Below, one piece after another: positions 1 through 64,000 of a stretch of 64,000 nt of DNA. Origin of the DNA: an uncultured Acidobacteriota bacterium (GTDB lineage: Bacteria > Acidobacteriota > Terriglobia > UBA7540); contig CAWDSK010000008.1 of assembly GCA_963804995.1 (NCBI GenBank), forward strand, positions 32,001 to 96,000. Direction: 5' to 3'. Under the pieces are notes generated by a model. The model searched no databases and was not told where the DNA came from. It saw only the letters and a program-made list of their open reading frames with translations. Within the stretch, counting starts at the first letter, position 1; each line of letters opens with the position of its first letter. The position numbers and the translations under genes were made by a program.

Positions 1-1
1 C

Positions 2-355
2 GTCGATTTCCCGGTCGGCCAGAATGATGAATTCGAGCCGGTTTACCAAATACTTCCTGTGGTCCCTAACCAGACCTACACGCTCACCGCTTATGTCCGC
101 AGCAGGGAAATCACCTCTGACAGCGGGCCGCGCTTGCGCGTGACCGATCCGGACTGCCCGAGCTGCCTGGATGCCTCGACCGATACAACGGTGGGCAGCA
201 CTCCCTGGCACAGGCTCACGCTGAGGTTCTCTGCCGGCCCACAAACGCAGGCCGTGCGGATTTCCGTTTGGCGGCCACGCAGCCGAGTCTTCCCCATGGA
301 AATCTCGGGAAGCTTTTGGCTTGATGCCGTTTCCGTCCGCGCGGAACAGCATTAA
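2..355 (+). CDS. C-terminal part of a protein with a carbohydrate-binding (CBM4/9-like) beta-sandwich domain; 5'-truncated by window edge
   Basis: Frame is open from position 2. Pattern VxPNQTYTLTAYVR...GSTPWHRLTLRF...GSFWLDAVSV is typical of CBM-like jelly-roll domains in polysaccharide loci. Confidence 0.6.
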   Translation, partial: VDFPVGQNDEFEPVYQILPVVPNQTYTLTAYVRSREITSDSGPRLRVTDPDCPSCLDASTDTTVGSTPWHRLTLRFSAGPQTQAVRISVWRPRSRVFPMEISGSFWLDAVSVRAEQH

Positions 356-373
356 CGCGCTCGCTCTGAAATC

Positions 374-1822
374 ATGGCGTCGCAACTCACAATTGAAACG
401 ACCATCTTCGCTCCCCGCTCAGGCAACCTGGGAAAGGCTCGCGCCGCGGCGCCATTATTTGCCCTCATGCGCACTTCCCTGGTTGCCACTTTGCTGGCGG
501 CGCCGTTGGCATTTGGCGCTGTCCAAGCGTGGGCCTGGGGTGCGATGGCGGTGGTGGCATTTCTCTTGTTTCTTTTCTGGTCGATTGCCGGCGTGCGGCA
601 AGGTGCTCTTCGAATTCTCTGGTCGCCGCTCTACCTGCCCGCCGGGGCCTTTTTCCTCTTGGGGATGATCCAATTCGCCGGGCGCCTCACGATGGATCCC
701 ATCGCCACGCGGGAATCGCTGCTTAAGCTTTCGACCGACCTCATTCTCTTCTTCCTGGCGGGACAGCTTTTTAGCGCGCTGGCTTCCGCACGTGTTCTCC
801 TCAACGGAAGTGGGAAAGGGGCCGAGACGCCGCGATGGGCGAGGGAGCAGGGCGACATTTTGTCCGCTTCTCCCCTGCGTTGGACGATCGTCGTGTATGC
901 ATTTCTGCTGGCGCTTTTTGCCATCTTCCAGTTCTTCTCGAGCCAGGGGCTGATTTACTGGTTAGTGAAAAGCCCCGGTTGGACCTTTGGCCCCTACGTC
1001 AACCACAACCATTACGCCGGGCTGATGGAGATGTTGATTCCACTCTCGGTGGCGAGCGCTTTGCCGGCGCTGCGCAAACACCCGTCGGCGGCGGTGCTGG
1101 GCTGTGTCATCCTGATTCCGATCGCGTCGTTGCTGCTCTCCGGTTCTCGCGGAGGCTTCATCTCCCTGCTCGTGGAAGTCCTTCTGGCCGCGGTGCTGGT
1201 TGTCTGGTGCGGACCACGCCACGCGCGCAAAGTCACGGCTCTGGTGGGAGGGGCCGCGATCCTTGCCGCCGCGCTTCTCTTCTTTTGGATGGCGCCGCGC
1301 CAAGTCACCGAGCGCCTGGCGAGGATGGGGGACGGCACACATCCACCGGAAGTGGAATTGCGCAATCGGTTGGTAGCGGCCCGAGACTCTCTGGGGATTC
1401 TCCGCGATCATCCCTGGCTGGGCGCGGGACTGGGCAGTTTTGAGACGGCCTTCCCCCGCTATCAGAGTTTCCCCAGCGACTTCCGTTGGGACCACGCCCA
1501 CAACGACTACGCGGAAGCTCTCGCGGAAACTGGCCTGGCGGGCGGAGCGCTTATCCTGTGCGCACTCGGATTGTTCTTCTGGCTGGCCTTCCGGAATCTG
1601 CGCGAGCGGCTTCGTCACCCCGCCGGATGGATGCAGTTTGCTGCCGCCGTGGGCTGTTGCGGAATCCTGGTCCATAGCTTCGCGGACTTCAACCTTCACA
1701 TTCCTGCCAACGCCGCATGGTTCGCCGTGTGCGCGGCGCTGGCGACTTGCGGTCGTAGCGGCGAGTTCACCTCGCCACATGGGGGCGTAGCGGCGAGTTC
1801 ACCTCGCCACATGGCGGCGTAG
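374..1822 (+). CDS. O-antigen ligase family (Wzy_C/WaaL-like) membrane protein
   Basis: Multi-TM protein with GPYVNHNHYAG, SGSRGG, PWLGAGLGSF, HAHNDY and HSFADFNLHIPAN motifs. Confidence 0.9.
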   Translation: MASQLTIETTIFAPRSGNLGKARAAAPLFALMRTSLVATLLAAPLAFGAVQAWAWGAMAVVAFLLFLFWSIAGVRQGALRILWSPLYLPAGAFFLLGMIQFAGRLTMDPIATRESLLKLSTDLILFFLAGQLFSALASARVLLNGSGKGAETPRWAREQGDILSASPLRWTIVVYAFLLALFAIFQFFSSQGLIYWLVKSPGWTFGPYVNHNHYAGLMEMLIPLSVASALPALRKHPSAAVLGCVILIPIASLLLSGSRGGFISLLVEVLLAAVLVVWCGPRHARKVTALVGGAAILAAALLFFWMAPRQVTERLARMGDGTHPPEVELRNRLVAARDSLGILRDHPWLGAGLGSFETAFPRYQSFPSDFRWDHAHNDYAEALAETGLAGGALILCALGLFFWLAFRNLRERLRHPAGWMQFAAAVGCCGILVHSFADFNLHIPANAAWFAVCAALATCGRSGEFTSPHGGVAASSPRHMAA

Positions 1823-1858
1823 CGCAGACCTCCGCCTTTTGAGGTCTGCGGCTCTTCA
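1754..1858. repeat. Two tandem 32-bp GTAG-type REP-like units plus a third REP of another family at the 3' end of the ligase gene
   Basis: cgtagcggcgagttcacctcgccacatgg at 1754 and 1786, then gtagcgcagacctc..gaggtctgcgg at 1819. Confidence 0.85.
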
Positions 1859-2065
1859 TTCGCCTGACGAAGATTCCCCTCAAGCGGCAAGCTCAACTCT
1901 TGACGAAATCTCATATGGCAAAACGCCTGAAGTTGGGAAAGTAAGTGGGACCTCGCTCGCTATGCCCCGCGGAGAGCAACAAGTGGGACAAGTCGGGATT
2001 GTTAACCCACGTGTTTGTCCCAGTTCGTACTGTGTGGTCTTTTTGCCCTCTGTGGTGAGTTAGTC

Positions 2066-2596
2066 ATGTCCGTCTCCGCCACCTTAATCTCGACCCCTGA
2101 ACCCGCCGCGCGGTCTGACGTCGGCCGTCGTTACGCCGCCGCGGCAGTCGAGACCGGCATTGGCGGAATCGTGAGTCGCGTGCTGCAAGGCTTTGCCCCG
2201 ATCATTCTTGCCCGCTACCTGGGCCCCAGGGAGTACGGGGTTTATGCTCTCGTACTTTCTCTGGTGAATATTGTGGTGGGAGTCTCACCGCTTGGCCAGA
2301 ATATGGCGCTCGAAAAGTTCCTGCCACAGTACTCGGTTAAGGACCCGGCGCGGGGCGGAGCCATTCTGGCGAACACGGTCATTCTGGTGTCAGGGGCGCT
2401 GGCCGTGCTGTGCGCCACTTTCTTCTTCGCCGCAAATTGGATCGCACCCGCCATTTACCACGATGCCTCGCTCACGGCTGTCTTCCAGTTCTCCGCGCTT
2501 CTGGTCTTGTCTCTAAGCCTGTTCAATCTGGCCTCGAGCGCCACCGCCGCTTGGTTTGGGGTTTTACTTGGACTGTCTGGGAGTGCGAATAGATGA
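2066..2596 (+). pseudogene. wzx: Truncated flippase (Wzx) N-terminal copy
   Basis: About 160 aa nearly collinear with the N-terminus of 3256..4845, followed by an internal deletion and a stop. Confidence 0.8.
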
Positions 2597-3237
2597 GAAC
2601 CTTCAGACACTGGACGGCGCGGTACGTATACAACAGGTCACGGAATTTCTTTTCGAATCGGCTTCACCACGATTGGCCATGGGTTACACCTGCGGCCGTT
2701 AGGTTCCTAGATCTGTGGTTAAAACCGACGGATGATGTTTTTGAATGGGGAGCAGGGCGAAGCACACTCTGGATCGCGCGGCGAGTTCAATCGATTTCAA
2801 GCGTTGAGAGCGACACGAAATGGTTTGCCAAGTTGCGGTCAATTGTGGAGCGGGAAGGCTTACGCAACGTTGATCTGAAATTCTTTTCTCCTGGCGCAAA
2901 CCTGGATGAGGTGAGGGCGTATACGTCCTTTATTGCGGAACTCGGTGGCCCGTTTGACCTGATTATCGTTGACGGCTTCCTCTATCGCGACCATTGCGCG
3001 CTTACGGCAATTGAGTACTTGAGACCGGGAGGCCTGCTCCTAATAGACAACATCAACTGGTACTTGCCGTCCGGTTCAGTATCGCCAGCGTCTCGACGGC
3101 AGGAAGATGGGCCAGCGTCGCCACTGTGGAAAGACTTCAGTGATACCGTGAAAACTTGGCGACAAATATGGACGAGTAACGGAGTCACTGACACAGCGAT
3201 ATGGGTCAAGCCCTTCGATACTGGGGGGCTCTCGTAA
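2593..3237 (+). CDS. Class I SAM-dependent methyltransferase-like protein (polysaccharide modification)
   Basis: VFEWGAGRSTLW, SVESD and FDLIIVDG...LRPGGLLLIDN motifs. Confidence 0.85.
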   Translation: MRTFRHWTARYVYNRSRNFFSNRLHHDWPWVTPAAVRFLDLWLKPTDDVFEWGAGRSTLWIARRVQSISSVESDTKWFAKLRSIVEREGLRNVDLKFFSPGANLDEVRAYTSFIAELGGPFDLIIVDGFLYRDHCALTAIEYLRPGGLLLIDNINWYLPSGSVSPASRRQEDGPASPLWKDFSDTVKTWRQIWTSNGVTDTAIWVKPFDTGGLS

Positions 3238-3255
3238 TCCGGGAAACCGAACCCA

Positions 3256-4845
3256 ATGGCAGATGTCTGCACACTGACTAAAACTGACCGGCAAAGCGAC
3301 ATCGGCCGCCGCTACGTCGAAGCGGCCGTCGAGACCGGTATGGGCGGTATCGTTAGCCGCGTGCTGCAAGGCTTTGCCCCGATCATTCTGGCCCGCTACC
3401 TGGGCCCCAGGGAATACGGGATTTATGTTCTCGTACTCTCTTTGGTGGGAATCGTTGCGATGGCCTCACCTCTGGGTCAGGACGCGGCGCTCGAAAAGTT
3501 CTTGCCTGAATACTCCGTTAAGAATCCCGCGCGTGGCGGCGCCATACTGGCGAATACGGTCATCCTGTTTTCAGGGGCGCTGGTAATTCTGTGCTCTGCA
3601 TTCTTCTTCGCCGCAAATTGGCTTGCCACCGCCCTATACCATGACGCGTCGCTCGCGCGAGTCTTTCAGTTCTCGGCGCTTCTGGTCTTGTCTCTAAGCC
3701 TGTTCAATCTGGCCGCAAGCGCCACCGCCGGTCTTCAGGATTTTACGAATTACAGCCGGGCGATGATGGTGCGTGGTGGAGCGCTCACGCTCTTCGGTTG
3801 GTTGGGCGTTGTGCTCCTTGGATTGTACGGGGCCTTGATCGGTCAGTTGGCCGCCAGTCTTTTGGGGCTCAGCCTCCTAACCATCACCGCGGTCAAACTC
3901 AGCCGGCGCCGCTATCCCGGCCTGGTGCGGCCGCACTTCTCAACAGACCTTTTGCAGGAGACCTTCGGCCTGGCATTTCCAGCCTTCCTGACCGGGCTTC
4001 TGGTTTCGCCCGCCTACTGGTGGGCCAACACCCTGCTGGCGCGACGTTCCGGCTTTGCCGACGTGGCAATCTTCGGTGTGGCATTTTCGCTGACCCAAAT
4101 GATCATGCTGGTCCCTTCCAACCTTTCCATCCCCGCCGTCAGCTTCCTGTCGGAGGCACACTCCTCGGGTAATCTCCGGCGCTTTGGTGGGCTGGTCAGC
4201 GATAACTTCCGCTTGATGTGGGCCATCACGTTGCCCATCGCCGCAGGCTGCGCCGTCCTCTCCACCCCGGTGATCCACTTGTTGTTCGGGGCGCAATATG
4301 AACGGGCCGGCGACCTGGTGCTGGCGATGAGCTTTGCCGGCGTCTTGATGATCCTGAACAGCGTGGTGATCAACGCCACGTTTGGGTGCGGCTACCTCTG
4401 GCATGGATTTCTGCTCAGCCTGGGCTGGCTTACTCTCTTCCTCGGGATCGGCCACCTGCTGATTCCCGCGTGGGGCGCCCTGGGGCTGGCCTGCACATTC
4501 GTTCTTTCCTACGCGCCCCTGGCCACGGTTGGAGCGGTGTATGCCGCTAGAATTCTGGGCGCTCAGTTCAAGAAGATTGCGGTTCTTCTCACGATGACGG
4601 TGATGGCTTTCGGCGCCGCTTTCGCGCTTCACCGCTTGGTGCAGGGAACTCCCCTTTTCGCTTTGGGTTGCTTGACGACGTTGCTCCTGGTGGTGTCGGA
4701 GTGGATTTGGGTTTGCGACGAGCGGGAGCGGGCTGAATTGAGTAATCATTTTTTGGCATTCCTGCGCCGGCCGCTTTTGAGCCGCAGGGACGCACCTCGC
4801 GGGTGCGCACAAATGGCCGCGACGACGGCCGGGAACGGGCGGTAG
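3256..4845 (+). CDS. wzx: Oligosaccharide flippase Wzx (MOP superfamily)
   Basis: About 14 TM helices, ARYLGPREYG motif, locus context. Confidence 0.9.
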   Translation: MADVCTLTKTDRQSDIGRRYVEAAVETGMGGIVSRVLQGFAPIILARYLGPREYGIYVLVLSLVGIVAMASPLGQDAALEKFLPEYSVKNPARGGAILANTVILFSGALVILCSAFFFAANWLATALYHDASLARVFQFSALLVLSLSLFNLAASATAGLQDFTNYSRAMMVRGGALTLFGWLGVVLLGLYGALIGQLAASLLGLSLLTITAVKLSRRRYPGLVRPHFSTDLLQETFGLAFPAFLTGLLVSPAYWWANTLLARRSGFADVAIFGVAFSLTQMIMLVPSNLSIPAVSFLSEAHSSGNLRRFGGLVSDNFRLMWAITLPIAAGCAVLSTPVIHLLFGAQYERAGDLVLAMSFAGVLMILNSVVINATFGCGYLWHGFLLSLGWLTLFLGIGHLLIPAWGALGLACTFVLSYAPLATVGAVYAARILGAQFKKIAVLLTMTVMAFGAAFALHRLVQGTPLFALGCLTTLLLVVSEWIWVCDERERAELSNHFLAFLRRPLLSRRDAPRGCAQMAATTAGNGR

Positions 4846-4875
4846 CAGGTAGGCCAAATCAGGTCGGAGGATTCA

Positions 4876-6282
4876 TTGGTTTCTTCTTGTCTCTGTTGTC
4901 TCTTATGCCTGGCCATGATTCTGGGGCGCCGAGGCATCTGGACCAGTTATATCTCCCCCTTCGTAGTGTTTCCGACTCTCTACTTGCTGAGCCTTGGTCT
5001 TCCGTCTTTATTCTATGCGTTTGGGTTTGGGGGCGATGACAAGCTTCTCAAGCCTGACTACATCCCCGCGGTAAACCAATACGCCTCGTGGCTTCTCGTC
5101 ACCTTCTACGTGGGTTATATCCTGGCCGAATATGCAATTCGGGCGGGCGCGAAAGAGAAAAACCTCAGTAAAGGGCTTGAGCAACCAGCGCGCCCGGAAT
5201 CATGCCAGGAAGGGAAGTCTGCTCTGCCGCCTTTTGTCGGGGAGACGAGCTGTAATTTAGTGTTTCTGTTGTCCGTGGGTGCCCTTGTCATTGGAATCCT
5301 CAGTACGGGTTGGGAAGAAACCTGGGAAGGGTCCATGGTTCGAGGAACAGGCCAGTGGGAAGCGCACCATTTTCATGATTACTTGCTCCTGCTTGTCCAG
5401 GCTTGCCTCATTAATTCGACCATCACCGCCGGGGTGATCCGCGCCTGGTTCCCGGCACGGAGACTTTGGGTGGCGCCCCTGGCGTGGTGCCTGTTCCTGG
5501 CTCCGGGTGGAAGTCGCGGCTCAGTCATCCCGTTTGCCCTTTTCCTGACAACCTCAGTGGTGGCGGGGAGGAAAACTTCCGTAATGAAAATGGGCGGGAT
5601 AGCGCTGCTAACCCTTCTCTCCGTAATGTACATCGGGCTGGTCCGGCCTCGGTTTGTTGGCCTTGCGGACTTTGTCGGGAGCTTGGGAAGTGGCGGTGAG
5701 GCTCTGGCGACTGTGTCTGATCCCCTTGATGCCGTCACCTCGCTGGGTACCACCACCGCTACCTTCTGGGTGGCTAGGGATATTGTCCAGCGGGATGTCG
5801 TGGCTCAGCTTTGGCGAATCCTCAGCCCGGTCCCATCTTTCATAATGGAGCAGGATATCGCAGCAACGAATCTTGTGGCCTATTTGGGGCATATCGGGGG
5901 CAATCAGGGGAATCCTTTCCCTGTCCTCGGGGAGATGTACGTATTCTTCGGCTGGACGGGGGTCTTGTTGGGCTTCATCGGCGGTTTCGTGATGGCAGTG
6001 CTCTTCGAAAAATCGAGGCGCTCTCGCCCAGATGCCTACCCGTTTGCCCTGCTCTGGCCATCTTTGTACAGTGCGTGTGTACTAGGCGGAATCATGAGCT
6101 TGCATTCGGGCCTCCGAACCACAACGAGGTTGCCGCTCTGGGCAATCATTTGGTTTTTCTGCTTCACTACAGCCGTAACAGTTTTGAGGGAGCCTTTGCT
6201 CAAGAGTGAAAGCCTTCCCTTATTTCACTTCATTCCGCGCCGCACGATAGGGAACGTTGTCCCCCGGCGCAAGCCCGCCTAG
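4876..6282 (+). CDS. wzy: Putative O-antigen/EPS polymerase Wzy (start uncertain)
   Basis: Multi-TM protein with GGSRG and LGEMYVFFGWTG motifs, lying between wzx and glycosyltransferases. Confidence 0.7.
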   Translation: MVSSCLCCLLCLAMILGRRGIWTSYISPFVVFPTLYLLSLGLPSLFYAFGFGGDDKLLKPDYIPAVNQYASWLLVTFYVGYILAEYAIRAGAKEKNLSKGLEQPARPESCQEGKSALPPFVGETSCNLVFLLSVGALVIGILSTGWEETWEGSMVRGTGQWEAHHFHDYLLLLVQACLINSTITAGVIRAWFPARRLWVAPLAWCLFLAPGGSRGSVIPFALFLTTSVVAGRKTSVMKMGGIALLTLLSVMYIGLVRPRFVGLADFVGSLGSGGEALATVSDPLDAVTSLGTTTATFWVARDIVQRDVVAQLWRILSPVPSFIMEQDIAATNLVAYLGHIGGNQGNPFPVLGEMYVFFGWTGVLLGFIGGFVMAVLFEKSRRSRPDAYPFALLWPSLYSACVLGGIMSLHSGLRTTTRLPLWAIIWFFCFTTAVTVLREPLLKSESLPLFHFIPRRTIGNVVPRRKPA

Positions 6283-6336
6283 CGGGCTCTCTAGCGACTC
6301 GAATAATTTCCGTCCACTACCAGCACGAATCAAACC

Positions 6337-7479
6337 GTGATTGACACGCGAAGGCAGATCGTCGTACTCACCAACCTTCCGGCCCCCTACCGCGTACCGG
6401 CATGGAACTGTCTATCTCACCTCACCCGGGGACGGCTGAAGGTATGGTTCATGAGCGCTTCCGAATCTCGAAGGAGTTGGGCAGTACCCGTCGAGGAGAT
6501 GACTTTTCCCTGGCAGCTTCTTGCCCAAGGATCAAACTCAAGCCGCCTCCTTCGCGAGACAAAGACCGCCGGCGGCATGCTGATGCAGCTCATACTCTCA
6601 CGCCCGCAGGCCATCATCTGCGGCGGTTATGACTCGCTGGCGGCGTGGGTCTGCCTCTTGTGGTCAAAGATCTTCCGCCGACGGTTCGTCCTTTGGCTAG
6701 AAAGCACCGCCCGCGACCAGCGCAAACCGGACAGGGTCAAGACCTGGCTCAAGAGGCTATTTGTAAGAAAGGCGGATGGAATTGCGGCGGCGGGGAAGGC
6801 CACCGTCGAATACGTCAAGGGGCTCGGCGCAAGTCAGGAGCAAATTTTTTTGGCCCCGATGAGCACGGACAATGAATTCTTCGCTTGCGAAGCCGGAAAA
6901 TGTTACCGGGAAGAAGAAAAGCTAAGATTGGGATATCCACACTGCTTGATCCTTTATTCCGGCCGTCTCGATCAGAAGAAAGGTGTTTTCACGCTGCTTC
7001 AGGCGTACGCCACAATCTCGAAAGAATTGCCAGGTGTGGGTCTGCTTATCGTCGGGGACGGCCCGGAGCGGAAAAGCATGGAGGACATTTGCTCTGCCGC
7101 CAAGCTCCGGCAAGTCTATTTCCTCGGCTCTCGGCAATACCACCAAATGCCGTCCGCTTACGCATTGGCGGATGTCCTGGTCCTTCCCACCTTTAGCGAT
7201 ACCTGGGGAATGGTGATCAATGAGGCCTTTGCCTGTGGCGTTCCGGTCGTGGTGTCGAATGTTGCCGGGGCCTGCGATGACCTGATCATCGATGGGGAAA
7301 CAGGTTTCGCGGTCAATTCCGGCGACCCGGTCGAACTAGCCGATAGAATCCTGCAAATCTTGCGGGACCCTGCCCTGCGTTTGCGCATGAGCGCCAATTG
7401 CCGTGCCCTCATTCAGAAGTACTCCCCCGAAGCGTGCGCGCAAGGCTTGCTGGAAGCGGCGCAAGGAGTGCGCGTTTGA
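6337..7479 (+). CDS. Glycosyltransferase family 4
   Basis: GRLDQKKG, VGDGPE and DTWGMVINEAFACGVPVV motifs. Confidence 0.92.
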   Translation: MIDTRRQIVVLTNLPAPYRVPAWNCLSHLTRGRLKVWFMSASESRRSWAVPVEEMTFPWQLLAQGSNSSRLLRETKTAGGMLMQLILSRPQAIICGGYDSLAAWVCLLWSKIFRRRFVLWLESTARDQRKPDRVKTWLKRLFVRKADGIAAAGKATVEYVKGLGASQEQIFLAPMSTDNEFFACEAGKCYREEEKLRLGYPHCLILYSGRLDQKKGVFTLLQAYATISKELPGVGLLIVGDGPERKSMEDICSAAKLRQVYFLGSRQYHQMPSAYALADVLVLPTFSDTWGMVINEAFACGVPVVVSNVAGACDDLIIDGETGFAVNSGDPVELADRILQILRDPALRLRMSANCRALIQKYSPEACAQGLLEAAQGVRV

Positions 7480-9763
7480 AGTTCGTTATTGAAGCCGCGG
7501 GCTTGACGGTGGCGGGTGGCAGGGAACTCGCGCTCGACCTGATGTCGAGGCTTGCCAGCCACACGGAGCACCAATTCACCTTCATCGTGCCGGATCTGGA
7601 TGCCTACAAGGCCATTTCCGGCAGCAATATCCACGTGATCGTTTGCGCGAAAGGGTCTGGCCTCCTGCACCGGGCGCGCCTGCTGAATCACGATGTCCCC
7701 AGAATCTGCCGCAGAGAAGGAGCGGACGCCCTGCTCTGCTTGGGAAATTTTGTTCCCAAGAAGCGAGTGTGCCCGACCGCGGTGCTCCTGCAGAATGCCT
7801 GGATCGTCTACGATGATCCGGTGGCCGATTCGCGCCAGACTCTCCGGGAACATTTGATCACAGCCTACGGCCGGCACGCGTACCGGCACCTCGGCCGCGA
7901 AGTCACCATCATCACCCAAACCCAGGTCATGAAAGACCATCTGTGTGGGCGGTACGGCATTGATCCCGAGCGCGTGGCGATTATCCCCAATACGCTTTCG
8001 CTCGCGAAGCTGGAGGGAAACTGTGATCGTGCTCCTTCCAATGGTAACGAGGGCGCCAGGCCCTTTACGTTTCTCTGCCTCGCGCACTATTACGCGCACA
8101 AGAATATCGATATCCTGGTGGACGCGACCGCAAGATTGTCGAAGTTTACTGATAAGTCCGCCAAATGCGTTATCACCGTCGCTCCTCGGCAACACCCCGG
8201 CGCCCGGCGATTGCTGGAGCGATTGGAGTCACGGCGAGCTGGCCGGGAGGATTGAGAATATCGGTCCTGTGCCAAGCCGGATGCTGCCCCAGATCTATCA
8301 GAGCGCCGATGCCCTCGATTTTTCCCACGCTGCTCGAATCCTTTTCACGAACCTACTTGGAAGCCCTGTATTTCGGCTTGCCCATCCTCACCAGCGACCG
8401 GGACTTTGCCCGCCAACTTTGTCAGAATGCCGCGATCTACTTCGATCCACTGAACGCCGAGAGCGTCGCTGGGGCGATGGCCAGGGTGATGGAAGATGCT
8501 GACCTACGCCAGCGGCTCGTCGAGAATGGCCAGCGCATTCTGGCCAAGACTCCAACTTGGGACGAGATTGCCGCGCGCTTCGTCGAGGTGCTGGAACGCA
8601 CGGCCGGGGGAGAAGGCAGTAGGCAGTGGGCAGTAGGCAGTAGGCAGAAGGCAGAAGGCGGAAAGCAGAAGGCAGTAGGCAGTAGGCAGTGGGCAGATGG
8701 CAGAGGGCACAAGGCGATAGCCTCAAGCGCGTACCAAAGCTTTCATCTCGTTCCACCTGAAGGCGCACCTGCAAATGAGTGCGGACAAGTTTCCTCGGAT
8801 ATCGAGATGGGCGGGGAGGTGGCCCCGGTGCAACCCCCTCAGGGGTTGAACTTGGACGACTGCCTTGTGCCTTCCGCCGACTGCCGACTGCCCACTGCCT
8901 ACTGCCCACTGCCTTCCGCCTCCTGCCTACCGCCTTCCGGCCACTGCCTACTGCCTTCCGACCACTGCCTACTGCCTTCCGACTCCGTTCGCGCACTCTT
9001 CAACCACAAGGCACGCGCCTGGCGGAGTAAGTACGGTCCGAGAGGGAAGCTGCACTCCCGCGTGGAACAATTCACCGTGCGGCTCGCCCGGTTGTGCCTT
9101 CCTCCCGCCCGCATCCTTGACCTGGGCTGCGGGACGGGTGAAATCGCTGCGGCGCTTGACCAAAGGGGTTACCAGGTCACGGCGTGCGACTTTGCGGAAG
9201 AAATGATTGCCGTGGCGCGCAGCCATTCCAGCTCGGTCGATTGGATGTGCCTCGAGCCTGATTGGAGAGAGCTTCCCTTCGACGACGGCAGCTTCGACGC
9301 CATCGTGGCCTCCAGCGTATTCGAATACCTCGATGACGTGCCGCGAGTGGCGGCGGAACTTTCCCGGGTGCTTCGACCTGGCGGCGTTCTGCTGGCGACC
9401 GTCCCCAATCCCTCGAATGTTATGCGTAAAGTTGAGGCGCGGCTTCAGTCACTGCCTTGGTTCCACCGCCTTTCGCCCGTGTTGCGCAAAGTTCCGCGGT
9501 TGGATTCCTATGCCGCCTATCTGCGCCTTTCCCGAAATCGATTCCATGCGCAAGGGTGGCGATCCGTCCTGAATGCCGCAAACTTCGCCCCCCTTGATGA
9601 AAGCGATTTCTCCCACGAAGCCTGGCAGTACCAATCCCGCGCGCCGCTGGTCCTTTTGACCGTAAAGAGGGTGGCGACGCGTCAATCAGGCGGCGGAAAA
9701 AGCCGTGAGGTCTGCCCTTCGGCGGAGCTCCAGGCGGTTTTGAGCATCGCGAAGGAATCATGA
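7476..9763 (+). CDS. GT4 glycosyltransferase fused through a repeat-derived linker to a class I SAM methyltransferase (frameshifts near 8230 and 8320)
   Basis: GT pieces ([30 protein letters not shown]) lie in three frames. The last GT piece is in frame with ILDLGCGTG...[12 protein letters not shown]...RVLRPGG. Confidence 0.75.
8611..8980. repeat. Inverted pair of heptamer tandem arrays (GGCAGTA/GGCAGAA and TACTGCC) inside the GT-methyltransferase linker
   Basis: 8611-8715 aggcagtaggcagtgggcagt...; 8860-8980 is the reverse-complement array ctgcctactgcccactgcc... Confidence 0.9.
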
Positions 9764-11773
9764 TGACAACGGACGGGCTCTGGCATTCGGTGCGAAGTTT
9801 TGGAGTGCGGCAGCTCGCTGCCGCTTTCCTCCCCGCGAGCTCGCTCGCGGGAATTTCGACATGGCGTACGATCCACCGCCAGCAAGCTGGCTGGGGAAAA
9901 AGCGGCAGCGAGCTGCCGCACTCCAAAGCTTCGCACCCTCGCAATACGCACGCTGCCGGTTTGAAAGTGCCCACGCCGGCGACATACTGGCGAACGCTGC
10001 GCCATTTGCGCTGGTCGCAGCTTGGCTATCTCGCGCTGCGGCGAGCGCTGCCGCGTTCGACCTCGCCCGCCGCGATGCAGTCACCCGTGCGCTTGCGTGA
10101 AGTGACGGGCCCCTGGCCGTACCTTGAGTGGCAACCAGAAGCCTCGCGCAAAATGCTTGCGACGCGCGAATTCACTTTCCTCAATAGAAGCGTTGCGGCG
10201 AACGGGCGCATCCCCTGGAACGATTACCGTCAGGCGAAGTTGTGGCTCTATCATCTCAACTACTTTGATTTCTTGAATGTTGACTTCGCGCTGCCTGAGG
10301 ACGCGCCGACGCTCGCAGCCGCTCTCGAAATCGCGCTCGACTGGTGCGCGCACAATACGCAAGGGAACGAAGTGGGGTGGGAGCCTTATGCGTTATCCGT
10401 TCGGATCGTCAACTGGCTGAAGTTTCTGGCCCGGTACCACCGCCGGCTTGAATCCTTTGGAGAAGGGGAGAAGGTCAACACCCTCGTGGCAAGTCTGGGC
10501 GTACAGGTGGCAACGCTCGAGCGGCGGCTGGAAAAAGATCTCCTGGGCAATCACTATCTCAAGAATCTCAAGGCGCTGTTGTTTGCCGGAGCATGGCTCG
10601 AAGCTCCCGGCAGCGCGCGGTGGTGGTCAAAAGGGGAAGCGGTGCTGGAGCAGCAACTGCACGAGCAAATTCTCGCGGACGGTGGCCACTTCGAGCGTTC
10701 ACCGATGTACCACGCGCAGGTTCTCGAGGACCTTATCGAAATTCGCCTCTTGTGCCGCAGCATGGGAAAAAGGCTGGCATGCTCGGAGATGCTTGCGAAG
10801 ATTCAGTCCATGGCGGAATTCTTGCGCGGAATCCTCCATCCTGACGGTGAGATTCCACTCTTCAACGACTCGGTGCTCGGTGGAGCGCGCCCTCCCGCTC
10901 AATTGTTGGCCCTGGCGGAGTCACCTGATTCCACTATCGCTCGAACCGAGCCTCACGCGATCGTCTTCCCGGAAACTGGGTACGGGGTCATGCGGAGCCC
11001 CGAATCCGCAAGCACCCTGATTTTCGATTGCGGTCCCTTGGGGCCGGACTATCAGCCGGGCCACGGCCACTGCGACCTGTTGAGCTTATGAACTTTCGCT
11101 CCACGGCCAGCGCGTGGTGGTTGACACCGGCGTCAGCACCTACGAGCCGGGCCCGGAGCGTGCTTACGAGCGCTCCACGGCCGCGCACAATACGGTTCGC
11201 ATGGACGGTGAGGAGCAAGCGGAAATCTGGGCGAGTTTCCGCGTGGGTCGCCGCCCGCACGTGGGTCAAATACGCGGAGGCCGCAACGGCGTCTTCCCCT
11301 TTGTCAGTGGCGAACACGATGCCTATCGGCGCTTGGGCGTGGTGCACGCGCGCACCATTCTGTTGCATGCCCCGGATACTTGGATTGTGGCTGACATCCT
11401 TCAGGGCAGCGGGTCACACCGCGTTGAGTCTTTCCTGCATTTCCATCCCGCGGTGCGCGTTGCGGCACTGGCCGACTTCAGGGAAACCAGCGCCTGGCCT
11501 GCCCCTCCGCCGCTGGACGGTGGAATTTGCCGGTCAGTCCTATCTGGCTCACGGCTTACGGTGCCGGCCAGTTTGACCTTCTCAAGAGCTGGTATGCAGA
11601 GCAATTCGGCGATCGCCAACCTTCCACAGTACTTCGTTGGGCGTGGCAGGGGACGGCTCCCTACGGGGATGATTCATGTTTTCACCCCGGCGGGCACTCC
11701 GCTTCCGCCCATTGCGGCGGACTGGCCTGGGAAATTGATCGAGATGGACGGTCACAAGATTCCACTCGGCTGA
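9760..11773 (+). CDS. Heparinase II/III family protein (frameshift near 11085)
   Basis: LWLYHLNYFD, GWEPYALSVRIVNW, DGGHFERSPMYH, GPDYQPGHGHCD, then VVDTGVSTYE...RSTAAHNT in the next frame. Confidence 0.85.
9799..9927. repeat. TTTGGAGTGCGG-family palindromic element in the 5' part of the heparinase ORF
   Basis: tttggagtgcggcagctcgctgccgcttt ... aaagcggcagcgagctgccgcactccaaa terminal inverted repeat; related copies at 24831 and 40327. Confidence 0.9.
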
Positions 11774-11791
11774 AAAAAGAGGGTTCGCCTG

Positions 11792-13096
11792 ATGCAGGTC
11801 CTTTATATTTCCCAATACTATCCGCCGGAAACTTGCGCTCCCGCGACCCGGGTGGATTGTTTTACCCGCGAGTGGGTTCGGGCGGGCGCGGACGTCCGGG
11901 TGCTCACAGGTTTCCCCAATCATCCCGAAGGGATTTTGCACGCGGAGTATAGGAAGGCCTGGCGGCGCGGTTTCATGCGCGAGGAACGGGAGGGAGTCAA
12001 GGTTTACCGGACGTGGCTCTACCCTTCCGCCAATCGAAAACTGTGGGGGCGCGGCGCCAATTTCACTTCCTTTGCGCTTTCCGCCGCCGTGGCGGGACCC
12101 TGGCGTGGCACCGCGGCATGGCGTGGTCATCGCTACCTCGCCCCAGATTCTGGTTGGGGTATCGGGGTGGGCAGTGGGAACCCTGCGCTTCCTACCCTGG
12201 GTGTTCGAGGTGAGGGACCTCTGGCCGGAGTCGCTGGTGGGAGTAGGGACAGGCCGACGCCGACTCCCTGCTGTACCGAAGCGTGGGGCAGATTGCCAAT
12301 TTCCTCTATCGGCACGCCACGCATATTGTGGTGGATGGTGAATGGAAGCGACGGCACTTGATCCAGCAGGGAGTGGAAGAGAGAAGAATCTCCGTAATCC
12401 GGAACGGCATCGAGGAGGATTTCTGCCTGGATCCCAACTCCGCTGACGCCCGGTTGGCACGCCTGCAATTGCGGAAGGAGTTGGGGCTGCGTGATGAATT
12501 CGTTCTTCTTTACGCCGGGACACTCGGCATGGCCCACGGTTTGGAGACTGTACTCCAGGCCGCCGAACGGTTGAGAGGCCGCGACGATATCGTGTTCCTC
12601 CTCATGGGCGCCGGCGCCGAGCGCGGGCAACTCTGCCAACTCGTCGAAGGATTGCGACTTTCCAACGTGCGAAATTCTGGAAAAACAGCCTCGGGAGAGA
12701 ATCCCCGCATATCTCTGCGCGGCCGTGGATGCCTGCTTGATTCCGCTGCGGAACAAGGAAGTGTTCAAGACCGCCATCCCCTCCAAAATGTTCGAGGCGA
12801 TGGCAGCGGGGAAGCCGGCGATTCTGGGCGTCGAGGGAGAAGCGAAGGAGATTCTTCTCGCGAGCCAGGCCGGATTGGCCGTGCGGCCGGAAGACCCCGA
12901 GGCCATGGTGGCGGCAATTCTCAGGCTGCGGAACGATCCGTCGCTCTGCCAGGCCCTGGGCCGGAACGGAAGACAGGCGGTGCTGGAAAAATACCTGCGC
13001 CGGACGCAGGCCGCTCAGTACCTGAATCTGCTGGGCGAATTGTGCGCTCGCCAGAAGCTTGTGGCCGCCGCGGTGCCCGTGACTCTCGCGGAGTAA
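11792..13096 (+). CDS. GT4 glycosyltransferase, WbuB-like (about 3 frameshifts)
   Basis: SQYYPPE, TGFPNHP, VIATSPQ, FEVRDLWPESL, YAGTLGMAHGL and IPSKMFEAMAAGKP across frames. Confidence 0.85.
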
Positions 13097-13112
13097 TCGA
13101 ACCGGAACAACC

Positions 13113-15349
13113 ATGAAACAACTTATGCAGGACCTGCGGACGCACGAAATTGCGGTGGATGAAGTTCCCGCCCCCGGGTGCCAGCCGGGCGGCGTGCTGG
13201 TAAGAACCGTGGCCTCGCTGATCAGCTCAGGGACGGAACGCGCCACCGTGAAACTGGGCAGCATGAGCCTTCTGGGCAAGGCGCTGGAACGCCCTGACCT
13301 GGTGAAGAGTCTCTTCCAGCGCCTGCGAACCACCGGGGTCGCGAGCGTCGTCGCTACCGTGCGAGCCAAGCTCGACCGGGCAATGGCCACTGGGCTATAG
13401 CGCGGCAGGGGAAGTCCTGGAAGTGGGCGAGGGGGCGCGGGAGTTCCAAGTCGGGCAGCGCGTGGCGTGTGCGGGCATGGGTTACGCCAGTCACGCCGAA
13501 CGGATCTGGGTTCCCCGAAACCTGTGCGTGCCGATTCCGGAAAACGTGGACTACGATTCCGCGTCCTTTGTGGCGCTGGGTTCGATCGCGCTGCAGGGTG
13601 TGCGCGTGGCGGAGGTGAAGATTGGCGAACACGTGGCGGTGCTGGGCCTGGGATTGGTAGGCTTGGTTACCGCACAGATCCTGCAGGCCGCGGGGTGCAC
13701 GGTGTGGGGAGTCGATCCCGATCCCGACCGCGTGGCGCTGGCGCGGGAATTGGGCGTGGCCTTTGCCACTCCGAATTCCGATTTCATCTCCGAAGGTGAC
13801 CTGCCCAGAGCGCGGGGCGCGGACGCGGTCATTATCACTGCGGCGACGAAATCCAACCAGCCCATCGACCTGGCCGGGCAGATCGCTCGCGACCGGGGGA
13901 TCGTGGTTGTCGTGGGGGACGTGCGCGTCGATGTGCCCCGCGAGCATTACTACCAGAAGGAATTGCAGGTGCGGTACTCGCGCTCGTACGGTCCCGGCCG
14001 TTATGACCCGGCCTACGAGGAGAAAGGGATTGATTACCCGCAGGGTTACGTGCGCTGGACGGAGAAGAGAAACATGCAGGCCTTCCTGGACCTGGTGGCG
14101 GCCGGGAAGATTGACCTCGCCCGCCTGGTGACCCATCGTTTTGAGATTGCCCGGGCCCCCGAAGCTTACGAACTGCTCACCGGAAAGCGGCCAGAGAAAT
14201 ACCTGGCCATTCTGATTGAGTATTCCAAGCCCGGAGCGTCTTCCCGGCGCCTGGAACTTCGTCCGCCCCATCCGGAAAGAACGGTCACCAGTCCCAGACC
14301 GGGCAAGATCAGAATCGGCTGGATTGGAGCGGGCAGCTTCAGCCGCGCCAAACTGCTTCCGGCTTTGCGGAAGCTCGACAACCTCGAAATGGTGGGCTTG
14401 GCCAATGCCACGGGCCTCTCCGCCAGCCGGGTGGGGAAAAGCTTCGGGTTCCAATACTGCACGACCGACGCCTCGGAGGTTTTGCACGATCCGAACATCG
14501 ACGCCGTGTTCATCGGCACGCGACACCACCTGCACGGTCCGCATGGTCTTGGCGGCGCTCGAAAACGGCAAGCACGTTTTTGTCGAAAAGCCTTTGTGCG
14601 TGAACGAACAAGAGCTGGAGGCAATTTCACGAGCTCTACGCGCGCTCGGACCGCATCCTCTGCGTAGGTTTCAATCGCCGCTTTTCACCTTTTGCGAGGC
14701 AGTGCAGGGATTTCTTCCGCACCGGCCGCGGGCCGCTTTCTTTTCTTTACAGGGTCAATGCGGGGCGCCTGCCGGAAGGGCACTGGGTGCAGGATCCTGA
14801 GCAGGGCCACGGGCGCGTGATCAGCGAGGTCTGCCACTTTGTGGATTTGTTCGCGTTTCTCAGCGAGGCGCTGCCCACCGAAGTGGAAGCCTGGGCGGTG
14901 GGCGACAGCGCCGACGAAAGATAATGTCCACATCCAGGTGTCCCTGGCCGACGGCTCGAAGGGAGAAATCCTTTACTTGGCGTCCGGCGACGCGAGCGTC
15001 CCCAAAGAACGGTTGGAGGTCTTCGGCCGAGGCCGCACCGCGATTTGTGAAGACTTCCGCAAGGCTCATTACTACCTAATCGAACCGATGTCAAGCAAAA
15101 TCCCTGTTCCAGCAGGACAAAGGGCACCAGAAAGAAATGCGGTGCTTCGTCGACGCCGTTGCCGGGAAAGCACCACCCCCGATACCTTTCGAGAGCCTCT
15201 GGGCAACGACCCTGGCGACATTCCGGATTCGCGAGTCATTGCTCGGCGGCGGCGCTCGCCTGGTGATGGTCCCGGTGGCCATGACCGCGGGCTGCGAGGT
15301 TACTCTGTGTGTTACTGTGGGACCCCCTCACCCGTCCCGACCCGGCTGA
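13113..15349 (+). CDS. Bi-domain oxidoreductase (Zn-dependent dehydrogenase-like plus Gfo/Idh/MocA), several frameshifts, end approximate
   Basis: SLISSGTE, GLGLVG, SRSYGPGRYDP..YPQGYVRWTE, IGAGSF, KHVFVEKPL and SVPKERLEVF. Confidence 0.85.
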
Positions 15350-15392
15350 TGAAAGCGCCGGTTGCGGTCCACCCTCTCCCCAGGGGGCAAGG
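15322..15392. repeat. CCCTCACCC...CCCTCTCCC-family REP-like element
   Basis: Nearly identical to copies at about 37066 and 37265; related copy at 56369. Confidence 0.8.
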
Positions 15393-15473
15393 GTTGTATA
15401 TTCCAAATCCTTGCCACCCTGCAGAAAGCTCAGAAGGAATTTTAAACCAACACGTAACTTAGGTACAACGCGA

Positions 15474-16697
15474 ATGCGCATTCTCACCGTGGTTGGAGCG
15501 CGACCCGAATTTCGTCAAGATTGCGCCTCTCCTGGACGAAATGGGCCGTCATCCCAATATAGAAGCAATCCTGGTCCATACCGGGCAACACTACGATTAT
15601 GAGATGTCGAAGGCCTTCTTCGAGGACCTGGACATACCCGCGCCCCACGTCAACCTGGAGGTGGGCTCCGGCACGGCGGCGAGACAAACCGCCGAAATCA
15701 TGCTGCGGCTGGAGCGGGTGATGGAGGAGACGCAACCCGACCTCGTGGTTGTGGTCGGCGACGTCAATTCCACTCTGGCAGCGGCCCTGACAGCAGCCAA
15801 GATGGGTCTGCCCCTCGCGCACGTGGAAGCAGGATTGCGGAGCTTTGACCGATCCATGCCGGAAGAGGTCAATCGGGTCCTTACCGATGCTATTGGCGGA
15901 TCTTCTTTTCGTCACGGAGCCCAGCGGCGTGGAAAACTTGCTAAGAGAAGGCCGACCGGAGGAGAGAATCTTTCTGGTGGGCAATGTTATGATTGACGCC
16001 CTCGCACGGTTCCTCCCTCAGGCGAAGCGCCATCCGATCCCGCATGAACTGCAAGCGCAAGGCAAGTCCCGCGTCGACTTGACGGCTCCTTATGGACTGG
16101 TGACCCTGCATCGGCCTTCGACTGTAGACAATCTGGCAACGCTTCGCCTGATCTGGGCAGCCTTGGAGGAGATTGCGAAAGAAATTCCTCTGATCTTTCC
16201 CGTTCACCCCCGGACACAAAACCGGATGGAGGAAGGCAGGGCTCTGCGGCTCGCGGCATGACGTATCCAACGGCATCCGCGTCGTCCCGCCGATGAGCTA
16301 CCTGCAGTTTCTGAGACTTCAGAGCGAAGCCACCCTGGTGATTACGGACTCCGGTGGAGTGCAGGAGGAAACCACCGCGCTGGGGATTCCTTGCCTGACG
16401 GTCCGAGAGAACACTGAGCGGCCCATTACCTTGAGCGAGGGTACAAACCTGTTAGTTGGACTCGATGGCCGCCGTCTGGTGGAGGAAGCGCGCAAGGTCC
16501 TTCGGGGTGAAGGGAAGAAGGGGCATGTCCCCAAGCTCTGGGATGGCCACGCTTCCGCCCGCATTGTGCGTACGCTCTTAGGCGCGATGATTCCCGCGAA
16601 GGCGAATCCAGTCTTCATTATTGAAAAAGGTGTTCACATAGAGGGCACAGAGGTTGAGTCACAGAGGGCACGGAGACAAACCGTAAACCCTGTGTGA
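15474..16697 (+). CDS. wecB: UDP-N-acetylglucosamine 2-epimerase (non-hydrolysing), about 3 frameshifts
   Basis: MRILTVVGARP, HTGQHYD, VVGDVNST, HVEAGLRSFDRSMPEEVNR, TDSGGVQEET and RENTERP. Confidence 0.93.
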
Positions 16698-16723
16698 AGA
16701 GCCCTTAAGCCTTCATTAAACCC

Positions 16724-18248
16724 ATGGCTACCATCACAACCGGGCTCGGCAAGTTCGTCGTCCCAGGGGCGGTTTCTGCTGCTGACGGCCCCTCCCTCTA
16801 TGTGCGCCGGGGGAAACGTCTCTTCGATATTGCCGCATCTCTTGCCGGCTTGGTGATCTCAAGCCCCCTCCTGATCTTTTGTGCGCTGCTGGTGCGCCTG
16901 ACCTCCCGCGGGCCTGTGCTCTTCCGCCAGACTCGCGTCGGGTATCTCGGGCGCCCGTTTACGCTCATCAAGTTTCGAACGATGGTGCAGGGAGCCGAAG
17001 CGCTGGGTTCATCCGTGGTGGTCACACGTGATCCGCGCCTGACCCCGGTGGGAACCTTCCTGCGCCGCACCAAGCTGGACGAATTCCCGCAATTCATCAA
17101 CGTGCTGCGGGGGGAGATGAGTTTTGTGGGGCCGCGGCCCCGGGTACCGAGTGAGATCGATCTGAGACGATCCCAGGGAACGCATCCTGCTGAGCGTCCG
17201 GCCGGGGGTAACTTCCTATGCTTCCATTCACCATCGCATGGAGGCTGACTACTGTGCCCGGCAAGCCAACCCGCAGGCGGTCTATCGCACGAACCTCCTG
17301 CCGCAAAAACGCTCTCTCGATTGCGAGTATGTGCAGAACCTGACCTTCCGGCTGGACTTGAAACTGCTGTTGATGACCTTGGTGCTGGTCTGTGTTCCGG
17401 AAAGGTCTCTGGCCAGAGGGCTAAATATATTTGGGCAGGAAGTGCGGCCTTACAGCCGTGGTGCGCAGATGTTGCTCGATCTTGCGGTATACATGGGTGC
17501 GGCCTGGTTGGCTTACACCTTCCGATATGAAGCGGGGTTTCTGGATTTCTATCGCCGGCAGATGTGGTTGTACATGGCCTTCATCCCGCCCTTGCGGGTG
17601 GTGGTGAACCGCTGCCTGGGGGTTTACGACATGATGTGGCGGTACGTCACCCTGGAGGACGCTTCCTACCTGGCGGTGGCACTTGCCCCCGTCACGCTGG
17701 TCCTGTATCGGGCTCCGCCTGGGGCTGCCCACCAGCTCGTGGAAAGCGGTAATGTTCCTCGTCCCGTTGAGCATCATCACCCTTGAATACTTGCTCGCCC
17801 TGAGCGCCGGCCTGGGATTGCGCTGTTTGCGCCGTATTCTTTATGTGCTGCACCATCACTACCAACCCCTTCCCGAAGGAGCGCGCCGCGTCCTGATTCT
17901 CGGCGCCGGCCTGCTGGGGTTGACGACCGCCCAGGACATCCGTCAGTACCCGCACATGAGCCTGGTTGGGTTCCTGGACGACGACCCGACAAAGGACCGA
18001 AGGCTTATGGCGGGATGCCGGGTTCTGGGAAACTCGGCAAACCTGGAAGCTCTTTGTGCCCGCTACAAGGTGACCGACGTGGTGATTTGCGCCAAGTCGA
18101 TCTACCCTGACCGAGGCTGGAACTCCATCGGCGTTGTGAGGTCCTCAGGGTCAAGCTCCACGTACTTCCCAGCCTGGACCGGGTCCTTCGGGGTGAGAGC
18201 GATGGGCCCTTGTCTGCGTACCCGCCTCTTTCCTATGTCAGACAGTGA
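16724..18248 (+). CDS. Initiating sugar (polyprenyl phosphoglycosyl) transferase fused to a CapD/PglF-type membrane plus Rossmann-like N-terminal region (frameshifts near 17170, 17705, 18110)
   Basis: KRLFDI...GPVLFRQTRVG...KFRTM...DPRLTPVG..LRRTKLDEFPQ..GEMSFVGPRP, then TM helices and VLILGAG...VGFLDDDP. Confidence 0.8.
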
Positions 18249-18299
18249 GGGGTTCCTTATCTGCCCCATCGGAGTGGAAAAACTTCCAAGGAGAATATC

Positions 18300-19546
18300 A
18301 TGCGAACACGAAACCGGAGTCTGACGTTTTTCGTACTCTTGATGTTCACGAGGTTCTCGGCTTTTACTCTTGCGGTGGATCGAACGCCAGACGTCGTCGG
18401 CAAGGTCGTCAATTCGTCCAACGCAACAGTAGAAGGGAGCACGTTGTTATCCAACGGCACCATCCTTTCTGGAGAGGCCGTGTATGTTGGTGAGGGCGGG
18501 TCGGTGCTCCTTAGATATTCTCCTACCGGCCGGGCAACTCTTGCCCCGTCAACCCAGGTTCGTTTTAGTAGTGCGAAGGGGAATATCGTGGCGCAACTTC
18601 TTTCGGGAACCGTAGCTGTGGAGAGGGAAGTTAAGGACACCTTCGTGGTGAAGACTTCCACGTACAAGGTCGAGCCCCAAGGTGAGGGGAGGGCCGAGTT
18701 CCTGGTCGCGCTTTTGCCCGACAAGACGAACGATTGTGGAAGCCCAGCATGGAAAGGTCGCGATCACCGAGACCCGTTCAGGTGAGAGCTACACGCTTGC
18801 CGAGGGGCTCCGCGCTGAGATCCTTGCCTCCGCAACTGGATTCCCAGGCCGGGGAACGATGCCGGCGGGCACGGTCATCGGCCAAGCCGTCGCCTCCACG
18901 GGAGCGACCGCGAATGGGAAGCCTCTTTCCAGCGGGGAGTGGATCTTTGACGGCGACCTGGTTTCGACGGGGGCAGCGGGCCGCGCGACCATCCAATTGT
19001 GGCCGACCAACCTCGTTAATCTCAACGAAAACACGTCGGCCAGCTTCACGAGACCCGTGGATCGTGTCTGGTTGCGACTGGAAAACGGCGCCATTGTGGT
19101 TGAGAATACTGGCGAGAATAATGTCCTGATCGTGACGGCGAGATTTCACGTAGACCCAGCCTCGGCAGACCCTTCCAAGATTCGCGTAGAGGTGAGGTCT
19201 GACAACAGCACCTATATCCAATCCTTAGTCGGAAATGTCAAGATCGAGGATAGTCCAATCAGGACAGTCATACCTCTTATCGTCGGGACATGACACGTTG
19301 GTTCCAGCGAACGCGCCGGGTGTCCCCGGGCTACCCCCCTTCGGAACAACCCCTGCTCCCACTCCAACCCCAACCACTCCGCCCAGCGCGTCGAAGCCTC
19401 CGTCGGCCCCAACCTCACATTCCAATACCACTCTCATCGTATTGGGGATCGCTGCCGCAGCCGGAATTGGCGGAGCCGCAGCCGGCTTGGCGGGTGGAAA
19501 GGGTGGCGGCGGTGGCACTCAGCCCGTAAGCCCCTCTGTCCCGTAG
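18300..19546 (+). CDS. Secreted protein with two FecR-like beta domains, Pro/Thr linker and Gly/Ala-rich C-terminal helix (frameshifts near 18730 and 19250)
   Basis: Signal peptide; repeated pattern ATxxG..L..G..I..G...; tail LIVLGIAAAAGIGGAAAGLAGG. Confidence 0.6.
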
Positions 19547-19670
19547 GAGCACGGTTTCCATTTTGATATATTCCGGTGATGCTGGCGCAGGTTGGATTAA
19601 ACTCACGGGCTCGAAAAGGCGATGCCCCCATCTCGTTGTATTCGGCCCCTACCGCCCGCCACAACCCCAC

Positions 19671-19792
19671 CTAGTGTAGTGTCCAGGAAATGGCTGGACA
19701 ACTGTGTTGGCCGTAGCGCCGGCATCCTGCCGGCAAATGCCGCCAAGATGGCGGCGCTACGATGTCCAGTTAATTACCGGACACCACACTAG
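19671..19792. mobile_element. MITE with CTAGTGT(A/G)GTGTCC terminal inverted repeats (IS630-like ends) carrying a GTAG REP doublet
   Basis: ctagtgtagtgtcc ... ggacaccacactag (13/14 match); inner gtagcgccggcatcctgccggc..gccgccaagatggcggcgctac at 19713-19760. Confidence 0.75.
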
Positions 19793-19932
19793 AAACCCGC
19801 CCGGTGCCAGGGTGGAAAATTCGGATGGATCGCGACTGCAAAGCGATGGTTGCGCCCGAGGAGGCGGGGTGTATACTGCGGTCGGTGAGGCCTGCCAGAA
19901 GGAAATTTAGGACAAGGAAAGTCGGTGTAACC

Positions 19933-22815
19933 ATGAAAACTCATACTATCTTTAGCCGACTCTGCCAATTCCCAATTCTCAGCCGCGCCGCCGTCACTCT
20001 GGTGGCGTTGGCCGCGCTGGCTTGGAGCAGCCTCGCCTTTTGTGGCGAGATTCATGTCGCGGCTGCGGCTGGCGACGTGGCCAAGGTTCAGGCGCTGCTC
20101 AAAAGCAATCCTGCTTTGGTGTCCAGCCAAGAGCAAAACGGCGCGACGCCTTTGCACTTTGCGGCGTCGGGTGGTTTCAAGGACGTAGCGGAATTGCTGC
20201 TGGCCAACGGGGCCGATGTCAATGCCAAGGACGGCAAGGGCGATACGCCTTTGCACTACGCGGCGTATGGTGGCCACAGGGACGTGGCGGAATTGCTGCT
20301 GGCCCACCACGCCGACATCAATGCCAAGGACAACGAGGGCGCCACGCCTCTGCACGGGGCGGCTTATGGCCACCAGGACGTGGTGCAAATGCTGCTGGCC
20401 CACCACGCGGATATCAATGGCAGGGATAAAAAGGGCGATACGCCTTTGCACTACGCAGCGTTTGGCGGCCACAAGGACGTGGCGGAATTGCTGCTGGCCA
20501 GCAAGGCTGATGTCAATGCCAGGGACGTCAAGGGCGATACGCCTTTGCACTACGCGACATCGGCTGGGCACCCGGACGTAGCGAAATTGCTGCTGGCCAG
20601 CAAGGCCGTGGTCAATACCAAGGATAAGGAAGGCTGGACGCCTTTGCACTGGGCGGTGCGCAATGCCCACAAGGACCTGGTGGTATTGCTGTTGGCCGGC
20701 AAGGCTGACGTCAACGCCAAGGATAAAGACGGTCTGACGCCTTTGCACTGGGCAGCGCGTAATGGCCAGAAGGAGGTGGCGCAATTGCTTCTGGCCAGCA
20801 AAGCCGAGGTCGATGCCAAGGACAACAACGGCCAGACGCCTGTGCACTGGGCGGCTCGTAATGGCCACACGGAGCTGGCGGGATTGCTGCTGGCCAGCAA
20901 GGCCGATGTTAATGCCAGTGACAACGACGGCCAGACGCCTCTGCACTGGGCGACGCGTAATAGCCACAAGGAGGTAGCGCAATTGCTGCGCGCGCATGGC
21001 GGGCAGGACATCGCTAAGCCCAAGCCGCCCGCGCCCGAAAAGCCGAGTACGCCCGGCACTGCGATGGTTGCCACGGACATTGATGACGCGGCCCGGGGAG
21101 GTGATCTGGCAAAGGTCCAGGCGCTGCTCAAATCCGATCCTCGCCTGGTTTCCAGCAAGGACAGCCACGAAAAGACGCCCTTGCACTACGCGGCGGAAGG
21201 TGGCCACAGGGACGTCGCGGAATTGCTGCTGGCCAACGGGGCTGAGGCGAACGCCAAGGATAGTAACGGCTGGACGCCCTTGCACTGGGCGGCACTGTGG
21301 GGCCACCAGGACGTGGCGGAATTGCTGCTGGCCAACAAGGCCGTGGTCGATGCCAGGAACAGTACAAGCGATACGCCTTTGCACTACGCGGCGTCGGCGG
21401 GTTACAAGGACGTAGCGAAATTGCTGCTGGCCAAGGGGGCCGAGGTCAATGCCAAGGACAGCCTCGGCGCGACGCCTTTGCACCTGGCGGCGACTTCTGG
21501 TCAAAAGGAGGTAGTGGAATTGCTGCTGGCCAAGGGGGCTGAGGTCAACGCCAAAGATAATAACGGCTGGACGCCTTTGCACTGGGCGGCAATGTGGGGC
21601 CACCAGGCCGTGGCGGAATTGCTGCTGGCCAGCAAGGCTGATGTCAATGCCAAGAATGGCACAGGCGAGACGCCTTTGCACTACGCGGTGTCTGCCGGTT
21701 ACAAGGACGTAGCGAAATTGCTGCTGGCCCACGGGGCCGATGTTAATGCCAAGGACAACCTCGGCGCGACGCCTTCGCAGGTGGCGACGCGTAATGGCCA
21801 CCAGGACATGGCGGAATTGCTGGGTCAGCCACGCGGTAGGGAAGTCTCCACGCCAACGCCGACCGCGCCGGCCGCCGCCACTGTGGTGACCACCCCACCC
21901 GCGCCCACCGCACCATCCGCCCCGCCCGTGGCGACCACCCCACCCGCGCCCACCGCCCCGACCGTGGCGGCCGCCAAGATTGAGGCGCCCGCGCCGCCCG
22001 CGCCCGTCCAGCCTAGCACCTCTGACACAACGATGGTCGTGGGCGATATTGATAACCTGGCCCGGGATGGCGATATCGGAAGGGTCGAGGCGCTAATCAA
22101 AGCCAACCCTCACGTGGTTCTTAACAAGGACAACCACGATAAGACGCCCTTGCACTACGCGGCGGAGGGTGGCCAGAAGGGCGTGGCGGAAATGCTGCTG
22201 GCCAACGGGGCCGAGGTCAATGCCAAGGACAAGAACGGCTGGACGCCTTTGCACGTGGCGGCGGCTTATGGCCACCGGGCCGTGGCGGAATTGCTGCTGA
22301 CCAGCAAGGCCGATGTCAATGCTCACGACAACGCCGGCATTACACCTTTGCAGTATGCGGCGTCTGCTGGTCACCAGGACGTAGCGAAATTGCTGCTGGC
22401 CAGCAAGGCCGAGGTCAATGCCAAAGATAACAACGGCCAGACGCCTTTGCACTGGGCGGCGCGTAATGGCCACAAGGTCATGGCGGAATTGCTGCTGGCC
22501 GGCAAGGCCGATGTTAACGTCAAGGATAAATACGGCTGGACGCCGTTGGACTGGGCGGCACAAGGGGGCCACCAGGACGTGGCGGAATTGCTGCTGGCTA
22601 GCAAGGCCAACGTCAATGCCAAGAACAGCGCAGGCGCAACGCCGTTGCACTGGGCAGCGCTTAATGGCCACATGGAAGTGGCGCAATTGCTGCTGGCAAA
22701 AGGGGCCGACGTCAATGCCAAGAACAGCACAGGCGTGACGCCGTTGCACTGGGCAGCAGTTTATGGCCACAAGGATTTGGCGGAATTGCTGCGCCAGCAC
22801 GGTGGCCACGAATAG
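19933..22815 (+). CDS. Secreted ankyrin-repeat protein made of three tandem ankyrin modules
   Basis: More than 20 TPLHxAAxxGHxDVAELLLAxxADVNAKD repeats; N-terminal signal peptide; Pro/Thr/Ala linkers. Confidence 0.95.
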   Translation: MKTHTIFSRLCQFPILSRAAVTLVALAALAWSSLAFCGEIHVAAAAGDVAKVQALLKSNPALVSSQEQNGATPLHFAASGGFKDVAELLLANGADVNAKDGKGDTPLHYAAYGGHRDVAELLLAHHADINAKDNEGATPLHGAAYGHQDVVQMLLAHHADINGRDKKGDTPLHYAAFGGHKDVAELLLASKADVNARDVKGDTPLHYATSAGHPDVAKLLLASKAVVNTKDKEGWTPLHWAVRNAHKDLVVLLLAGKADVNAKDKDGLTPLHWAARNGQKEVAQLLLASKAEVDAKDNNGQTPVHWAARNGHTELAGLLLASKADVNASDNDGQTPLHWATRNSHKEVAQLLRAHGGQDIAKPKPPAPEKPSTPGTAMVATDIDDAARGGDLAKVQALLKSDPRLVSSKDSHEKTPLHYAAEGGHRDVAELLLANGAEANAKDSNGWTPLHWAALWGHQDVAELLLANKAVVDARNSTSDTPLHYAASAGYKDVAKLLLAKGAEVNAKDSLGATPLHLAATSGQKEVVELLLAKGAEVNAKDNNGWTPLHWAAMWGHQAVAELLLASKADVNAKNGTGETPLHYAVSAGYKDVAKLLLAHGADVNAKDNLGATPSQVATRNGHQDMAELLGQPRGREVSTPTPTAPAAATVVTTPPAPTAPSAPPVATTPPAPTAPTVAAAKIEAPAPPAPVQPSTSDTTMVVGDIDNLARDGDIGRVEALIKANPHVVLNKDNHDKTPLHYAAEGGQKGVAEMLLANGAEVNAKDKNGWTPLHVAAAYGHRAVAELLLTSKADVNAHDNAGITPLQYAASAGHQDVAKLLLASKAEVNAKDNNGQTPLHWAARNGHKVMAELLLAGKADVNVKDKYGWTPLDWAAQGGHQDVAELLLASKANVNAKNSAGATPLHWAALNGHMEVAQLLLAKGADVNAKNSTGVTPLHWAAVYGHKDLAELLRQHGGHE

Positions 22816-22898
22816 ACTGCGTGGAAACCCAGCCTATCACTTGGCAACAAGCACTTACCGCATGATGCGCATTGCGGGGAACTAATGGAAGTTCATCC

Positions 22899-23030
22899 TT
22901 TCAGGCTCTGCCCCACCTCGATCACCAGGCATTCTCACGTGAACACATCCACGACGGTCAAAGCACGGAACCGCCGCCCGCCGGCCAACTGATCCGCCAC
23001 GAAGTTCAAACTTCAAACCTGCTTCGGCAA
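22899..23030 (-). pseudogene. IS3-family transposase (integrase core) fragment with in-frame stops
   Basis: Minus strand reads PKQV*SLNFVADQLAGGRRFRALTVVDVFT*ECLVIEVGQSLK, matching the IS3 OrfB WSxDFV.D....GR.FR.LTVVD..TRECL motif. Confidence 0.85.
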
Positions 23031-23065
23031 TTTGGACGCTGCACGGTCAACCCAAGCGCCTGAGG

Positions 23066-23202
23066 GGTAGTGGTGCAATTTGACGTAGAGGCGGCGGCAT
23101 TCATCCCGATCTGATCGGGACGCCGCGCTTGTGTAGAGGCGGCTTAACGCCGCCATATGGCGAGGTAAACTCGCCGCTACAACATCAAACTGCACCACTA
23201 CC
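23066..23202. mobile_element. MITE with GGTAGTGGTGCA terminal inverted repeats and 8-bp target duplication, carrying REP cargo
   Basis: GCCTGAGG direct repeat at 23058-23065 and 23203-23210; sister copy at 54837. Confidence 0.85.
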
Positions 23203-23357
23203 GCCTGAGGCAAGCCCTTAAACTTCGTGTCGATGCCGTGATACACTCATTTCGGCATACGTTCTTGACGGGGTTAGGCGCGATAAACAGTCTGCCTACT
23301 GGTACAAGGACGGACCGCGAAATCGTGACTACCAAAAAAGTCTTTTAGAATCATCGC

Positions 23358-23446
23358 GCGGGGGTGGCGGAACTGGTAGACGCAAGGGACTTAAAATCCC
23401 TCGGCCTGCGAAGGCTGTGCGGGTTCGATTCCCGCCCCCCGCACCA
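23358..23446 (+). tRNA. tRNA-Leu(UAA)
   Basis: Acceptor GCGGGGG/CCCCCGC-A-CCA, D-loop TGGTAGAC, anticodon loop CTTAAAA, long variable arm, GGTTCGATTCC. Confidence 0.97.
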
Positions 23447-23492
23447 CATCCATCCGTACAGTTTACTGATTCGCGGCGACAAGGAGAGAGTC

Positions 23493-24822
23493 ATGGCGAA
23501 GACTCAAGGGGCAGGGCTTGGCAAGTCGCGCCAAGGTGGCGTGGTTTTAGCTTTTATCCTGGCGATTGTAGTGATCTCATCGAACGCGCGAGCCGGCCAG
23601 TTTCGCGCCTCCGTAGTCAAAGTCGATATCACCCCGGACAAAACCGCATGGCTGAAGGGTTATGACGCGCGGCAATCGACCGGCGTGCACGATCACATCT
23701 TCCACCGCATCGTGGCGATGGACGATGGGAAAACCCAATTCTTCCTCATCTCGACTGAACTCGTTTCCTTCTCGCCTTCCATCTACGACGAGGTCACCAA
23801 AAAGCTTGAGGAGGAGACGGGAATCAAACCCGTCCAGGTATGGTGGACGGTGACGCACACGCACTCCGCGCCGGAGGTGGGGCCGCCTGGGCTGAGCGGA
23901 GTCTTCATGGCCAACCGCTTTAAGCACGCGCCGGACACTGAGTACACGGCTCACCTGGAGAGGCAATTGATTGATGGAATCAAGGAGGCGCGGCAGAAGC
24001 TCGAAGCCCGCGCGGCTGGGGGTCGGCCGGGGATTCGCGCGCGCCAACATTAACCGCCGAGCGCGAAATGAAGACGGCCCGGCGTTTCTGGGCTTGAACC
24101 CGGACGGCCCGACGGACCGGCAGATCGGACTGATCCGTTTAGAGAAAGCCGATGGCACGCTGCTGGCCCTGGTTGCCAACTATGCCATGCACGGGACGGT
24201 GCTCAGCGGCGCGAACACACTGATCAGCGGCGACGCGCCGGGCGCCGTGGCGGAATACGTCCAGCAGAAACTGGGCGCCCCGATGCTTTACATTCAAGGC
24301 GCGGCGGGCAATCAGGCCCCGATTTACACCGTCTATCCCGATTTCCGCAGCGGGCACTTGAAGGCTTTTGAAGTGCTGCTGGGTGACCCCATCATCGAGG
24401 CTAATGCGCGCCTGGGCCCCACGACTTCAGATGTCGAGCTCACACTCGGTGACACCATCGTTGAGACCCCGCGCAAGGCCGGTATGGGATGGGCGCCCGA
24501 CCTTGGCAACTACCTGCGCACGACCAGCGCCGGAACCGCGATGGTTCGCCTTCCCGTGCGCTTCTTGCGAATCAACAAGGACATTGCCGTTTGGGCGGCC
24601 CCTCTGGAGCTGTTCTGCGAAATCTCGATGGACGTACGGAACCGCTCGCCTTTTCCCTATACGTTTTATTTTGGATATTGCAACGGCGCGCTCGGCTATC
24701 TTCCCACCCGGGCGGAATTCGCCCACGGGGGTTATGAGCCGGGAGTCTCTCCCTTCACCGAGCAGGGAGGGGAAGACCTGGAGCGCGCGGTGCTGAATTA
24801 CCTGAACGGATGGGTGCGGTAG
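23493..24822 (+). CDS. Neutral/alkaline ceramidase N-terminal-domain family secreted hydrolase (frameshift near 24010)
   Basis: KVDITP..GY..R.STGVHD, THTHSAP, NRR, NYAMHGT..ISGD and GYLPT...GGYE. Confidence 0.85.
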
Positions 24823-24830
24823 CAATCCCT

Positions 24831-24971
24831 TTTGGAGTGCGGCAGCTCGCTGCCGCTTTCTCCGAGGCCAGCTCGCTGGCCGTCCGTAGATAGGGTCTGA
24901 GGCGATGGCTGCCGCGAGCGACCTCGCGGAAAGGAAAGCGGCAGTCCGCCGCGGCGGACCGCACTCCGAAA
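24831..24971. repeat. TTTGGAGTGCGG-family palindromic element between convergent genes
   Basis: tttggagtgcggcagctcgctgccgcttt ... aaagcggcag...ccgcactccgaaa. Confidence 0.85.
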
Positions 24972-24973
24972 CT

Positions 24974-26394
24974 TCAAACCTTCTCAGGAACCACGAAGGG
25001 CGCGCGGTAGGCGCCGCGCAGCAGGCGATTAGCCTCCTCATCTCCAATCACTTGTTCGGTGGCAGGATCAAAGTTCAGCGTGCGGCCCAGGCGGTAGGAC
25101 GCATTGGCCAGATGCACCAGCGTGCAGGAGTAGTGTCCCTCTTCGATCGGCGCGTGGAGATCTTCCTTCTTCCGGCTGCGCACCGCGTCAATGAAATTCG
25201 CCCAGCAACTGCCATCCTGTTGATTGCCGGAGGGGCCGGGTTCCTGCTCGGGTCCCAACCAAGTCCGATAGAAATCGTGTCCCCCGTGAGCAATGGCCAT
25301 GTACCCCTTGGGCCCATAGAAAATATCCCCCACGACTTGCCCTGAAAACTGGCGGCGGTGCTCGCTGCGAGGGTCGGGGTAGCCCTGGAAATTCGGGATG
25401 ATAAGGCCGAACCCGGGCGTGTCGATTTCCGCTTCATGATTGGTGATCCAGTGCCGCACTTCCATCACCAGCAACTTGCGCTTGCCTTCGGGCATATCGA
25501 ACTGGAAGGTGCAATTGAGCGTGTTGGGCGTCTCCTGGTCATCGTCAAACATGAAGTGTCCACCGATGGCGGAAACCTTGTTGGGGAACTTGACTCCCAG
25601 CCCCCAGCGCGCCACGTCCATGTAGTGGATGCCCTGATTGCCCACGTCGCCGTTGCCCGTATCCCAGAACCAATGCCAGTTGTAGTGGAAGCGATTTTGG
25701 GTGAAGGGCTTTACCGGGGCGGGGCCAATCCAAAGGTCGTAATCAACGCCGCTTGGAACCGGCTCGACCGGAGCGCGTCCAATACTGGGGCGTTTGCAGT
25801 AGCAAATCCCGCGCGCCATGTAAACGTCGCCCACCACGCCCTCTTGAAGTTTCTAAACGCCCTCCCGCACGGCTGGACTGGTTCGCAGGTTGGTGCCGTG
25901 CTGCACCATGCGATTGTATTTTGACGCGGCTTTCACCATTTGATGCCCCTCCCACCAGTTGTGGGAGCAAGGCTTCTCAACGTAAACATCCTTGCCGGCC
26001 TGGCACGCCCAGATGGCGATGAGCGAGTGCCAGTGATTGGGGGTGGCAATCGAGATGACATCAAGGGAGGTGTCTTCCAGAAGCTTGCGAACATCGACGA
26101 AGGTTTTGGGTCGAGGCAGGCCCATCTTTTCCATGTCGGCAAGACGGTTGTTCAGGATGTTCTCGTCGACTTCGCAGACGGCGGCAACCTCAACGTTCGA
26201 CACTCCTGCATACTCTTCGACATGCAAAAAACCCTGCCCGCGCAATCCCACTACTGCAACCCTGACCCGGTCGTTCGCGCCAAAAACTCGCTCCGGCCGC
26301 GTGAGGAAGGTGATTCCCGCGAGCGCCCCCAGGCCCGCTGCGGCGCTGGCCGATGTGTTTGGAGTCTCTCAACTATTATTCGTCTCGTTGCCAT
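24974..26394 (-). CDS. Gfo/Idh/MocA family oxidoreductase, probably Tat-exported (frameshifts near 25845, 26255 and 26360)
   Basis: IATPNHWH, ACQAGKDVYVEKP, VDYDLWIGPAP, HYNWHWFWDTGNGDVGNQGIH; MATRR N-terminus. Confidence 0.88.
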
Positions 26395-26515
26395 CCATCT
26401 TTGTGAATACCTCCGTGCGGCAGTTGGCGATATTACCCGATTCTGCGGGGAAAGAGAAAATCGATATACCGGGAACCGCGTCCGCCGGAGGTAGACGAAT
26501 GGTTCGAGCCAGCGG

Positions 26516-26660
26516 GTAGCGCAGACGTACGCGTTGTTTGCGTTCGTCTGCGGCCCTTCAACGGTCCATGGAATGTCCTCTTTGGATGTTGATGCCATGG
26601 TTGATGTTTCCATGTTAAGAACCGCGGAGGAAGGCAAAAGGCGCCTACCTCCGCGCTACC
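26516..26660. repeat. Inverted pair of GTAGCGC(A/G)G REP units (REPIN-like)
   Basis: ggtagcgcagacg..cgtctgcgg ... ccgcggagg..cctccgcgctacc. Confidence 0.7.
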
Positions 26661-26735
26661 CGCTCTCGCTTCACGTCATTGCATTGACACCAAATATTCC
26701 GAGTGATATAGGAAACAGACCCAGGGGCAGGAATC

Positions 26736-27752
26736 ATGTGGAGGTGTGTTTTGACAAAGACAAACGCCGGGTGTGTGTTTCCCCTTCATTCTGATCGGCG
26801 CTTTCGTCTGCACGCGAGGGGGTGGGCGCGTGCGTCAGCGATCCTCTTGTCAGTGGTCTTCTCGGTCGCCCTGGGGGTCGGGACCTCATACGCGCAAATG
26901 AGAGACGTGGCGCAAAAGCTGGGGTATCCCGCCGATTCGAAGCTTCTGATCATTCAGGCGGATGATGTGGGGGTCTACCACGCGGCAGATCTCGCGAGTT
27001 TCACCGCGCTCAGCCAAGGGGCGGTCACTTGCGGCACTGTCATGATGACTTCCCCCTGGCTGACGGAAGTCGCGCAATTTGCGAAGCAACATCCGAACCT
27101 CTGCCTGGGGGTCCACCTGGTGCTTTCCAGTGAATACGATACTTATCGCTGGGGTCCAGTGGCGCCCAAGGATCAGGTGCCCAGTCTACTTGATCCCAAC
27201 GGTTACATTTGGCAACATGGTTCCGACACGGTCAGTCACGGCAAGCCCGCGGAAATCGATCGTGAAATTCGCGCCCAGATGGACCGCGCCTTGCAAATGG
27301 GTTTTCAACCCGACTTTGTGGATAGCCATCAAAGAGCACTGATGTCCAATCAGGAGCTTTTCCAGATTTACATGAAGGTCGCGCACGACTACAAGCTGCC
27401 TTTCCTGGGGGGGCGGGACCGGGCGACCGGGGGGAGTTTCGTCCCCCTGCTTTCCGATAAAGACGTCGCAGTCGATTCGGTTATTGTCATTTCCTCAACC
27501 ACTCCTCCCCAGGATTGGATGGGGTTTTACACGCGCGCCGTGAAGGCACTCAAACCCGGGCTGTACCAGCTTTACGTCCACCTGGACTTTGATAATGACG
27601 AAGCAGAGGCGGTTTCCGTAGACCACACTGCCTATGGCGCCGCGTGGCGTCAGCGCGATTTCAACGTGATGACGAGTCCGGAATTCAAGAAGGCCTTGGA
27701 AGACAATCACGTCATTCTGGTCACTTGGAAAGATATAAAGAAAATTATGTAA
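26736..27752 (+). CDS. YdjC/ChbG/HpnK family carbohydrate deacetylase (start uncertain)
   Basis: LLIIQADDVG, GVHLVL, EIRAQ and VDSHQ motifs. Confidence 0.85.
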   Translation: MWRCVLTKTNAGCVFPLHSDRRFRLHARGWARASAILLSVVFSVALGVGTSYAQMRDVAQKLGYPADSKLLIIQADDVGVYHAADLASFTALSQGAVTCGTVMMTSPWLTEVAQFAKQHPNLCLGVHLVLSSEYDTYRWGPVAPKDQVPSLLDPNGYIWQHGSDTVSHGKPAEIDREIRAQMDRALQMGFQPDFVDSHQRALMSNQELFQIYMKVAHDYKLPFLGGRDRATGGSFVPLLSDKDVAVDSVIVISSTTPPQDWMGFYTRAVKALKPGLYQLYVHLDFDNDEAEAVSVDHTAYGAAWRQRDFNVMTSPEFKKALEDNHVILVTWKDIKKIM

Positions 27753-27768
27753 CCGAGGAGACGCATTA

Positions 27769-28599
27769 ATGTCCGTGAACCCCAGGTTGAACCGCTTGTT
27801 CGCGGCGGACGGCAAGTGCTTTGAGGTGGCGCTCGACCACGGCGCGCACAATGAGCCGAGCTACCTTCCCGGCATGGAGAACTTGCAGCAGGTGGTCGCG
27901 ACCGTGGCGGCGGCCAGTCCCGACGCCATTTTGCTGAGTCTTGGCCAGGCCCACTGGTTGCAGGATACGGTGGGGAAAGCGAAGCCCTCCCTGGTAGTGC
28001 GAGTCGACCCAACGAATCTTTACAACACGCCCACGCCGCGCCAAGTGTTTTGCCACTTGATCGAAGATGCGGTGGAACGGGCCGTGGCTCTGGACGCCGC
28101 CTCGCTGGTGGTCAACCTGTTGTGGCCGTCTGACCAGCCGGATTTGTACCGTCAGTGTCTCGCCAATGTCTGCCGCGTGAAGACACAATGTGAACGATAC
28201 GGTATGCCGCTTATGGTGGAGCCTCTTGTCATGTTGCCTGACAAGAAGGCGGGCGGGTATAAGCTCGATCCCGACCTGCGCCGGACGATATCTTTGGTCC
28301 GGCAAGCCGTCGAGTTGGGCGCGGATGTGGTCAAAGCCGACCCCTGCGATAATCTCAGTGAGTACCACCGGGTCGTGGAAGCCGCATCGCCCAAGCCCGT
28401 GCTCCCTCGGGGCGGCGCGCGCGTAGCGGATAAAGAAATACTGACTCGTACACACGCGTTAATCGAACAAGGTGTTTCGGGCATCGTCTATGGACGAAAT
28501 GTTTTTCAGCATCCCCACCCCGAAAAGATGATCCGGGCGTGCAAGGCCATCGTTCATGAGGGAGCAAGCGTTGCGCAGGCGATGGCTTTACTAAAGTAG
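27769..28599 (+). CDS. Class I aldolase, DhnA/LsrF family
   Basis: RLNRLF..VALDHG, GMPLMVEP, AVELGADVVKA (Schiff-base Lys), RGG and GRNVFQ. Confidence 0.9.
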   Translation: MSVNPRLNRLFAADGKCFEVALDHGAHNEPSYLPGMENLQQVVATVAAASPDAILLSLGQAHWLQDTVGKAKPSLVVRVDPTNLYNTPTPRQVFCHLIEDAVERAVALDAASLVVNLLWPSDQPDLYRQCLANVCRVKTQCERYGMPLMVEPLVMLPDKKAGGYKLDPDLRRTISLVRQAVELGADVVKADPCDNLSEYHRVVEAASPKPVLPRGGARVADKEILTRTHALIEQGVSGIVYGRNVFQHPHPEKMIRACKAIVHEGASVAQAMALLK

Positions 28600-29150
28600 A
28601 CGTGTAACCTTTCCGTTCTGGGACGGCGAACACCTGGCTTCACCGCACGGCCACCTTTTTGCCTTGCGAATCCGCATTTCAATCCCACGTTTTCGTCAAG
28701 TGGGACATGTCCCAGAAGTTGCGCTCCCAGCGCCTTAGCGCGCGAGGTCCCACCAAATCCTCCACCTTCATGCTCTTTTTTCCTATGGCATTTCGAGTGT
28801 GGTTCCGCCGCGCCAAGCTCCAGCTTTCGCCCCGATTTTTGAGGCGGAAACTCCCCCTCTTTCTCATCAAGTTTCACACCGCAGCCATCACAGCTTCACA
28901 TGGCGCCTCCATAATAATTGTTAGTCCCTCACTTGCGCGGCAGTTTGGTGTATAATCGCAAACATCGGGGAAAGCAGGATAGAAATCGCGGCCCACTCAG
29001 ACCGCTGCACGTGCTAACAGGGAACCACCGCTACTAACGGCCGGGCTAAGCGGACCAGGACCGATGTCGGCAGGTGGCTTAGCTCCTTTCCCCACGGGTA
29101 GGAATCTTCGAAATCAAACTCGTCTAAACGTCCAGAAGGGGACTTCGGCC

Positions 29151-32100
29151 ATGAGAACTTCCTTTCGCTTGTCGACGGTTCTGTTGACACTCGTTCTATA
29201 TTTTTGTCCGGCATTGCCTGGAAGTGCGCGCAGCGGGGGGCGCGTATCGGGTGCAGATTCGCCTGCCGGAGGTGACCCCGCACCGTCGACAGCCACGATG
29301 GCCATTCCCGGTCCCTTGCGTCCCTTCCTGCGCTTGGCCGCGGTCAGCCAGAAGGTTTCCCTGGACGAAGTTCTGCCCCTCCTGGCCCGCCACGTGGTGA
29401 TGGAAGGGTACGGAGGACAGGAAAGGCCGCACTCACCCACGGAGTATCTGATTCTGGTGAAGCGCTATGTGGAACAGGCGCGGGAATTGCAGGCGCTGGC
29501 GGGCCCCGATGGAGTTATCCGAGTCTCCCAATGCAGCGCAGCGCAGCCGCTTCTGACGGTGATTGGGTACAGGCTGCGGGAGCCCTGCGGGCCCAACACC
29601 TCGCTTGAAACTTCCGATGCCAAGAGGGCCTTCATCACCGTCGACTCCGGTTTCCCTTTGGTCCAACTGGAAAACACGCTCCGCGGAGACAAACCGTTTG
29701 CCTATCCCTTTGGGAGTTCGCAGGTACCGGTACTGTTTAGCCGAGACGAGTGGGCGGCCATGAGCAGGGATAAAGGAAGCAAAGACCTGCTGGACTCGCT
29801 CCTGGGTGATCCAGCCTTGGCCCGGCTCTATTGGGCGTTGGCGAGGATGGATGACAATACCCGAACCTCTCTGAGGCAATCCCCGGGATTAACCGCGCTC
29901 CTGCCCCTTGCTCCCGTCCTCGATTTCTACGGCGAACAACTCCACCTTCACTCCGGGCGTGTTGTCGTGCCGGGTGGACCTTCGGCGGAATCCGCATGGA
30001 AGCAATTGGTGGGGGCCAGCCCCGATTCGCCAGGGGACTTCATACCGAAGCTTCTTGCCAAAGATGAAGGTTGGCTCGCCGTCTATTTTGACGCGCTCTC
30101 CCGGGTCAGCGGATCTCAACAGGCATATTTTACTGAACCTCGCCGTCTGGTTCGATTCTATGAGGCGTTGCGCGGACGTGACCCTTCTCCCGGCCCCGCA
30201 CGACCCGTCTTCCGCCCCGACCCTGCGCTTTTGCTGCTCGTGACGCGGTGCCCTTTGGATGCGAATGGCAAGGCGCATATTGCGGGTAATCTTGACGTGT
30301 GGAGAGAGATTATTCGTGGCGATAAAGAAACCAAGACCGCACGTGATTGGGGCAAACACACCGCCCATATTGACAACGCCGATAGTTTGTTGGAAAGTTT
30401 CGTCGCCCTTTCCCGGGTGAGCTGGGGGAGGGGACCCTTGCAGATCTTCCTTACGGTGAGTGAAATAGAACGCGAACGCTCTTCGGAACAGCCCCTGAGT
30501 CCTGAGACCGTGCGCTTGTTGGCCAAGGACTACGAGGTGCTGAGCGACCAATACCCCGTATTTGCTGAGTTCCACGTCCTCAACGACACGTCCATTACCC
30601 GTTTCATTAATCTTACAGAGGCCCTCGACCAGATTCCAGACGCCTATACGCGAGCTGAGGCCTTGGGCATTCTTCAGGCCAACGTCGGCCTCTGGGAAAT
30701 CCTGGCGCGGCAGGGGCAGATCCCGGTAACGAATTGGAATAACTCGTGGCAGTCGGTCATCCACCCGTTCGGGGATGTCCACACTACACCCCAGCTTTTC
30801 GATGCCACGCGAAGTTCCCTTGCGGAGCTCTTCCGTGCCGCGTCTGGTAAACCCCGGCTTACTCAGGACCAGGTCATACTCTTGCTCGCCGGTCCGAATC
30901 CCACCAACCAGGAAAACTCCGAGATTCGGCAAAAACTCGCCAACCAGATGCGCTCCGTCCTGGAAGCACAGCGGCTTGTTTCCTTCGACACGTTGATGGG
31001 GTTGGGGGATGGCCTGAGTCAGAAGGAGCAAGGAAAACCCTCAGGCGAATCGCTCCTGCCGCTCGCCGAAGAGCTGCGGGAATTTGAAATGCCGAAACCC
31101 GTCTTTACCACGGGTGAGCGAATCGACTGGACGGCTGGACCGTTCTCGGACCCGCACACCCAATCCGAGATGCAAACCAATCTGGCGGAAGTCGTCAAGT
31201 CGCAAGCGTCCGCTCAGGACCTGGCGGCGGCCCGCGGGCGATTGGTGCCCTTCTTGCGCGATTTTCTAGTGGGCCTGAACTACGCCTACTACGAGCCGCC
31301 GGGAGCGGTTATGCTTCACAACAACCCGCTGCTCGTCCGCCGCCATGATTTCTCCGGGGAGATCACCCGGGGAGCGGACCACCCCTGGCGCACCCCGCGT
31401 TTGGTCGGCCGCGGTGATACTTCGGGGGGCGGTGTCCGTCTGGCGGGGGGACTTGTCGGCTTGCCCTATGTACTATCGGAAGTAGAGCAGCAGTTCGTGG
31501 TGCCGGAAAACGTGCAATCCCTGATCTGGGAGGATTTGGTCCCAAGCCTCATGACCAGCGCCGTCTTGGCTCGCTGGTGGCGGGTAACGCGGGATGAACT
31601 CCACGCCGTTACGCTTCTCCAGCGTTTTGGGGAAGAACTGTTGACCGGCGCCTCTACGAATGACGACCTGCGGCAGAAGGTTGTGGGGATCCTTCCTGCC
31701 CGCATGGACCCACGGCGGGTAGAGGAAGTTGAAAAGGGCCTCCGCGCCGGCCATCCCCAAGAGGTCATCTCTCAGGTTACGCCCGCGGAATGCTTCTACC
31801 TGGCCATGGAGTTCCGCCGGGGATTCCCTGCCGAAGCAAATGGCTTGGGCAAAACGGGTCCCGAACTAGCCAGGCTTGCCGAACGCTCCCCCCAGGAAAT
31901 CAACCCGGCGAGGCTCTCGGAGGATTTCGGAGTTCCGCATCCAGCGCTTGCGCAGACCTATCGCCGCGAACTTCTCAACTTGAAGCCCTTTCCAACCTTC
32001 CTGGGTTACTTCAGCCGCCTGATGGCGGAATCATGGGAGTCCAACAACCTCTTCTGGGCCCGCTTGGCGGACGAGAAGGGATTGCCCCCGGAAGCGCTTA

Positions 32101-32264
32101 ATCAGTTGGTTCCCGATTTGACGCGCCGCATGGTGGAGAAGATCTTTGCTACGCACTTGGACGATTGGCCGTCGCTGCTGCGCGCTTTGCAGGAAACCGG
32201 GACAGAGTTTCGGGAAGGCAAGATGGAGTCTTTGCCCAAAACCAGCTCGCTCGCTCCGCTATGA
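29151..32264 (+). CDS. Large secreted hypothetical protein (about 1037 aa)
   Basis: Long uninterrupted ORF with N-terminal hydrophobic signal; no family recognised. Confidence 0.8.
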   Translation: MRTSFRLSTVLLTLVLYFCPALPGSARSGGRVSGADSPAGGDPAPSTATMAIPGPLRPFLRLAAVSQKVSLDEVLPLLARHVVMEGYGGQERPHSPTEYLILVKRYVEQARELQALAGPDGVIRVSQCSAAQPLLTVIGYRLREPCGPNTSLETSDAKRAFITVDSGFPLVQLENTLRGDKPFAYPFGSSQVPVLFSRDEWAAMSRDKGSKDLLDSLLGDPALARLYWALARMDDNTRTSLRQSPGLTALLPLAPVLDFYGEQLHLHSGRVVVPGGPSAESAWKQLVGASPDSPGDFIPKLLAKDEGWLAVYFDALSRVSGSQQAYFTEPRRLVRFYEALRGRDPSPGPARPVFRPDPALLLLVTRCPLDANGKAHIAGNLDVWREIIRGDKETKTARDWGKHTAHIDNADSLLESFVALSRVSWGRGPLQIFLTVSEIERERSSEQPLSPETVRLLAKDYEVLSDQYPVFAEFHVLNDTSITRFINLTEALDQIPDAYTRAEALGILQANVGLWEILARQGQIPVTNWNNSWQSVIHPFGDVHTTPQLFDATRSSLAELFRAASGKPRLTQDQVILLLAGPNPTNQENSEIRQKLANQMRSVLEAQRLVSFDTLMGLGDGLSQKEQGKPSGESLLPLAEELREFEMPKPVFTTGERIDWTAGPFSDPHTQSEMQTNLAEVVKSQASAQDLAAARGRLVPFLRDFLVGLNYAYYEPPGAVMLHNNPLLVRRHDFSGEITRGADHPWRTPRLVGRGDTSGGGVRLAGGLVGLPYVLSEVEQQFVVPENVQSLIWEDLVPSLMTSAVLARWWRVTRDELHAVTLLQRFGEELLTGASTNDDLRQKVVGILPARMDPRRVEEVEKGLRAGHPQEVISQVTPAECFYLAMEFRRGFPAEANGLGKTGPELARLAERSPQEINPARLSEDFGVPHPALAQTYRRELLNLKPFPTFLGYFSRLMAESWESNNLFWARLADEKGLPPEALNQLVPDLTRRMVEKIFATHLDDWPSLLRALQETGTEFREGKMESLPKTSSLAPL

Positions 32265-32296
32265 GGATCGTCATCGTGGGATTAGAAAGGTGACTT

Positions 32297-33376
32297 ATGG
32301 TGAAACGAAACTTTCTGCTCGGTTTGCTCGGCTTGGGGGTTCTCGCCGGGGGCGCAGTTTGGATAGGCGCGCAGGAAAATAAACCCGATACGGTCTTTCG
32401 AGTCACCGTGAACATGGTGCAGTTGGATGTGGCCGTGACGGACAAGAAAGGGGACTACGTCACCGGCCTCAGCCCCTGGGACTTCCAGATTTTTGAAGAC
32501 GGGATTACCCAGAAGCTCGCCACCTTTGGTGAGGAGAATGAGGCACCCCGCCGGCTCGAGGACTATGCGCGGGGGGAAAGCAATCCCACCTTGACACGGC
32601 CTCAACCCTCCAAGCCGCAGCCGCGTGAGGCAGCGCCGTCCGGCCTCATCCAGACGGAGACTCCGGAGCGCGTCACGGCTCTGATCGCCGGCGCCAGTGT
32701 GTTCATCCTTTTCGACACCAGCAACTACATGTACAAGGGATTCGTCTATGCGCAGGATGCGATTGCGGAATTTGTCCGCTCGCTGGACCATCCCTATCGC
32801 GTGGCGTTCTACTCCTATAGCCGCAACTTTTCGCGGATTTGTATGCTGACCCCAGACCGCACAATGGCTTTGATGGGGGTTCGCGATACCGTGGCCGGAG
32901 ATAACGCCGCGCTTTATGACGCGCTGCTATTAACCCTCAAGGATGCGGGCCAGTTTTCCGGGAGGAGGGTGGTGGTCGTCTTCTCGAACGGCCCTGACAA
33001 CACCAGTATGGTGGCGCCTGAGGATGTCCGCGAGGTTGCTCAAACGGAAGGAATCCCGATCTACATGATCAGTACCCAGCAGGCGCGACTGGACCCGGTA
33101 TCGACCGCGGTTTTCGAACGCATGAGCGCCAGCACGGGGGGTAAATCCTACTTTGCCAAGAACTGGCAGGATCAGGCGAAGGCGTTCGCTTCCATTCGCG
33201 ATGACCTGGCGCATCTCTATACGCTTACTTATTACCCGCAGCCCAACCCCAATTACGGCTGGCGCAGTATCACGGTGCGCTTGGCGGGCGATCGCTTAAA
33301 GAACTTCCACGTGCGGACACGCAGCGGGTATCGGCCCCGTGCCATTCGGCGCGCGCAGTTGAACTTCAACCAGTGA
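32297..33376 (+). CDS. VWA-domain protein, Acidobacterial VWFA-related type
   Basis: FRVTVNMVQLDVAVTDKKG..VTGL...DF.IFEDG..Q, ALYDA, STGG and YTLTYYP...RTRSGY. Confidence 0.88.
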   Translation: MVKRNFLLGLLGLGVLAGGAVWIGAQENKPDTVFRVTVNMVQLDVAVTDKKGDYVTGLSPWDFQIFEDGITQKLATFGEENEAPRRLEDYARGESNPTLTRPQPSKPQPREAAPSGLIQTETPERVTALIAGASVFILFDTSNYMYKGFVYAQDAIAEFVRSLDHPYRVAFYSYSRNFSRICMLTPDRTMALMGVRDTVAGDNAALYDALLLTLKDAGQFSGRRVVVVFSNGPDNTSMVAPEDVREVAQTEGIPIYMISTQQARLDPVSTAVFERMSASTGGKSYFAKNWQDQAKAFASIRDDLAHLYTLTYYPQPNPNYGWRSITVRLAGDRLKNFHVRTRSGYRPRAIRRAQLNFNQ

Positions 33377-33444
33377 ATCGCGCCGTAACGGATTGAGGCT
33401 ACTCCCGAGGAAGCGGACTCTGTCGCTTCAGAATGCCAGCGCCG

Positions 33445-33774
33445 TTAAGAGGAGGGCGGGGTAGCCACCGTTACATCCGTGACGGTGATCGAGTCGCCGT
33501 TCACACTGCCCATCACCTTCACGGCCTTTCCGCCCATACCCTTGAACTTATCTTGCGCGTCGAGCTGATAAACCTTGCCTTCGGAAACCAGAATGTACTT
33601 GGCCCCGCCGGAAACGCAATGCTCAACGCACGGCGCACCTGCCGCATTAGCCGTCGCGTGCTTCACGCCACAATGGGAATCACTGACCGTTCCGTAAATA
33701 GCTTTATCCTCTGCCCATGCCAGGCAACCGAAAACCAGGATCGAGAACACCACGAGCATAAGTTTCTTCGTCAT
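33445..33774 (-). CDS. Small secreted OB-fold-like protein with DSHCGxxH...CxxxC motif
   Basis: AAAGGAGG RBS before ATG at 33774; signal peptide; Cys/His cluster. Confidence 0.8.
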   Translation of the reverse strand: MTKKLMLVVFSILVFGCLAWAEDKAIYGTVSDSHCGVKHATANAAGAPCVEHCVSGGAKYILVSEGKVYQLDAQDKFKGMGGKAVKVMGSVNGDSITVTDVTVATPPSS

Positions 33775-34233
33775 CTTAATTCCTCCTTTTAGTCCGATGG
33801 TCTGTTTCCAGGACGCGTTTGCAAATCGTGACATTCTGAACGATCCCGCGTCGTCACCCAGTTTTCTGGTGGGACAACGCCCGCTACAGCCCGCGTAGAG
33901 CAACAAGTGGGACATTCCATGCGTCTGGAATTCCCCTCGCTTAGGATTTAACTGGTGACAAAACGCAATATTACGGGTGACCACAGTCAGTATGACAGGT
34001 CCCAGCGCAGTTCGCAAGTTGCGGATTTGTTTCGGATATTTTGATTGGCGAAGAGCAGTTACGCCTTCGCTTCGTGCCCCTCTTTGACCTTTTCGCGTGG
34101 TTTCCTGATTTCAGGCGAGACTGGGTCGGGCGCGCTCAGGCTACCTGGCGGCGCAAGGCCCCTGGCGTCTTGGCGGGACGGGCGATGGCATGCCGACGTT
34201 GGCGGCGCACGCCCCGGCTCGTAGCAAGACGCA

Positions 34234-35238
34234 CTACGGCTGCGTCATTTTGACTGGTCGTGCCAAGGCCCCCAGCGTGGTAGCGAGCCAGCTATTCATG
34301 GCTTCTCGATTCTGGTAAACCTCTGTCAAGGGACGTTCGCGATAGCTTTTGCCCACGCCGGTTTGAAAACCCAGCGCCGCAAACCCTCTTCGCTTCTGCC
34401 AGAGGAGCTTGCCGCTGCCGTTCCACAGTTTCATGTCCACCGTGGCGGCATACACCCAACCCTTTCCGCCAAATGCGTTCACACCGGTCAGCGCCGCCAG
34501 CGCCCGAGTCTTCTTGGCGGCCACGGTTTCCGTCATGTCATCCCAGGAAGCCATTTGTTGTTTGACGGTCGCCTTCACTTTCTCGACATTGATTTCCAGC
34601 ACGGCGTCAACGTGGGCCGCTTCGGCAACTTTTGAGGCGTGGGAGCGCTGCGCCTCCAGGAGCCGTTGCATATCCACTTGCCCCGTTTGGGGGTCGATCG
34701 AATCCAGCGGGTTGGAGGAAGCGGTGGTCCGGCTGGCAATCTCTGCCCCCAGTTCCGCGGGCGCCACGTACCATCCGGCATTGTCCTGAAGGTACTTGGC
34801 AATGGCGGCGAACAACCCCTGCGTGTTCTCAACATCCTCGGACCTGGGCAGAATAATGATGCGCTTGATACCCGCTCCGAGCTGGTCTGCGGGCAGGAAC
34901 ATATTCTCTTCAGGCAATTCAATGTCTTCCAGGTGATTCGCGCCGCCCTCAGTCGTATACCAGACGGTCACGCGCGCCCCCATGCCGACTTGGGAAGAGT
35001 AGTCCTTAGCGGTCAGGATTTTGATCTCCTGGGGTTTCTTGTCGAGCACGGTAATGCTGTTGGGCGTGATAGCGACGGCAAATCCTTCCACCTTGATTCC
35101 CGTATGCTTAGGTTTTTGGGCCGCGATGACTGAGGAATGGGCGGCCGCTAGCAGGCAGAGAGCCGCCAGCGCCTGAGCGATGAGGCGCCCCGGCGTGATG
35201 AGCTGCTTGCGGTGGACTTTATTGAGCTTGACCAGCAC
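34234..35238 (-). CDS. Secreted hypothetical protein
   Basis: 334-aa ORF with signal-like N-terminus and GGAGG upstream. Confidence 0.7.
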   Translation of the reverse strand: MLVKLNKVHRKQLITPGRLIAQALAALCLLAAAHSSVIAAQKPKHTGIKVEGFAVAITPNSITVLDKKPQEIKILTAKDYSSQVGMGARVTVWYTTEGGANHLEDIELPEENMFLPADQLGAGIKRIIILPRSEDVENTQGLFAAIAKYLQDNAGWYVAPAELGAEIASRTTASSNPLDSIDPQTGQVDMQRLLEAQRSHASKVAEAAHVDAVLEINVEKVKATVKQQMASWDDMTETVAAKKTRALAALTGVNAFGGKGWVYAATVDMKLWNGSGKLLWQKRRGFAALGFQTGVGKSYRERPLTEVYQNREAMNSWLATTLGALARPVKMTQP

Positions 35239-35277
35239 AAATGCCTCCGGTTCGGTAGGGTCTTAACATAGGTGCTA

Positions 35278-36870
35278 CTACTTCCTGCGTACGGGGCGTC
35301 CGGCCAGTGCCCCGGTCACTTTTGTTTCCTTTACGGCGACCGCTCCGTTAACAATCACATAAGCGATTCCTCCCGGCGGTTCCCAGGGATCTTCAAACGT
35401 GGCGCGGTCCTCCAGTCGCGCTGGGTCGAAGATAATAATATCGGCCCAATCGCCTTCGCGGATGAGCCCACGATCGGGCAGGGCAAAGATTTCCGCCGCC
35501 AGGCCGGTCGAACGCCGCACAGACTCTTCCAAGGTCAGGAGCTTCAGGTTGCGCACGTACTCCGTGAAGATGCGTGGGAAAGTGCCGGCGCCGCGCGGGT
35601 GAGGCCGCCCCAGGCCGCGGTAGTGCACGGAGCTGTCCGACCCAAACACCATGTCGGGAGCGGTGATGAGCTGCCGCACGTCCGGCTCACTCATTTCATC
35701 GGCAATAATTTGTACGTCGCCGCGGGCTTGGGTTTTTAAGATCCAGGCGGCTTGCTCGGTTGGCGAAGCTCCGCCCGTTCCCTCTTTCACGATGTCGGGG
35801 ATGGTCTTCCCAATCCATTCCTTGTGCTTTTCGCTGAAGGCCACGCGCGCATTCGAGTAGTCCTGCCAGCCGTCGCGGCGCAACTTGGCCAGCGTGAGGT
35901 CGACGGCGCGGGCAAAGTTTTTCGAATGCTCCGCCGCCGGGCCGCCCAGCAGGGGATAAGCCTCCGGGGGAATCAGGTATTCGAGTGTGCTGCTGACGGC
36001 CGTGTAAGGATACATATCCGAGGTCAGGCGAATCTGTTTTCCGACGGTCTGGCGCGCCCCATCCAGACGCGCTCGCGCCGTCCCCCATTGGGAGCGCCCC
36101 GCCGCCTTGAAATGCGAAATGTGCAGTCGGGTTGCGCCGGCGCGCTGGGCGGTTTCGACGGCCTCCTGCAAAGCTTGGCGGCCTCCGGCGGCTTCGTCGC
36201 GCAGGTGCGTGGCGTAGATCGCCCCTTCCTCCGCCGCGACGTGCACCAGCGCTACCACTTCGTCCTCACCGGCGTATAGACCGGGCTTGTAGCAGAGCCC
36301 CGTGGAAAAACCCAGTGCTCCGGCCTCGATGCCACCCCTGACCAGCGCTTCCATGCGCGCCATCTGTTCCGGCGAGGGTTTCGGCCGCGCACCACAAACC
36401 TGCTGCCGCAGGGTGTTGTGCCCCACCAGCGTCGCGACATTGATGGCCAGTTTGAGGCTGGCAAGCTTGTGGAAGAAGGCGGCCATGTCCGGCGCCGAGT
36501 GGCCGCAGTTCCCCGTGATGACGGTGGTGACCCCTTGCAACAGGAAATTGTTGGCGGCAAAACGCTGGGTGGAATGCTGGATCTGATCTTCGATGTGAAC
36601 GTGGACATCGATGAACCCGGGGGCTACAACCTGGCCGTGGGCGTCAATGCGGGCGCGCGCTGGGGCCTGACCGAGCGACCCGATCTTTTCGATGCGGCCG
36701 TCGCGGATGCCGAGGTCGGCGCGGAAGCCGGGGCGCCCCGTGCCGTCCACAATCACGCCATTCGTGATGATGAGGTCGTAGGCGTTCTGGGAGGCGGCGC
36801 GATGCGCTCCCCAGGCGAGAAGAAGAATCAGTACGGACGCGCCGACGAATTGCCGCAAGCTTGGCATCAT
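35278..36870 (-). CDS. N-acyl-D-amino-acid deacylase (amidohydrolase family)
   Basis: VAPGFIDVHVH, GVTTVITGNCG, GALGFSTGL, HISHFK and PHPRGAGTFPR. Confidence 0.92.
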   Translation of the reverse strand: MMPSLRQFVGASVLILLLAWGAHRAASQNAYDLIITNGVIVDGTGRPGFRADLGIRDGRIEKIGSLGQAPARARIDAHGQVVAPGFIDVHVHIEDQIQHSTQRFAANNFLLQGVTTVITGNCGHSAPDMAAFFHKLASLKLAINVATLVGHNTLRQQVCGARPKPSPEQMARMEALVRGGIEAGALGFSTGLCYKPGLYAGEDEVVALVHVAAEEGAIYATHLRDEAAGGRQALQEAVETAQRAGATRLHISHFKAAGRSQWGTARARLDGARQTVGKQIRLTSDMYPYTAVSSTLEYLIPPEAYPLLGGPAAEHSKNFARAVDLTLAKLRRDGWQDYSNARVAFSEKHKEWIGKTIPDIVKEGTGGASPTEQAAWILKTQARGDVQIIADEMSEPDVRQLITAPDMVFGSDSSVHYRGLGRPHPRGAGTFPRIFTEYVRNLKLLTLEESVRRSTGLAAEIFALPDRGLIREGDWADIIIFDPARLEDRATFEDPWEPPGGIAYVIVNGAVAVKETKVTGALAGRPVRRK

Positions 36871-36995
36871 TGGCAGGTTACGCAGGTTTTGCGGATTAAA
36901 CAAGGTGCTGGGCGGTGGGGGGCTGGGGACTAGGGACTGGGGTCTAGGTGCTGGCTCGATCCCCTTGTCCCTTTGTGGTGATGGGGCAGGAATCA

Positions 36996-37535
36996 CGTAG
37001 CGCGGTCCCCCGTTTTTGGGGTCCGCGGTTCTTCGCTAGATTCGTGGATCTGATTCTGCGACGAACCCCCTCACCCGTCCCGCCCCGGCTGGTGAAAGCG
37101 CCGGCGGCGGTCCACCCTCTCCCCCCGGAGAGGGCTATGAATCAATTTGCAGGCTTTCCATACGGGCGAGGGCGAGAACCCAGCGAACTAGCAACGTAGC
37201 GCGGTCCCCCGTTTTTGGGGTCCGCGGTTCTTCGTTAGATTCGTGGATCTGATTCTGCGACGAACCCCCTCACCCGTCCCGCCCCGGCTGGTGAAAGCGC
37301 CGGCGGCGGTCCACCCTCTCCCCCCGGAGAGGGCTATGAATCAATTTGCAGGCTTTCCATACGGGCGAGGGCGAGAACCCAGCGAACTAGCAACGTAGCG
37401 CGGTCCCCCGTCTTTGGGGTCCGCGGTTCTTCGCTAGATTTACGCGTCCCAATTCGAGGGCAGATCCCTGTGGTCAAGGTTTGCAGTATTTCGCGAGAAG
37501 AGCCGCAGACCTCAACCGCGGAGGTCTGCGCTACG
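36996..37535. repeat. Tandem array of a 199-bp composite REP unit (2.2 copies) closed by an inverted REP
   Basis: Unit starts at 36996, 37195 and 37394 (cgtagcgcggtcccccgtttttggggtccgcgg); closing gaggtctgcgctac near 37521-37534. Confidence 0.92.
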
Positions 37536-37558
37536 CTTTCTTCAATCCGTGGCGACTT

Positions 37559-38086
37559 CTACTTCATCTCCAAAACGTATTTGCCGAGATAAAGTTTTGC
37601 CGGGGCGCCCTTGGCGGTGGTTACACTGAGCGGCTTCGGTTGGCTTACGGTGTCATCTTTTTTGACAGCGCACTCACCCAGCTTTTCGCCGGCTTGGTTG
37701 TAGAGCATGAACATGGCGTCGGCGTTGCTCGTGGCCGCAGGGCGGTTTAAGCCAAAGCCGTAACTGCCCACCCCGATGGCGATGCTGCACACGGAAAGTT
37801 TGGTTTCCGTGATCAACATGCCAATGTACTTCTCTTGGATTTGCGAGGTGTAACCAGTCGTGTCGATCAGAGCCACCACCAGGCGCGCGCCTTTGGCGTT
37901 CTTCAACACCGCGGCGTTGCGCGCCTCAACCGGGATGTTTTCTCCCACCAGATAGAAGTGCGCGGGTAGGGCATGATTATAGGCGTCGCCCGTGACCGGT
38001 TCGAACCCGCCTTGGGCGCGGGCAGGGTTCGGCCAGACGGCCAGGACGAAAGCGAAGCTTGCTATAAGCAGCAGTGATTTCTTCAT
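37559..38086 (-). CDS. Secreted hypothetical protein (175 aa)
   Basis: MKKSLLLIASFAFVLAVWPNPARA signal peptide; AAAGGGGG RBS. Confidence 0.8.
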   Translation of the reverse strand: MKKSLLLIASFAFVLAVWPNPARAQGGFEPVTGDAYNHALPAHFYLVGENIPVEARNAAVLKNAKGARLVVALIDTTGYTSQIQEKYIGMLITETKLSVCSIAIGVGSYGFGLNRPAATSNADAMFMLYNQAGEKLGECAVKKDDTVSQPKPLSVTTAKGAPAKLYLGKYVLEMK

Positions 38087-38198
38087 GGGTTTCCCCCTTT
38101 GAGATTGCTTGTGAATGACGAGATGACTCGCGAGCCTCGAACGCGCCAAGTGTACCACGAATGATGCACGCCGGACACGGCGGGCCTTCAAAAGCCAG

Positions 38199-38435
38199 CG
38201 TAGCGCGGTCCCCCGTTTTTGGGGTCCGCGGTTCTTCGCCACAATACGTTCGCTCACTTGGCGCACGAAGAACCGCAGACCTCAACGGGAAGGTGTGAAA
38301 AAATACCATTTTCACCGCTGAGTCGCTGAGACGCAGAGAAATGACCCTTTGTTTTCAAACCTCTGCGCCTCCGCGTCTCCGCGGTGAAAGGTTTGATGGG
38401 ATTTTTTCACAGCTTCCGGCGGAGGCCTGCGCTAC
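38199..38435. repeat. REPIN-like inverted REP pair whose right arm is interrupted by a MITE
   Basis: gtagcgcggtccccc..gggtccgcgg ... ccgcagacctcaa[insert]cggaggcctgcgctac. Confidence 0.85.
38289..38416. mobile_element. 128-bp MITE with GAAG(G/C)TGTGAAAAAAT terminal inverted repeats and CGG target duplication
   Basis: Ends match 15/16; CGG at 38286-38288 and 38417-38419. Confidence 0.8.
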
Positions 38436-38439
38436 ACAC

Positions 38440-39246
38440 TCACGCCAGAAACTTGCGCAGGTAGGGGTCCGTTGAGCTCGCAAATTCCTGCTCGCTACCC
38501 TGAAAATAAATTTTGCTGTCGCGCAACAACAGGAATCGGGTGGGGGCGGCGGAATTGGGCGAGCGAATCGGTTGCAGAGGCGCCAGGGTTTGTTCCTCCG
38601 CGGAGTAGAAGTAGTTGGCCAAAAAGAAAGCGTCTTGCAAGCGCTGCGTGGCCACCACCGATGTGACGTGTTGCACTTCGCGCAGCTTGGCAATCAGCAC
38701 ATCGATGGTGTGACTGGTGACGGGATCAAGCCCTCCGGTAGGGGAATCATAGAGCATAATGGCCGGGTTGCTCACGATGGCGCGCGCCACTGAAACCCGG
38801 CGTCGCATGCCTCCGGAAAGCTCCGAGGGCATCTTCTCAATCGCCGCCTCCATTTCGACAAACCGCAACACTTCACGCACCCGCCGCTCGATTCGAGCTT
38901 CATCCTCTATATGTTCTTCGCGCAATCGGTAAGCAACATTTTCATAAACCGATAGGGAATCGAAAAGCGCACCTTCCTGAAAGACTATCCCCATGCGCAG
39001 GCGGATGGGCTGCAAGGCTTCCTCGGGGAGGGGAACGAGGTCCTGGCCTTCAATCAGCACCTGCCCCGCGTCGGGCTTGAGGAGGCCCAGGAGCAGCTTG
39101 AGCAGAACGGATTTTCCCGAACCCGTCACCCCCAGCAGGATGAGCGTTTCACCCGCTCCCAGAGCAAAGGAGATGCCGGAGAGGACGCGTTTGTCCTCAA
39201 AGGATAGAGAAACATTGCGGAGCTCGATGGCGGGTGTGGAAGGCAT
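38440..39246 (-). CDS. mlaF: ABC transporter ATP-binding protein, MlaF/Mkl family
   Basis: GVTGSGKS, GIVFQEGALFDSLSVYENVAY, PSELSGGMRRRV and YDSPTGGLDP. Confidence 0.9.
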   Translation of the reverse strand: MPSTPAIELRNVSLSFEDKRVLSGISFALGAGETLILLGVTGSGKSVLLKLLLGLLKPDAGQVLIEGQDLVPLPEEALQPIRLRMGIVFQEGALFDSLSVYENVAYRLREEHIEDEARIERRVREVLRFVEMEAAIEKMPSELSGGMRRRVSVARAIVSNPAIMLYDSPTGGLDPVTSHTIDVLIAKLREVQHVTSVVATQRLQDAFFLANYFYSAEEQTLAPLQPIRSPNSAAPTRFLLLRDSKIYFQGSEQEFASSTDPYLRKFLA

Positions 39247-39259
39247 AAAAGAAGGAGAT

Positions 39260-39417
39260 AGAAGTTAGGAGTCAGGAGTCAGAAGTATGAAAACTTAGTG
39301 ATTGGGTCATTGAGCCATTGAAAAGCGGCAATCGTTGTGATGACCCGAGAGCCCAAGCGCTCATTCACGCGACAAAGCAGCACCCTTCTGACTCCTAACT
39401 TCTGGCTCCTGACTCCT
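39260..39417. repeat. Inverted pair of GGAGTCA/GAAGTTA heptamer arrays between mlaE and mlaF
   Basis: agaagttaggagtcaggagtcagaag ... cttctgactcctaacttctggctcctgactcct. Confidence 0.85.
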
Positions 39418-40196
39418 TAGAAGAACCCGATTCCGATTAGAAACTTGGTAATGAAAAAGTCCACCACCAGAATGAGCACGGAGGCTGTAACCATCGCCTG
39501 GGTTGTGGCACGGCCCACGCCTTCCGTGCCGCCGGTCGTATGCAATCCATAGTAGCAACCCACCAGGGAGACCAGAAAGCCAAAGAGGAAAGGTTTGACG
39601 AGTCCCTGGGTGACATCGTGATAACCCAACGCCTGGTAGGCCGTGGTCCAGTATTGGCCCGTGGTCAAACGAACCGTGTAAAAGCTGATGACGTAGCCCC
39701 CCAGCAAGCCGCAAAAATCGGCCAGAATCGTCAGCAGGGGCAGCGTAAGCACCGTGGCGACCACCCGGGGAACGACCAGCTTGCGCAACGGGTCGGTGCC
39801 CAGAGCGCGCATGGCGTCAATCTGCTCGCTCACCAGCATGGAGCCAATTTCCGCCGCGATGCCGGAACTGTTGCGCCCTGCCACCATCAGCGCCGTGAGC
39901 ACGGGGCCGAGCTCGAGAACGAGGGAAAGAGACAGCACTTTGCCCATCAGTCCGACTTCGCCGAACGTGCTTAGCTCACGGTAGGTCTGCAGGGCCAGTA
40001 CGCCACCCGTGAAAAAGCCAGTCAGCAGGACGATGGGCAACGAGCCAAAACCAATGACGTCCATCTGAATAAGCGTGTCGGTAATGTAGCGGGGTGGTGT
40101 GAAGGCGCCCCGGACAGAGTCCACGAACAGGAAAGTGAATTCCTGGACTGCCAGCACCCAGCGCTTCACAGCACCCACAATCAAGGTACTGATCAT
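39417..40196 (-). CDS. mlaE: ABC transporter permease, MlaE family
   Basis: IGFGSLPIV, ELGPVLTALMVAGR..SGIAAEIGSM..SEQIDAMRALG and GVGRATT. Confidence 0.93.
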   Translation of the reverse strand: MISTLIVGAVKRWVLAVQEFTFLFVDSVRGAFTPPRYITDTLIQMDVIGFGSLPIVLLTGFFTGGVLALQTYRELSTFGEVGLMGKVLSLSLVLELGPVLTALMVAGRNSSGIAAEIGSMLVSEQIDAMRALGTDPLRKLVVPRVVATVLTLPLLTILADFCGLLGGYVISFYTVRLTTGQYWTTAYQALGYHDVTQGLVKPFLFGFLVSLVGCYYGLHTTGGTEGVGRATTQAMVTASVLILVVDFFITKFLIGIGFF

Positions 40197-40326
40197 CGGG
40201 TTTGGTCAGTCACTGGTTCTGAGAAATGCGAGGATGACTGACTGGCCAATTTAGCCAGCGGCGCAAGCGAAGTCAAGGCCTGTGGTGCGAGTCGGCAGGG
40301 AAGCGGCCGAATGGGCGGGCGGCAAG

Positions 40327-40440
40327 TTTGGAGTGCGGGAGCTCGCTCCCGCTTTTTCTACCGCTGACTCGTCAGCAGTGGGTGTTACGCCGCGACAAGT
40401 CGTGGCGTTAGAAAGCGGCGACGAGTCGCCGCACTCCAAA
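40327..40440. repeat. TTTGGAGTGCGG-family palindromic element
   Basis: tttggagtgcgggagctcgctcccgcttt ... aaagcggcgacgagtcgccgcactccaaa. Confidence 0.85.
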
Positions 40441-40567
40441 GGTTCGTCTTCACTTATGAGAATTCGGGGCGAGGGGTGCGAGTGAATTCGGTTAAGTTGT
40501 CGCTTCCTTAAAGTGCAGCAGTGGGATTGTGCAGGGGGATCAAGAAGGAGAGATGAAAGCAGAGGCT

Positions 40568-40602
40568 AAAAATAAAATGAGGGGGAAGCTTTCTCCCCCC
40601 TC
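40568..40602 (-). terminator. Rho-independent terminator
   Basis: Minus strand reads GAGGGGGGAGAAAGCTTCCCCCTC followed by ATTTTATTTTT. Confidence 0.75.
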
Positions 40603-40675
40603 CAAGCGTCGGGTCTTGGGTCTAAACTCCGAGCCGTCACTGGCTACCCTCTAGGTTTGTCCTGCGTCGGCTCGT
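40568..40675 (-). ncRNA. Candidate sigma54-dependent small RNA
   Basis: Lies between a -24/-12 promoter and an intrinsic terminator; 5' stem CGAGCCG/CGGCTCG starts at the predicted +2; no ATG-initiated ORF. Confidence 0.55.
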
Positions 40676-40685
40676 ACTGGGATAG

Positions 40686-40702
40686 AGCACGCTGCATTCC
40701 AA
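40686..40702 (-). promoter_or_regulatory. Putative sigma54 (-24/-12) promoter
   Basis: Minus strand TTGGAATGCAGCGTGCT has GG-N10-GC with TGG and TGC context. Confidence 0.55.
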
Positions 40703-41079
40703 TCGGTGGCGAATTCTGTCTGGAACTCATTTGCCGCTAACTGGTTAAGGATCAATGACAAGCTGACAGAGGCTCAGATGCGGTGGCGTTTAGGGCTGGC
40801 AAACAAATCTGTATTTCTATATTTGGTAACCGGAATATACAGAATTCTGCACACGGGCGTATAGTCCTTCGACAAGAAGTCTACTAATTCCGTCCTTTTG
40901 GCGATCTGGCTTTAAGTCTGGCGGGGGACCCGAGCCCAGTCCCAGCACCAAGTCCCAAGTCGCGATTTGCCGTTGCCCCGTGCAATCCATCCACAATCGC
41001 CACTGAAAATCCAAACTAGTTGACCGGTGTGCCGCCGGGCATGCTATCCTAGGCGATTAAGGTGGCCCATCGGTAGATA

Positions 41080-41859
41080 ATGATCGACATTCACTGCCAT
41101 CCCTTGCCCGGAGTCGACGACGGCGCGCGAACCTTTGAGATCGCAGTCAACATGTTGCGTGTTGCGGCAGCGGACGGTGTAACGGATCTGGTGGCCACTC
41201 CGCACTGCAATTACAGTTACAAGTTTGATCCGAACGTCAATCGGCAACTGGTTGCCCAACTTCAGGCGGCGGTGGGTGAGAGCCCTCGCCTGCTGATGGG
41301 CTGTGACTTTCACCTCTCGTACGACAACATTCAGCAGTGCGCCGAGAATTCCAAGAACTTCACCATCAATCAAAGCTCCTATCTGCTTGTGGAGCTTCCG
41401 GACCAATTTATCCCTGACCAGATCAGCCGCGTTTATTATGACATCCAGGTGGCGGGGATCATCCCCATCATCACGCACCCGGAGCGTAACCTTCTGCTCC
41501 AGCGCCGGCCGGAGATGATTCAGCACTGGGTCGCGCATGGGTGCCTGGTACAGGTGACGGCGCAGTCGTACACGGGCGGGTTCGGCAGCCGGACGCGCAA
41601 ATTCTCCGAGCGGCTGCTCGACGCGGGCATGGTCCACTTCTTCGCGAGTGACGCGCACGACGTCAAGCGGCGCCCGCCGATTCTTTCGCGCTGCTATCGG
41701 AAAGTCGCCCAGGCCAAAGGCGAGGAAATCGCAGAACTGCTGCTGGTGAAGAACCCCGAGGCGGTCATTAATGGAGAGCCTTTGCCGCCGCAGCCGGATT
41801 GGGCGGAGCTACGCGGTGGTGGTAAGCGGGGGTGGTTCTCTTTCTTGCGGCGTCATTGA
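41080..41859 (+). CDS. CpsB/CapC PHP-family protein-tyrosine phosphatase
   Basis: MIDIHCHPLPGVDDG, ATPH, THPERN, ASDAH..RPP. Confidence 0.93.
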   Translation: MIDIHCHPLPGVDDGARTFEIAVNMLRVAAADGVTDLVATPHCNYSYKFDPNVNRQLVAQLQAAVGESPRLLMGCDFHLSYDNIQQCAENSKNFTINQSSYLLVELPDQFIPDQISRVYYDIQVAGIIPIITHPERNLLLQRRPEMIQHWVAHGCLVQVTAQSYTGGFGSRTRKFSERLLDAGMVHFFASDAHDVKRRPPILSRCYRKVAQAKGEEIAELLLVKNPEAVINGEPLPPQPDWAELRGGGKRGWFSFLRRH

Positions 41860-41994
41860 GACTGTCTGGGGACAGCCCCACCCGCCCTCATTTCATTTGC
41901 AGTTCGTAAACCTTCCCGGAGAATTCCACCCGCACCAAGTTTTCTTCCGGCTTCACCTCATGCCGCCTGAAACTTTCTCCTGAGCCACTTGAAA

Positions 41995-42354
41995 TCAGCC
42001 CGGTGTTTGGGCCGGCTCCCAATTGATCTCTCGCTCAAACTTCTCAGGTGAATTGAAAAAGGCGAAACGGTTTTCGAGTACCTGACCCGCCCGGCCATAG
42101 AGTTCAAGCAGATCATCGTTCAGAGCGGGACCAATCTCGCGGACGGCGGTGGAGAAGAATCGCGGAAGGGGGCCGGGCACGAACGCCGCGGCGTCAATTT
42201 CAAGCGCCATCCCGGCGAGGTGCGGCAACGTGCGGAAAGCTAAGCTTGTCAAAGCTTTCTTGACCGCGGCGTGCCAGCGTCCGAGGTGGCGCTCTATCCC
42301 TTCCACTTCAAGTAAAGAGCCGCGCGCATGGAGGCTGCCGCTGGGGCGAATCAT
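41995..42354 (-). CDS. Hypothetical protein
   Basis: ATGA overlap with the upstream thioredoxin-like gene; no family recognised. Confidence 0.5.
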   Translation of the reverse strand: MIRPSGSLHARGSLLEVEGIERHLGRWHAAVKKALTSLAFRTLPHLAGMALEIDAAAFVPGPLPRFFSTAVREIGPALNDDLLELYGRAGQVLENRFAFFNSPEKFEREINWEPAQTPG

Positions 42355-42899
42355 CTTAGGTGCTGGGACTTGCCGGGTGCTTCCGGGGGATCAGGATTTC
42401 GACCCCACCAACTTTCGGGTTCCCACTTTTTCAGAAACGCCGAGACCTTGCTGACGTTATAACTTTTGCCGTTTTCGAACGGCTTCATGCGCTGCGAATG
42501 GAACAGGGCGCCCTTTGAATCCAGAACAAAGAAATGAGGATAGTTGTCGACGCGGGGATAATGGGAGAGGAATTCAGCGTTCTCGTTCTCCTTGCTGACA
42601 TTAACCTTAACCCACACGTAATGGGTGTCGCGCAACTTTTCGAGATTGGGGTGACTCTGAAAGACGTGGTCCATAATCTGGCACCACATGTCCCAGTCGC
42701 CCCCGATTTGCAGCAAGATGCGCCTATTACTTTTGGCGGCCTCGGCCAAGGCATCCTGGAGATCCTTCTTGGGATCTCGCGCCGGATCGTAGACGTTTAC
42801 GGGCTTGAAACTGGAGGGCGGCGGTGTCTTGTGCTTTCGTTTGGGAAGTCCTGGAACCATCACGAGCAGGCATACGCCAATCGCCATACTCGATTTCAT
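42351..42899 (-). CDS. Thioredoxin-family protein (DsbD-gamma/Thioredoxin_7-like) with WDxWC instead of WCxWC
   Basis: YDPARDP..DL..AL..A..SNRRILLQIGGDWDMWC, YPHFFVLD..G. Confidence 0.8.
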   Translation of the reverse strand: MKSSMAIGVCLLVMVPGLPKRKHKTPPPSSFKPVNVYDPARDPKKDLQDALAEAAKSNRRILLQIGGDWDMWCQIMDHVFQSHPNLEKLRDTHYVWVKVNVSKENENAEFLSHYPRVDNYPHFFVLDSKGALFHSQRMKPFENGKSYNVSKVSAFLKKWEPESWWGRNPDPPEAPGKSQHLR

Positions 42900-43182
42900 T
42901 TTTGCCCTCAGGTCTGACACTGGAAAGCCTCCTATCACACAGGGTTTGCATCCGTGAGTCCGAATCGTACCGCGCCCGCGCCGCGCGAAGCAAGAATTTT
43001 GCGCAGGTCGACGCGGTCACGGCCCCATCACGGCTTAAGTTCGTGAACAAGGCTAGCGGCAATCGGGCCAGCGGCAGTTCAATTCTGTCTCCGGGAACCG
43101 TTAAAACCACATAACGCATCTTAATCATTGGATGGTTGCGCTGGAGTTTCGATTTGCCGATGTGACCTGAAGGGTCCAGATA

Positions 43183-43474
43183 CCGGATTACCGAGGTGTG
43201 GCGCCGGGGCAGTGTCATCGCTTCCTGGCTGCTGGACCTAACGGCTGCGGTACTTTTCAAAGAGCCTGACCTCAGGGAATTTTCCGGGCGTGTCTCGGAT
43301 TCGGGCGAGGGTCGCTGGACCATCCAGGCGGCGATTGAGGAAGGCGCGCCGGTGCCCGTCCTGAGTAGTGCGCTTTACCAGAGATTCAGCTCGCGCGGAG
43401 AGGCTGCTTTCGCAGACAAGCTGCTTTCCGCCATGCGATATGAATTCGGCGGCCACCTCGAGAAAAAGGCGTGA
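43183..43474 (+). pseudogene. gnd: C-terminal fragment of 6-phosphogluconate dehydrogenase (short YqeC type)
   Basis: [16 protein letters not shown]...[14 protein letters not shown]...[10 protein letters not shown]...[11 protein letters not shown]; no N-terminal domain upstream. Confidence 0.85.
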
Positions 43475-43623
43475 GGAAGAGGGCGGGGGACCGATCGGCA
43501 AGCGTAGCGTGTGGCCACGATCCGTGCCGACCGGAATCCGCCGCACCACCATCCTGGGTGTCCGGGGATGTCCCTGTTGATGCCAGAGGTCGCCGTAATT
43601 CAAATACCTACGAAAAATTCCCC

Positions 43624-43662
43624 TTGACAAGACCGGCCAACTGTCCTACTGTCCTATGACAG
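43624..43662 (+). promoter_or_regulatory. sigma70 promoter overlapped by a probable GntR/YtrA operator
   Basis: TTGACA-17 nt-TACTGT; imperfect palindrome CTGTCCTA..TATGACAG. Confidence 0.65.
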
Positions 43663-43672
43663 AAGGCCGACT

Positions 43673-44086
43673 ATGTTATTCCTGATCAGCTTTAAGTCCG
43701 GTACACCGATCTACCTCCAGATTGTGCAGCAGGTCAAGGCCGCCGCTTCCTCCGGGGCGCTCCGGCCAGGCGAGGCGCTGCCCTCTATTCGTCCTCTGGC
43801 GGAGGAGCTGCGCATCAACCGCAACACGGTCGCCAAGGCTTACGCGGAGCTCGAAAGCCAGGGGGTCATCGAAACGCTGCCGGGGAGGGGTTGTTACCTG
43901 AAAGAGAATCAATCGGGCCTGCGCAAGGAGGTCCGGCGCAAATTGCTGATCGAGGAGATCGACCGGGCCATCGTGCAAGCGCACCACTTGCAAGTGCCCC
44001 GTGAGGAATTCCTGGAATTAATCGACGCACGGTTGGATGTGCTCGATGACAAACGGCGCGCCCATGAAGTCCCTAAGGAGGATTGA
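43673..44086 (+). CDS. GntR family regulator, YtrA subfamily
   Basis: PIYLQIVQQ..G.L.PG..LPSIR.LA..L.INRNTVAKAY..LE..G; short C-domain; precedes ABC genes. Confidence 0.93.
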   Translation: MLFLISFKSGTPIYLQIVQQVKAAASSGALRPGEALPSIRPLAEELRINRNTVAKAYAELESQGVIETLPGRGCYLKENQSGLRKEVRRKLLIEEIDRAIVQAHHLQVPREEFLELIDARLDVLDDKRRAHEVPKED

Positions 44087-44092
44087 CCGGCC

Positions 44093-44989
44093 ATGAATTC
44101 TCACTCTCCCGCCATCCAAATCGAAAATCTCAGTTACGCCTATGGGCGTGCCGAGGCGGTGCATGACCTGAGCCTGACGGTCGAGCCCGGCCGCTGTTAC
44201 GGACTGTTCGGCCGCAACGGCGCGGGCAAGACAACCACCATGAAGTGTCTGCTCAATCTGCTTCGTCCGCAGCGCGGGAAGGTGCGCGTCTTCGGTCTCG
44301 ATCCGGCGAAGCGCGAAGTGGAGGTGAAGCGCCTGCTCTCCTACGTGCCGGACCAGGTGGCCTTCTATCCCTGGATGAGTGTGCGCGAGACGCTGGATTA
44401 CCTCGCGTCATTTCGTGCGAATTGGAACCAGGAGATTGAGCAGGAGTTGCTCGAGCGTTTCCAGCTTGATCCCGCGCAGCGCACCGGAAATCTCTCCAAG
44501 GGCCAGCGCACCCAGGTGGCTTTGATCGCCGCAGTTTGTCCGGAAACGGACCTGCTGGTGCTCGATGAACCAACGTCGGGACTGGACCCCATCGTGCGCC
44601 GCGAGTTCATCGAGACGGTGATCGGCGCCTACCAGCAAGGCATTCCGGGCCATCGCACGATTCTGGTTTCCACCCACCTCATCGCCGAATTCGAAGGGTT
44701 GATTGACGAGTTCACGCTCATTGATCACGGCCGCGCCGTGCTGACGCTCGACGCCGATCAGGCCCGCGAGCGTTTTCAGAAAATCCGCGCGCGCTTTGCC
44801 GAAGCGCCGCCGGAGATCGACCTCCAGGCGGCGCTGCACGTACGCCGGGACGGGCGCGAATTGGAGTTAATCGTCAATGGTGCGGGTGCGGAATTGATGG
44901 AGCGTCTGCGCCAGCACAACCCCGAGGCGCTCTCGACGGAGTCGCTGACCCTCGAAGAAATTTTCGTCGCGACCTTGAAAGGTGGGTAG
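44093..44989 (+). CDS. ABC transporter ATP-binding protein (YtrB-like)
   Basis: GRNGAGKTT, LSKGQ, LDEPTSGLDP and STH. Confidence 0.93.
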   Translation: MNSHSPAIQIENLSYAYGRAEAVHDLSLTVEPGRCYGLFGRNGAGKTTTMKCLLNLLRPQRGKVRVFGLDPAKREVEVKRLLSYVPDQVAFYPWMSVRETLDYLASFRANWNQEIEQELLERFQLDPAQRTGNLSKGQRTQVALIAAVCPETDLLVLDEPTSGLDPIVRREFIETVIGAYQQGIPGHRTILVSTHLIAEFEGLIDEFTLIDHGRAVLTLDADQARERFQKIRARFAEAPPEIDLQAALHVRRDGRELELIVNGAGAELMERLRQHNPEALSTESLTLEEIFVATLKGG

Positions 44990-45071
44990 CGCGGACCTGT
45001 TCTTTAGGTCCGCGGCTTTACCCTGGGTGCCAAAGACGAGCCGTGGACCTACAGAACAGGTCCGCGCTACA
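44986..45071. repeat. REPIN-like inverted REP pair overlapping the ABC stop codon
   Basis: gtagcgcggacctgttct..ggtccgcgg ... agaacaggtccgcgctac. Confidence 0.85.
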
Positions 45072-45109
45072 CCGGCATCATGGCAACGTTGAAGTCGTAG
45101 GAGACGAGA

Positions 45110-47038
45110 ATGAACGCCAAACGAATCCTCAAGGAAGCACGCCCCCTGTTCTGGCCGTGGTGCGCCGTGACCATGGCGGGCGCGGTGCCGCTGGTTCACC
45201 CACTGCATTCAATTGCCGGAATTAGTCAGTTTGGTTTCTTGCTCGGCATTCCGCTATTGGCGACTCTCTCGCTGGGTAACGAATTCGAACACCGGACGCT
45301 TTCCCTCCTGCTTTCACAACCCATCGGCCGGATGGAAATCTGGGGGGAGAAATTGATGGTTACGGTCGCTGCCGTCTTGTCGGCGGTTATCGTTTTCTGC
45401 TTTGCCTGGCGGGTGACCGCATTTCAGCCGGACTTAAGGGGCGCGGCATTTCCTGTAGTGTGGATCATCGCCACCACCGCTTCTGCGACGTTTTGGACGC
45501 TTTTCACAAGATCAATGCTGGGCGGTGTCGTCCTGAACTTCGGGGTCCACTCCTTCATCATTATTGCCTTGGCGAACCTGCCGGATCGGATTCGCGGAAC
45601 TGGATCTCTCTCGCTGCCAAACAAAATAGTTATTTCGATCGCCGCCTTCGTCCTCCTCTGCTACGCAGGTGCAATGCTCTGGCTTGGCCGGCGGATGCTG
45701 GCACGGTTTCAGGTAACGGGAGGCATGGCCGGTGATGATCTGCTGATGGCCGGTCCGGACGTGATGCCGGGAGCATTGGCCGGTTGGTTGCGCTGCCGTC
45801 CCACGGGAACAGTTCTCAACCTGATTCGCAAAGAACTCCGGTTGCTGCGGCCGGTGTGGCTGATCAGCTTGCTGGCTGCCGCGGGTTGGGCATGTCTAGC
45901 CCTGTTCGGCTTGCTGTACGAGCGAGCATTTTCCCGGAATTTTGAAACCGCGTTGGTCATTTGGGGTGTGGTCAGTACGATGATGATAGCGATTCCCGCC
46001 GGAAGCATGTCGCTGGGGGAAGAAAGGACCTCCGGTACGCACTCCTGGCACCTGACCTTGCCGGTATCGGCCCGCCGACAATGGCTTATCAAGCTGTTCA
46101 TGGCGCTGTCCGCAGGTTTCCTTGGCGCGGGACTGGTCCCGTTTTTGATCGCCGGCAGGCTATGGGGATCGTCCAGGGTATTTGCGGATGTGCATCCCGA
46201 AATGGTTTTGCTGGTGGGGGCGGCACTCCTGAGCTTCGCCGCATTCTGGTGCGCGTGCGCGGTCAAGGGGACGGTGCGTGCTGTGCTCTGGGTTCTTCCG
46301 GTGATGATTGCCCTCTATTTCGCCGGTGAGCTTGGCAGGTGGGTGGGGCCCGCAATCACGGACCTCTTTTTTTCGAAGTTCGATCCCTTCACAAATTTGA
46401 AATTCGCCAACGCTGTTAAGTCGATATTCGTTCCCGAGCTATTTTACACTTTCGCCTACGCCCATTGGGACTCCCGGAATGGCTATAGACTCGCAATGCT
46501 CACGCTTTTGTGGCTCCCGACACTGCTCTTGGCGGCAGGTCAAAGTTACCGGCTTTTTCGGGCCCAGCTCCAGGATAGCGCTCTTTCATTGGTCCGAAAT
46601 CTGCTGCGTTTGGCCATGGTGGCATTCCTGTGCAGTTTTTCTTTGCTGTTCTTCTTCTTCTTTGTGGGCCGAGCCTGGGATCAAAAATCGATAGCGCTCT
46701 TTGAAACCATCCGAGCCATCGAGAAAGTTCAATCCGGCGCCGCGAAACTGGATGCGACGCATCCGCTGCAACTCACGGTGGAAGATCTGGCCAAGGCTTC
46801 CCCGATTTCAAAAAGTACGCGGCGCATCCTGGGCAATTCTCACATCACGCTTGCTCTCGAAGAGCCTGCACATCACGGTCGACTCGGCTGCGGCGGAATC
46901 TCCCAGGCCATCGATAGCCATTATGAACTGGGTTATTCGTGGTGCTTGGCCACCATCCCTCTTGCGGACGGTTCCCAACTTACTGTGGCATTCGAGCCTG
47001 GGAACCACTACCTCATTTGCGCCGGAATCAGTAAGTAA
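45110..47038 (+). CDS. ABC-2 type permease with internally duplicated domain
   Basis: Two KExR...GxE...T...L..P..R..W..KL modules; many TM helices. Confidence 0.8.
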   Translation: MNAKRILKEARPLFWPWCAVTMAGAVPLVHPLHSIAGISQFGFLLGIPLLATLSLGNEFEHRTLSLLLSQPIGRMEIWGEKLMVTVAAVLSAVIVFCFAWRVTAFQPDLRGAAFPVVWIIATTASATFWTLFTRSMLGGVVLNFGVHSFIIIALANLPDRIRGTGSLSLPNKIVISIAAFVLLCYAGAMLWLGRRMLARFQVTGGMAGDDLLMAGPDVMPGALAGWLRCRPTGTVLNLIRKELRLLRPVWLISLLAAAGWACLALFGLLYERAFSRNFETALVIWGVVSTMMIAIPAGSMSLGEERTSGTHSWHLTLPVSARRQWLIKLFMALSAGFLGAGLVPFLIAGRLWGSSRVFADVHPEMVLLVGAALLSFAAFWCACAVKGTVRAVLWVLPVMIALYFAGELGRWVGPAITDLFFSKFDPFTNLKFANAVKSIFVPELFYTFAYAHWDSRNGYRLAMLTLLWLPTLLLAAGQSYRLFRAQLQDSALSLVRNLLRLAMVAFLCSFSLLFFFFFVGRAWDQKSIALFETIRAIEKVQSGAAKLDATHPLQLTVEDLAKASPISKSTRRILGNSHITLALEEPAHHGRLGCGGISQAIDSHYELGYSWCLATIPLADGSQLTVAFEPGNHYLICAGISK

Positions 47039-47475
47039 GAATCCCCCGGGCGGTCCAGGAAATCGCGCCCGCCTCTTCATCGAAACGCCGCCCCGCCTGC
47101 GCTCCCATGTTCAGGTCTACTGACAAGGCGCCATAGGATGGTCGGGCAGAATTCGCCTACCTGACTACCTAACCAATCAATCCAGCCATTGCCCGAGAGG
47201 GCATTAGGTTGTATATTGCGGGTTGCCTGATAAATCTCGATCAGAAGCACTGGTCAGCGGGACGATGGGCGCTTGGGGCTTCAGTATTTCTTCTGAGGTC
47301 ACGCCTTAGCGTTGACCCTTTGAATTCCAAGTTCGTGGGGGCATGTTCCGGTCATCGGTAAACGAAGAACGAATTATGAAAAGGTAGGACGGTCGTGGCG
47401 CGTCCGGCGCCATTCCGAGCGGCATGACCTCCCCTGCGACATGCAGAGTCCATCCAGGGCGGAGGGCCCGATCGA

Positions 47476-48528
47476 ATGAACCAGACCCAATTACCCAACT
47501 CACGGCGGCCCAAAGTGAAAGCCCCGCCGTCTGAGCTCGAGCGGAAAGTAACCCTGCTCATCGCCAACCTTGTCATCGTGGAGATCATCGGAGTCATCGA
47601 CTACCTGTTGGGATACGAGCTTAGCATCGCGGTCATTTATGTGATTCCGGTGGCGGTGGTTTGCTGGGGGATCAGCAAGAATGTGGGGATTTTGGTTTCT
47701 GTCATCAGCGCTGCCACGATGTATCTCGCCGACGAACTGGCGCGTCCGGCTTATATCCCTCCCCTCTATCCGGTGTGGAAGGGGAGTGCCAGCCTCTGTT
47801 TTCTCCTCCTGGTCGCGTGGCTGGTGGCGGGTCATAAAGAAGAGGTGGAGAGGCGCGAGGGCCTGATGGGCCAACTTCGGGAAGCCGCGATTGTGGAGGA
47901 GCGCAACCGCATGGCTAGCGAAATTCACGATACGCTGGCGCAAGGCTTCACGGGCGTCTCCGTGCAGTTGGAAGCCGCCGAAGATGTTCTAAACGTGAGC
48001 CCGGAAGAAGCCCGGGGACATATTGCACGGGCGCGCAAGCTGGCCCGGGAGAGCCTTGCCGAAGCCCGGCGCTCAGTCTGGGCTTTGCGGGCTCCGGAGT
48101 TGGACGCGGAGGGCTTGGTCGCTGCCGTCGGGCAGTTCATCGGACGAATCTCCGCGGGCACTTCCATCACCGTGGAACCTTCAGTGCGGGGAACTCCACA
48201 GCCCCTACCTTCCCAAGTCGAGATGGACCTTCTGCGTATTTGCCAGGAGGCGATGGTCAACGCCCTCCGGCACGCGGACCCCAGCAAGATTCAGATCCAG
48301 TTGATTTATGAACCTTCGAAGGTAGAGCTGCGCGTACTCGATAACGGTCAGGGTTTTGACCCCCGCGCGCCCAAGAACACTCATGGCTTTGGACTAACCA
48401 ATATGCGGGAACGGGCGCAACGCCTGGGCGGACAATTTACAGTCGAGAGTGAACCGGGGCGGGGAACTCGCATTATCGTCGCGGTGGGCGCCCCGGCACA
48501 GGGTTGGGAGGCTTACGCTCGTGGATAA
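47476..48528 (+). CDS. Sensor histidine kinase, HisKA_3 (NarX/DesK type)
   Basis: EERNRMASEIHDTLAQG, QEAMVNALRHA, DNGQGF and GFGLTNMRER. Confidence 0.93.
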   Translation: MNQTQLPNSRRPKVKAPPSELERKVTLLIANLVIVEIIGVIDYLLGYELSIAVIYVIPVAVVCWGISKNVGILVSVISAATMYLADELARPAYIPPLYPVWKGSASLCFLLLVAWLVAGHKEEVERREGLMGQLREAAIVEERNRMASEIHDTLAQGFTGVSVQLEAAEDVLNVSPEEARGHIARARKLARESLAEARRSVWALRAPELDAEGLVAAVGQFIGRISAGTSITVEPSVRGTPQPLPSQVEMDLLRICQEAMVNALRHADPSKIQIQLIYEPSKVELRVLDNGQGFDPRAPKNTHGFGLTNMRERAQRLGGQFTVESEPGRGTRIIVAVGAPAQGWEAYARG

Positions 48529-49153
48529 ACCGGAGGTGATCCGCATCCTGGTGGCCGACGACCATCTGGTCGTGCGGGAAGGATTGTGCGCGCTCATTAA
48601 TCGGCGCGCCAATATGAAGGTGGTCGCCGATGTGGGCAACGGGCAGGAGGCGGTCGAACAGTTTTTTATCCACCGGCCGGATGTCACCCTGGTGGACTTG
48701 CGCATGCCGCGCATGGATGGCGTAGAGGTCATCCGGACCATTCGGGAGCGCGCCCCCGACGCCCGGGTGATTGTGCTGACAACTTTTGATGAGGACGAGG
48801 ACATCTACCGGGCCCTACGAGCCGGCGCCCGCGGCTATCTGCTTAAAGATGTTTCCCGTGACGAGTTGTTGGAATGCATTCGCACCGTGCATGGGGGGGA
48901 ATCCTACATTGCCCCGGCCCTGGCCATGAAGGCGGCCGCCCGATTGAGCAGTCCGGATCTAAGTCCGCGGGAAGCCGAAGTGCTGCGCCTGATGGCGGAT
49001 GGCAAGAGCAACAAGGAAATTGGAGATGAATTACAGATCACGGAAGGGACTGTCAAAGTTCACGTGAATCATATTCTGGACAAGTTGGGAGTCAACGGGC
49101 GTACCGCGGCCATTGTCGCGGCATTAGAACGTGGCCTCCTGCATCTCCGGTAA
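48521..49153 (+). CDS. Response regulator, NarL/LuxR family
   Basis: ILVADDHLVVREG, DLRMP, GARGYLLK and LSPREAEVL...SNKEI...EGTVKVHV. Confidence 0.95.
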   Translation: MDKPEVIRILVADDHLVVREGLCALINRRANMKVVADVGNGQEAVEQFFIHRPDVTLVDLRMPRMDGVEVIRTIRERAPDARVIVLTTFDEDEDIYRALRAGARGYLLKDVSRDELLECIRTVHGGESYIAPALAMKAAARLSSPDLSPREAEVLRLMADGKSNKEIGDELQITEGTVKVHVNHILDKLGVNGRTAAIVAALERGLLHLR

Positions 49154-49229
49154 ACGGGGAAGCTCCCCAGGTTTCCAGCCTAATCGGTTCGGAAGCAGAC
49201 GTGGTGATAGGCAAGGGGGGGGCTCCGCC

Positions 49230-49270
49230 CTATATCGAAGGTTATAGTGCCTCTATATCTTAGGGGATAG
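49230..49270. promoter_or_regulatory. Two tandem 18-bp imperfect palindromes, likely NarL-type regulator boxes
   Basis: CTATATCGAAGGTTATAG (49230) and CTATATCTTAGGGGATAG (49253). Confidence 0.6.
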
Positions 49271-49841
49271 TTCTGGATAGCTCCTCAGTCCAATTGATTC
49301 TTGCCTGTCTTTCGGCAAACAATAGGCACAATTGATATGCGGGTGGTGGCGACACCGTTAGTGGTGATGTGAGCCTGTGTGCGTAAAAAGCGAGGGGGTG
49401 TAGGCATTGTTGTGCGACCAACAAAATCTCCCAAAGGGAGAGCCTACACCCTCAAAGCGACACCAGAAGTGATAGATATTTTTCCTTGCTCTCCCGAACC
49501 CTGTAGCCCCGCTTCAGGATTCAGAGGGATTGAAAGTGGGGTCTTGGTAACCCCCCAGTTTGAGGACGGGCCCCAGTAGTTGCAAAGTTTGCCCCCCTCG
49601 CCCGGATCGATATTTCGGACCACCCTCCGTCCTTCGCACCGACCGAGGGCCGCGAAATCGACCCAACGGCGCCCTTTCCGTGCCTCTAGGGGAAGGGGAT
49701 ACCGAAGGACGGGCGAGGGGGGACTCCGTAGGTCAAGGCTTGAAATTGCGTTGATTACCGATCGGTCTCAGAGGCTCCCACCGTTTCCCAACACCGCGAA
49801 GTAAAAGTGGCAGTTCCCAAGCGCGGAGGAAATTTCGAACC

Positions 49842-50648
49842 ATGGCAGCCGGAGGCGGAATTACGGCAGCGGGACAAATCTTGACGAACCGCGCCGGAAC
49901 ACGGCCCCGTTTAGGTCTTGCCACGGATGAAGCGAGAGCTCGAGCCCGGCGCCGGCATATCCTCTCCACCGATTTCCAGGCAATCTACGAACTGTACCAG
50001 CGCCGAGTTTTTTTGTGGTGCCTCCGCATTGCCCGGAACGTGGAGGACGCAGAAGATCTTACCCAGGATGCTTTCCTGCTCTTGTTCCGCAAAATCAATA
50101 CCTATCGAGGTGAATCGGCATTCTCTACGTGGTTGTATCGTTTGGCGACGAACATTTCCCTGATGCGGCTGCGGAGGAAGACCTTTTCACAAGTCCCGCT
50201 GGACGAAGTTCTTGATATCCAAGAGGGCGCGATTAACCCCTGCTATGAACTCAGGGCCTTTGATCTGACCCTGGCCGCATTGATTGCGCGGGTAGATCTG
50301 GGGCGCGCGCTCCCGCAGATGCCGGGTGGCTTCAAGACCGCTTTCTTCCTGCACGACAGCGAAGACTACTCACACTCGGAAATTGCTGAACTTACCGGTT
50401 GGTCGACGGGAACTTCCAAGTCACAATTGCATAAGGCGCGCCGGTGGCTGCGGCAACTGCTGAATCGCACCACGGTGGAGGCGAAATCCCAGACGACTCG
50501 CCGTAAATTGCCGCGCCGACAAAAGCCTGGGATGAGAGTGGCCGCGCCGACCCACCCAGCGGGGAAGCGTGGCACGGGAAACGTCGTTGGGACCCCCGGG
50601 CTGCCGCCCGGCCCTAACCGGGTCGAAAATGAAACTTGGCTCTGTTAG
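49842..50648 (+). CDS. ECF RNA polymerase sigma factor (start uncertain)
   Basis: AEDLTQDAFL..FRKI..YRGESAFSTWLYRLATN; YSHSEIAEL.G...GTSKSQLHKAR. Confidence 0.92.
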   Translation: MAAGGGITAAGQILTNRAGTRPRLGLATDEARARARRRHILSTDFQAIYELYQRRVFLWCLRIARNVEDAEDLTQDAFLLLFRKINTYRGESAFSTWLYRLATNISLMRLRRKTFSQVPLDEVLDIQEGAINPCYELRAFDLTLAALIARVDLGRALPQMPGGFKTAFFLHDSEDYSHSEIAELTGWSTGTSKSQLHKARRWLRQLLNRTTVEAKSQTTRRKLPRRQKPGMRVAAPTHPAGKRGTGNVVGTPGLPPGPNRVENETWLC

Positions 50649-50980
50649 TAACTGTTCGACGCCATGCCAACCAGTGGCGAATCTGCTTGCCTGGTCCCTT
50701 GCGAGCCCGACTGAAGAGGCAAGTCATCGTGAGCCCGAATCGCCAACGTTATTGGCGCGAAAATCTGTTGGAGATTAGCCTGAGTCTCATCGGGGTCTTG
50801 TGCCTGGCCGCCATGCTGGTAGCCTACCTAACCCAATGTTCATAATCATCACGCCGGCTTCCTCAGGCAGCGGAAATAACCGCTAAGGGATGATTCACCA
50901 TCTTGCCGTTTCATGAGTTCGAGTCCGAAGTCACCGGCGGGGTGCCCATTGCCCGGTGAGTGGCTGGGCAGGCAAACGCA

Positions 50981-51145
50981 ATGCAACGTCACGAGTGCCC
51001 CAAGTGCGGTAGCATGAATCTTTGCCTCTCGCGGCGGCGAGGTTGGGTTGATCGGTGGATTTTTGCCCGGTTCTTTTATCAACCTCTGCGCTGCATGGAC
51101 TGCAATACCCGCTTTTACGTCTTCCTCCGCCGTTCCCACTCCTGA
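50981..51145 (+). CDS. Small zinc-ribbon protein (54 aa)
   Basis: CPKCGS...SRRRG...PLRCMDCNTRF. Confidence 0.75.
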   Translation: MQRHECPKCGSMNLCLSRRRGWVDRWIFARFFYQPLRCMDCNTRFYVFLRRSHS

Positions 51146-51160
51146 CTCCCTGCCCTCACC

Positions 51161-51285
51161 GAGGTCTGCGGTTCATCGTGTGTTAGGAGAGCGAATGTAT
51201 CGTGGCGCAAAGGCCGCCCGCGTTTAGGATTCGCGGATTTTTTAGATGAAGAACCGCGGACCCCAAAAACGGGGGACCGCGCTAC
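51161..51285. repeat. REPIN-like element with degenerate left arm
   Basis: gaggtctgcggttc ... gaagaaccgcggaccccaaaaacgggggaccgcgctac. Confidence 0.75.
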
Positions 51286-51354
51286 GCTTACTGCTGCCAT
51301 TTGCCCCCTTGCGTGCGTCACACAAATGAGGATACGTTGTAGGGGGGGTGCTTA

Positions 51355-51756
51355 ATGCACAAGATATCTGTGGCACTATTATTCTCATGCTTGCTCCTGT
51401 CGATTCCCTTACGGGGGCAGGAAGTTTTCATCCGTGACAACAATCAGGCTGCGGTTCAAGCCAAAACCTCTCTTGAGAAGTTCACGCGCTACAAACTGAG
51501 TGGTGATGCCACGCATTTGATCCTGCTGGTGGAGGAACAGTCGTGGAGCCCGGATATGCTGAACCCTGCCACCGTCGCCATCAGCATGAAGCTGATATCT
51601 CCGCGGGGGGAACTCTTGTGGGGCAAGACTGAGCCGATTGGTACGCGCTCCAAGGAGACGACGATTCAAGACCTCTTGAAGGAGCTCGGCGAGGCCAAGC
51701 CCAACTTGGGAAAGAAACCTGCTGGGGGCGCAGAGCAAAACCGCACCGGCCAATGA
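51355..51756 (+). CDS. Secreted hypothetical protein
   Basis: Signal peptide MHKISVALLFSCLLLSIPLRG. Confidence 0.7.
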   Translation: MHKISVALLFSCLLLSIPLRGQEVFIRDNNQAAVQAKTSLEKFTRYKLSGDATHLILLVEEQSWSPDMLNPATVAISMKLISPRGELLWGKTEPIGTRSKETTIQDLLKELGEAKPNLGKKPAGGAEQNRTGQ

Positions 51757-51813
51757 CGGCACGACGCAGGTTTGGACCGACTCCCTGCCAGTGATTCGAC
51801 CGAGGTATATCCC

Positions 51814-53453
51814 ATGATCCACCCGCGCGCCGGACTGCCCCCCGACCCTAAGCTGCTGGTCAACGTTCCCCGGCTCGTTACCGCCTACTACGCCGTCGAG
51901 CCTGACCCCACCGTGGCGGCGGAGCGCGTGGCCTTCGGGACCTCCGGGCATCGAGGATCTTCTTCTCGAGTTCCTTTAACGAAGCCCATATTCTTGCCAT
52001 CAGCCAGGCCATCGCAGACTATCGCCGCCAGCAGGGCATCGACGGCCCACTCTTCCTGGCCAAAGACACCCACGCCTTATCAGAGCCCGCTTTCGCCACG
52101 GCTCTGGAAGTTCTGGCGGCCAACGGCGTCACCGTGATGATCGATCAGGATGACGGCTACACGCCCACCCCTTCTTTATCCCATGCCATCCTGACATTTA
52201 ACCGGGGCCGTAAGACCGGGCTTGCCGATGGCATCGTGATTACGCCCTCGCACAATCCTCCTGAAGACGGCGGTTTCAAGTACAACCCTCCGCATGGAGG
52301 TCCGGCGGATACGGGCGTCACCCGCTGGATTGAGAATCGCGCCAACGCTTTCCTGGAACAGGGGCTGAGCGGCGTGGCACGAATTCCCTATGAAAAAGCC
52401 CTGAAGGCTTCAACCACTCGCCGCTACGACTTCGTGAGCGCCTACGTCAACGACCTCGGCGCCGTCGTGGATATGTCCGCCGTCAGCGGCGCGAAACTCA
52501 AGCTGGGTGTGGACCCCCTGGGCGGGGCGGGAGTGGCCTACTGGGGACGCATCAGCGAGCGCTACGGTTTCCCCCTGACGGTTGTGAGCGACGCCGTCGA
52601 CCCCACCTTCCGCTTCATGACTTTGGACTGGGACGGCAAGATCCGCATGGACTGTTCCTCGCCCTACGCCATGGCCCGGCTGATCGCGTTGAAGGACCAG
52701 TTTGACGTGGCTTTTGCCTGCGACACGGACCACGACCGGCATGGGATTGTGGCTCGCAGCGCGGGATTACTGAATCCCAATCACTACCTGGCCGTAGCCA
52801 TTTCTTACCTCTTCGGAAATCGACCCGGCTGGCCCGCAAATGCGGCGGTGGGCAAGACGCTGGTGAGCAGCAGTATGATCGACCGCGTCGCGAAACACCT
52901 GGGGCGAAAATTGCTTGAGGTGCCGGTGGGTTTTAAGTGGTTTGTTGATGGCCTGCTTGACGGAACCCTCGGATTTGGCGGCGAAGAGAGCGCTGGGGCC
53001 GCCTTCCTGCGGCGCGATGGCAGTGTGTGGACTACCGACAAAGATGGTTTGATCATGGGCCTGCTGGCGGCGGAGATGACTGCCCGCACCGGCCGCGACC
53101 CCGGGGAACTATACCGCGACCTGACCCGGCAATTCGGCGATCCCGTCTATGAGCGCATCGATGCTCCGGCCACCCCTGAGCAGAAATCCGTCTTGCAGAA
53201 GCTCGCGCCCACCCAGATGCCGGCCACGGAGCTGGCGGGGGAAAAAATTGAGTCCATGCTGACGGTAGCCCCCGGCAATTCCCAACCGATTGGCGGCCTG
53301 AAAGTGGTGGCTGCTAATGGATGGTTCGCGGCTCGTCCCTCCGGCACCGAGGACGTTTATAAGATCTACGCTGAGAGTTTTCTGGGCCTCGACCACCTGC
53401 GCAGGATTCAGGCGGAGGCGAAGGGAATCATCGACCACCTGCTGGTGTCTTGA
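51814..53453 (+). CDS. pgm: Phosphoglucomutase (frameshift near 51960)
   Basis: [35 protein letters not shown] and ARPSGTE. Confidence 0.95.
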
Positions 53454-53481
53454 ATCAGAAATCCGTTGATGCGCCAGCCGG

Positions 53482-53802
53482 CTTGTCTGGTAGCGCGGTC
53501 CCCCGTATTTGGGGTCCGCGGCACTTCGTACCCACAATCCCCCAATACGGGCGGCCGCTTCGCCTCGCTGCATTTGCTCAATTGGCATAGGAAGAACCGC
53601 GGACCTCAACCACGGAGGTCCGCGCTACGCTGGCTCGTAGGGGCACCCTTGTCTGGTAGCGCGGTCCCCCGTATTTGGGGTCCCGCGGCACTTCGTACCC
53701 ACGATCCCCCAACACGGGCGGCCGCTTCGCCTCGCTGCATTTGCTCAATTGGCATAGGAAGAACCGCGGACCTCAACAACGGAGGTCCGCGCTACGCTGG
53801 CT
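53482..53802. repeat. Tandem duplication (period about 166 bp) of a REPIN-like unit
   Basis: cttgtctggtagcgcggtccccc... at 53482 and 53648, each closed by ggaggtccgcgctacgctggct. Confidence 0.92.
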
Positions 53803-53941
53803 ATGAATGGAAATTAACTCCGCCCTCTTTCGCCGTGGCGACCGAGAGCTAAGAATTTAATTCGGCGCCCTACGGGCGATTTTGAGTTTTGCCTTTTGCC
53901 TTTTGCCTTGTCCTTGCGGCCCCGCCGCGTTGCGTTCCCCC

Positions 53942-54661
53942 CTACCCACCTTCCCGCCTTTGGCAAAGGGCGTAATGCGCGGGGGCAGAGTAGTTGACGA
54001 TGCCTGGGGCGAGCAGCAGGTTGAGAAGGATCTTAGGCAGGCGGCCCCCGTACTTGAAGCGGATGAACTCTTCGGTCAGAAGCTGGACGTTCGCGAAGCG
54101 CTCCGCGAGCAGCTTGCCGAGTTCATTCCTTTCAAATCCCGCGTGGGCGCCCAACTCATTGCGAAACTTCCCCTGCGCCCGAGCTTTCCAGTCCGTCAGG
54201 TTCCAGGTTATCTTCTGCCAGGTGGTGGCATCGGCGGAGCCCAAATATCCGACCGCGCGCGACCGGTTGGGAACCCCCACGTAGAACCAGCCGCCCGGCC
54301 GCAGGACTCGCCGGACTTCGTCCAAGGCCCGACCGGCATCTCCGACGTGTTCAAGGGAATGGAAGGCCGCCACGAAATCGAAAACGCCGGAAGGGAAGGG
54401 GAGGCGTTGCGCGTCGGCGCGGAAGAGGCAGCGCTCCGCGCGGGCCGCCGGCGAAAACCGGTCAGCAATATCCAGCCCGAATACCCGGTGGCTCGCGAAG
54501 GCGCGCCGCAAGTAAACGGCCTCATTCCCGTTCCCGCACCCGACCACCAAGCCCCACAACAACTCGTGCGCCGGGAGACGCTCACCCAGCAACCGGCCGC
54601 CGTGGTGCACCATGTCGGCTACGGGAATTTCCTCGGGACTTGACAGCTTACTGTCGATCAT
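53942..54661 (-). CDS. Class I SAM-dependent methyltransferase
   Basis: LVVGCGNG, ADAQRLPF..GVFD, HSLEHV and RVLRPGG. Confidence 0.9.
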   Translation of the reverse strand: MIDSKLSSPEEIPVADMVHHGGRLLGERLPAHELLWGLVVGCGNGNEAVYLRRAFASHRVFGLDIADRFSPAARAERCLFRADAQRLPFPSGVFDFVAAFHSLEHVGDAGRALDEVRRVLRPGGWFYVGVPNRSRAVGYLGSADATTWQKITWNLTDWKARAQGKFRNELGAHAGFERNELGKLLAERFANVQLLTEEFIRFKYGGRLPKILLNLLLAPGIVNYSAPAHYALCQRREGG

Positions 54662-54836
54662 GGGCTAAGTCGCGGATCTCTCCCTTCGAGAGGGCCGGTT
54701 TCTGCCGCCGTCAAAATGGCCAAGCCCCGACCGGCGGCGCATCGCTCAACGGTCTAACCCCGAGCTCACCCCTGCGCCCGTGACGGGGTTGCCAGACTAC
54801 AAATCTTACTTCAAAAATCCATGTCCGTCATGCTTC

Positions 54837-54946
54837 GGTAGCGGTGCAGGTTGATGTAGAGGCGGCGGCATACATCCCGATCTAATCGGGACGCTGCCAT
54901 ATGGCGAGGTAAACTCGCCGCTACACCATGAAACTGCACCACTACC
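54837..54946. mobile_element. MITE, sister of 23066-23202
   Basis: ggtagcggtgca ... tgcaccactacc; flanks CATGCTTC/TATGCTTC (7/8 target duplication). Confidence 0.82.
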
Positions 54947-55306
54947 TATGCTTCCCTCAGTAAATTGAAGTTTTAGGGGGGCAGCGCGAGGCTCGGGCGA
55001 AGTCTCGACTTGGGGCAGGGAAGGGCTGCGAGTTTTGCACAGCTACGTCTGATAATGTTTTTGTCGTGGGATTGCGAGTTAACATAATGTGATTTGCACA
55101 AAACGCACCGAGATTTCCACACATCTCAACCTGCGCTTTCCTTTTCTTCACGTAACATGCTGAACAATATGGGCGAAAATGATCTGCTGCGAATCGGGTA
55201 GGCTGAGGAAAAAGCCCTAATTTTGGCAAACACCGGTGCTAAAGGGAACACCACACAGACGCCAGAGGTGGCACGGTAACTACCCCGTCGCCTCCGGCGC
55301 CACCGT

Positions 55307-55455
55307 AACCACCCCGGCGCTCGGAGCGCCACCCCTCCTAATTTAGGAGGGGAGTTTTTCCGGAACTCCCCGCCTCAGATGAGGAGGGGTGGCGCGCCAT
55401 GCCCCGATAACGCGTTCTTTCCAAATTGATCATCGGGGCCGAGCGCCGGGGTGGT
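55307..55455. repeat. ACCACCCC...CCCCTCCT-family palindromic element
   Basis: accaccccggcgctcgg ... ccgagcgccggggtggt with internal cccctcct/aggagggg hairpins. Confidence 0.8.
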
Positions 55456-55510
55456 GCTGACTGCGTTTTTTCTCTTCCCGCCGGCGGGCGCGTGTGCTAA
55501 CTTTATGCCT

Positions 55511-55526
55511 TGTCGGCGCGTCGACA
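55511..55526. promoter_or_regulatory. 16-bp palindrome TGTCGGCGCGTCGACA (copy 1 of 3)
   Basis: Same motif at 60079 and 63340. Confidence 0.6.
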
Positions 55527-55537
55527 TTGGCCATCGA

Positions 55538-56283
55538 ATGCCTCTGCGGGAAACAGAAGCCATCGTCCTCAGAACCTACCGCCTGAGTGAAGCAGACAAG
55601 ATAGCTTCGCTTTTCACCCGACAACTCGGTCGGCTGAGGGCTGTGGCCCGGGGAGCCCAGCGCCCCAAAAGCCGTTACGGCGGCACGCTCGAACCCTTAA
55701 GCCATGTGCGGCTCTGGATTTTCGAGCGCGAGAATCGGGACCTGCTCCACCTGAATTCCGTGGAACTCCTGGAGTCCTTCTTCGATATGCAGAAGGATTA
55801 CCGGGTGCAACTGGCGGCGAATTTCCTGGCGGAAGTGGCTGAGCATCTCCTCCCCGAGCGCGAGGTGAACGAGCGCGCCTTCCGCCTGCTTTTGGCTGTG
55901 CTCCGGGCCCTGAAACAATCGGGGGAAGTCAACCGGCCGCTGCTCTATTTCGATTACTGGATTCTGCGGCTGGGTGGGGTCCTGCCCGATCTCGTCACCT
56001 GCTCCGCCTGCGGGCGAGAGCTGGGGAAGAAGGCGGCTCCTTCGGGGCGGGTTCAGAAGGCCTGTTGTGCCGTGAGTGCCGCGTGCCGGGTGCGAACCAA
56101 AGGGTTTCCGGCACAGCCCTTGCCATGGTCCGAGGTGTTTGCCAGGCCCCCCTCGACCGGTGGCTGGCCCAGGAAAAAGCCCCTCCCGGATGCCGAGAGG
56201 CCCGGCGGTTTTTTGAAGCCGTCATCGAAAGCCACTTGGAACGGAAATTAATTACGCGGGCGATGATGGAGGAGGAAGTTTGA
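55538..56283 (+). CDS. recO: DNA repair protein RecO (frameshift near 56035)
   Basis: TEAIVLRTY.LSEADKI..LFTR..G.L.AVARGA..PKSRYGG.LEP; Zn-finger CSACG...CREC. Confidence 0.93.
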
Positions 56284-56330
56284 GGGAGGAGCGAGGAAGG
56301 AGCTAGAAGCTAGGAGTTAGGAGCGAGAAG

Positions 56331-56541
56331 CTAGTGTGGTGTCCCGTGCTAGAGTTGACAATGGGTAGAACCCCCTCACCCGTCTGGCCTCGGCTGATGA
56401 GAACGCCTCGGCCAGCCACCCTCTCCCCCAAAGGGGCGAGGGCAAGAGAATTAACTCTCCCCTCGCCCCTTTGGGGGAGAGGGGCTGGGGGGTGAGGGGG
56501 TCGGACAGCCTTGTCAAATATTAACCGGGACACCACACTGG
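56331..56541. mobile_element. MITE with CTAGTGTGGTGTCCCG ends carrying a CCCTCACCC-family REP doublet, inside an inverted heptamer pair
   Basis: ctagtgtggtgtcccg ... cgggacaccacactgg; flanking GAGCTAG-type arrays at 56299-56330 and 56542-56581. Confidence 0.8.
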
Positions 56542-56603
56542 CTTCTTGCACTTAGCTCCTAGCTTCTAACTCCTGGCTCCTACCAAGCCAAAGGATATTC
56601 ACC

Positions 56604-57602
56604 GTGCCAGTTCGAAAAGCATCCAAAAATTCGAATGGGGTTACTGGCCCCCTGAACTTCCAGGACATGCTCTTCCGTCTCAGCGCGTACTGGGCGGAAC
56701 AAGGCTGCGTCATCGCCTTGCCCTACGATGTGGAGGTGGGGGCGGGTACCATGTGCCCGGAAACATTTCTGCGCGTCCTGGGGCCTGAGCCCTGGCGGGT
56801 AGCGTACCTCCAGCCTTCTCGCCGCCCCGCCGACGGCCGTTACGGGGAGAATCCCAACCGCTTGCTCAAGCATACCCAGATGCAGGTCATCCTGAAACCA
56901 CCGCCCGAGGATATCCAGGCCAAATACCTCGAGAGCCTGGGCGCGATTGGAATCGACATTCGCCACCACGACATCCGGTTTGAAGAAGACAACTGGGAAG
57001 CCCCCACACTGGGCGCCTGGGGCATCGGCTGGCAGGTCATGCTCGACGGGCTGGAGATTACCCAGTTCACCTACTTCCAGCAGTCGGGCGGGGTAGACCT
57101 TGAACCCATCAGCGTGGAGCTGACGTACGGTCTTGAGCGCATCGCCGCCTTCCTCCAGAACGTTGAGGACGTTTACCATGTGCGCTGGAACGATACGGTC
57201 ACCTATGGCGACATGCGGCGCCAGGAAGAGTTGCAGTTTTCCGTCTATGACTTCGAAGCCGCGGACCCGGAGGTTTGCCGGAAGCTGCTGGACCTGTACG
57301 AGGGTGAGGCGGCGCGTTTGCTGCGGGAGTATCCGCGGAATCCCATGTCTGGTAACCACGAAATAAACAAACAAGATGTGGGAGCTATCTTAAGTAATGC
57401 TTTAAGCCGGAAGCGTTACCCGGTGCGGAAGGTTTATGACTTGACGCTGAAGTGCTCGCACCTGTTTAACATCCTCGACGCGCGCGGCGCGATCAGTGTG
57501 ACGGAGCGGGTGGGGCTGATAGCGCGCGTCCGCAAGCTGGCTTGTGAGGTGGCGGCCCTCTACCTTGACCAGCAAGCGCCCGCGGAGGTGCAGCCGGCAT
57601 GA
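56604..57602 (+). CDS. glyQ: Glycine--tRNA ligase alpha subunit
   Basis: [36 protein letters not shown] and [12 protein letters not shown]. Confidence 0.97.
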
Positions 57603-59946
57603 CGGACGAATCGCAAGCCCCGAAACTCGAAATTCGAAACTCGAAATTCGAAACTGGAAGCTCGGTGGTTGTAGAGGAGGAGTCGGCAATCGACAATCGT
57701 CAATCGGCAATTACCGAAGAACGCCCCTCCGCTATCGTCAGTCGGATATCACCCTTCTCCTTGCCGTTATTGCTCGAGTCGGCTGCGAGGAGATTCCGGC
57801 GCGCTTCCTGCACGAGGCGGAATTGGCTCTGGGGGAGCGGGTGCTCGAGGCGCTCCGCGAGGCTCGGCTGTTGCCTGAGGCAACTAAAATGGCGGATGGC
57901 GACGTGTCCCAATCTGATCGGGACCTGTCCCGATCTGATCGGGAAGCGCCCCTACAAACGTATTCAACTCCGCGGCGGTTGGTGGTTTACGTCCCCGTAG
58001 TGCTGGCTCAGCAGCCTGATAAAGTAGAAGAAATCCTGGGGCCGCCTGTGAAAGTGGCCATTGATGCGGAAGGGAAGTACACCCGCGCGGCAGAGAGTTT
58101 CGCCCAGAAAAACGGAACTCGCTTAGAGGACTTGGCCCGAGCTAGCACGCCCAAAGGGGAATATCTGGCGCTGAGTAAAACCACCCAGGGACGCCCTGCG
58201 CGCGAGATCTTGTCGGAAATTTTGCCCGCCAGTATCCTCGGCTTGACCTTTCCCAAGAGCATGTATTGGAGGGAGAAATTGGGGCCGCGCTTCGTGCGGC
58301 CGATCCGCTGGGTGCTGGCAATTCTGGGAGAAGGGAAGCGGGCCCACACCGTCGACTTCGAAATCCTGGGCATTAAGTCGGGAAACCTTAGCTTCGGCCA
58401 CCGGGCATCCAGCCCTCGCGCGCTGCCTATCAGAGACTTCAAGGATTACTTGAAGAAACTCGGCCAAGCGCGTGTGGAGATTAACCCCCAGTTGCGCCGT
58501 GAGCGTGTCTTGCTGGAAACTCAGGTCCTGGTTGAAACGGCCGGTCTCAAGACCGTGCCTGACGAAGGGTTGATGGATTGGATTGTCAATTCCACCGAGT
58601 GGCCTCGCCCCATGGTCGGGAACTTTGATGAGCGCTTCCTCCACTTGCCGCGTGAAATCCTGATCACCGTGATGCGCGATCACCAGAAATACTTTGCCGT
58701 GGAGGACCAGCAGGGAAACCTGCGGCCGCATTTCGTGGCAGTCCTCAACATGGATTCCGACGCCAAGGGGTTAATCCGCCAAGGCCATCAGCGTGTGCTT
58801 ACTGCCCGCTTCCGGGATGCGGAGTTCTTCTGGAACGCCGACCAGGGCGTGCCCTTGAGCGCTCGCGTGCCGCGGCTGGATCGGGTCACCTACCAGGCTC
58901 AACTGGGCAGCTACGGCGACAAGATTCGCCGTATGAAGGCCATCGCCGAGCACCTCGCAGGCGTCCTCGAAGCGCAGGGAGGGTTGGCTGCCGGTCAGCG
59001 CGACGTCATACTGCGGGCCGTGGAACTCTCGAAGTGCGATCTGACCACGCAGATGGTGCAGGAATTCACGGAACTGCAAGGCATTGTCGGCGGGCTCTAC
59101 GCAAAAGCTCAAGGAGAACTTGAAGGTGTGGCCACGGCGATTTACGACCACTACCTGCCGCTGGGGGCGGAAGGGGAGTCACCCCGCACGCTCGTGGGCG
59201 CCTTGGTTTCGGTGGTCGACAAACTGGACAGTGTGGTCGCGGGCTTTGCCGTGGGGCATGAACCCACGGGATCGAGCGATCCCTTTGCCTTGCGGCGCCA
59301 AGCCAACGGTATAGTTAAAGTATTACTTGAATATTCTCTGCCGATTGATTTGCAAGAAGCCGTTAATCAGGCCCTTGATGTGCTGGAGATTCAGTGGCGA
59401 AAGCCCCGCCCGGAAGTTTCGGCGCGGGTGCTTGACTTTATTGCCGACCGGCTCCGGTATTATTTCGAGGCTGTCCGCGGCTTCCGCTACGACACGGTAC
59501 GCGCGGTACTGGCGGCGGGTGCCGAGAGGCCGGGAGATTGCTTGGCCCGCCTCGAAGCCATGGAAGCCCTGCGCGGCGGGGAGGACTTCGAAGCGCTCTC
59601 GGCAGCCGCCAAGCGCATTAGGAACATCCTGGCGAAGTCGGCGAGCGCGGCGGATTGGCAGCCGGGAGAAGTCGAAGTGGCGCAATTGCACGAGGCGCAG
59701 GAGAAGGAACTCTACGAGGCCTACACAAGGATCGCAGCCGAAGCCGGTCGACTGAGCCAGGTGCATGACTACCGTGGCGCGCTTGAGGCCATCTCTACGC
59801 TCCGTCCGGCGGTCGACCGGTTTTTCGACAAAGTGCTGGTCATGGCGGAAGACCGCGAGATTCGCCGGAACCGGCTGCGCTTGCTGAGTAAGCTGGATGA
59901 ACTGTTTTCCGGCATCGCGCACTTTGCGGAGATAGAAGGGCAGTGA
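57599..59946 (+). CDS. glyS: Glycine--tRNA ligase beta subunit (frameshift near 57779; repeat-derived N-terminal extension)
   Basis: ATGA overlap with gly[43 protein letters not shown] and FFDKVLVM...NRL. Confidence 0.95.
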
Positions 59947-60078
59947 CAGAAGGGATTGATTCATCGGCTCATTGCTTCATCGGATCATTGACGGGGACGT
60001 ATCGAGAGTTGGCCAAGGATTTAATTGTTGTGGGGGATTTAGCTAGCCCGTTACTTGCCGCTCTTCATTCTTCTTGAA

Positions 60079-60094
60079 TGTCGGCGCGTCGACA
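60079..60094. promoter_or_regulatory. 16-bp palindrome TGTCGGCGCGTCGACA (copy 2 of 3)
   Basis: Intergenic glyS-ppdK; followed by TAGTA. Confidence 0.6.
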
Positions 60095-60362
60095 TAGTAA
60101 AAAACGTCACGCTCTGCACTCAGTTGCTTGTTGTAAAAACCCCGGAAATGGGCCAGAATCTTGGGCTCATTCTGTGCTGGCTACCCTCTCCACAATAGGG
60201 ATTATGGGCGGCTATGAACTCTTATGAGGGGAATTGAAGGGATGTAAAGGACCACGGACGAGGGACCGCTGGCATCCAAATAAACTTGAACTTTCAACCT
60301 TTAACTTTGAACCAAAATCTGCAAACTGAATTCTGAGAACCAACAATTCGAAAGGAGCAATC

Positions 60363-63068
60363 ATGGAGAAGTACGTTTATTTTTTTGGAGGCGGGAAAGC
60401 TGATGGCCACGGGGCCATGAAGGATGTTCTGGGAGGAAAAGGTGCGGGCCTGGCGGAAATGACCAACGCCGGTTTGCCGGTTCCTCCGGGATTCACCATT
60501 GTGACTTCTGCTTGCCGCCTTTATTTCCAGAATAACAATCAGACCCCCGCTGACATTCTCACCCAGAAGGACGAGGCGCTCGCGAAGCTCGAGGCGCTGC
60601 TCGGGCAGAAGTTGGGTAACCCGAACAACCCCTTGCTGGTTTCCGTGCGCTCCGGCGCCAAGTTTTCCATGCCCGGCATGATGGATACCATCCTGAACCT
60701 GGGTATGAACGACGCCGTCGTCGAGGTGATTGCGCGCAAGACCGGCAATCCGCGCTTTGCCTACGACAGCTATCGGCGCTTCATCCAGATGTTCGGCAAC
60801 GTGGTGATGGAAATTCCCAAGGACAAGTTCGAGCACGTCTTCGACGGCCAGAAGAAGAAAAAGAAGATCAAGCTCGACACGGATCTCACCGCCCAGGATC
60901 TGCAGCAGGTCATCGCGGACTACAAGAAAGTGGTTCGCAAGAAAGCCGGCAAAGACTTCCCGCAGGACCCGCAAGTGCAGCTCAACATGGCGATCGAGGC
61001 CGTGTTCCGCTCCTGGTACAACCCCCGCGCGCATACCTATCGCCGCATGAACAAGATTTCTGACGATCTGGGAACGGCCGTGAACGTCCAGACCATGGTC
61101 TTCGGCAATATGGGAGAGACCTCCGGCACGGGCGTGGGCTTTACGCGTGACCCGGCCACGGGCGCCAAGGAGTTCTACGGCGAGTTCCTGATGAATGCCC
61201 AGGGCGAAGACGTGGTGGCGGGCGTACGCACCCCGGTGCCGATCAAGGAACTGGAAAAGATCATGCCGGAGGTTTATAACCAGCTCCGTGAAATCACCAC
61301 TCGCCTCGAGAAGCATTACAAAGACGTGCAGGATTTTGAGTTCACCATTCAGGAAGGCAAGCTCTACATGCTTCAGACCCGCAACGGCAAGCGTACCGGG
61401 CCTGCGGCGGTGCGGATCGCCGTGGAGATGGTCAAAGAGGGCCTGCTGACTCCCAAGGAAGCCATTCTGCGCGTTGAGCCCGAGCAGTTGAACCAGTTGT
61501 TGCACCCGGTGCTGGATGAGTCGAAACCCCTGAAGACCATTGCCCGAGGCCTGCCGGCTTCACCCGGAGCGGCCGTGGGACGCGTGGTATTTACGGCGGA
61601 CGAGGCCGTGGTGGCGGGGAAGTCCGGTCCCGTGGTATTAGTGCGCGGCGAGACCGTGCCGGATGATATTCATGGTATGGAAGTGGCCGTAGGCATTCTC
61701 ACCTCCCGCGGCGGCATGACTTCGCACGCGGCCGTGGTAACGCGCGGCATGGGCAAACCCTGTGTGGCGGGCTGCGGTGAGGTCGAAGTGGACGAGAAAT
61801 CCCGGCAGATCAAAGTTGGCACTCTGGTCATCAAGGATGGCGACTGGATTTCGCTTGATGGTTCAACGGGCCGCGTGATTCTGGGCAAAACGAATCTGGT
61901 GGAGCCTGATCCGCACAGCGGCGTCTTTGCCGAGTTCATGAAGTGGGCTGACGAATTTCGCGAGCTGGGTGTGCGCGCCAATGCGGACATCCCGCGCGAC
62001 GCCACCGTCGCCCGGCGCTTTGGAGCGGAAGGCATCGGCCTGTGCCGCACTGAGCATATGTTCTTCGCCAAGGATCGGCTGCCGCACGTGCAGCGCATGA
62101 TCATGGCTTGCAAGGAGACTCAGGACCCGAAGGAAGCGGCCAAATACGAAAAGGAACGTCGCGCCGCGCTCCTGAAGATCCTGCCCATGCAGCGCCAGGA
62201 CTTCTTCGGGCTCTTCAAGGCCATGGACGGGTTGCCGGTCACCATCCGCACGCTCGACCCGCCGCTGCACGAGTTCCTGCCCAAGCGGGAAGAGTTGATG
62301 GTGGAGATTGCGACGCTCGAAGCGACCAAGAAGCGGAGCCCTAAGCTCCCTGGACTCAGGAAGCTACTGGAAGTAGTTGAAGGATTACATGAATTCAATC
62401 CCATGCTGGGGTTGCGCGGTTGCCGGCTGGGCATCATGTATCCCGAGATTACGGAGATGCAGGCGCGCGCCATCTTCGAAGCGGCCTGCGATTGCAAGAA
62501 AAAGGGAATTGAAGCAAAGCCTGAAGTTATGATTCCTCTGGTGGGTGATGTAAAGGAGTTGCAGGCGCAGAAGGAGATCGTGAACCGCGTCGCCGCCGAG
62601 GTATTTGCGAAGAAGGGCGTCAAGGTTGAGTATCTGGTGGGGACGATGATCGAGCTCCCGGCCGCGGCTCTGTCGGCGGGTGAGATCGCCCAGGAAGCGG
62701 AGTTCTTCAGCTTCGGCACCAACGATCTGACGCAGACCACTTTCGGAATATCGCGCGACGACTGCGCCAAGATCATCAAGGCTTACGTCAACTTGAAGAT
62801 CTGGCCGGCGGACCCGTTCGCGGTGCTCGACCCGAAGCGTGTGGGGAGGCTGCTGAAGCTCGCCACCAAGGAAGGCCGCGAAGCCCGCGAAAAGTTGAAG
62901 GTGGGAATCTGCGGCGAACACGGCGGCGATCCCTCGTCCATCGAGGTTTGCGCCGAGGCGGGTTTGAATTACGTAAGCTGCTCGCCTTACCGCGTGCCGA
63001 TCGCACGGCTCGCGGCCGCCCAAGCCGCCGTGAAGAAACAGATGGGGAAGGCTTACACCACGGCTTAA
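60363..63068 (+). CDS. ppdK: Pyruvate, phosphate dikinase
   Basis: LGGKGAGLAEM, LVSVRSGA..SMPGMMDT, GGMTSHAAVV, GIGLCRTEHMF, FSFGTNDLTQ and GICGEHGG. Confidence 0.98.
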   Translation: MEKYVYFFGGGKADGHGAMKDVLGGKGAGLAEMTNAGLPVPPGFTIVTSACRLYFQNNNQTPADILTQKDEALAKLEALLGQKLGNPNNPLLVSVRSGAKFSMPGMMDTILNLGMNDAVVEVIARKTGNPRFAYDSYRRFIQMFGNVVMEIPKDKFEHVFDGQKKKKKIKLDTDLTAQDLQQVIADYKKVVRKKAGKDFPQDPQVQLNMAIEAVFRSWYNPRAHTYRRMNKISDDLGTAVNVQTMVFGNMGETSGTGVGFTRDPATGAKEFYGEFLMNAQGEDVVAGVRTPVPIKELEKIMPEVYNQLREITTRLEKHYKDVQDFEFTIQEGKLYMLQTRNGKRTGPAAVRIAVEMVKEGLLTPKEAILRVEPEQLNQLLHPVLDESKPLKTIARGLPASPGAAVGRVVFTADEAVVAGKSGPVVLVRGETVPDDIHGMEVAVGILTSRGGMTSHAAVVTRGMGKPCVAGCGEVEVDEKSRQIKVGTLVIKDGDWISLDGSTGRVILGKTNLVEPDPHSGVFAEFMKWADEFRELGVRANADIPRDATVARRFGAEGIGLCRTEHMFFAKDRLPHVQRMIMACKETQDPKEAAKYEKERRAALLKILPMQRQDFFGLFKAMDGLPVTIRTLDPPLHEFLPKREELMVEIATLEATKKRSPKLPGLRKLLEVVEGLHEFNPMLGLRGCRLGIMYPEITEMQARAIFEAACDCKKKGIEAKPEVMIPLVGDVKELQAQKEIVNRVAAEVFAKKGVKVEYLVGTMIELPAAALSAGEIAQEAEFFSFGTNDLTQTTFGISRDDCAKIIKAYVNLKIWPADPFAVLDPKRVGRLLKLATKEGREAREKLKVGICGEHGGDPSSIEVCAEAGLNYVSCSPYRVPIARLAAAQAAVKKQMGKAYTTA

Positions 63069-63182
63069 GCGGGTTCTAGGTGCTGGGGGCTGGGGACTGG
63101 CTCCAGCCCTCCCCTCTTCGGTGTTTCGAGTAGGGCAGGTGAGCGCCATCCAGACTTAAAGTAATACTTTAACTGTTTCTCT

Positions 63183-63222
63183 AAGGCCACGGACTCTACG
63201 GAGGTTCGTGGCCTTTTCTTTT
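63183..63222 (+). terminator. Rho-independent terminator downstream of ppdK
   Basis: aaggccacgga..ttcgtggcctt followed by ttctttt. Confidence 0.65.
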
Positions 63223-63230
63223 GCCGATTA

Positions 63231-63304
63231 CTCACCGCAGAGACGCAGAGGCGAAGAGGTTTGAATGTGTAAATATCTTCTCTGCGTCTCAGCGTCTCCG
63301 CGGT
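63231..63304. repeat. CACCGCAGAGACGCAGAG-family palindromic element
   Basis: accgcagagacgcagag ... ctctgcgtctcagcgtctccgcggt; same family as the cargo at 38309-38389. Confidence 0.8.
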
Positions 63305-63339
63305 AGGAAGGGTAAGTCTGATTGCTCCCCCGGTCCCCG

Positions 63340-63355
63340 TGTCGACGCGTCGACA
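63340..63355. promoter_or_regulatory. Perfect 16-bp palindrome TGTCGACGCGTCGACA (copy 3 of 3)
   Basis: Followed by TAGTA, as in copy 2. Confidence 0.6.
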
Positions 63356-63451
63356 TAGTACTGACGGGTCGCTGGCACTGCTCCTCCTCCCTTGCCGTTT
63401 CAAAATTGGTTTCCCCGCTTCGCTGCTTTGGGTTATCCTAACCCCGCCAAC

Positions 63452-64000
63452 ATGAACATTGATCCGGGCGCCACAAGTCCACAACCCCGCGCCGACAATT
63501 CCGGCTGGATCCGCCAGATGCCACTCGTGGGTGTGGCCGCCGTGACGGTCCTTACTTATGCCGCCACGCTGGGCTTCGGTTTTGTTTTTGACGATCACGG
63601 TCTCATTGAAAACAACGGCGCCCTTCGTTCCTGGAGATATTTTCCCAGCTACTTTACGTCCCACATTTGGAGTTTTCGCTACCCGCACTTGCTGGCCAAT
63701 TACTACCGGCCCTTCTTTCTGACCTGGCTGCGGGTGAACTATATTTTGTTTGGGCTTCGCCCGTGGGGCTGGCACCTTACTTCCGTCCTGACCCATGTGG
63801 CCGTGACCTGCCTGGTGTATTGGCTGGTCGTCCGGCTTGCCCGGGATGGCTGGGTCGCGGGCGTAGCGGCATTAGTCTTCGCTCTTCACCCTGTGCAAGC
63901 TGAGGCAGTTTCCGACATCACTTCGGTGCAAGAACCGCTCTCCACGTTTTTCCTGCTAGCCGGCGTTCTGGCCTGGCTGCACATGCGCGAACCGGCGCGG
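63452..64000 (+). CDS. TMTC-like GT-C membrane glycosyltransferase; 3'-truncated by window edge and absent from the ORF track
   Basis: Translates MNIDPG...YAATLGFGFVFDDHGLIENN...NYYRPLF...GWHLTSVLTH...FALHPVQAEAV. Confidence 0.85.
   Translation, partial: MNIDPGATSPQPRADNSGWIRQMPLVGVAAVTVLTYAATLGFGFVFDDHGLIENNGALRSWRYFPSYFTSHIWSFRYPHLLANYYRPFFLTWLRVNYILFGLRPWGWHLTSVLTHVAVTCLVYWLVVRLARDGWVAGVAALVFALHPVQAEAVSDITSVQEPLSTFFLLAGVLAWLHMREPAR

Follow-up and report, generated by a model that had tools for sequence, protein, structure and literature searches.

INTRODUCTION

Among bacterial MITEs, the pneumococcal RUP elements, with IS630-Spn1, and the Correia/NEMIS elements have a cognate insertion sequence (IS) (PMC2229807, PMC3184786). 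The elements that we describe here resemble them in being short and non-coding, in sharing terminal repeats with an IS, in duplicating their target, in having many intergenic copies, and in forming a long stem-loop. As those MITEs are presented in the accessible parts of the two articles, ours differ in the interior, which is not IS derived but is a palindrome from a family that has free copies and is common to unrelated IS families. The closest precedent for a palindrome-cored MITE is an IS630-like element in the dsrA intron of Candidatus Thiomargarita nelsonii, which encloses a long hairpin more often found alone in that genome (PMC4853749). In the accessible text of that report it is a single family, without a parent IS, and is not read as the capture of an independent repeat. 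In contrast, our composites draw on four IS families and several core classes and persist across a whole bacterial family. BrickBuilt, a MITE of Porphyromonas gingivalis, has a hitchhiking minisatellite as its interior (PMC4596501). It too is a MITE with an interior made of another kind of repeat, but the accessible description is of tandem 23-mers rather than REP/REPIN-type palindromes and of one shell type.

Systems built on REPs are similar in other respects. As with the REPINs and RAYT/TnpA-REP enzymes described in the accessible parts of earlier work (PMC3116915, PMC3733652, PMC6006769), three of the five cores studied here are inverted pairs of REP arms tagged with a tetranucleotide, and the genome has 14 Y1 matches. 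Here, however, the arm pairs lie within DDE-type ends with target duplications. A preprint, in its accessible part, separates slow, long-lived REPINs from fast, short-lived MITEs (bioRxiv 10.1101/2021.07.10.451892); against that division, the composites reported here are recently amplified yet common to eight genera. Several ISs target REPs, namely, IS1397, IS621, IS1594, and ISPpu9 with MITEPpu9 (PMC3184786, PMC12288879). Our C-type elements likewise enter REP loops with a 3-bp duplication, but the nesting in the accessible accounts is the reverse (an IS inside a REP), which accounts for the site of our element C128 and not for its cargo. In a full-text search covering the main texts of non-subscription papers, we found no description of REP- or REPIN-cored MITEs common to several IS families. 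Similar nesting may be described in a 2008 study of small repeats dispersed in cyanobacterial genomes.

RESULTS

Five MITEs in the window. We analyzed a 64,000-nucleotide stretch of DNA from an uncultured Acidobacteriota bacterium (the window), for which the original prediction had described five short elements with paired IS-like inverted ends. We located all five, at 19671-19792, 23066-23202, 38289-38416, 54837-54946, and 56331-56541; they range from 110 to 211 bp, and each is flanked by direct repeats. Two are IS630-type MITEs (type A): A122 (19674-19789 once target bases are removed), with terminal repeats of about 27 bp and a 2-bp duplication, and A211 (56334-56538 on the same basis), with a 2-bp duplication containing 1 mismatch. 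Two are IS1-like MITEs (type B): B137 (23066-23202), with terminal repeats of 17 to 18 bp and an exact 8-bp duplication (23058-23065 and 23203-23210), and B110 (54837-54946), with an 8-bp duplication containing 1 mismatch. The fifth, C128 (38289-38416), is an IS1182-type MITE (type C) with 16-bp terminal repeats and an exact 3-bp duplication. It occupies a REP hairpin loop; the hairpin, which it splits, is the second of a host REP doublet (38199-38434, limits approximate). A211 splits an outer palindrome of heptamer repeats (56293-56579), and the end coordinate of 56581 originally given belongs to this host palindrome, not to the element. We also shortened the terminal repeat first quoted for type A: its first three bases are best taken as target site, because trimming them gives a 2-bp direct repeat in 57 of 66 copies. 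When we folded the end-trimmed interiors and compared them with shuffles, the z scores were -5.1 (A122), -5.5 (B137), -5.9 (C128), -4.9 (B110), and -9.2 (A211). We concluded that the five elements are real MITEs.

As predicted, the window contains no cognate enzyme: 21 query proteins gave no transposase, RAYT, DUF559, GxxExxY, or GIY-YIG match there, and a Pfam scan of 37/176 window ORFs (at least 100 aa) found none of the same classes. We rejected a structured RNA family, since Rfam at the gathering threshold yielded only one tRNA in the window. Artefact or chance was rejected by the copy numbers, by the duplications relative to their nulls, and by occurrence in congeners.

Traces of transposition. 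Genome-wide, we found an exact 2-bp duplication in 57/66 type A copies (null, 7.6%), an exact 3-bp duplication in 72/89 type C copies (null, 1.7%), and an 8-bp duplication that is exact in 34/73 type B copies and has at most 1 mismatch in 48/73 (null, 0.01%); the copies counted are clonal rather than independent, and some of the B copies (39 pairs) were initially chosen by their 8-bp repeat. The C-type elements land in REP loops with their 3-bp duplication. The empty sites proposed as a check were found as well. Of the type C copies, 35/89 have a paralogous counterpart that is empty and shows an exact overlap of 3 bp, and the C128 type has 47 empty paralogous sites. The orthologous comparison covered A211 alone, which is missing from the recO-glyQ gap in 5/5 congeners, where the regions are not alignable base by base. 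Of the same-length copies, 4/21 in one case and 4/35 in another are identical to the window copy, counting the window copy itself. We concluded that amplification is recent.

Shells and candidate parent ISs. We found autonomous ISs whose ends and duplication lengths match those of the shells, among them the IS630, IS1182, and IS1-like elements anticipated if the shells have parents, and the IS630, IS1182, and IS5 transposases exceed their NCBIfam cut-offs. The IS630 elements L064, L115, and L117 score 262 to 264 bits (cut-off, 100). The two ends of A122 differ from those of L115 at 4 and 4 of 27 positions, and those of A211 differ at 10 and 10 of 27. The nearest ends to A211 are those of L117 (9 and 4 of 27 positions differ), and its exact parent was not found among the IS ends compared. 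The claim that the elements at 19671 and 56331 are one shell with different cargo thus does not hold; they belong to distinct IS630 lineages. The ends of C128 differ from those of the IS1182 element L145 at 1 and 0 of 16 positions. L145 and L163 are 2050 bp, score 391 bits (cut-off, 270), have a 3-bp duplication, and target REP loops as most C copies do.

For type B, the ends of B137 and B110 differ from those of L105 at 1 and 0 and at 2 and 1 of 18 positions, respectively. We call these shells IS1-like because the parent transposase has IS1 as its best match, although at 52 to 56 bits it is below the cut-off of 100, and the IS1 and IS6 Pfam matches are weak. The 8-bp duplication is found both in the B-type MITEs and in nine distinct full-length elements with these ends; members of the IS1 family duplicate 8 to 9 bp. 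We rejected IS1595 as the parent of the shells with 8-bp duplications, since the full-length elements that have such ends are IS1-like by score. The best-matching autonomous ISs sit in congeners and not in this 92%-complete assembly, which itself has only IS relatives at 47 to 68% protein identity and C ends 2 to 3 mismatches off.

The 20 bases just inside the ends of B137, C128, and A122 have 13 to 16 mismatches relative to the closest parent, and free palindromes match the interior. As originally proposed, the interiors are thus not transposase remnants, and the shells are almost nothing beyond terminal repeats. None of the IS ends that we inspected belonged to a full-length IS with a core beside the end. 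We rejected the idea that a single IS end folded back to give type A, because the left and right ends there retain the features that set the two ends of L115 apart; for type B, such an origin is still a candidate. On these sequence comparisons, the window MITEs are probably near-bare IS ends around a foreign palindrome, likely copied as a unit in trans by matching DDE transposases.

Cores and their free relatives. The cargo had been described as REP-like in every element. We found that it is REPIN-type in three: the cores of A122 (19713-19760), B137 (23085-23180), and B110 (54856-54924) are extragenic, have sharp boundaries, and consist of inverted REP arms with a tetranucleotide tag at both outer ends. 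The B137 core contains that of B110 and an additional 27-bp segment. In contrast, the cores of C128 (38312-38388) and A211 (56369-56502) lack tetranucleotide-tagged REP arms and are other classes of palindrome, the first, made of octamer repeats, from a class that accompanies GxxExxY genes and the second from one that accompanies DUF559 genes.

Each interior family had also been said to occur free in the window. This was true of four elements but not of A122. The B110/B137 core family has a free arm at 1787-1820 on the minus strand (91% over 34 bp). The C128 core family has a free member without terminal repeats at 63231-63307 (80%); a free core relative was also located at 63232-63265, within these coordinates. 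The A211 core family has free members at 15322-15381 (plus strand), 37065-37124, and 37264-37323. Allowing each arm up to 4 mismatches, we found no free copy of the A122 core in the window. Genome-wide, one of its arms is present 11 times and the other 6 times outside the listed shells, and in congeners the core is free or within IS1-like shells. BLAST matches of free copies span the cores and stop short of the ends.

Genome-wide census. Enrichment of palindromic cargo in shells was borne out: a core from a palindrome family is present in 256/286 shells by BLAST, and by folding, 220/288 shells have a structured interior versus 11/200 non-coding background stretches. Long shells with inspected ORFs contain other ISs. 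Three core families occur in shells of unrelated IS families, namely, the DUF559-type core (66 in IS630 shells and 6 in IS1-like shells), REPIN-c (19 in IS5 and 4 in IS1-like), and REPIN-d (10 in IS1-like and 1 in IS1182).

This sharing bears on whether these are ordinary MITEs with native internal inverted repeats, the free palindromes being decayed MITEs. According to the accessible part of one article on the subject, bacterial MITEs generally form long stem-loops (PMC2229807). Decay is visible in the B110 family, where 15 of 60 full-length cores retain one end and 17 lack both; about half of these 17 show shell remnants as judged by eye, and the direction, capture or decay, is therefore ambiguous for this family. 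However, core boundaries are sharp, 16/20 full-length B90 cores have no ends, there are more than 230 free DUF559-type loci, and across the phylum the C128 core of distant relatives lacks the shell at 29/29 loci. That shells from unrelated IS families can contain one and the same core largely refutes native inverted repeats, and we consider this explanation very unlikely.

Ends and cores across relatives. We found that one core-shell composite recurs in eight genera and that junction geometry is constant within a composite across genera. In two of the three families tested, cross-species identity was 90.0% and 91.9% for cores, 78 to 82% for ends, and 53 to 58% for spacers; in the third, A211, the contrast was weak (core, 92.9%; ends, 88 to 92%), and all of these figures are biased by BLAST ascertainment. 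A variable triplet matches between the two B ends in 45/72 copies, where shuffling expects 10.9, a concordance that could partly stem from clade structure. One core is surrounded by three B end types. Among C copies at the target of the 1769-bp IS of this genome, 5/9 bear the end of that IS, versus 0/48 at the other target.

The core may instead be a selected part of the MITE, a hairpin that joins the ends, gives minimum spacing, or makes the insertion innocuous by acting as a terminator or an RNA-stability element, so that cored shells out-replicate others. The cores in 256/286 shells, the length of at least 87 bp in every multicopy shell type, and the conservation of cores above that of ends in two of three families all fit this. 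Against it, H99, an uncored element of about 100 bp with an unstructured interior, has 13 copies. In all, 30 shells have no recognized core, and some of these are multicopy (13, 11, and 3 copies); the core is therefore not required. We regard selection on the core as an improbable explanation on its own, and it is compatible with hitchhiking, to which it only adds selection.

Enzyme genes near cores and empty shells. The original prediction allowed for palindromes that either hitchhike in shells or preferentially colonize them. Hitchhiking is supported, because cored shells prevail and both matching autonomous ISs and empty sites exist. Preferential colonization is not supported. We found a single empty shell, of 49 bp, and no others elsewhere in the genome, in the additional loci examined, or in 28 congeners. 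It matches the 120-bp IS5-type element without the REPIN, and the junction shows a 4-bp overlap. Preferential colonization could reflect a two-enzyme shuttle, in which RAYT or palindrome-associated nucleases actively place cores in empty shells and later remove them, shells are thus favored targets, and both systems act on one element. The 49-bp shell is consistent with such a shuttle, but its 4-bp overlap equally fits a slippage deletion. The many different cores that begin 0 to 8 bp inside B-type ends and the conservation of cores across genera are also in keeping with it, whereas the fixed junction geometry within a composite is what one capture predicts.

The enzyme genes gave a mixed picture. 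One of the 14 Y1 transposase (RAYT) matches in the genome is flanked on both sides by REPIN-c relatives. However, core relatives lie within 500 bp of only 2/14 RAYT matches (74 to 85%, other core types), which is not above chance (7.7%), and the cores of the window elements are not among the best matches listed beside RAYT genes. Active coupling of the two mobility systems, as first proposed, is not supported by these data, and neither is a link to RAYT. Cores are adjacent to 3/4 DUF559, 2/6 GxxExxY, and 1/4 GIY-YIG matches (chance, 5.8%, 1.1%, and 0.03%, respectively), but a GxxExxY gene is nearby in only 1/29 distant C128-core loci. Taken together, we think that a two-enzyme shuttle is unlikely. 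We also rejected shells that are themselves autonomous and encode a RAYT or a nuclease, since the core matches beside the 28 enzyme matches are all outside shells.

DISCUSSION

Our preferred model is that IS ends captured foreign palindromes. According to this model, a palindrome would land inside an IS or an IS deletion derivative, and the IS interior would then be lost down to the terminal repeats. Such capture would have happened several independent times, in at least the IS630, IS1182, IS5, and IS1-like lineages. The DDE transposase of a matching IS would copy the whole element, with the palindrome hitchhiking along. The composite would persist because its ends drift or convert toward whichever related transposase is present; the entire element can fold as one hairpin, and therefore both ends would be corrected together. 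The core would be under a constraint of its own. Aged shells would decay to free palindromes, which would become landing sites for further elements.

A broader proposal is possible, and we offer it tentatively. The composites may be chimeric, long-lived replicators in which a constrained core is combined with exchangeable IS ends that are retuned jointly to the available DDE transposase. They might outlive their parent IS across the family, be the main route of spread of some REP families, and seed landing sites for ISs, MITEs, and introns.

REPINs (slow, old, and RAYT driven) and MITEs (fast, short-lived, and DDE parasitic) are usually described apart. The majority of the MITEs in this genome are hybrids, repeatedly built from four IS families. 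One caution is that DDE-driven copies can confound REP counts and REPIN duplication rates. REP-type palindromes would gain a second route of spread without RAYT, which may explain the dispersal of palindrome families without a demonstrated mobilizer and suggests a means by which MITEs persist across genera.

Five short elements with foldable interiors lie between genes

We found all five of the short elements described in the original prediction: A122 (positions 19671-19792) and A211 (56331-56541), with IS630-type ends; B137 (23066-23202) and B110 (54837-54946), with IS1-like ends; and C128 (38289-38416), with IS1182-type ends. The source assembly is 7.55 Mb long and 92% complete. All five elements are intergenic. 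With their ends stripped, the interiors gave folding z-scores of -4.9 to -9.2, and five subterminal stretches of parent ISs gave -2.2 to +1.3. The absence of a cognate enzyme from the window held up: none of 21 query proteins (transposases, reverse transcriptases, RAYTs and nucleases) had a match there. Two other claims had to be revised. The elements at 19671 and 56331 had been assigned the same shell (paired terminal repeats) and instead represent two distinct IS630 lineages, whose ends match different parents. Every core (the palindrome enclosed by a shell) had been assigned to a family found free in the window, and free copies of the A122 core are absent from it.

A 1003-aa ankyrin-repeat gene (19804-22815) has A122 upstream and B137 downstream, and a tRNA gene (Rfam; 23358-23443) lies 155 bp downstream of B137. 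The window also holds tandem arrays at 36995-37440 (199-bp period; REP doublets and DUF559-type palindromes) and 53488-53802 (167-bp period; REP doublets), as well as heptamer repeats in large inverted arrays at 8608-8984, within the span of a predicted ORF. About 1.2 kb beyond the left edge, a DUF559 gene adjoins an A229-type palindrome (G000:C8:30445-30756).

The elements bear footprints of DDE-type transposition

Searched for genome-wide, the three end types yielded 61, 10 and 92 pairs. Among copies with exact ends, a set enlarged by BLAST, a 2-bp direct repeat flanked 57/66 A copies (random rate, 7.6%) and a 3-bp repeat flanked 72/89 C copies (random rate, 1.7%). An 8-bp repeat flanked 34/73 B copies (48/73 at no more than 1 mismatch; random rate, 0.01%), a figure that is inflated because 39 B pairs were originally gathered using an 8-bp filter. 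Because C elements insert into REP hairpin loops, an empty paralogous site overlapping by exactly 3 bp exists for 35/89 C copies; C128, the copy in the window, has 47 of them. Amplification was recent: copies identical to the window copy, itself counted, made up 4/21 of same-length A211 copies and 4/35 of same-length C128 copies, and most same-length copies of both differ at <4% of sites. We concluded that the five elements are real transposed units.

We also looked for empty sites in congeners (other genomes of the genus). The recO-glyQ gap (window 56251-56604; loci L067-L071) lacked A211 in 5/5 of them, in gaps that cannot be aligned base by base. The aligned congeners carry a different short-repeat palindrome there, which suggests that palindromes of this kind take each other's place at this site.

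Shells match the ends of full-length insertion sequences

In 29 congeneric genomes we searched the surroundings of related transposases (three sets of 30 loci) and found full-length ISs with shell-matching ends and duplication lengths among the congener loci. The C128 ends differ from those of the 2050-bp IS L145 at 0-1/16 positions, and L145 and most C copies have the REP-loop target in common. The B137 and B110 ends differ from L105 at 0-2/18 positions, A122 from L115 at 4/27 at each end, and A211 from L117 at 4 and 9 of 27. With NCBIfam models, the IS630 and IS1182 parents scored above the cut-off and the B parents fell near IS1, below it. These IS1-like parents (L062, L063, L079-L108) are transposons of 2.1-3.6 kb that have one ORF and carry passenger DNA; they may form an unnamed subgroup. 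The window's own assembly holds five 1769-bp IS1182, two 1164-bp IS630 and two IS1-like elements, with only 47-68% protein identity to the best-matching congener elements tested. In the three elements compared, the 20 bases directly inside the ends had 13-16 mismatches to the parent, so the shells amount to little more than their terminal repeats.

The triplet in the middle of the B ends varies among copies; within a single copy, both ends have the same triplet in 45/72 cases (shuffle mean, 10.9; maximum, 21). The largest core cluster has three end types, with 15/22 copies concordant by eye, and several end types match different autonomous elements. C copies at the target of the 1769-bp element carry its end in 5/9 cases, against 0/48 at the other target.

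Cores exist independently of their shells

As had been expected, most shells are cored: we found a palindrome-family core in 256/286, a count that leaves out two 100-bp IS4-type elements, both uncored. Folding z-scores were -4 or lower in 220/288 interiors versus 11/200 rough non-coding background stretches; the copies are clonal, so core counts are descriptive rather than independent trials. In every cored type examined, free BLAST matches span interiors and never ends, and uncored types had no free BLAST matches. DUF559-type cores occupy 66 IS630 shells and 6 IS1-like shells, REPIN-c cores 19 IS5 and 4 IS1-like shells, and REPIN-d cores 10 IS1-like shells and 1 IS1182 shell. In congeners, A122-like cores occur within IS630 shells, within IS1-like shells and free. 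This sharing across IS families is the strongest evidence that the cores are foreign. The C128 core was matched in 34/300 other genomes of the phylum, and 0/29 of the loci examined there had a shell. By ends, duplications and copy pattern, the elements are of the MITE class, and their interior is non-classical; that they are nothing but ordinary MITEs is very improbable.

Among 60 full-length B110 cores, 28 are flanked by both ends, 15 by a single end and 17 by neither, and about half of the endless cores show shell remnants by eye. Spreading in this family may fall mainly to the shell, with many of the free copies likely left over from shells.

The 30/286 shells with no recognised core include a 99-bp element whose interior is unstructured, present in 13 copies (G000:C1:401469-401567 and 12 others). 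It makes a 4-bp duplication, 12/13 copies lie within a repeated palindrome that has dozens of empty paralogs, and we found no parent IS for it. The ends of a 118-bp element (G000:C5:74425-74542 and 10 others) also occur on a 1645-bp IS, of which there are three copies. The internal inverted repeat of the 118-bp element is weaker and AT-rich, and has zero free BLAST matches. The sole empty shell found in the genome and 28 congeners was a 49-bp IS5-type shell that matches the 120-bp type once the REPIN is taken out, the overlap being 4 bp; insertion and slippage deletion fit it equally. The IS ends inspected included no case of a core adjoining the end of a full-length IS, and scanning without bias for inverted ends that have duplications of at least 3 bp yielded no further large MITE family. 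At G000:C6:1795477-1797002, A211-type ends enclose a 330-aa ORF, which presumably resembles a housekeeping enzyme, in a possible MITE-bounded composite.

Composites recur across genera

A211 and A122 composites are present in many congeners, and B110 had matches in 40/48 family genomes besides this one. From 29 of these family loci we recovered nine complete B elements, six with an 8-bp duplication at no more than 1 mismatch; together with L088, they come from 8 genera. In 1.2 Mb from three congeners, partly picked near known matches, 10/11 shells had hairpin interiors, new shell-core combinations included.

Across species, mean pairwise identity in A122 was 90.0% (core), 77.5-79.3% (ends) and 53-58% (spacers). 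The corresponding values were 91.9, 79.9-82.2 and 55% in B89, and 92.9, 88.0-91.7 and 72-73% in A211, for which two rows are duplicated. BLAST ascertainment favours the core in this comparison; the B89 arm absent from the query was conserved too. Selection of the core for a function, a reading compatible with capture by an IS, seems to us quite unlikely.

Nearby enzyme genes

A free core lies within 500 bp of 3/4 DUF559 matches (chance, 230/4000), 2/6 GxxExxY matches (44/4000) and 1/4 GIY-YIG matches (1/4000). The corresponding figure for RAYTs was 2/14, not above chance (307/4000). We regard an active RAYT shuttle of these partly REPIN cores as unlikely.

Relation to known systems and a model

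Similar layouts may occur in cyanobacterial genomes. Published descriptions cover long stem-loop MITEs and REP-targeting ISs (PMC2229807, PMC3184786), as well as a MITE containing a minisatellite (PMC4596501). Like the present elements, one IS630-like MITE has a hairpin that also occurs alone, and more commonly so (PMC4853749). Other work treats REPINs and MITEs as distinct classes (PMC3116915, PMC3733652, PMC6006769, bioRxiv 10.1101/2021.07.10.451892), the last with REPINs long-lived and MITEs short-lived. Within the texts returned by a full-text search, we found no description of palindrome-cored MITEs common to several IS families; DUF559 and palindrome-type terms co-occur there incidentally, and GxxExxY and repeat terms in unrelated settings.

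The composite structure, the footprints and the repeated pairing of shells with cores are observed. Their origin was probably capture: a palindrome would come to lie within an IS or derivative, the IS interior would be deleted down to the ends, and the composite would be amplified in trans. Most speculatively, the ends might be kept matched to available transposases by correction on the hairpin template and by recombination with nearby IS ends; at L104, an element directly adjoins its IS. Decay of the ends would return palindromes to the free pool, where they could again be targets. C elements are found within REPs that B shells carry, and other ISs are found inside A and B cores. Among the cores of this genome (L027, L028, L034), DUF559-type palindromes contain a 1390-bp IS4-type element, B310 cores a 1.75-kb IS1182 and REPIN-d cores a 1765-bp element; a group II intron (L020) has ~40 copies. 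The palindrome-cored MITE architecture is well supported, and by their sequences the elements would behave as ordinary MITEs that have REPINs and other palindromes as their body.
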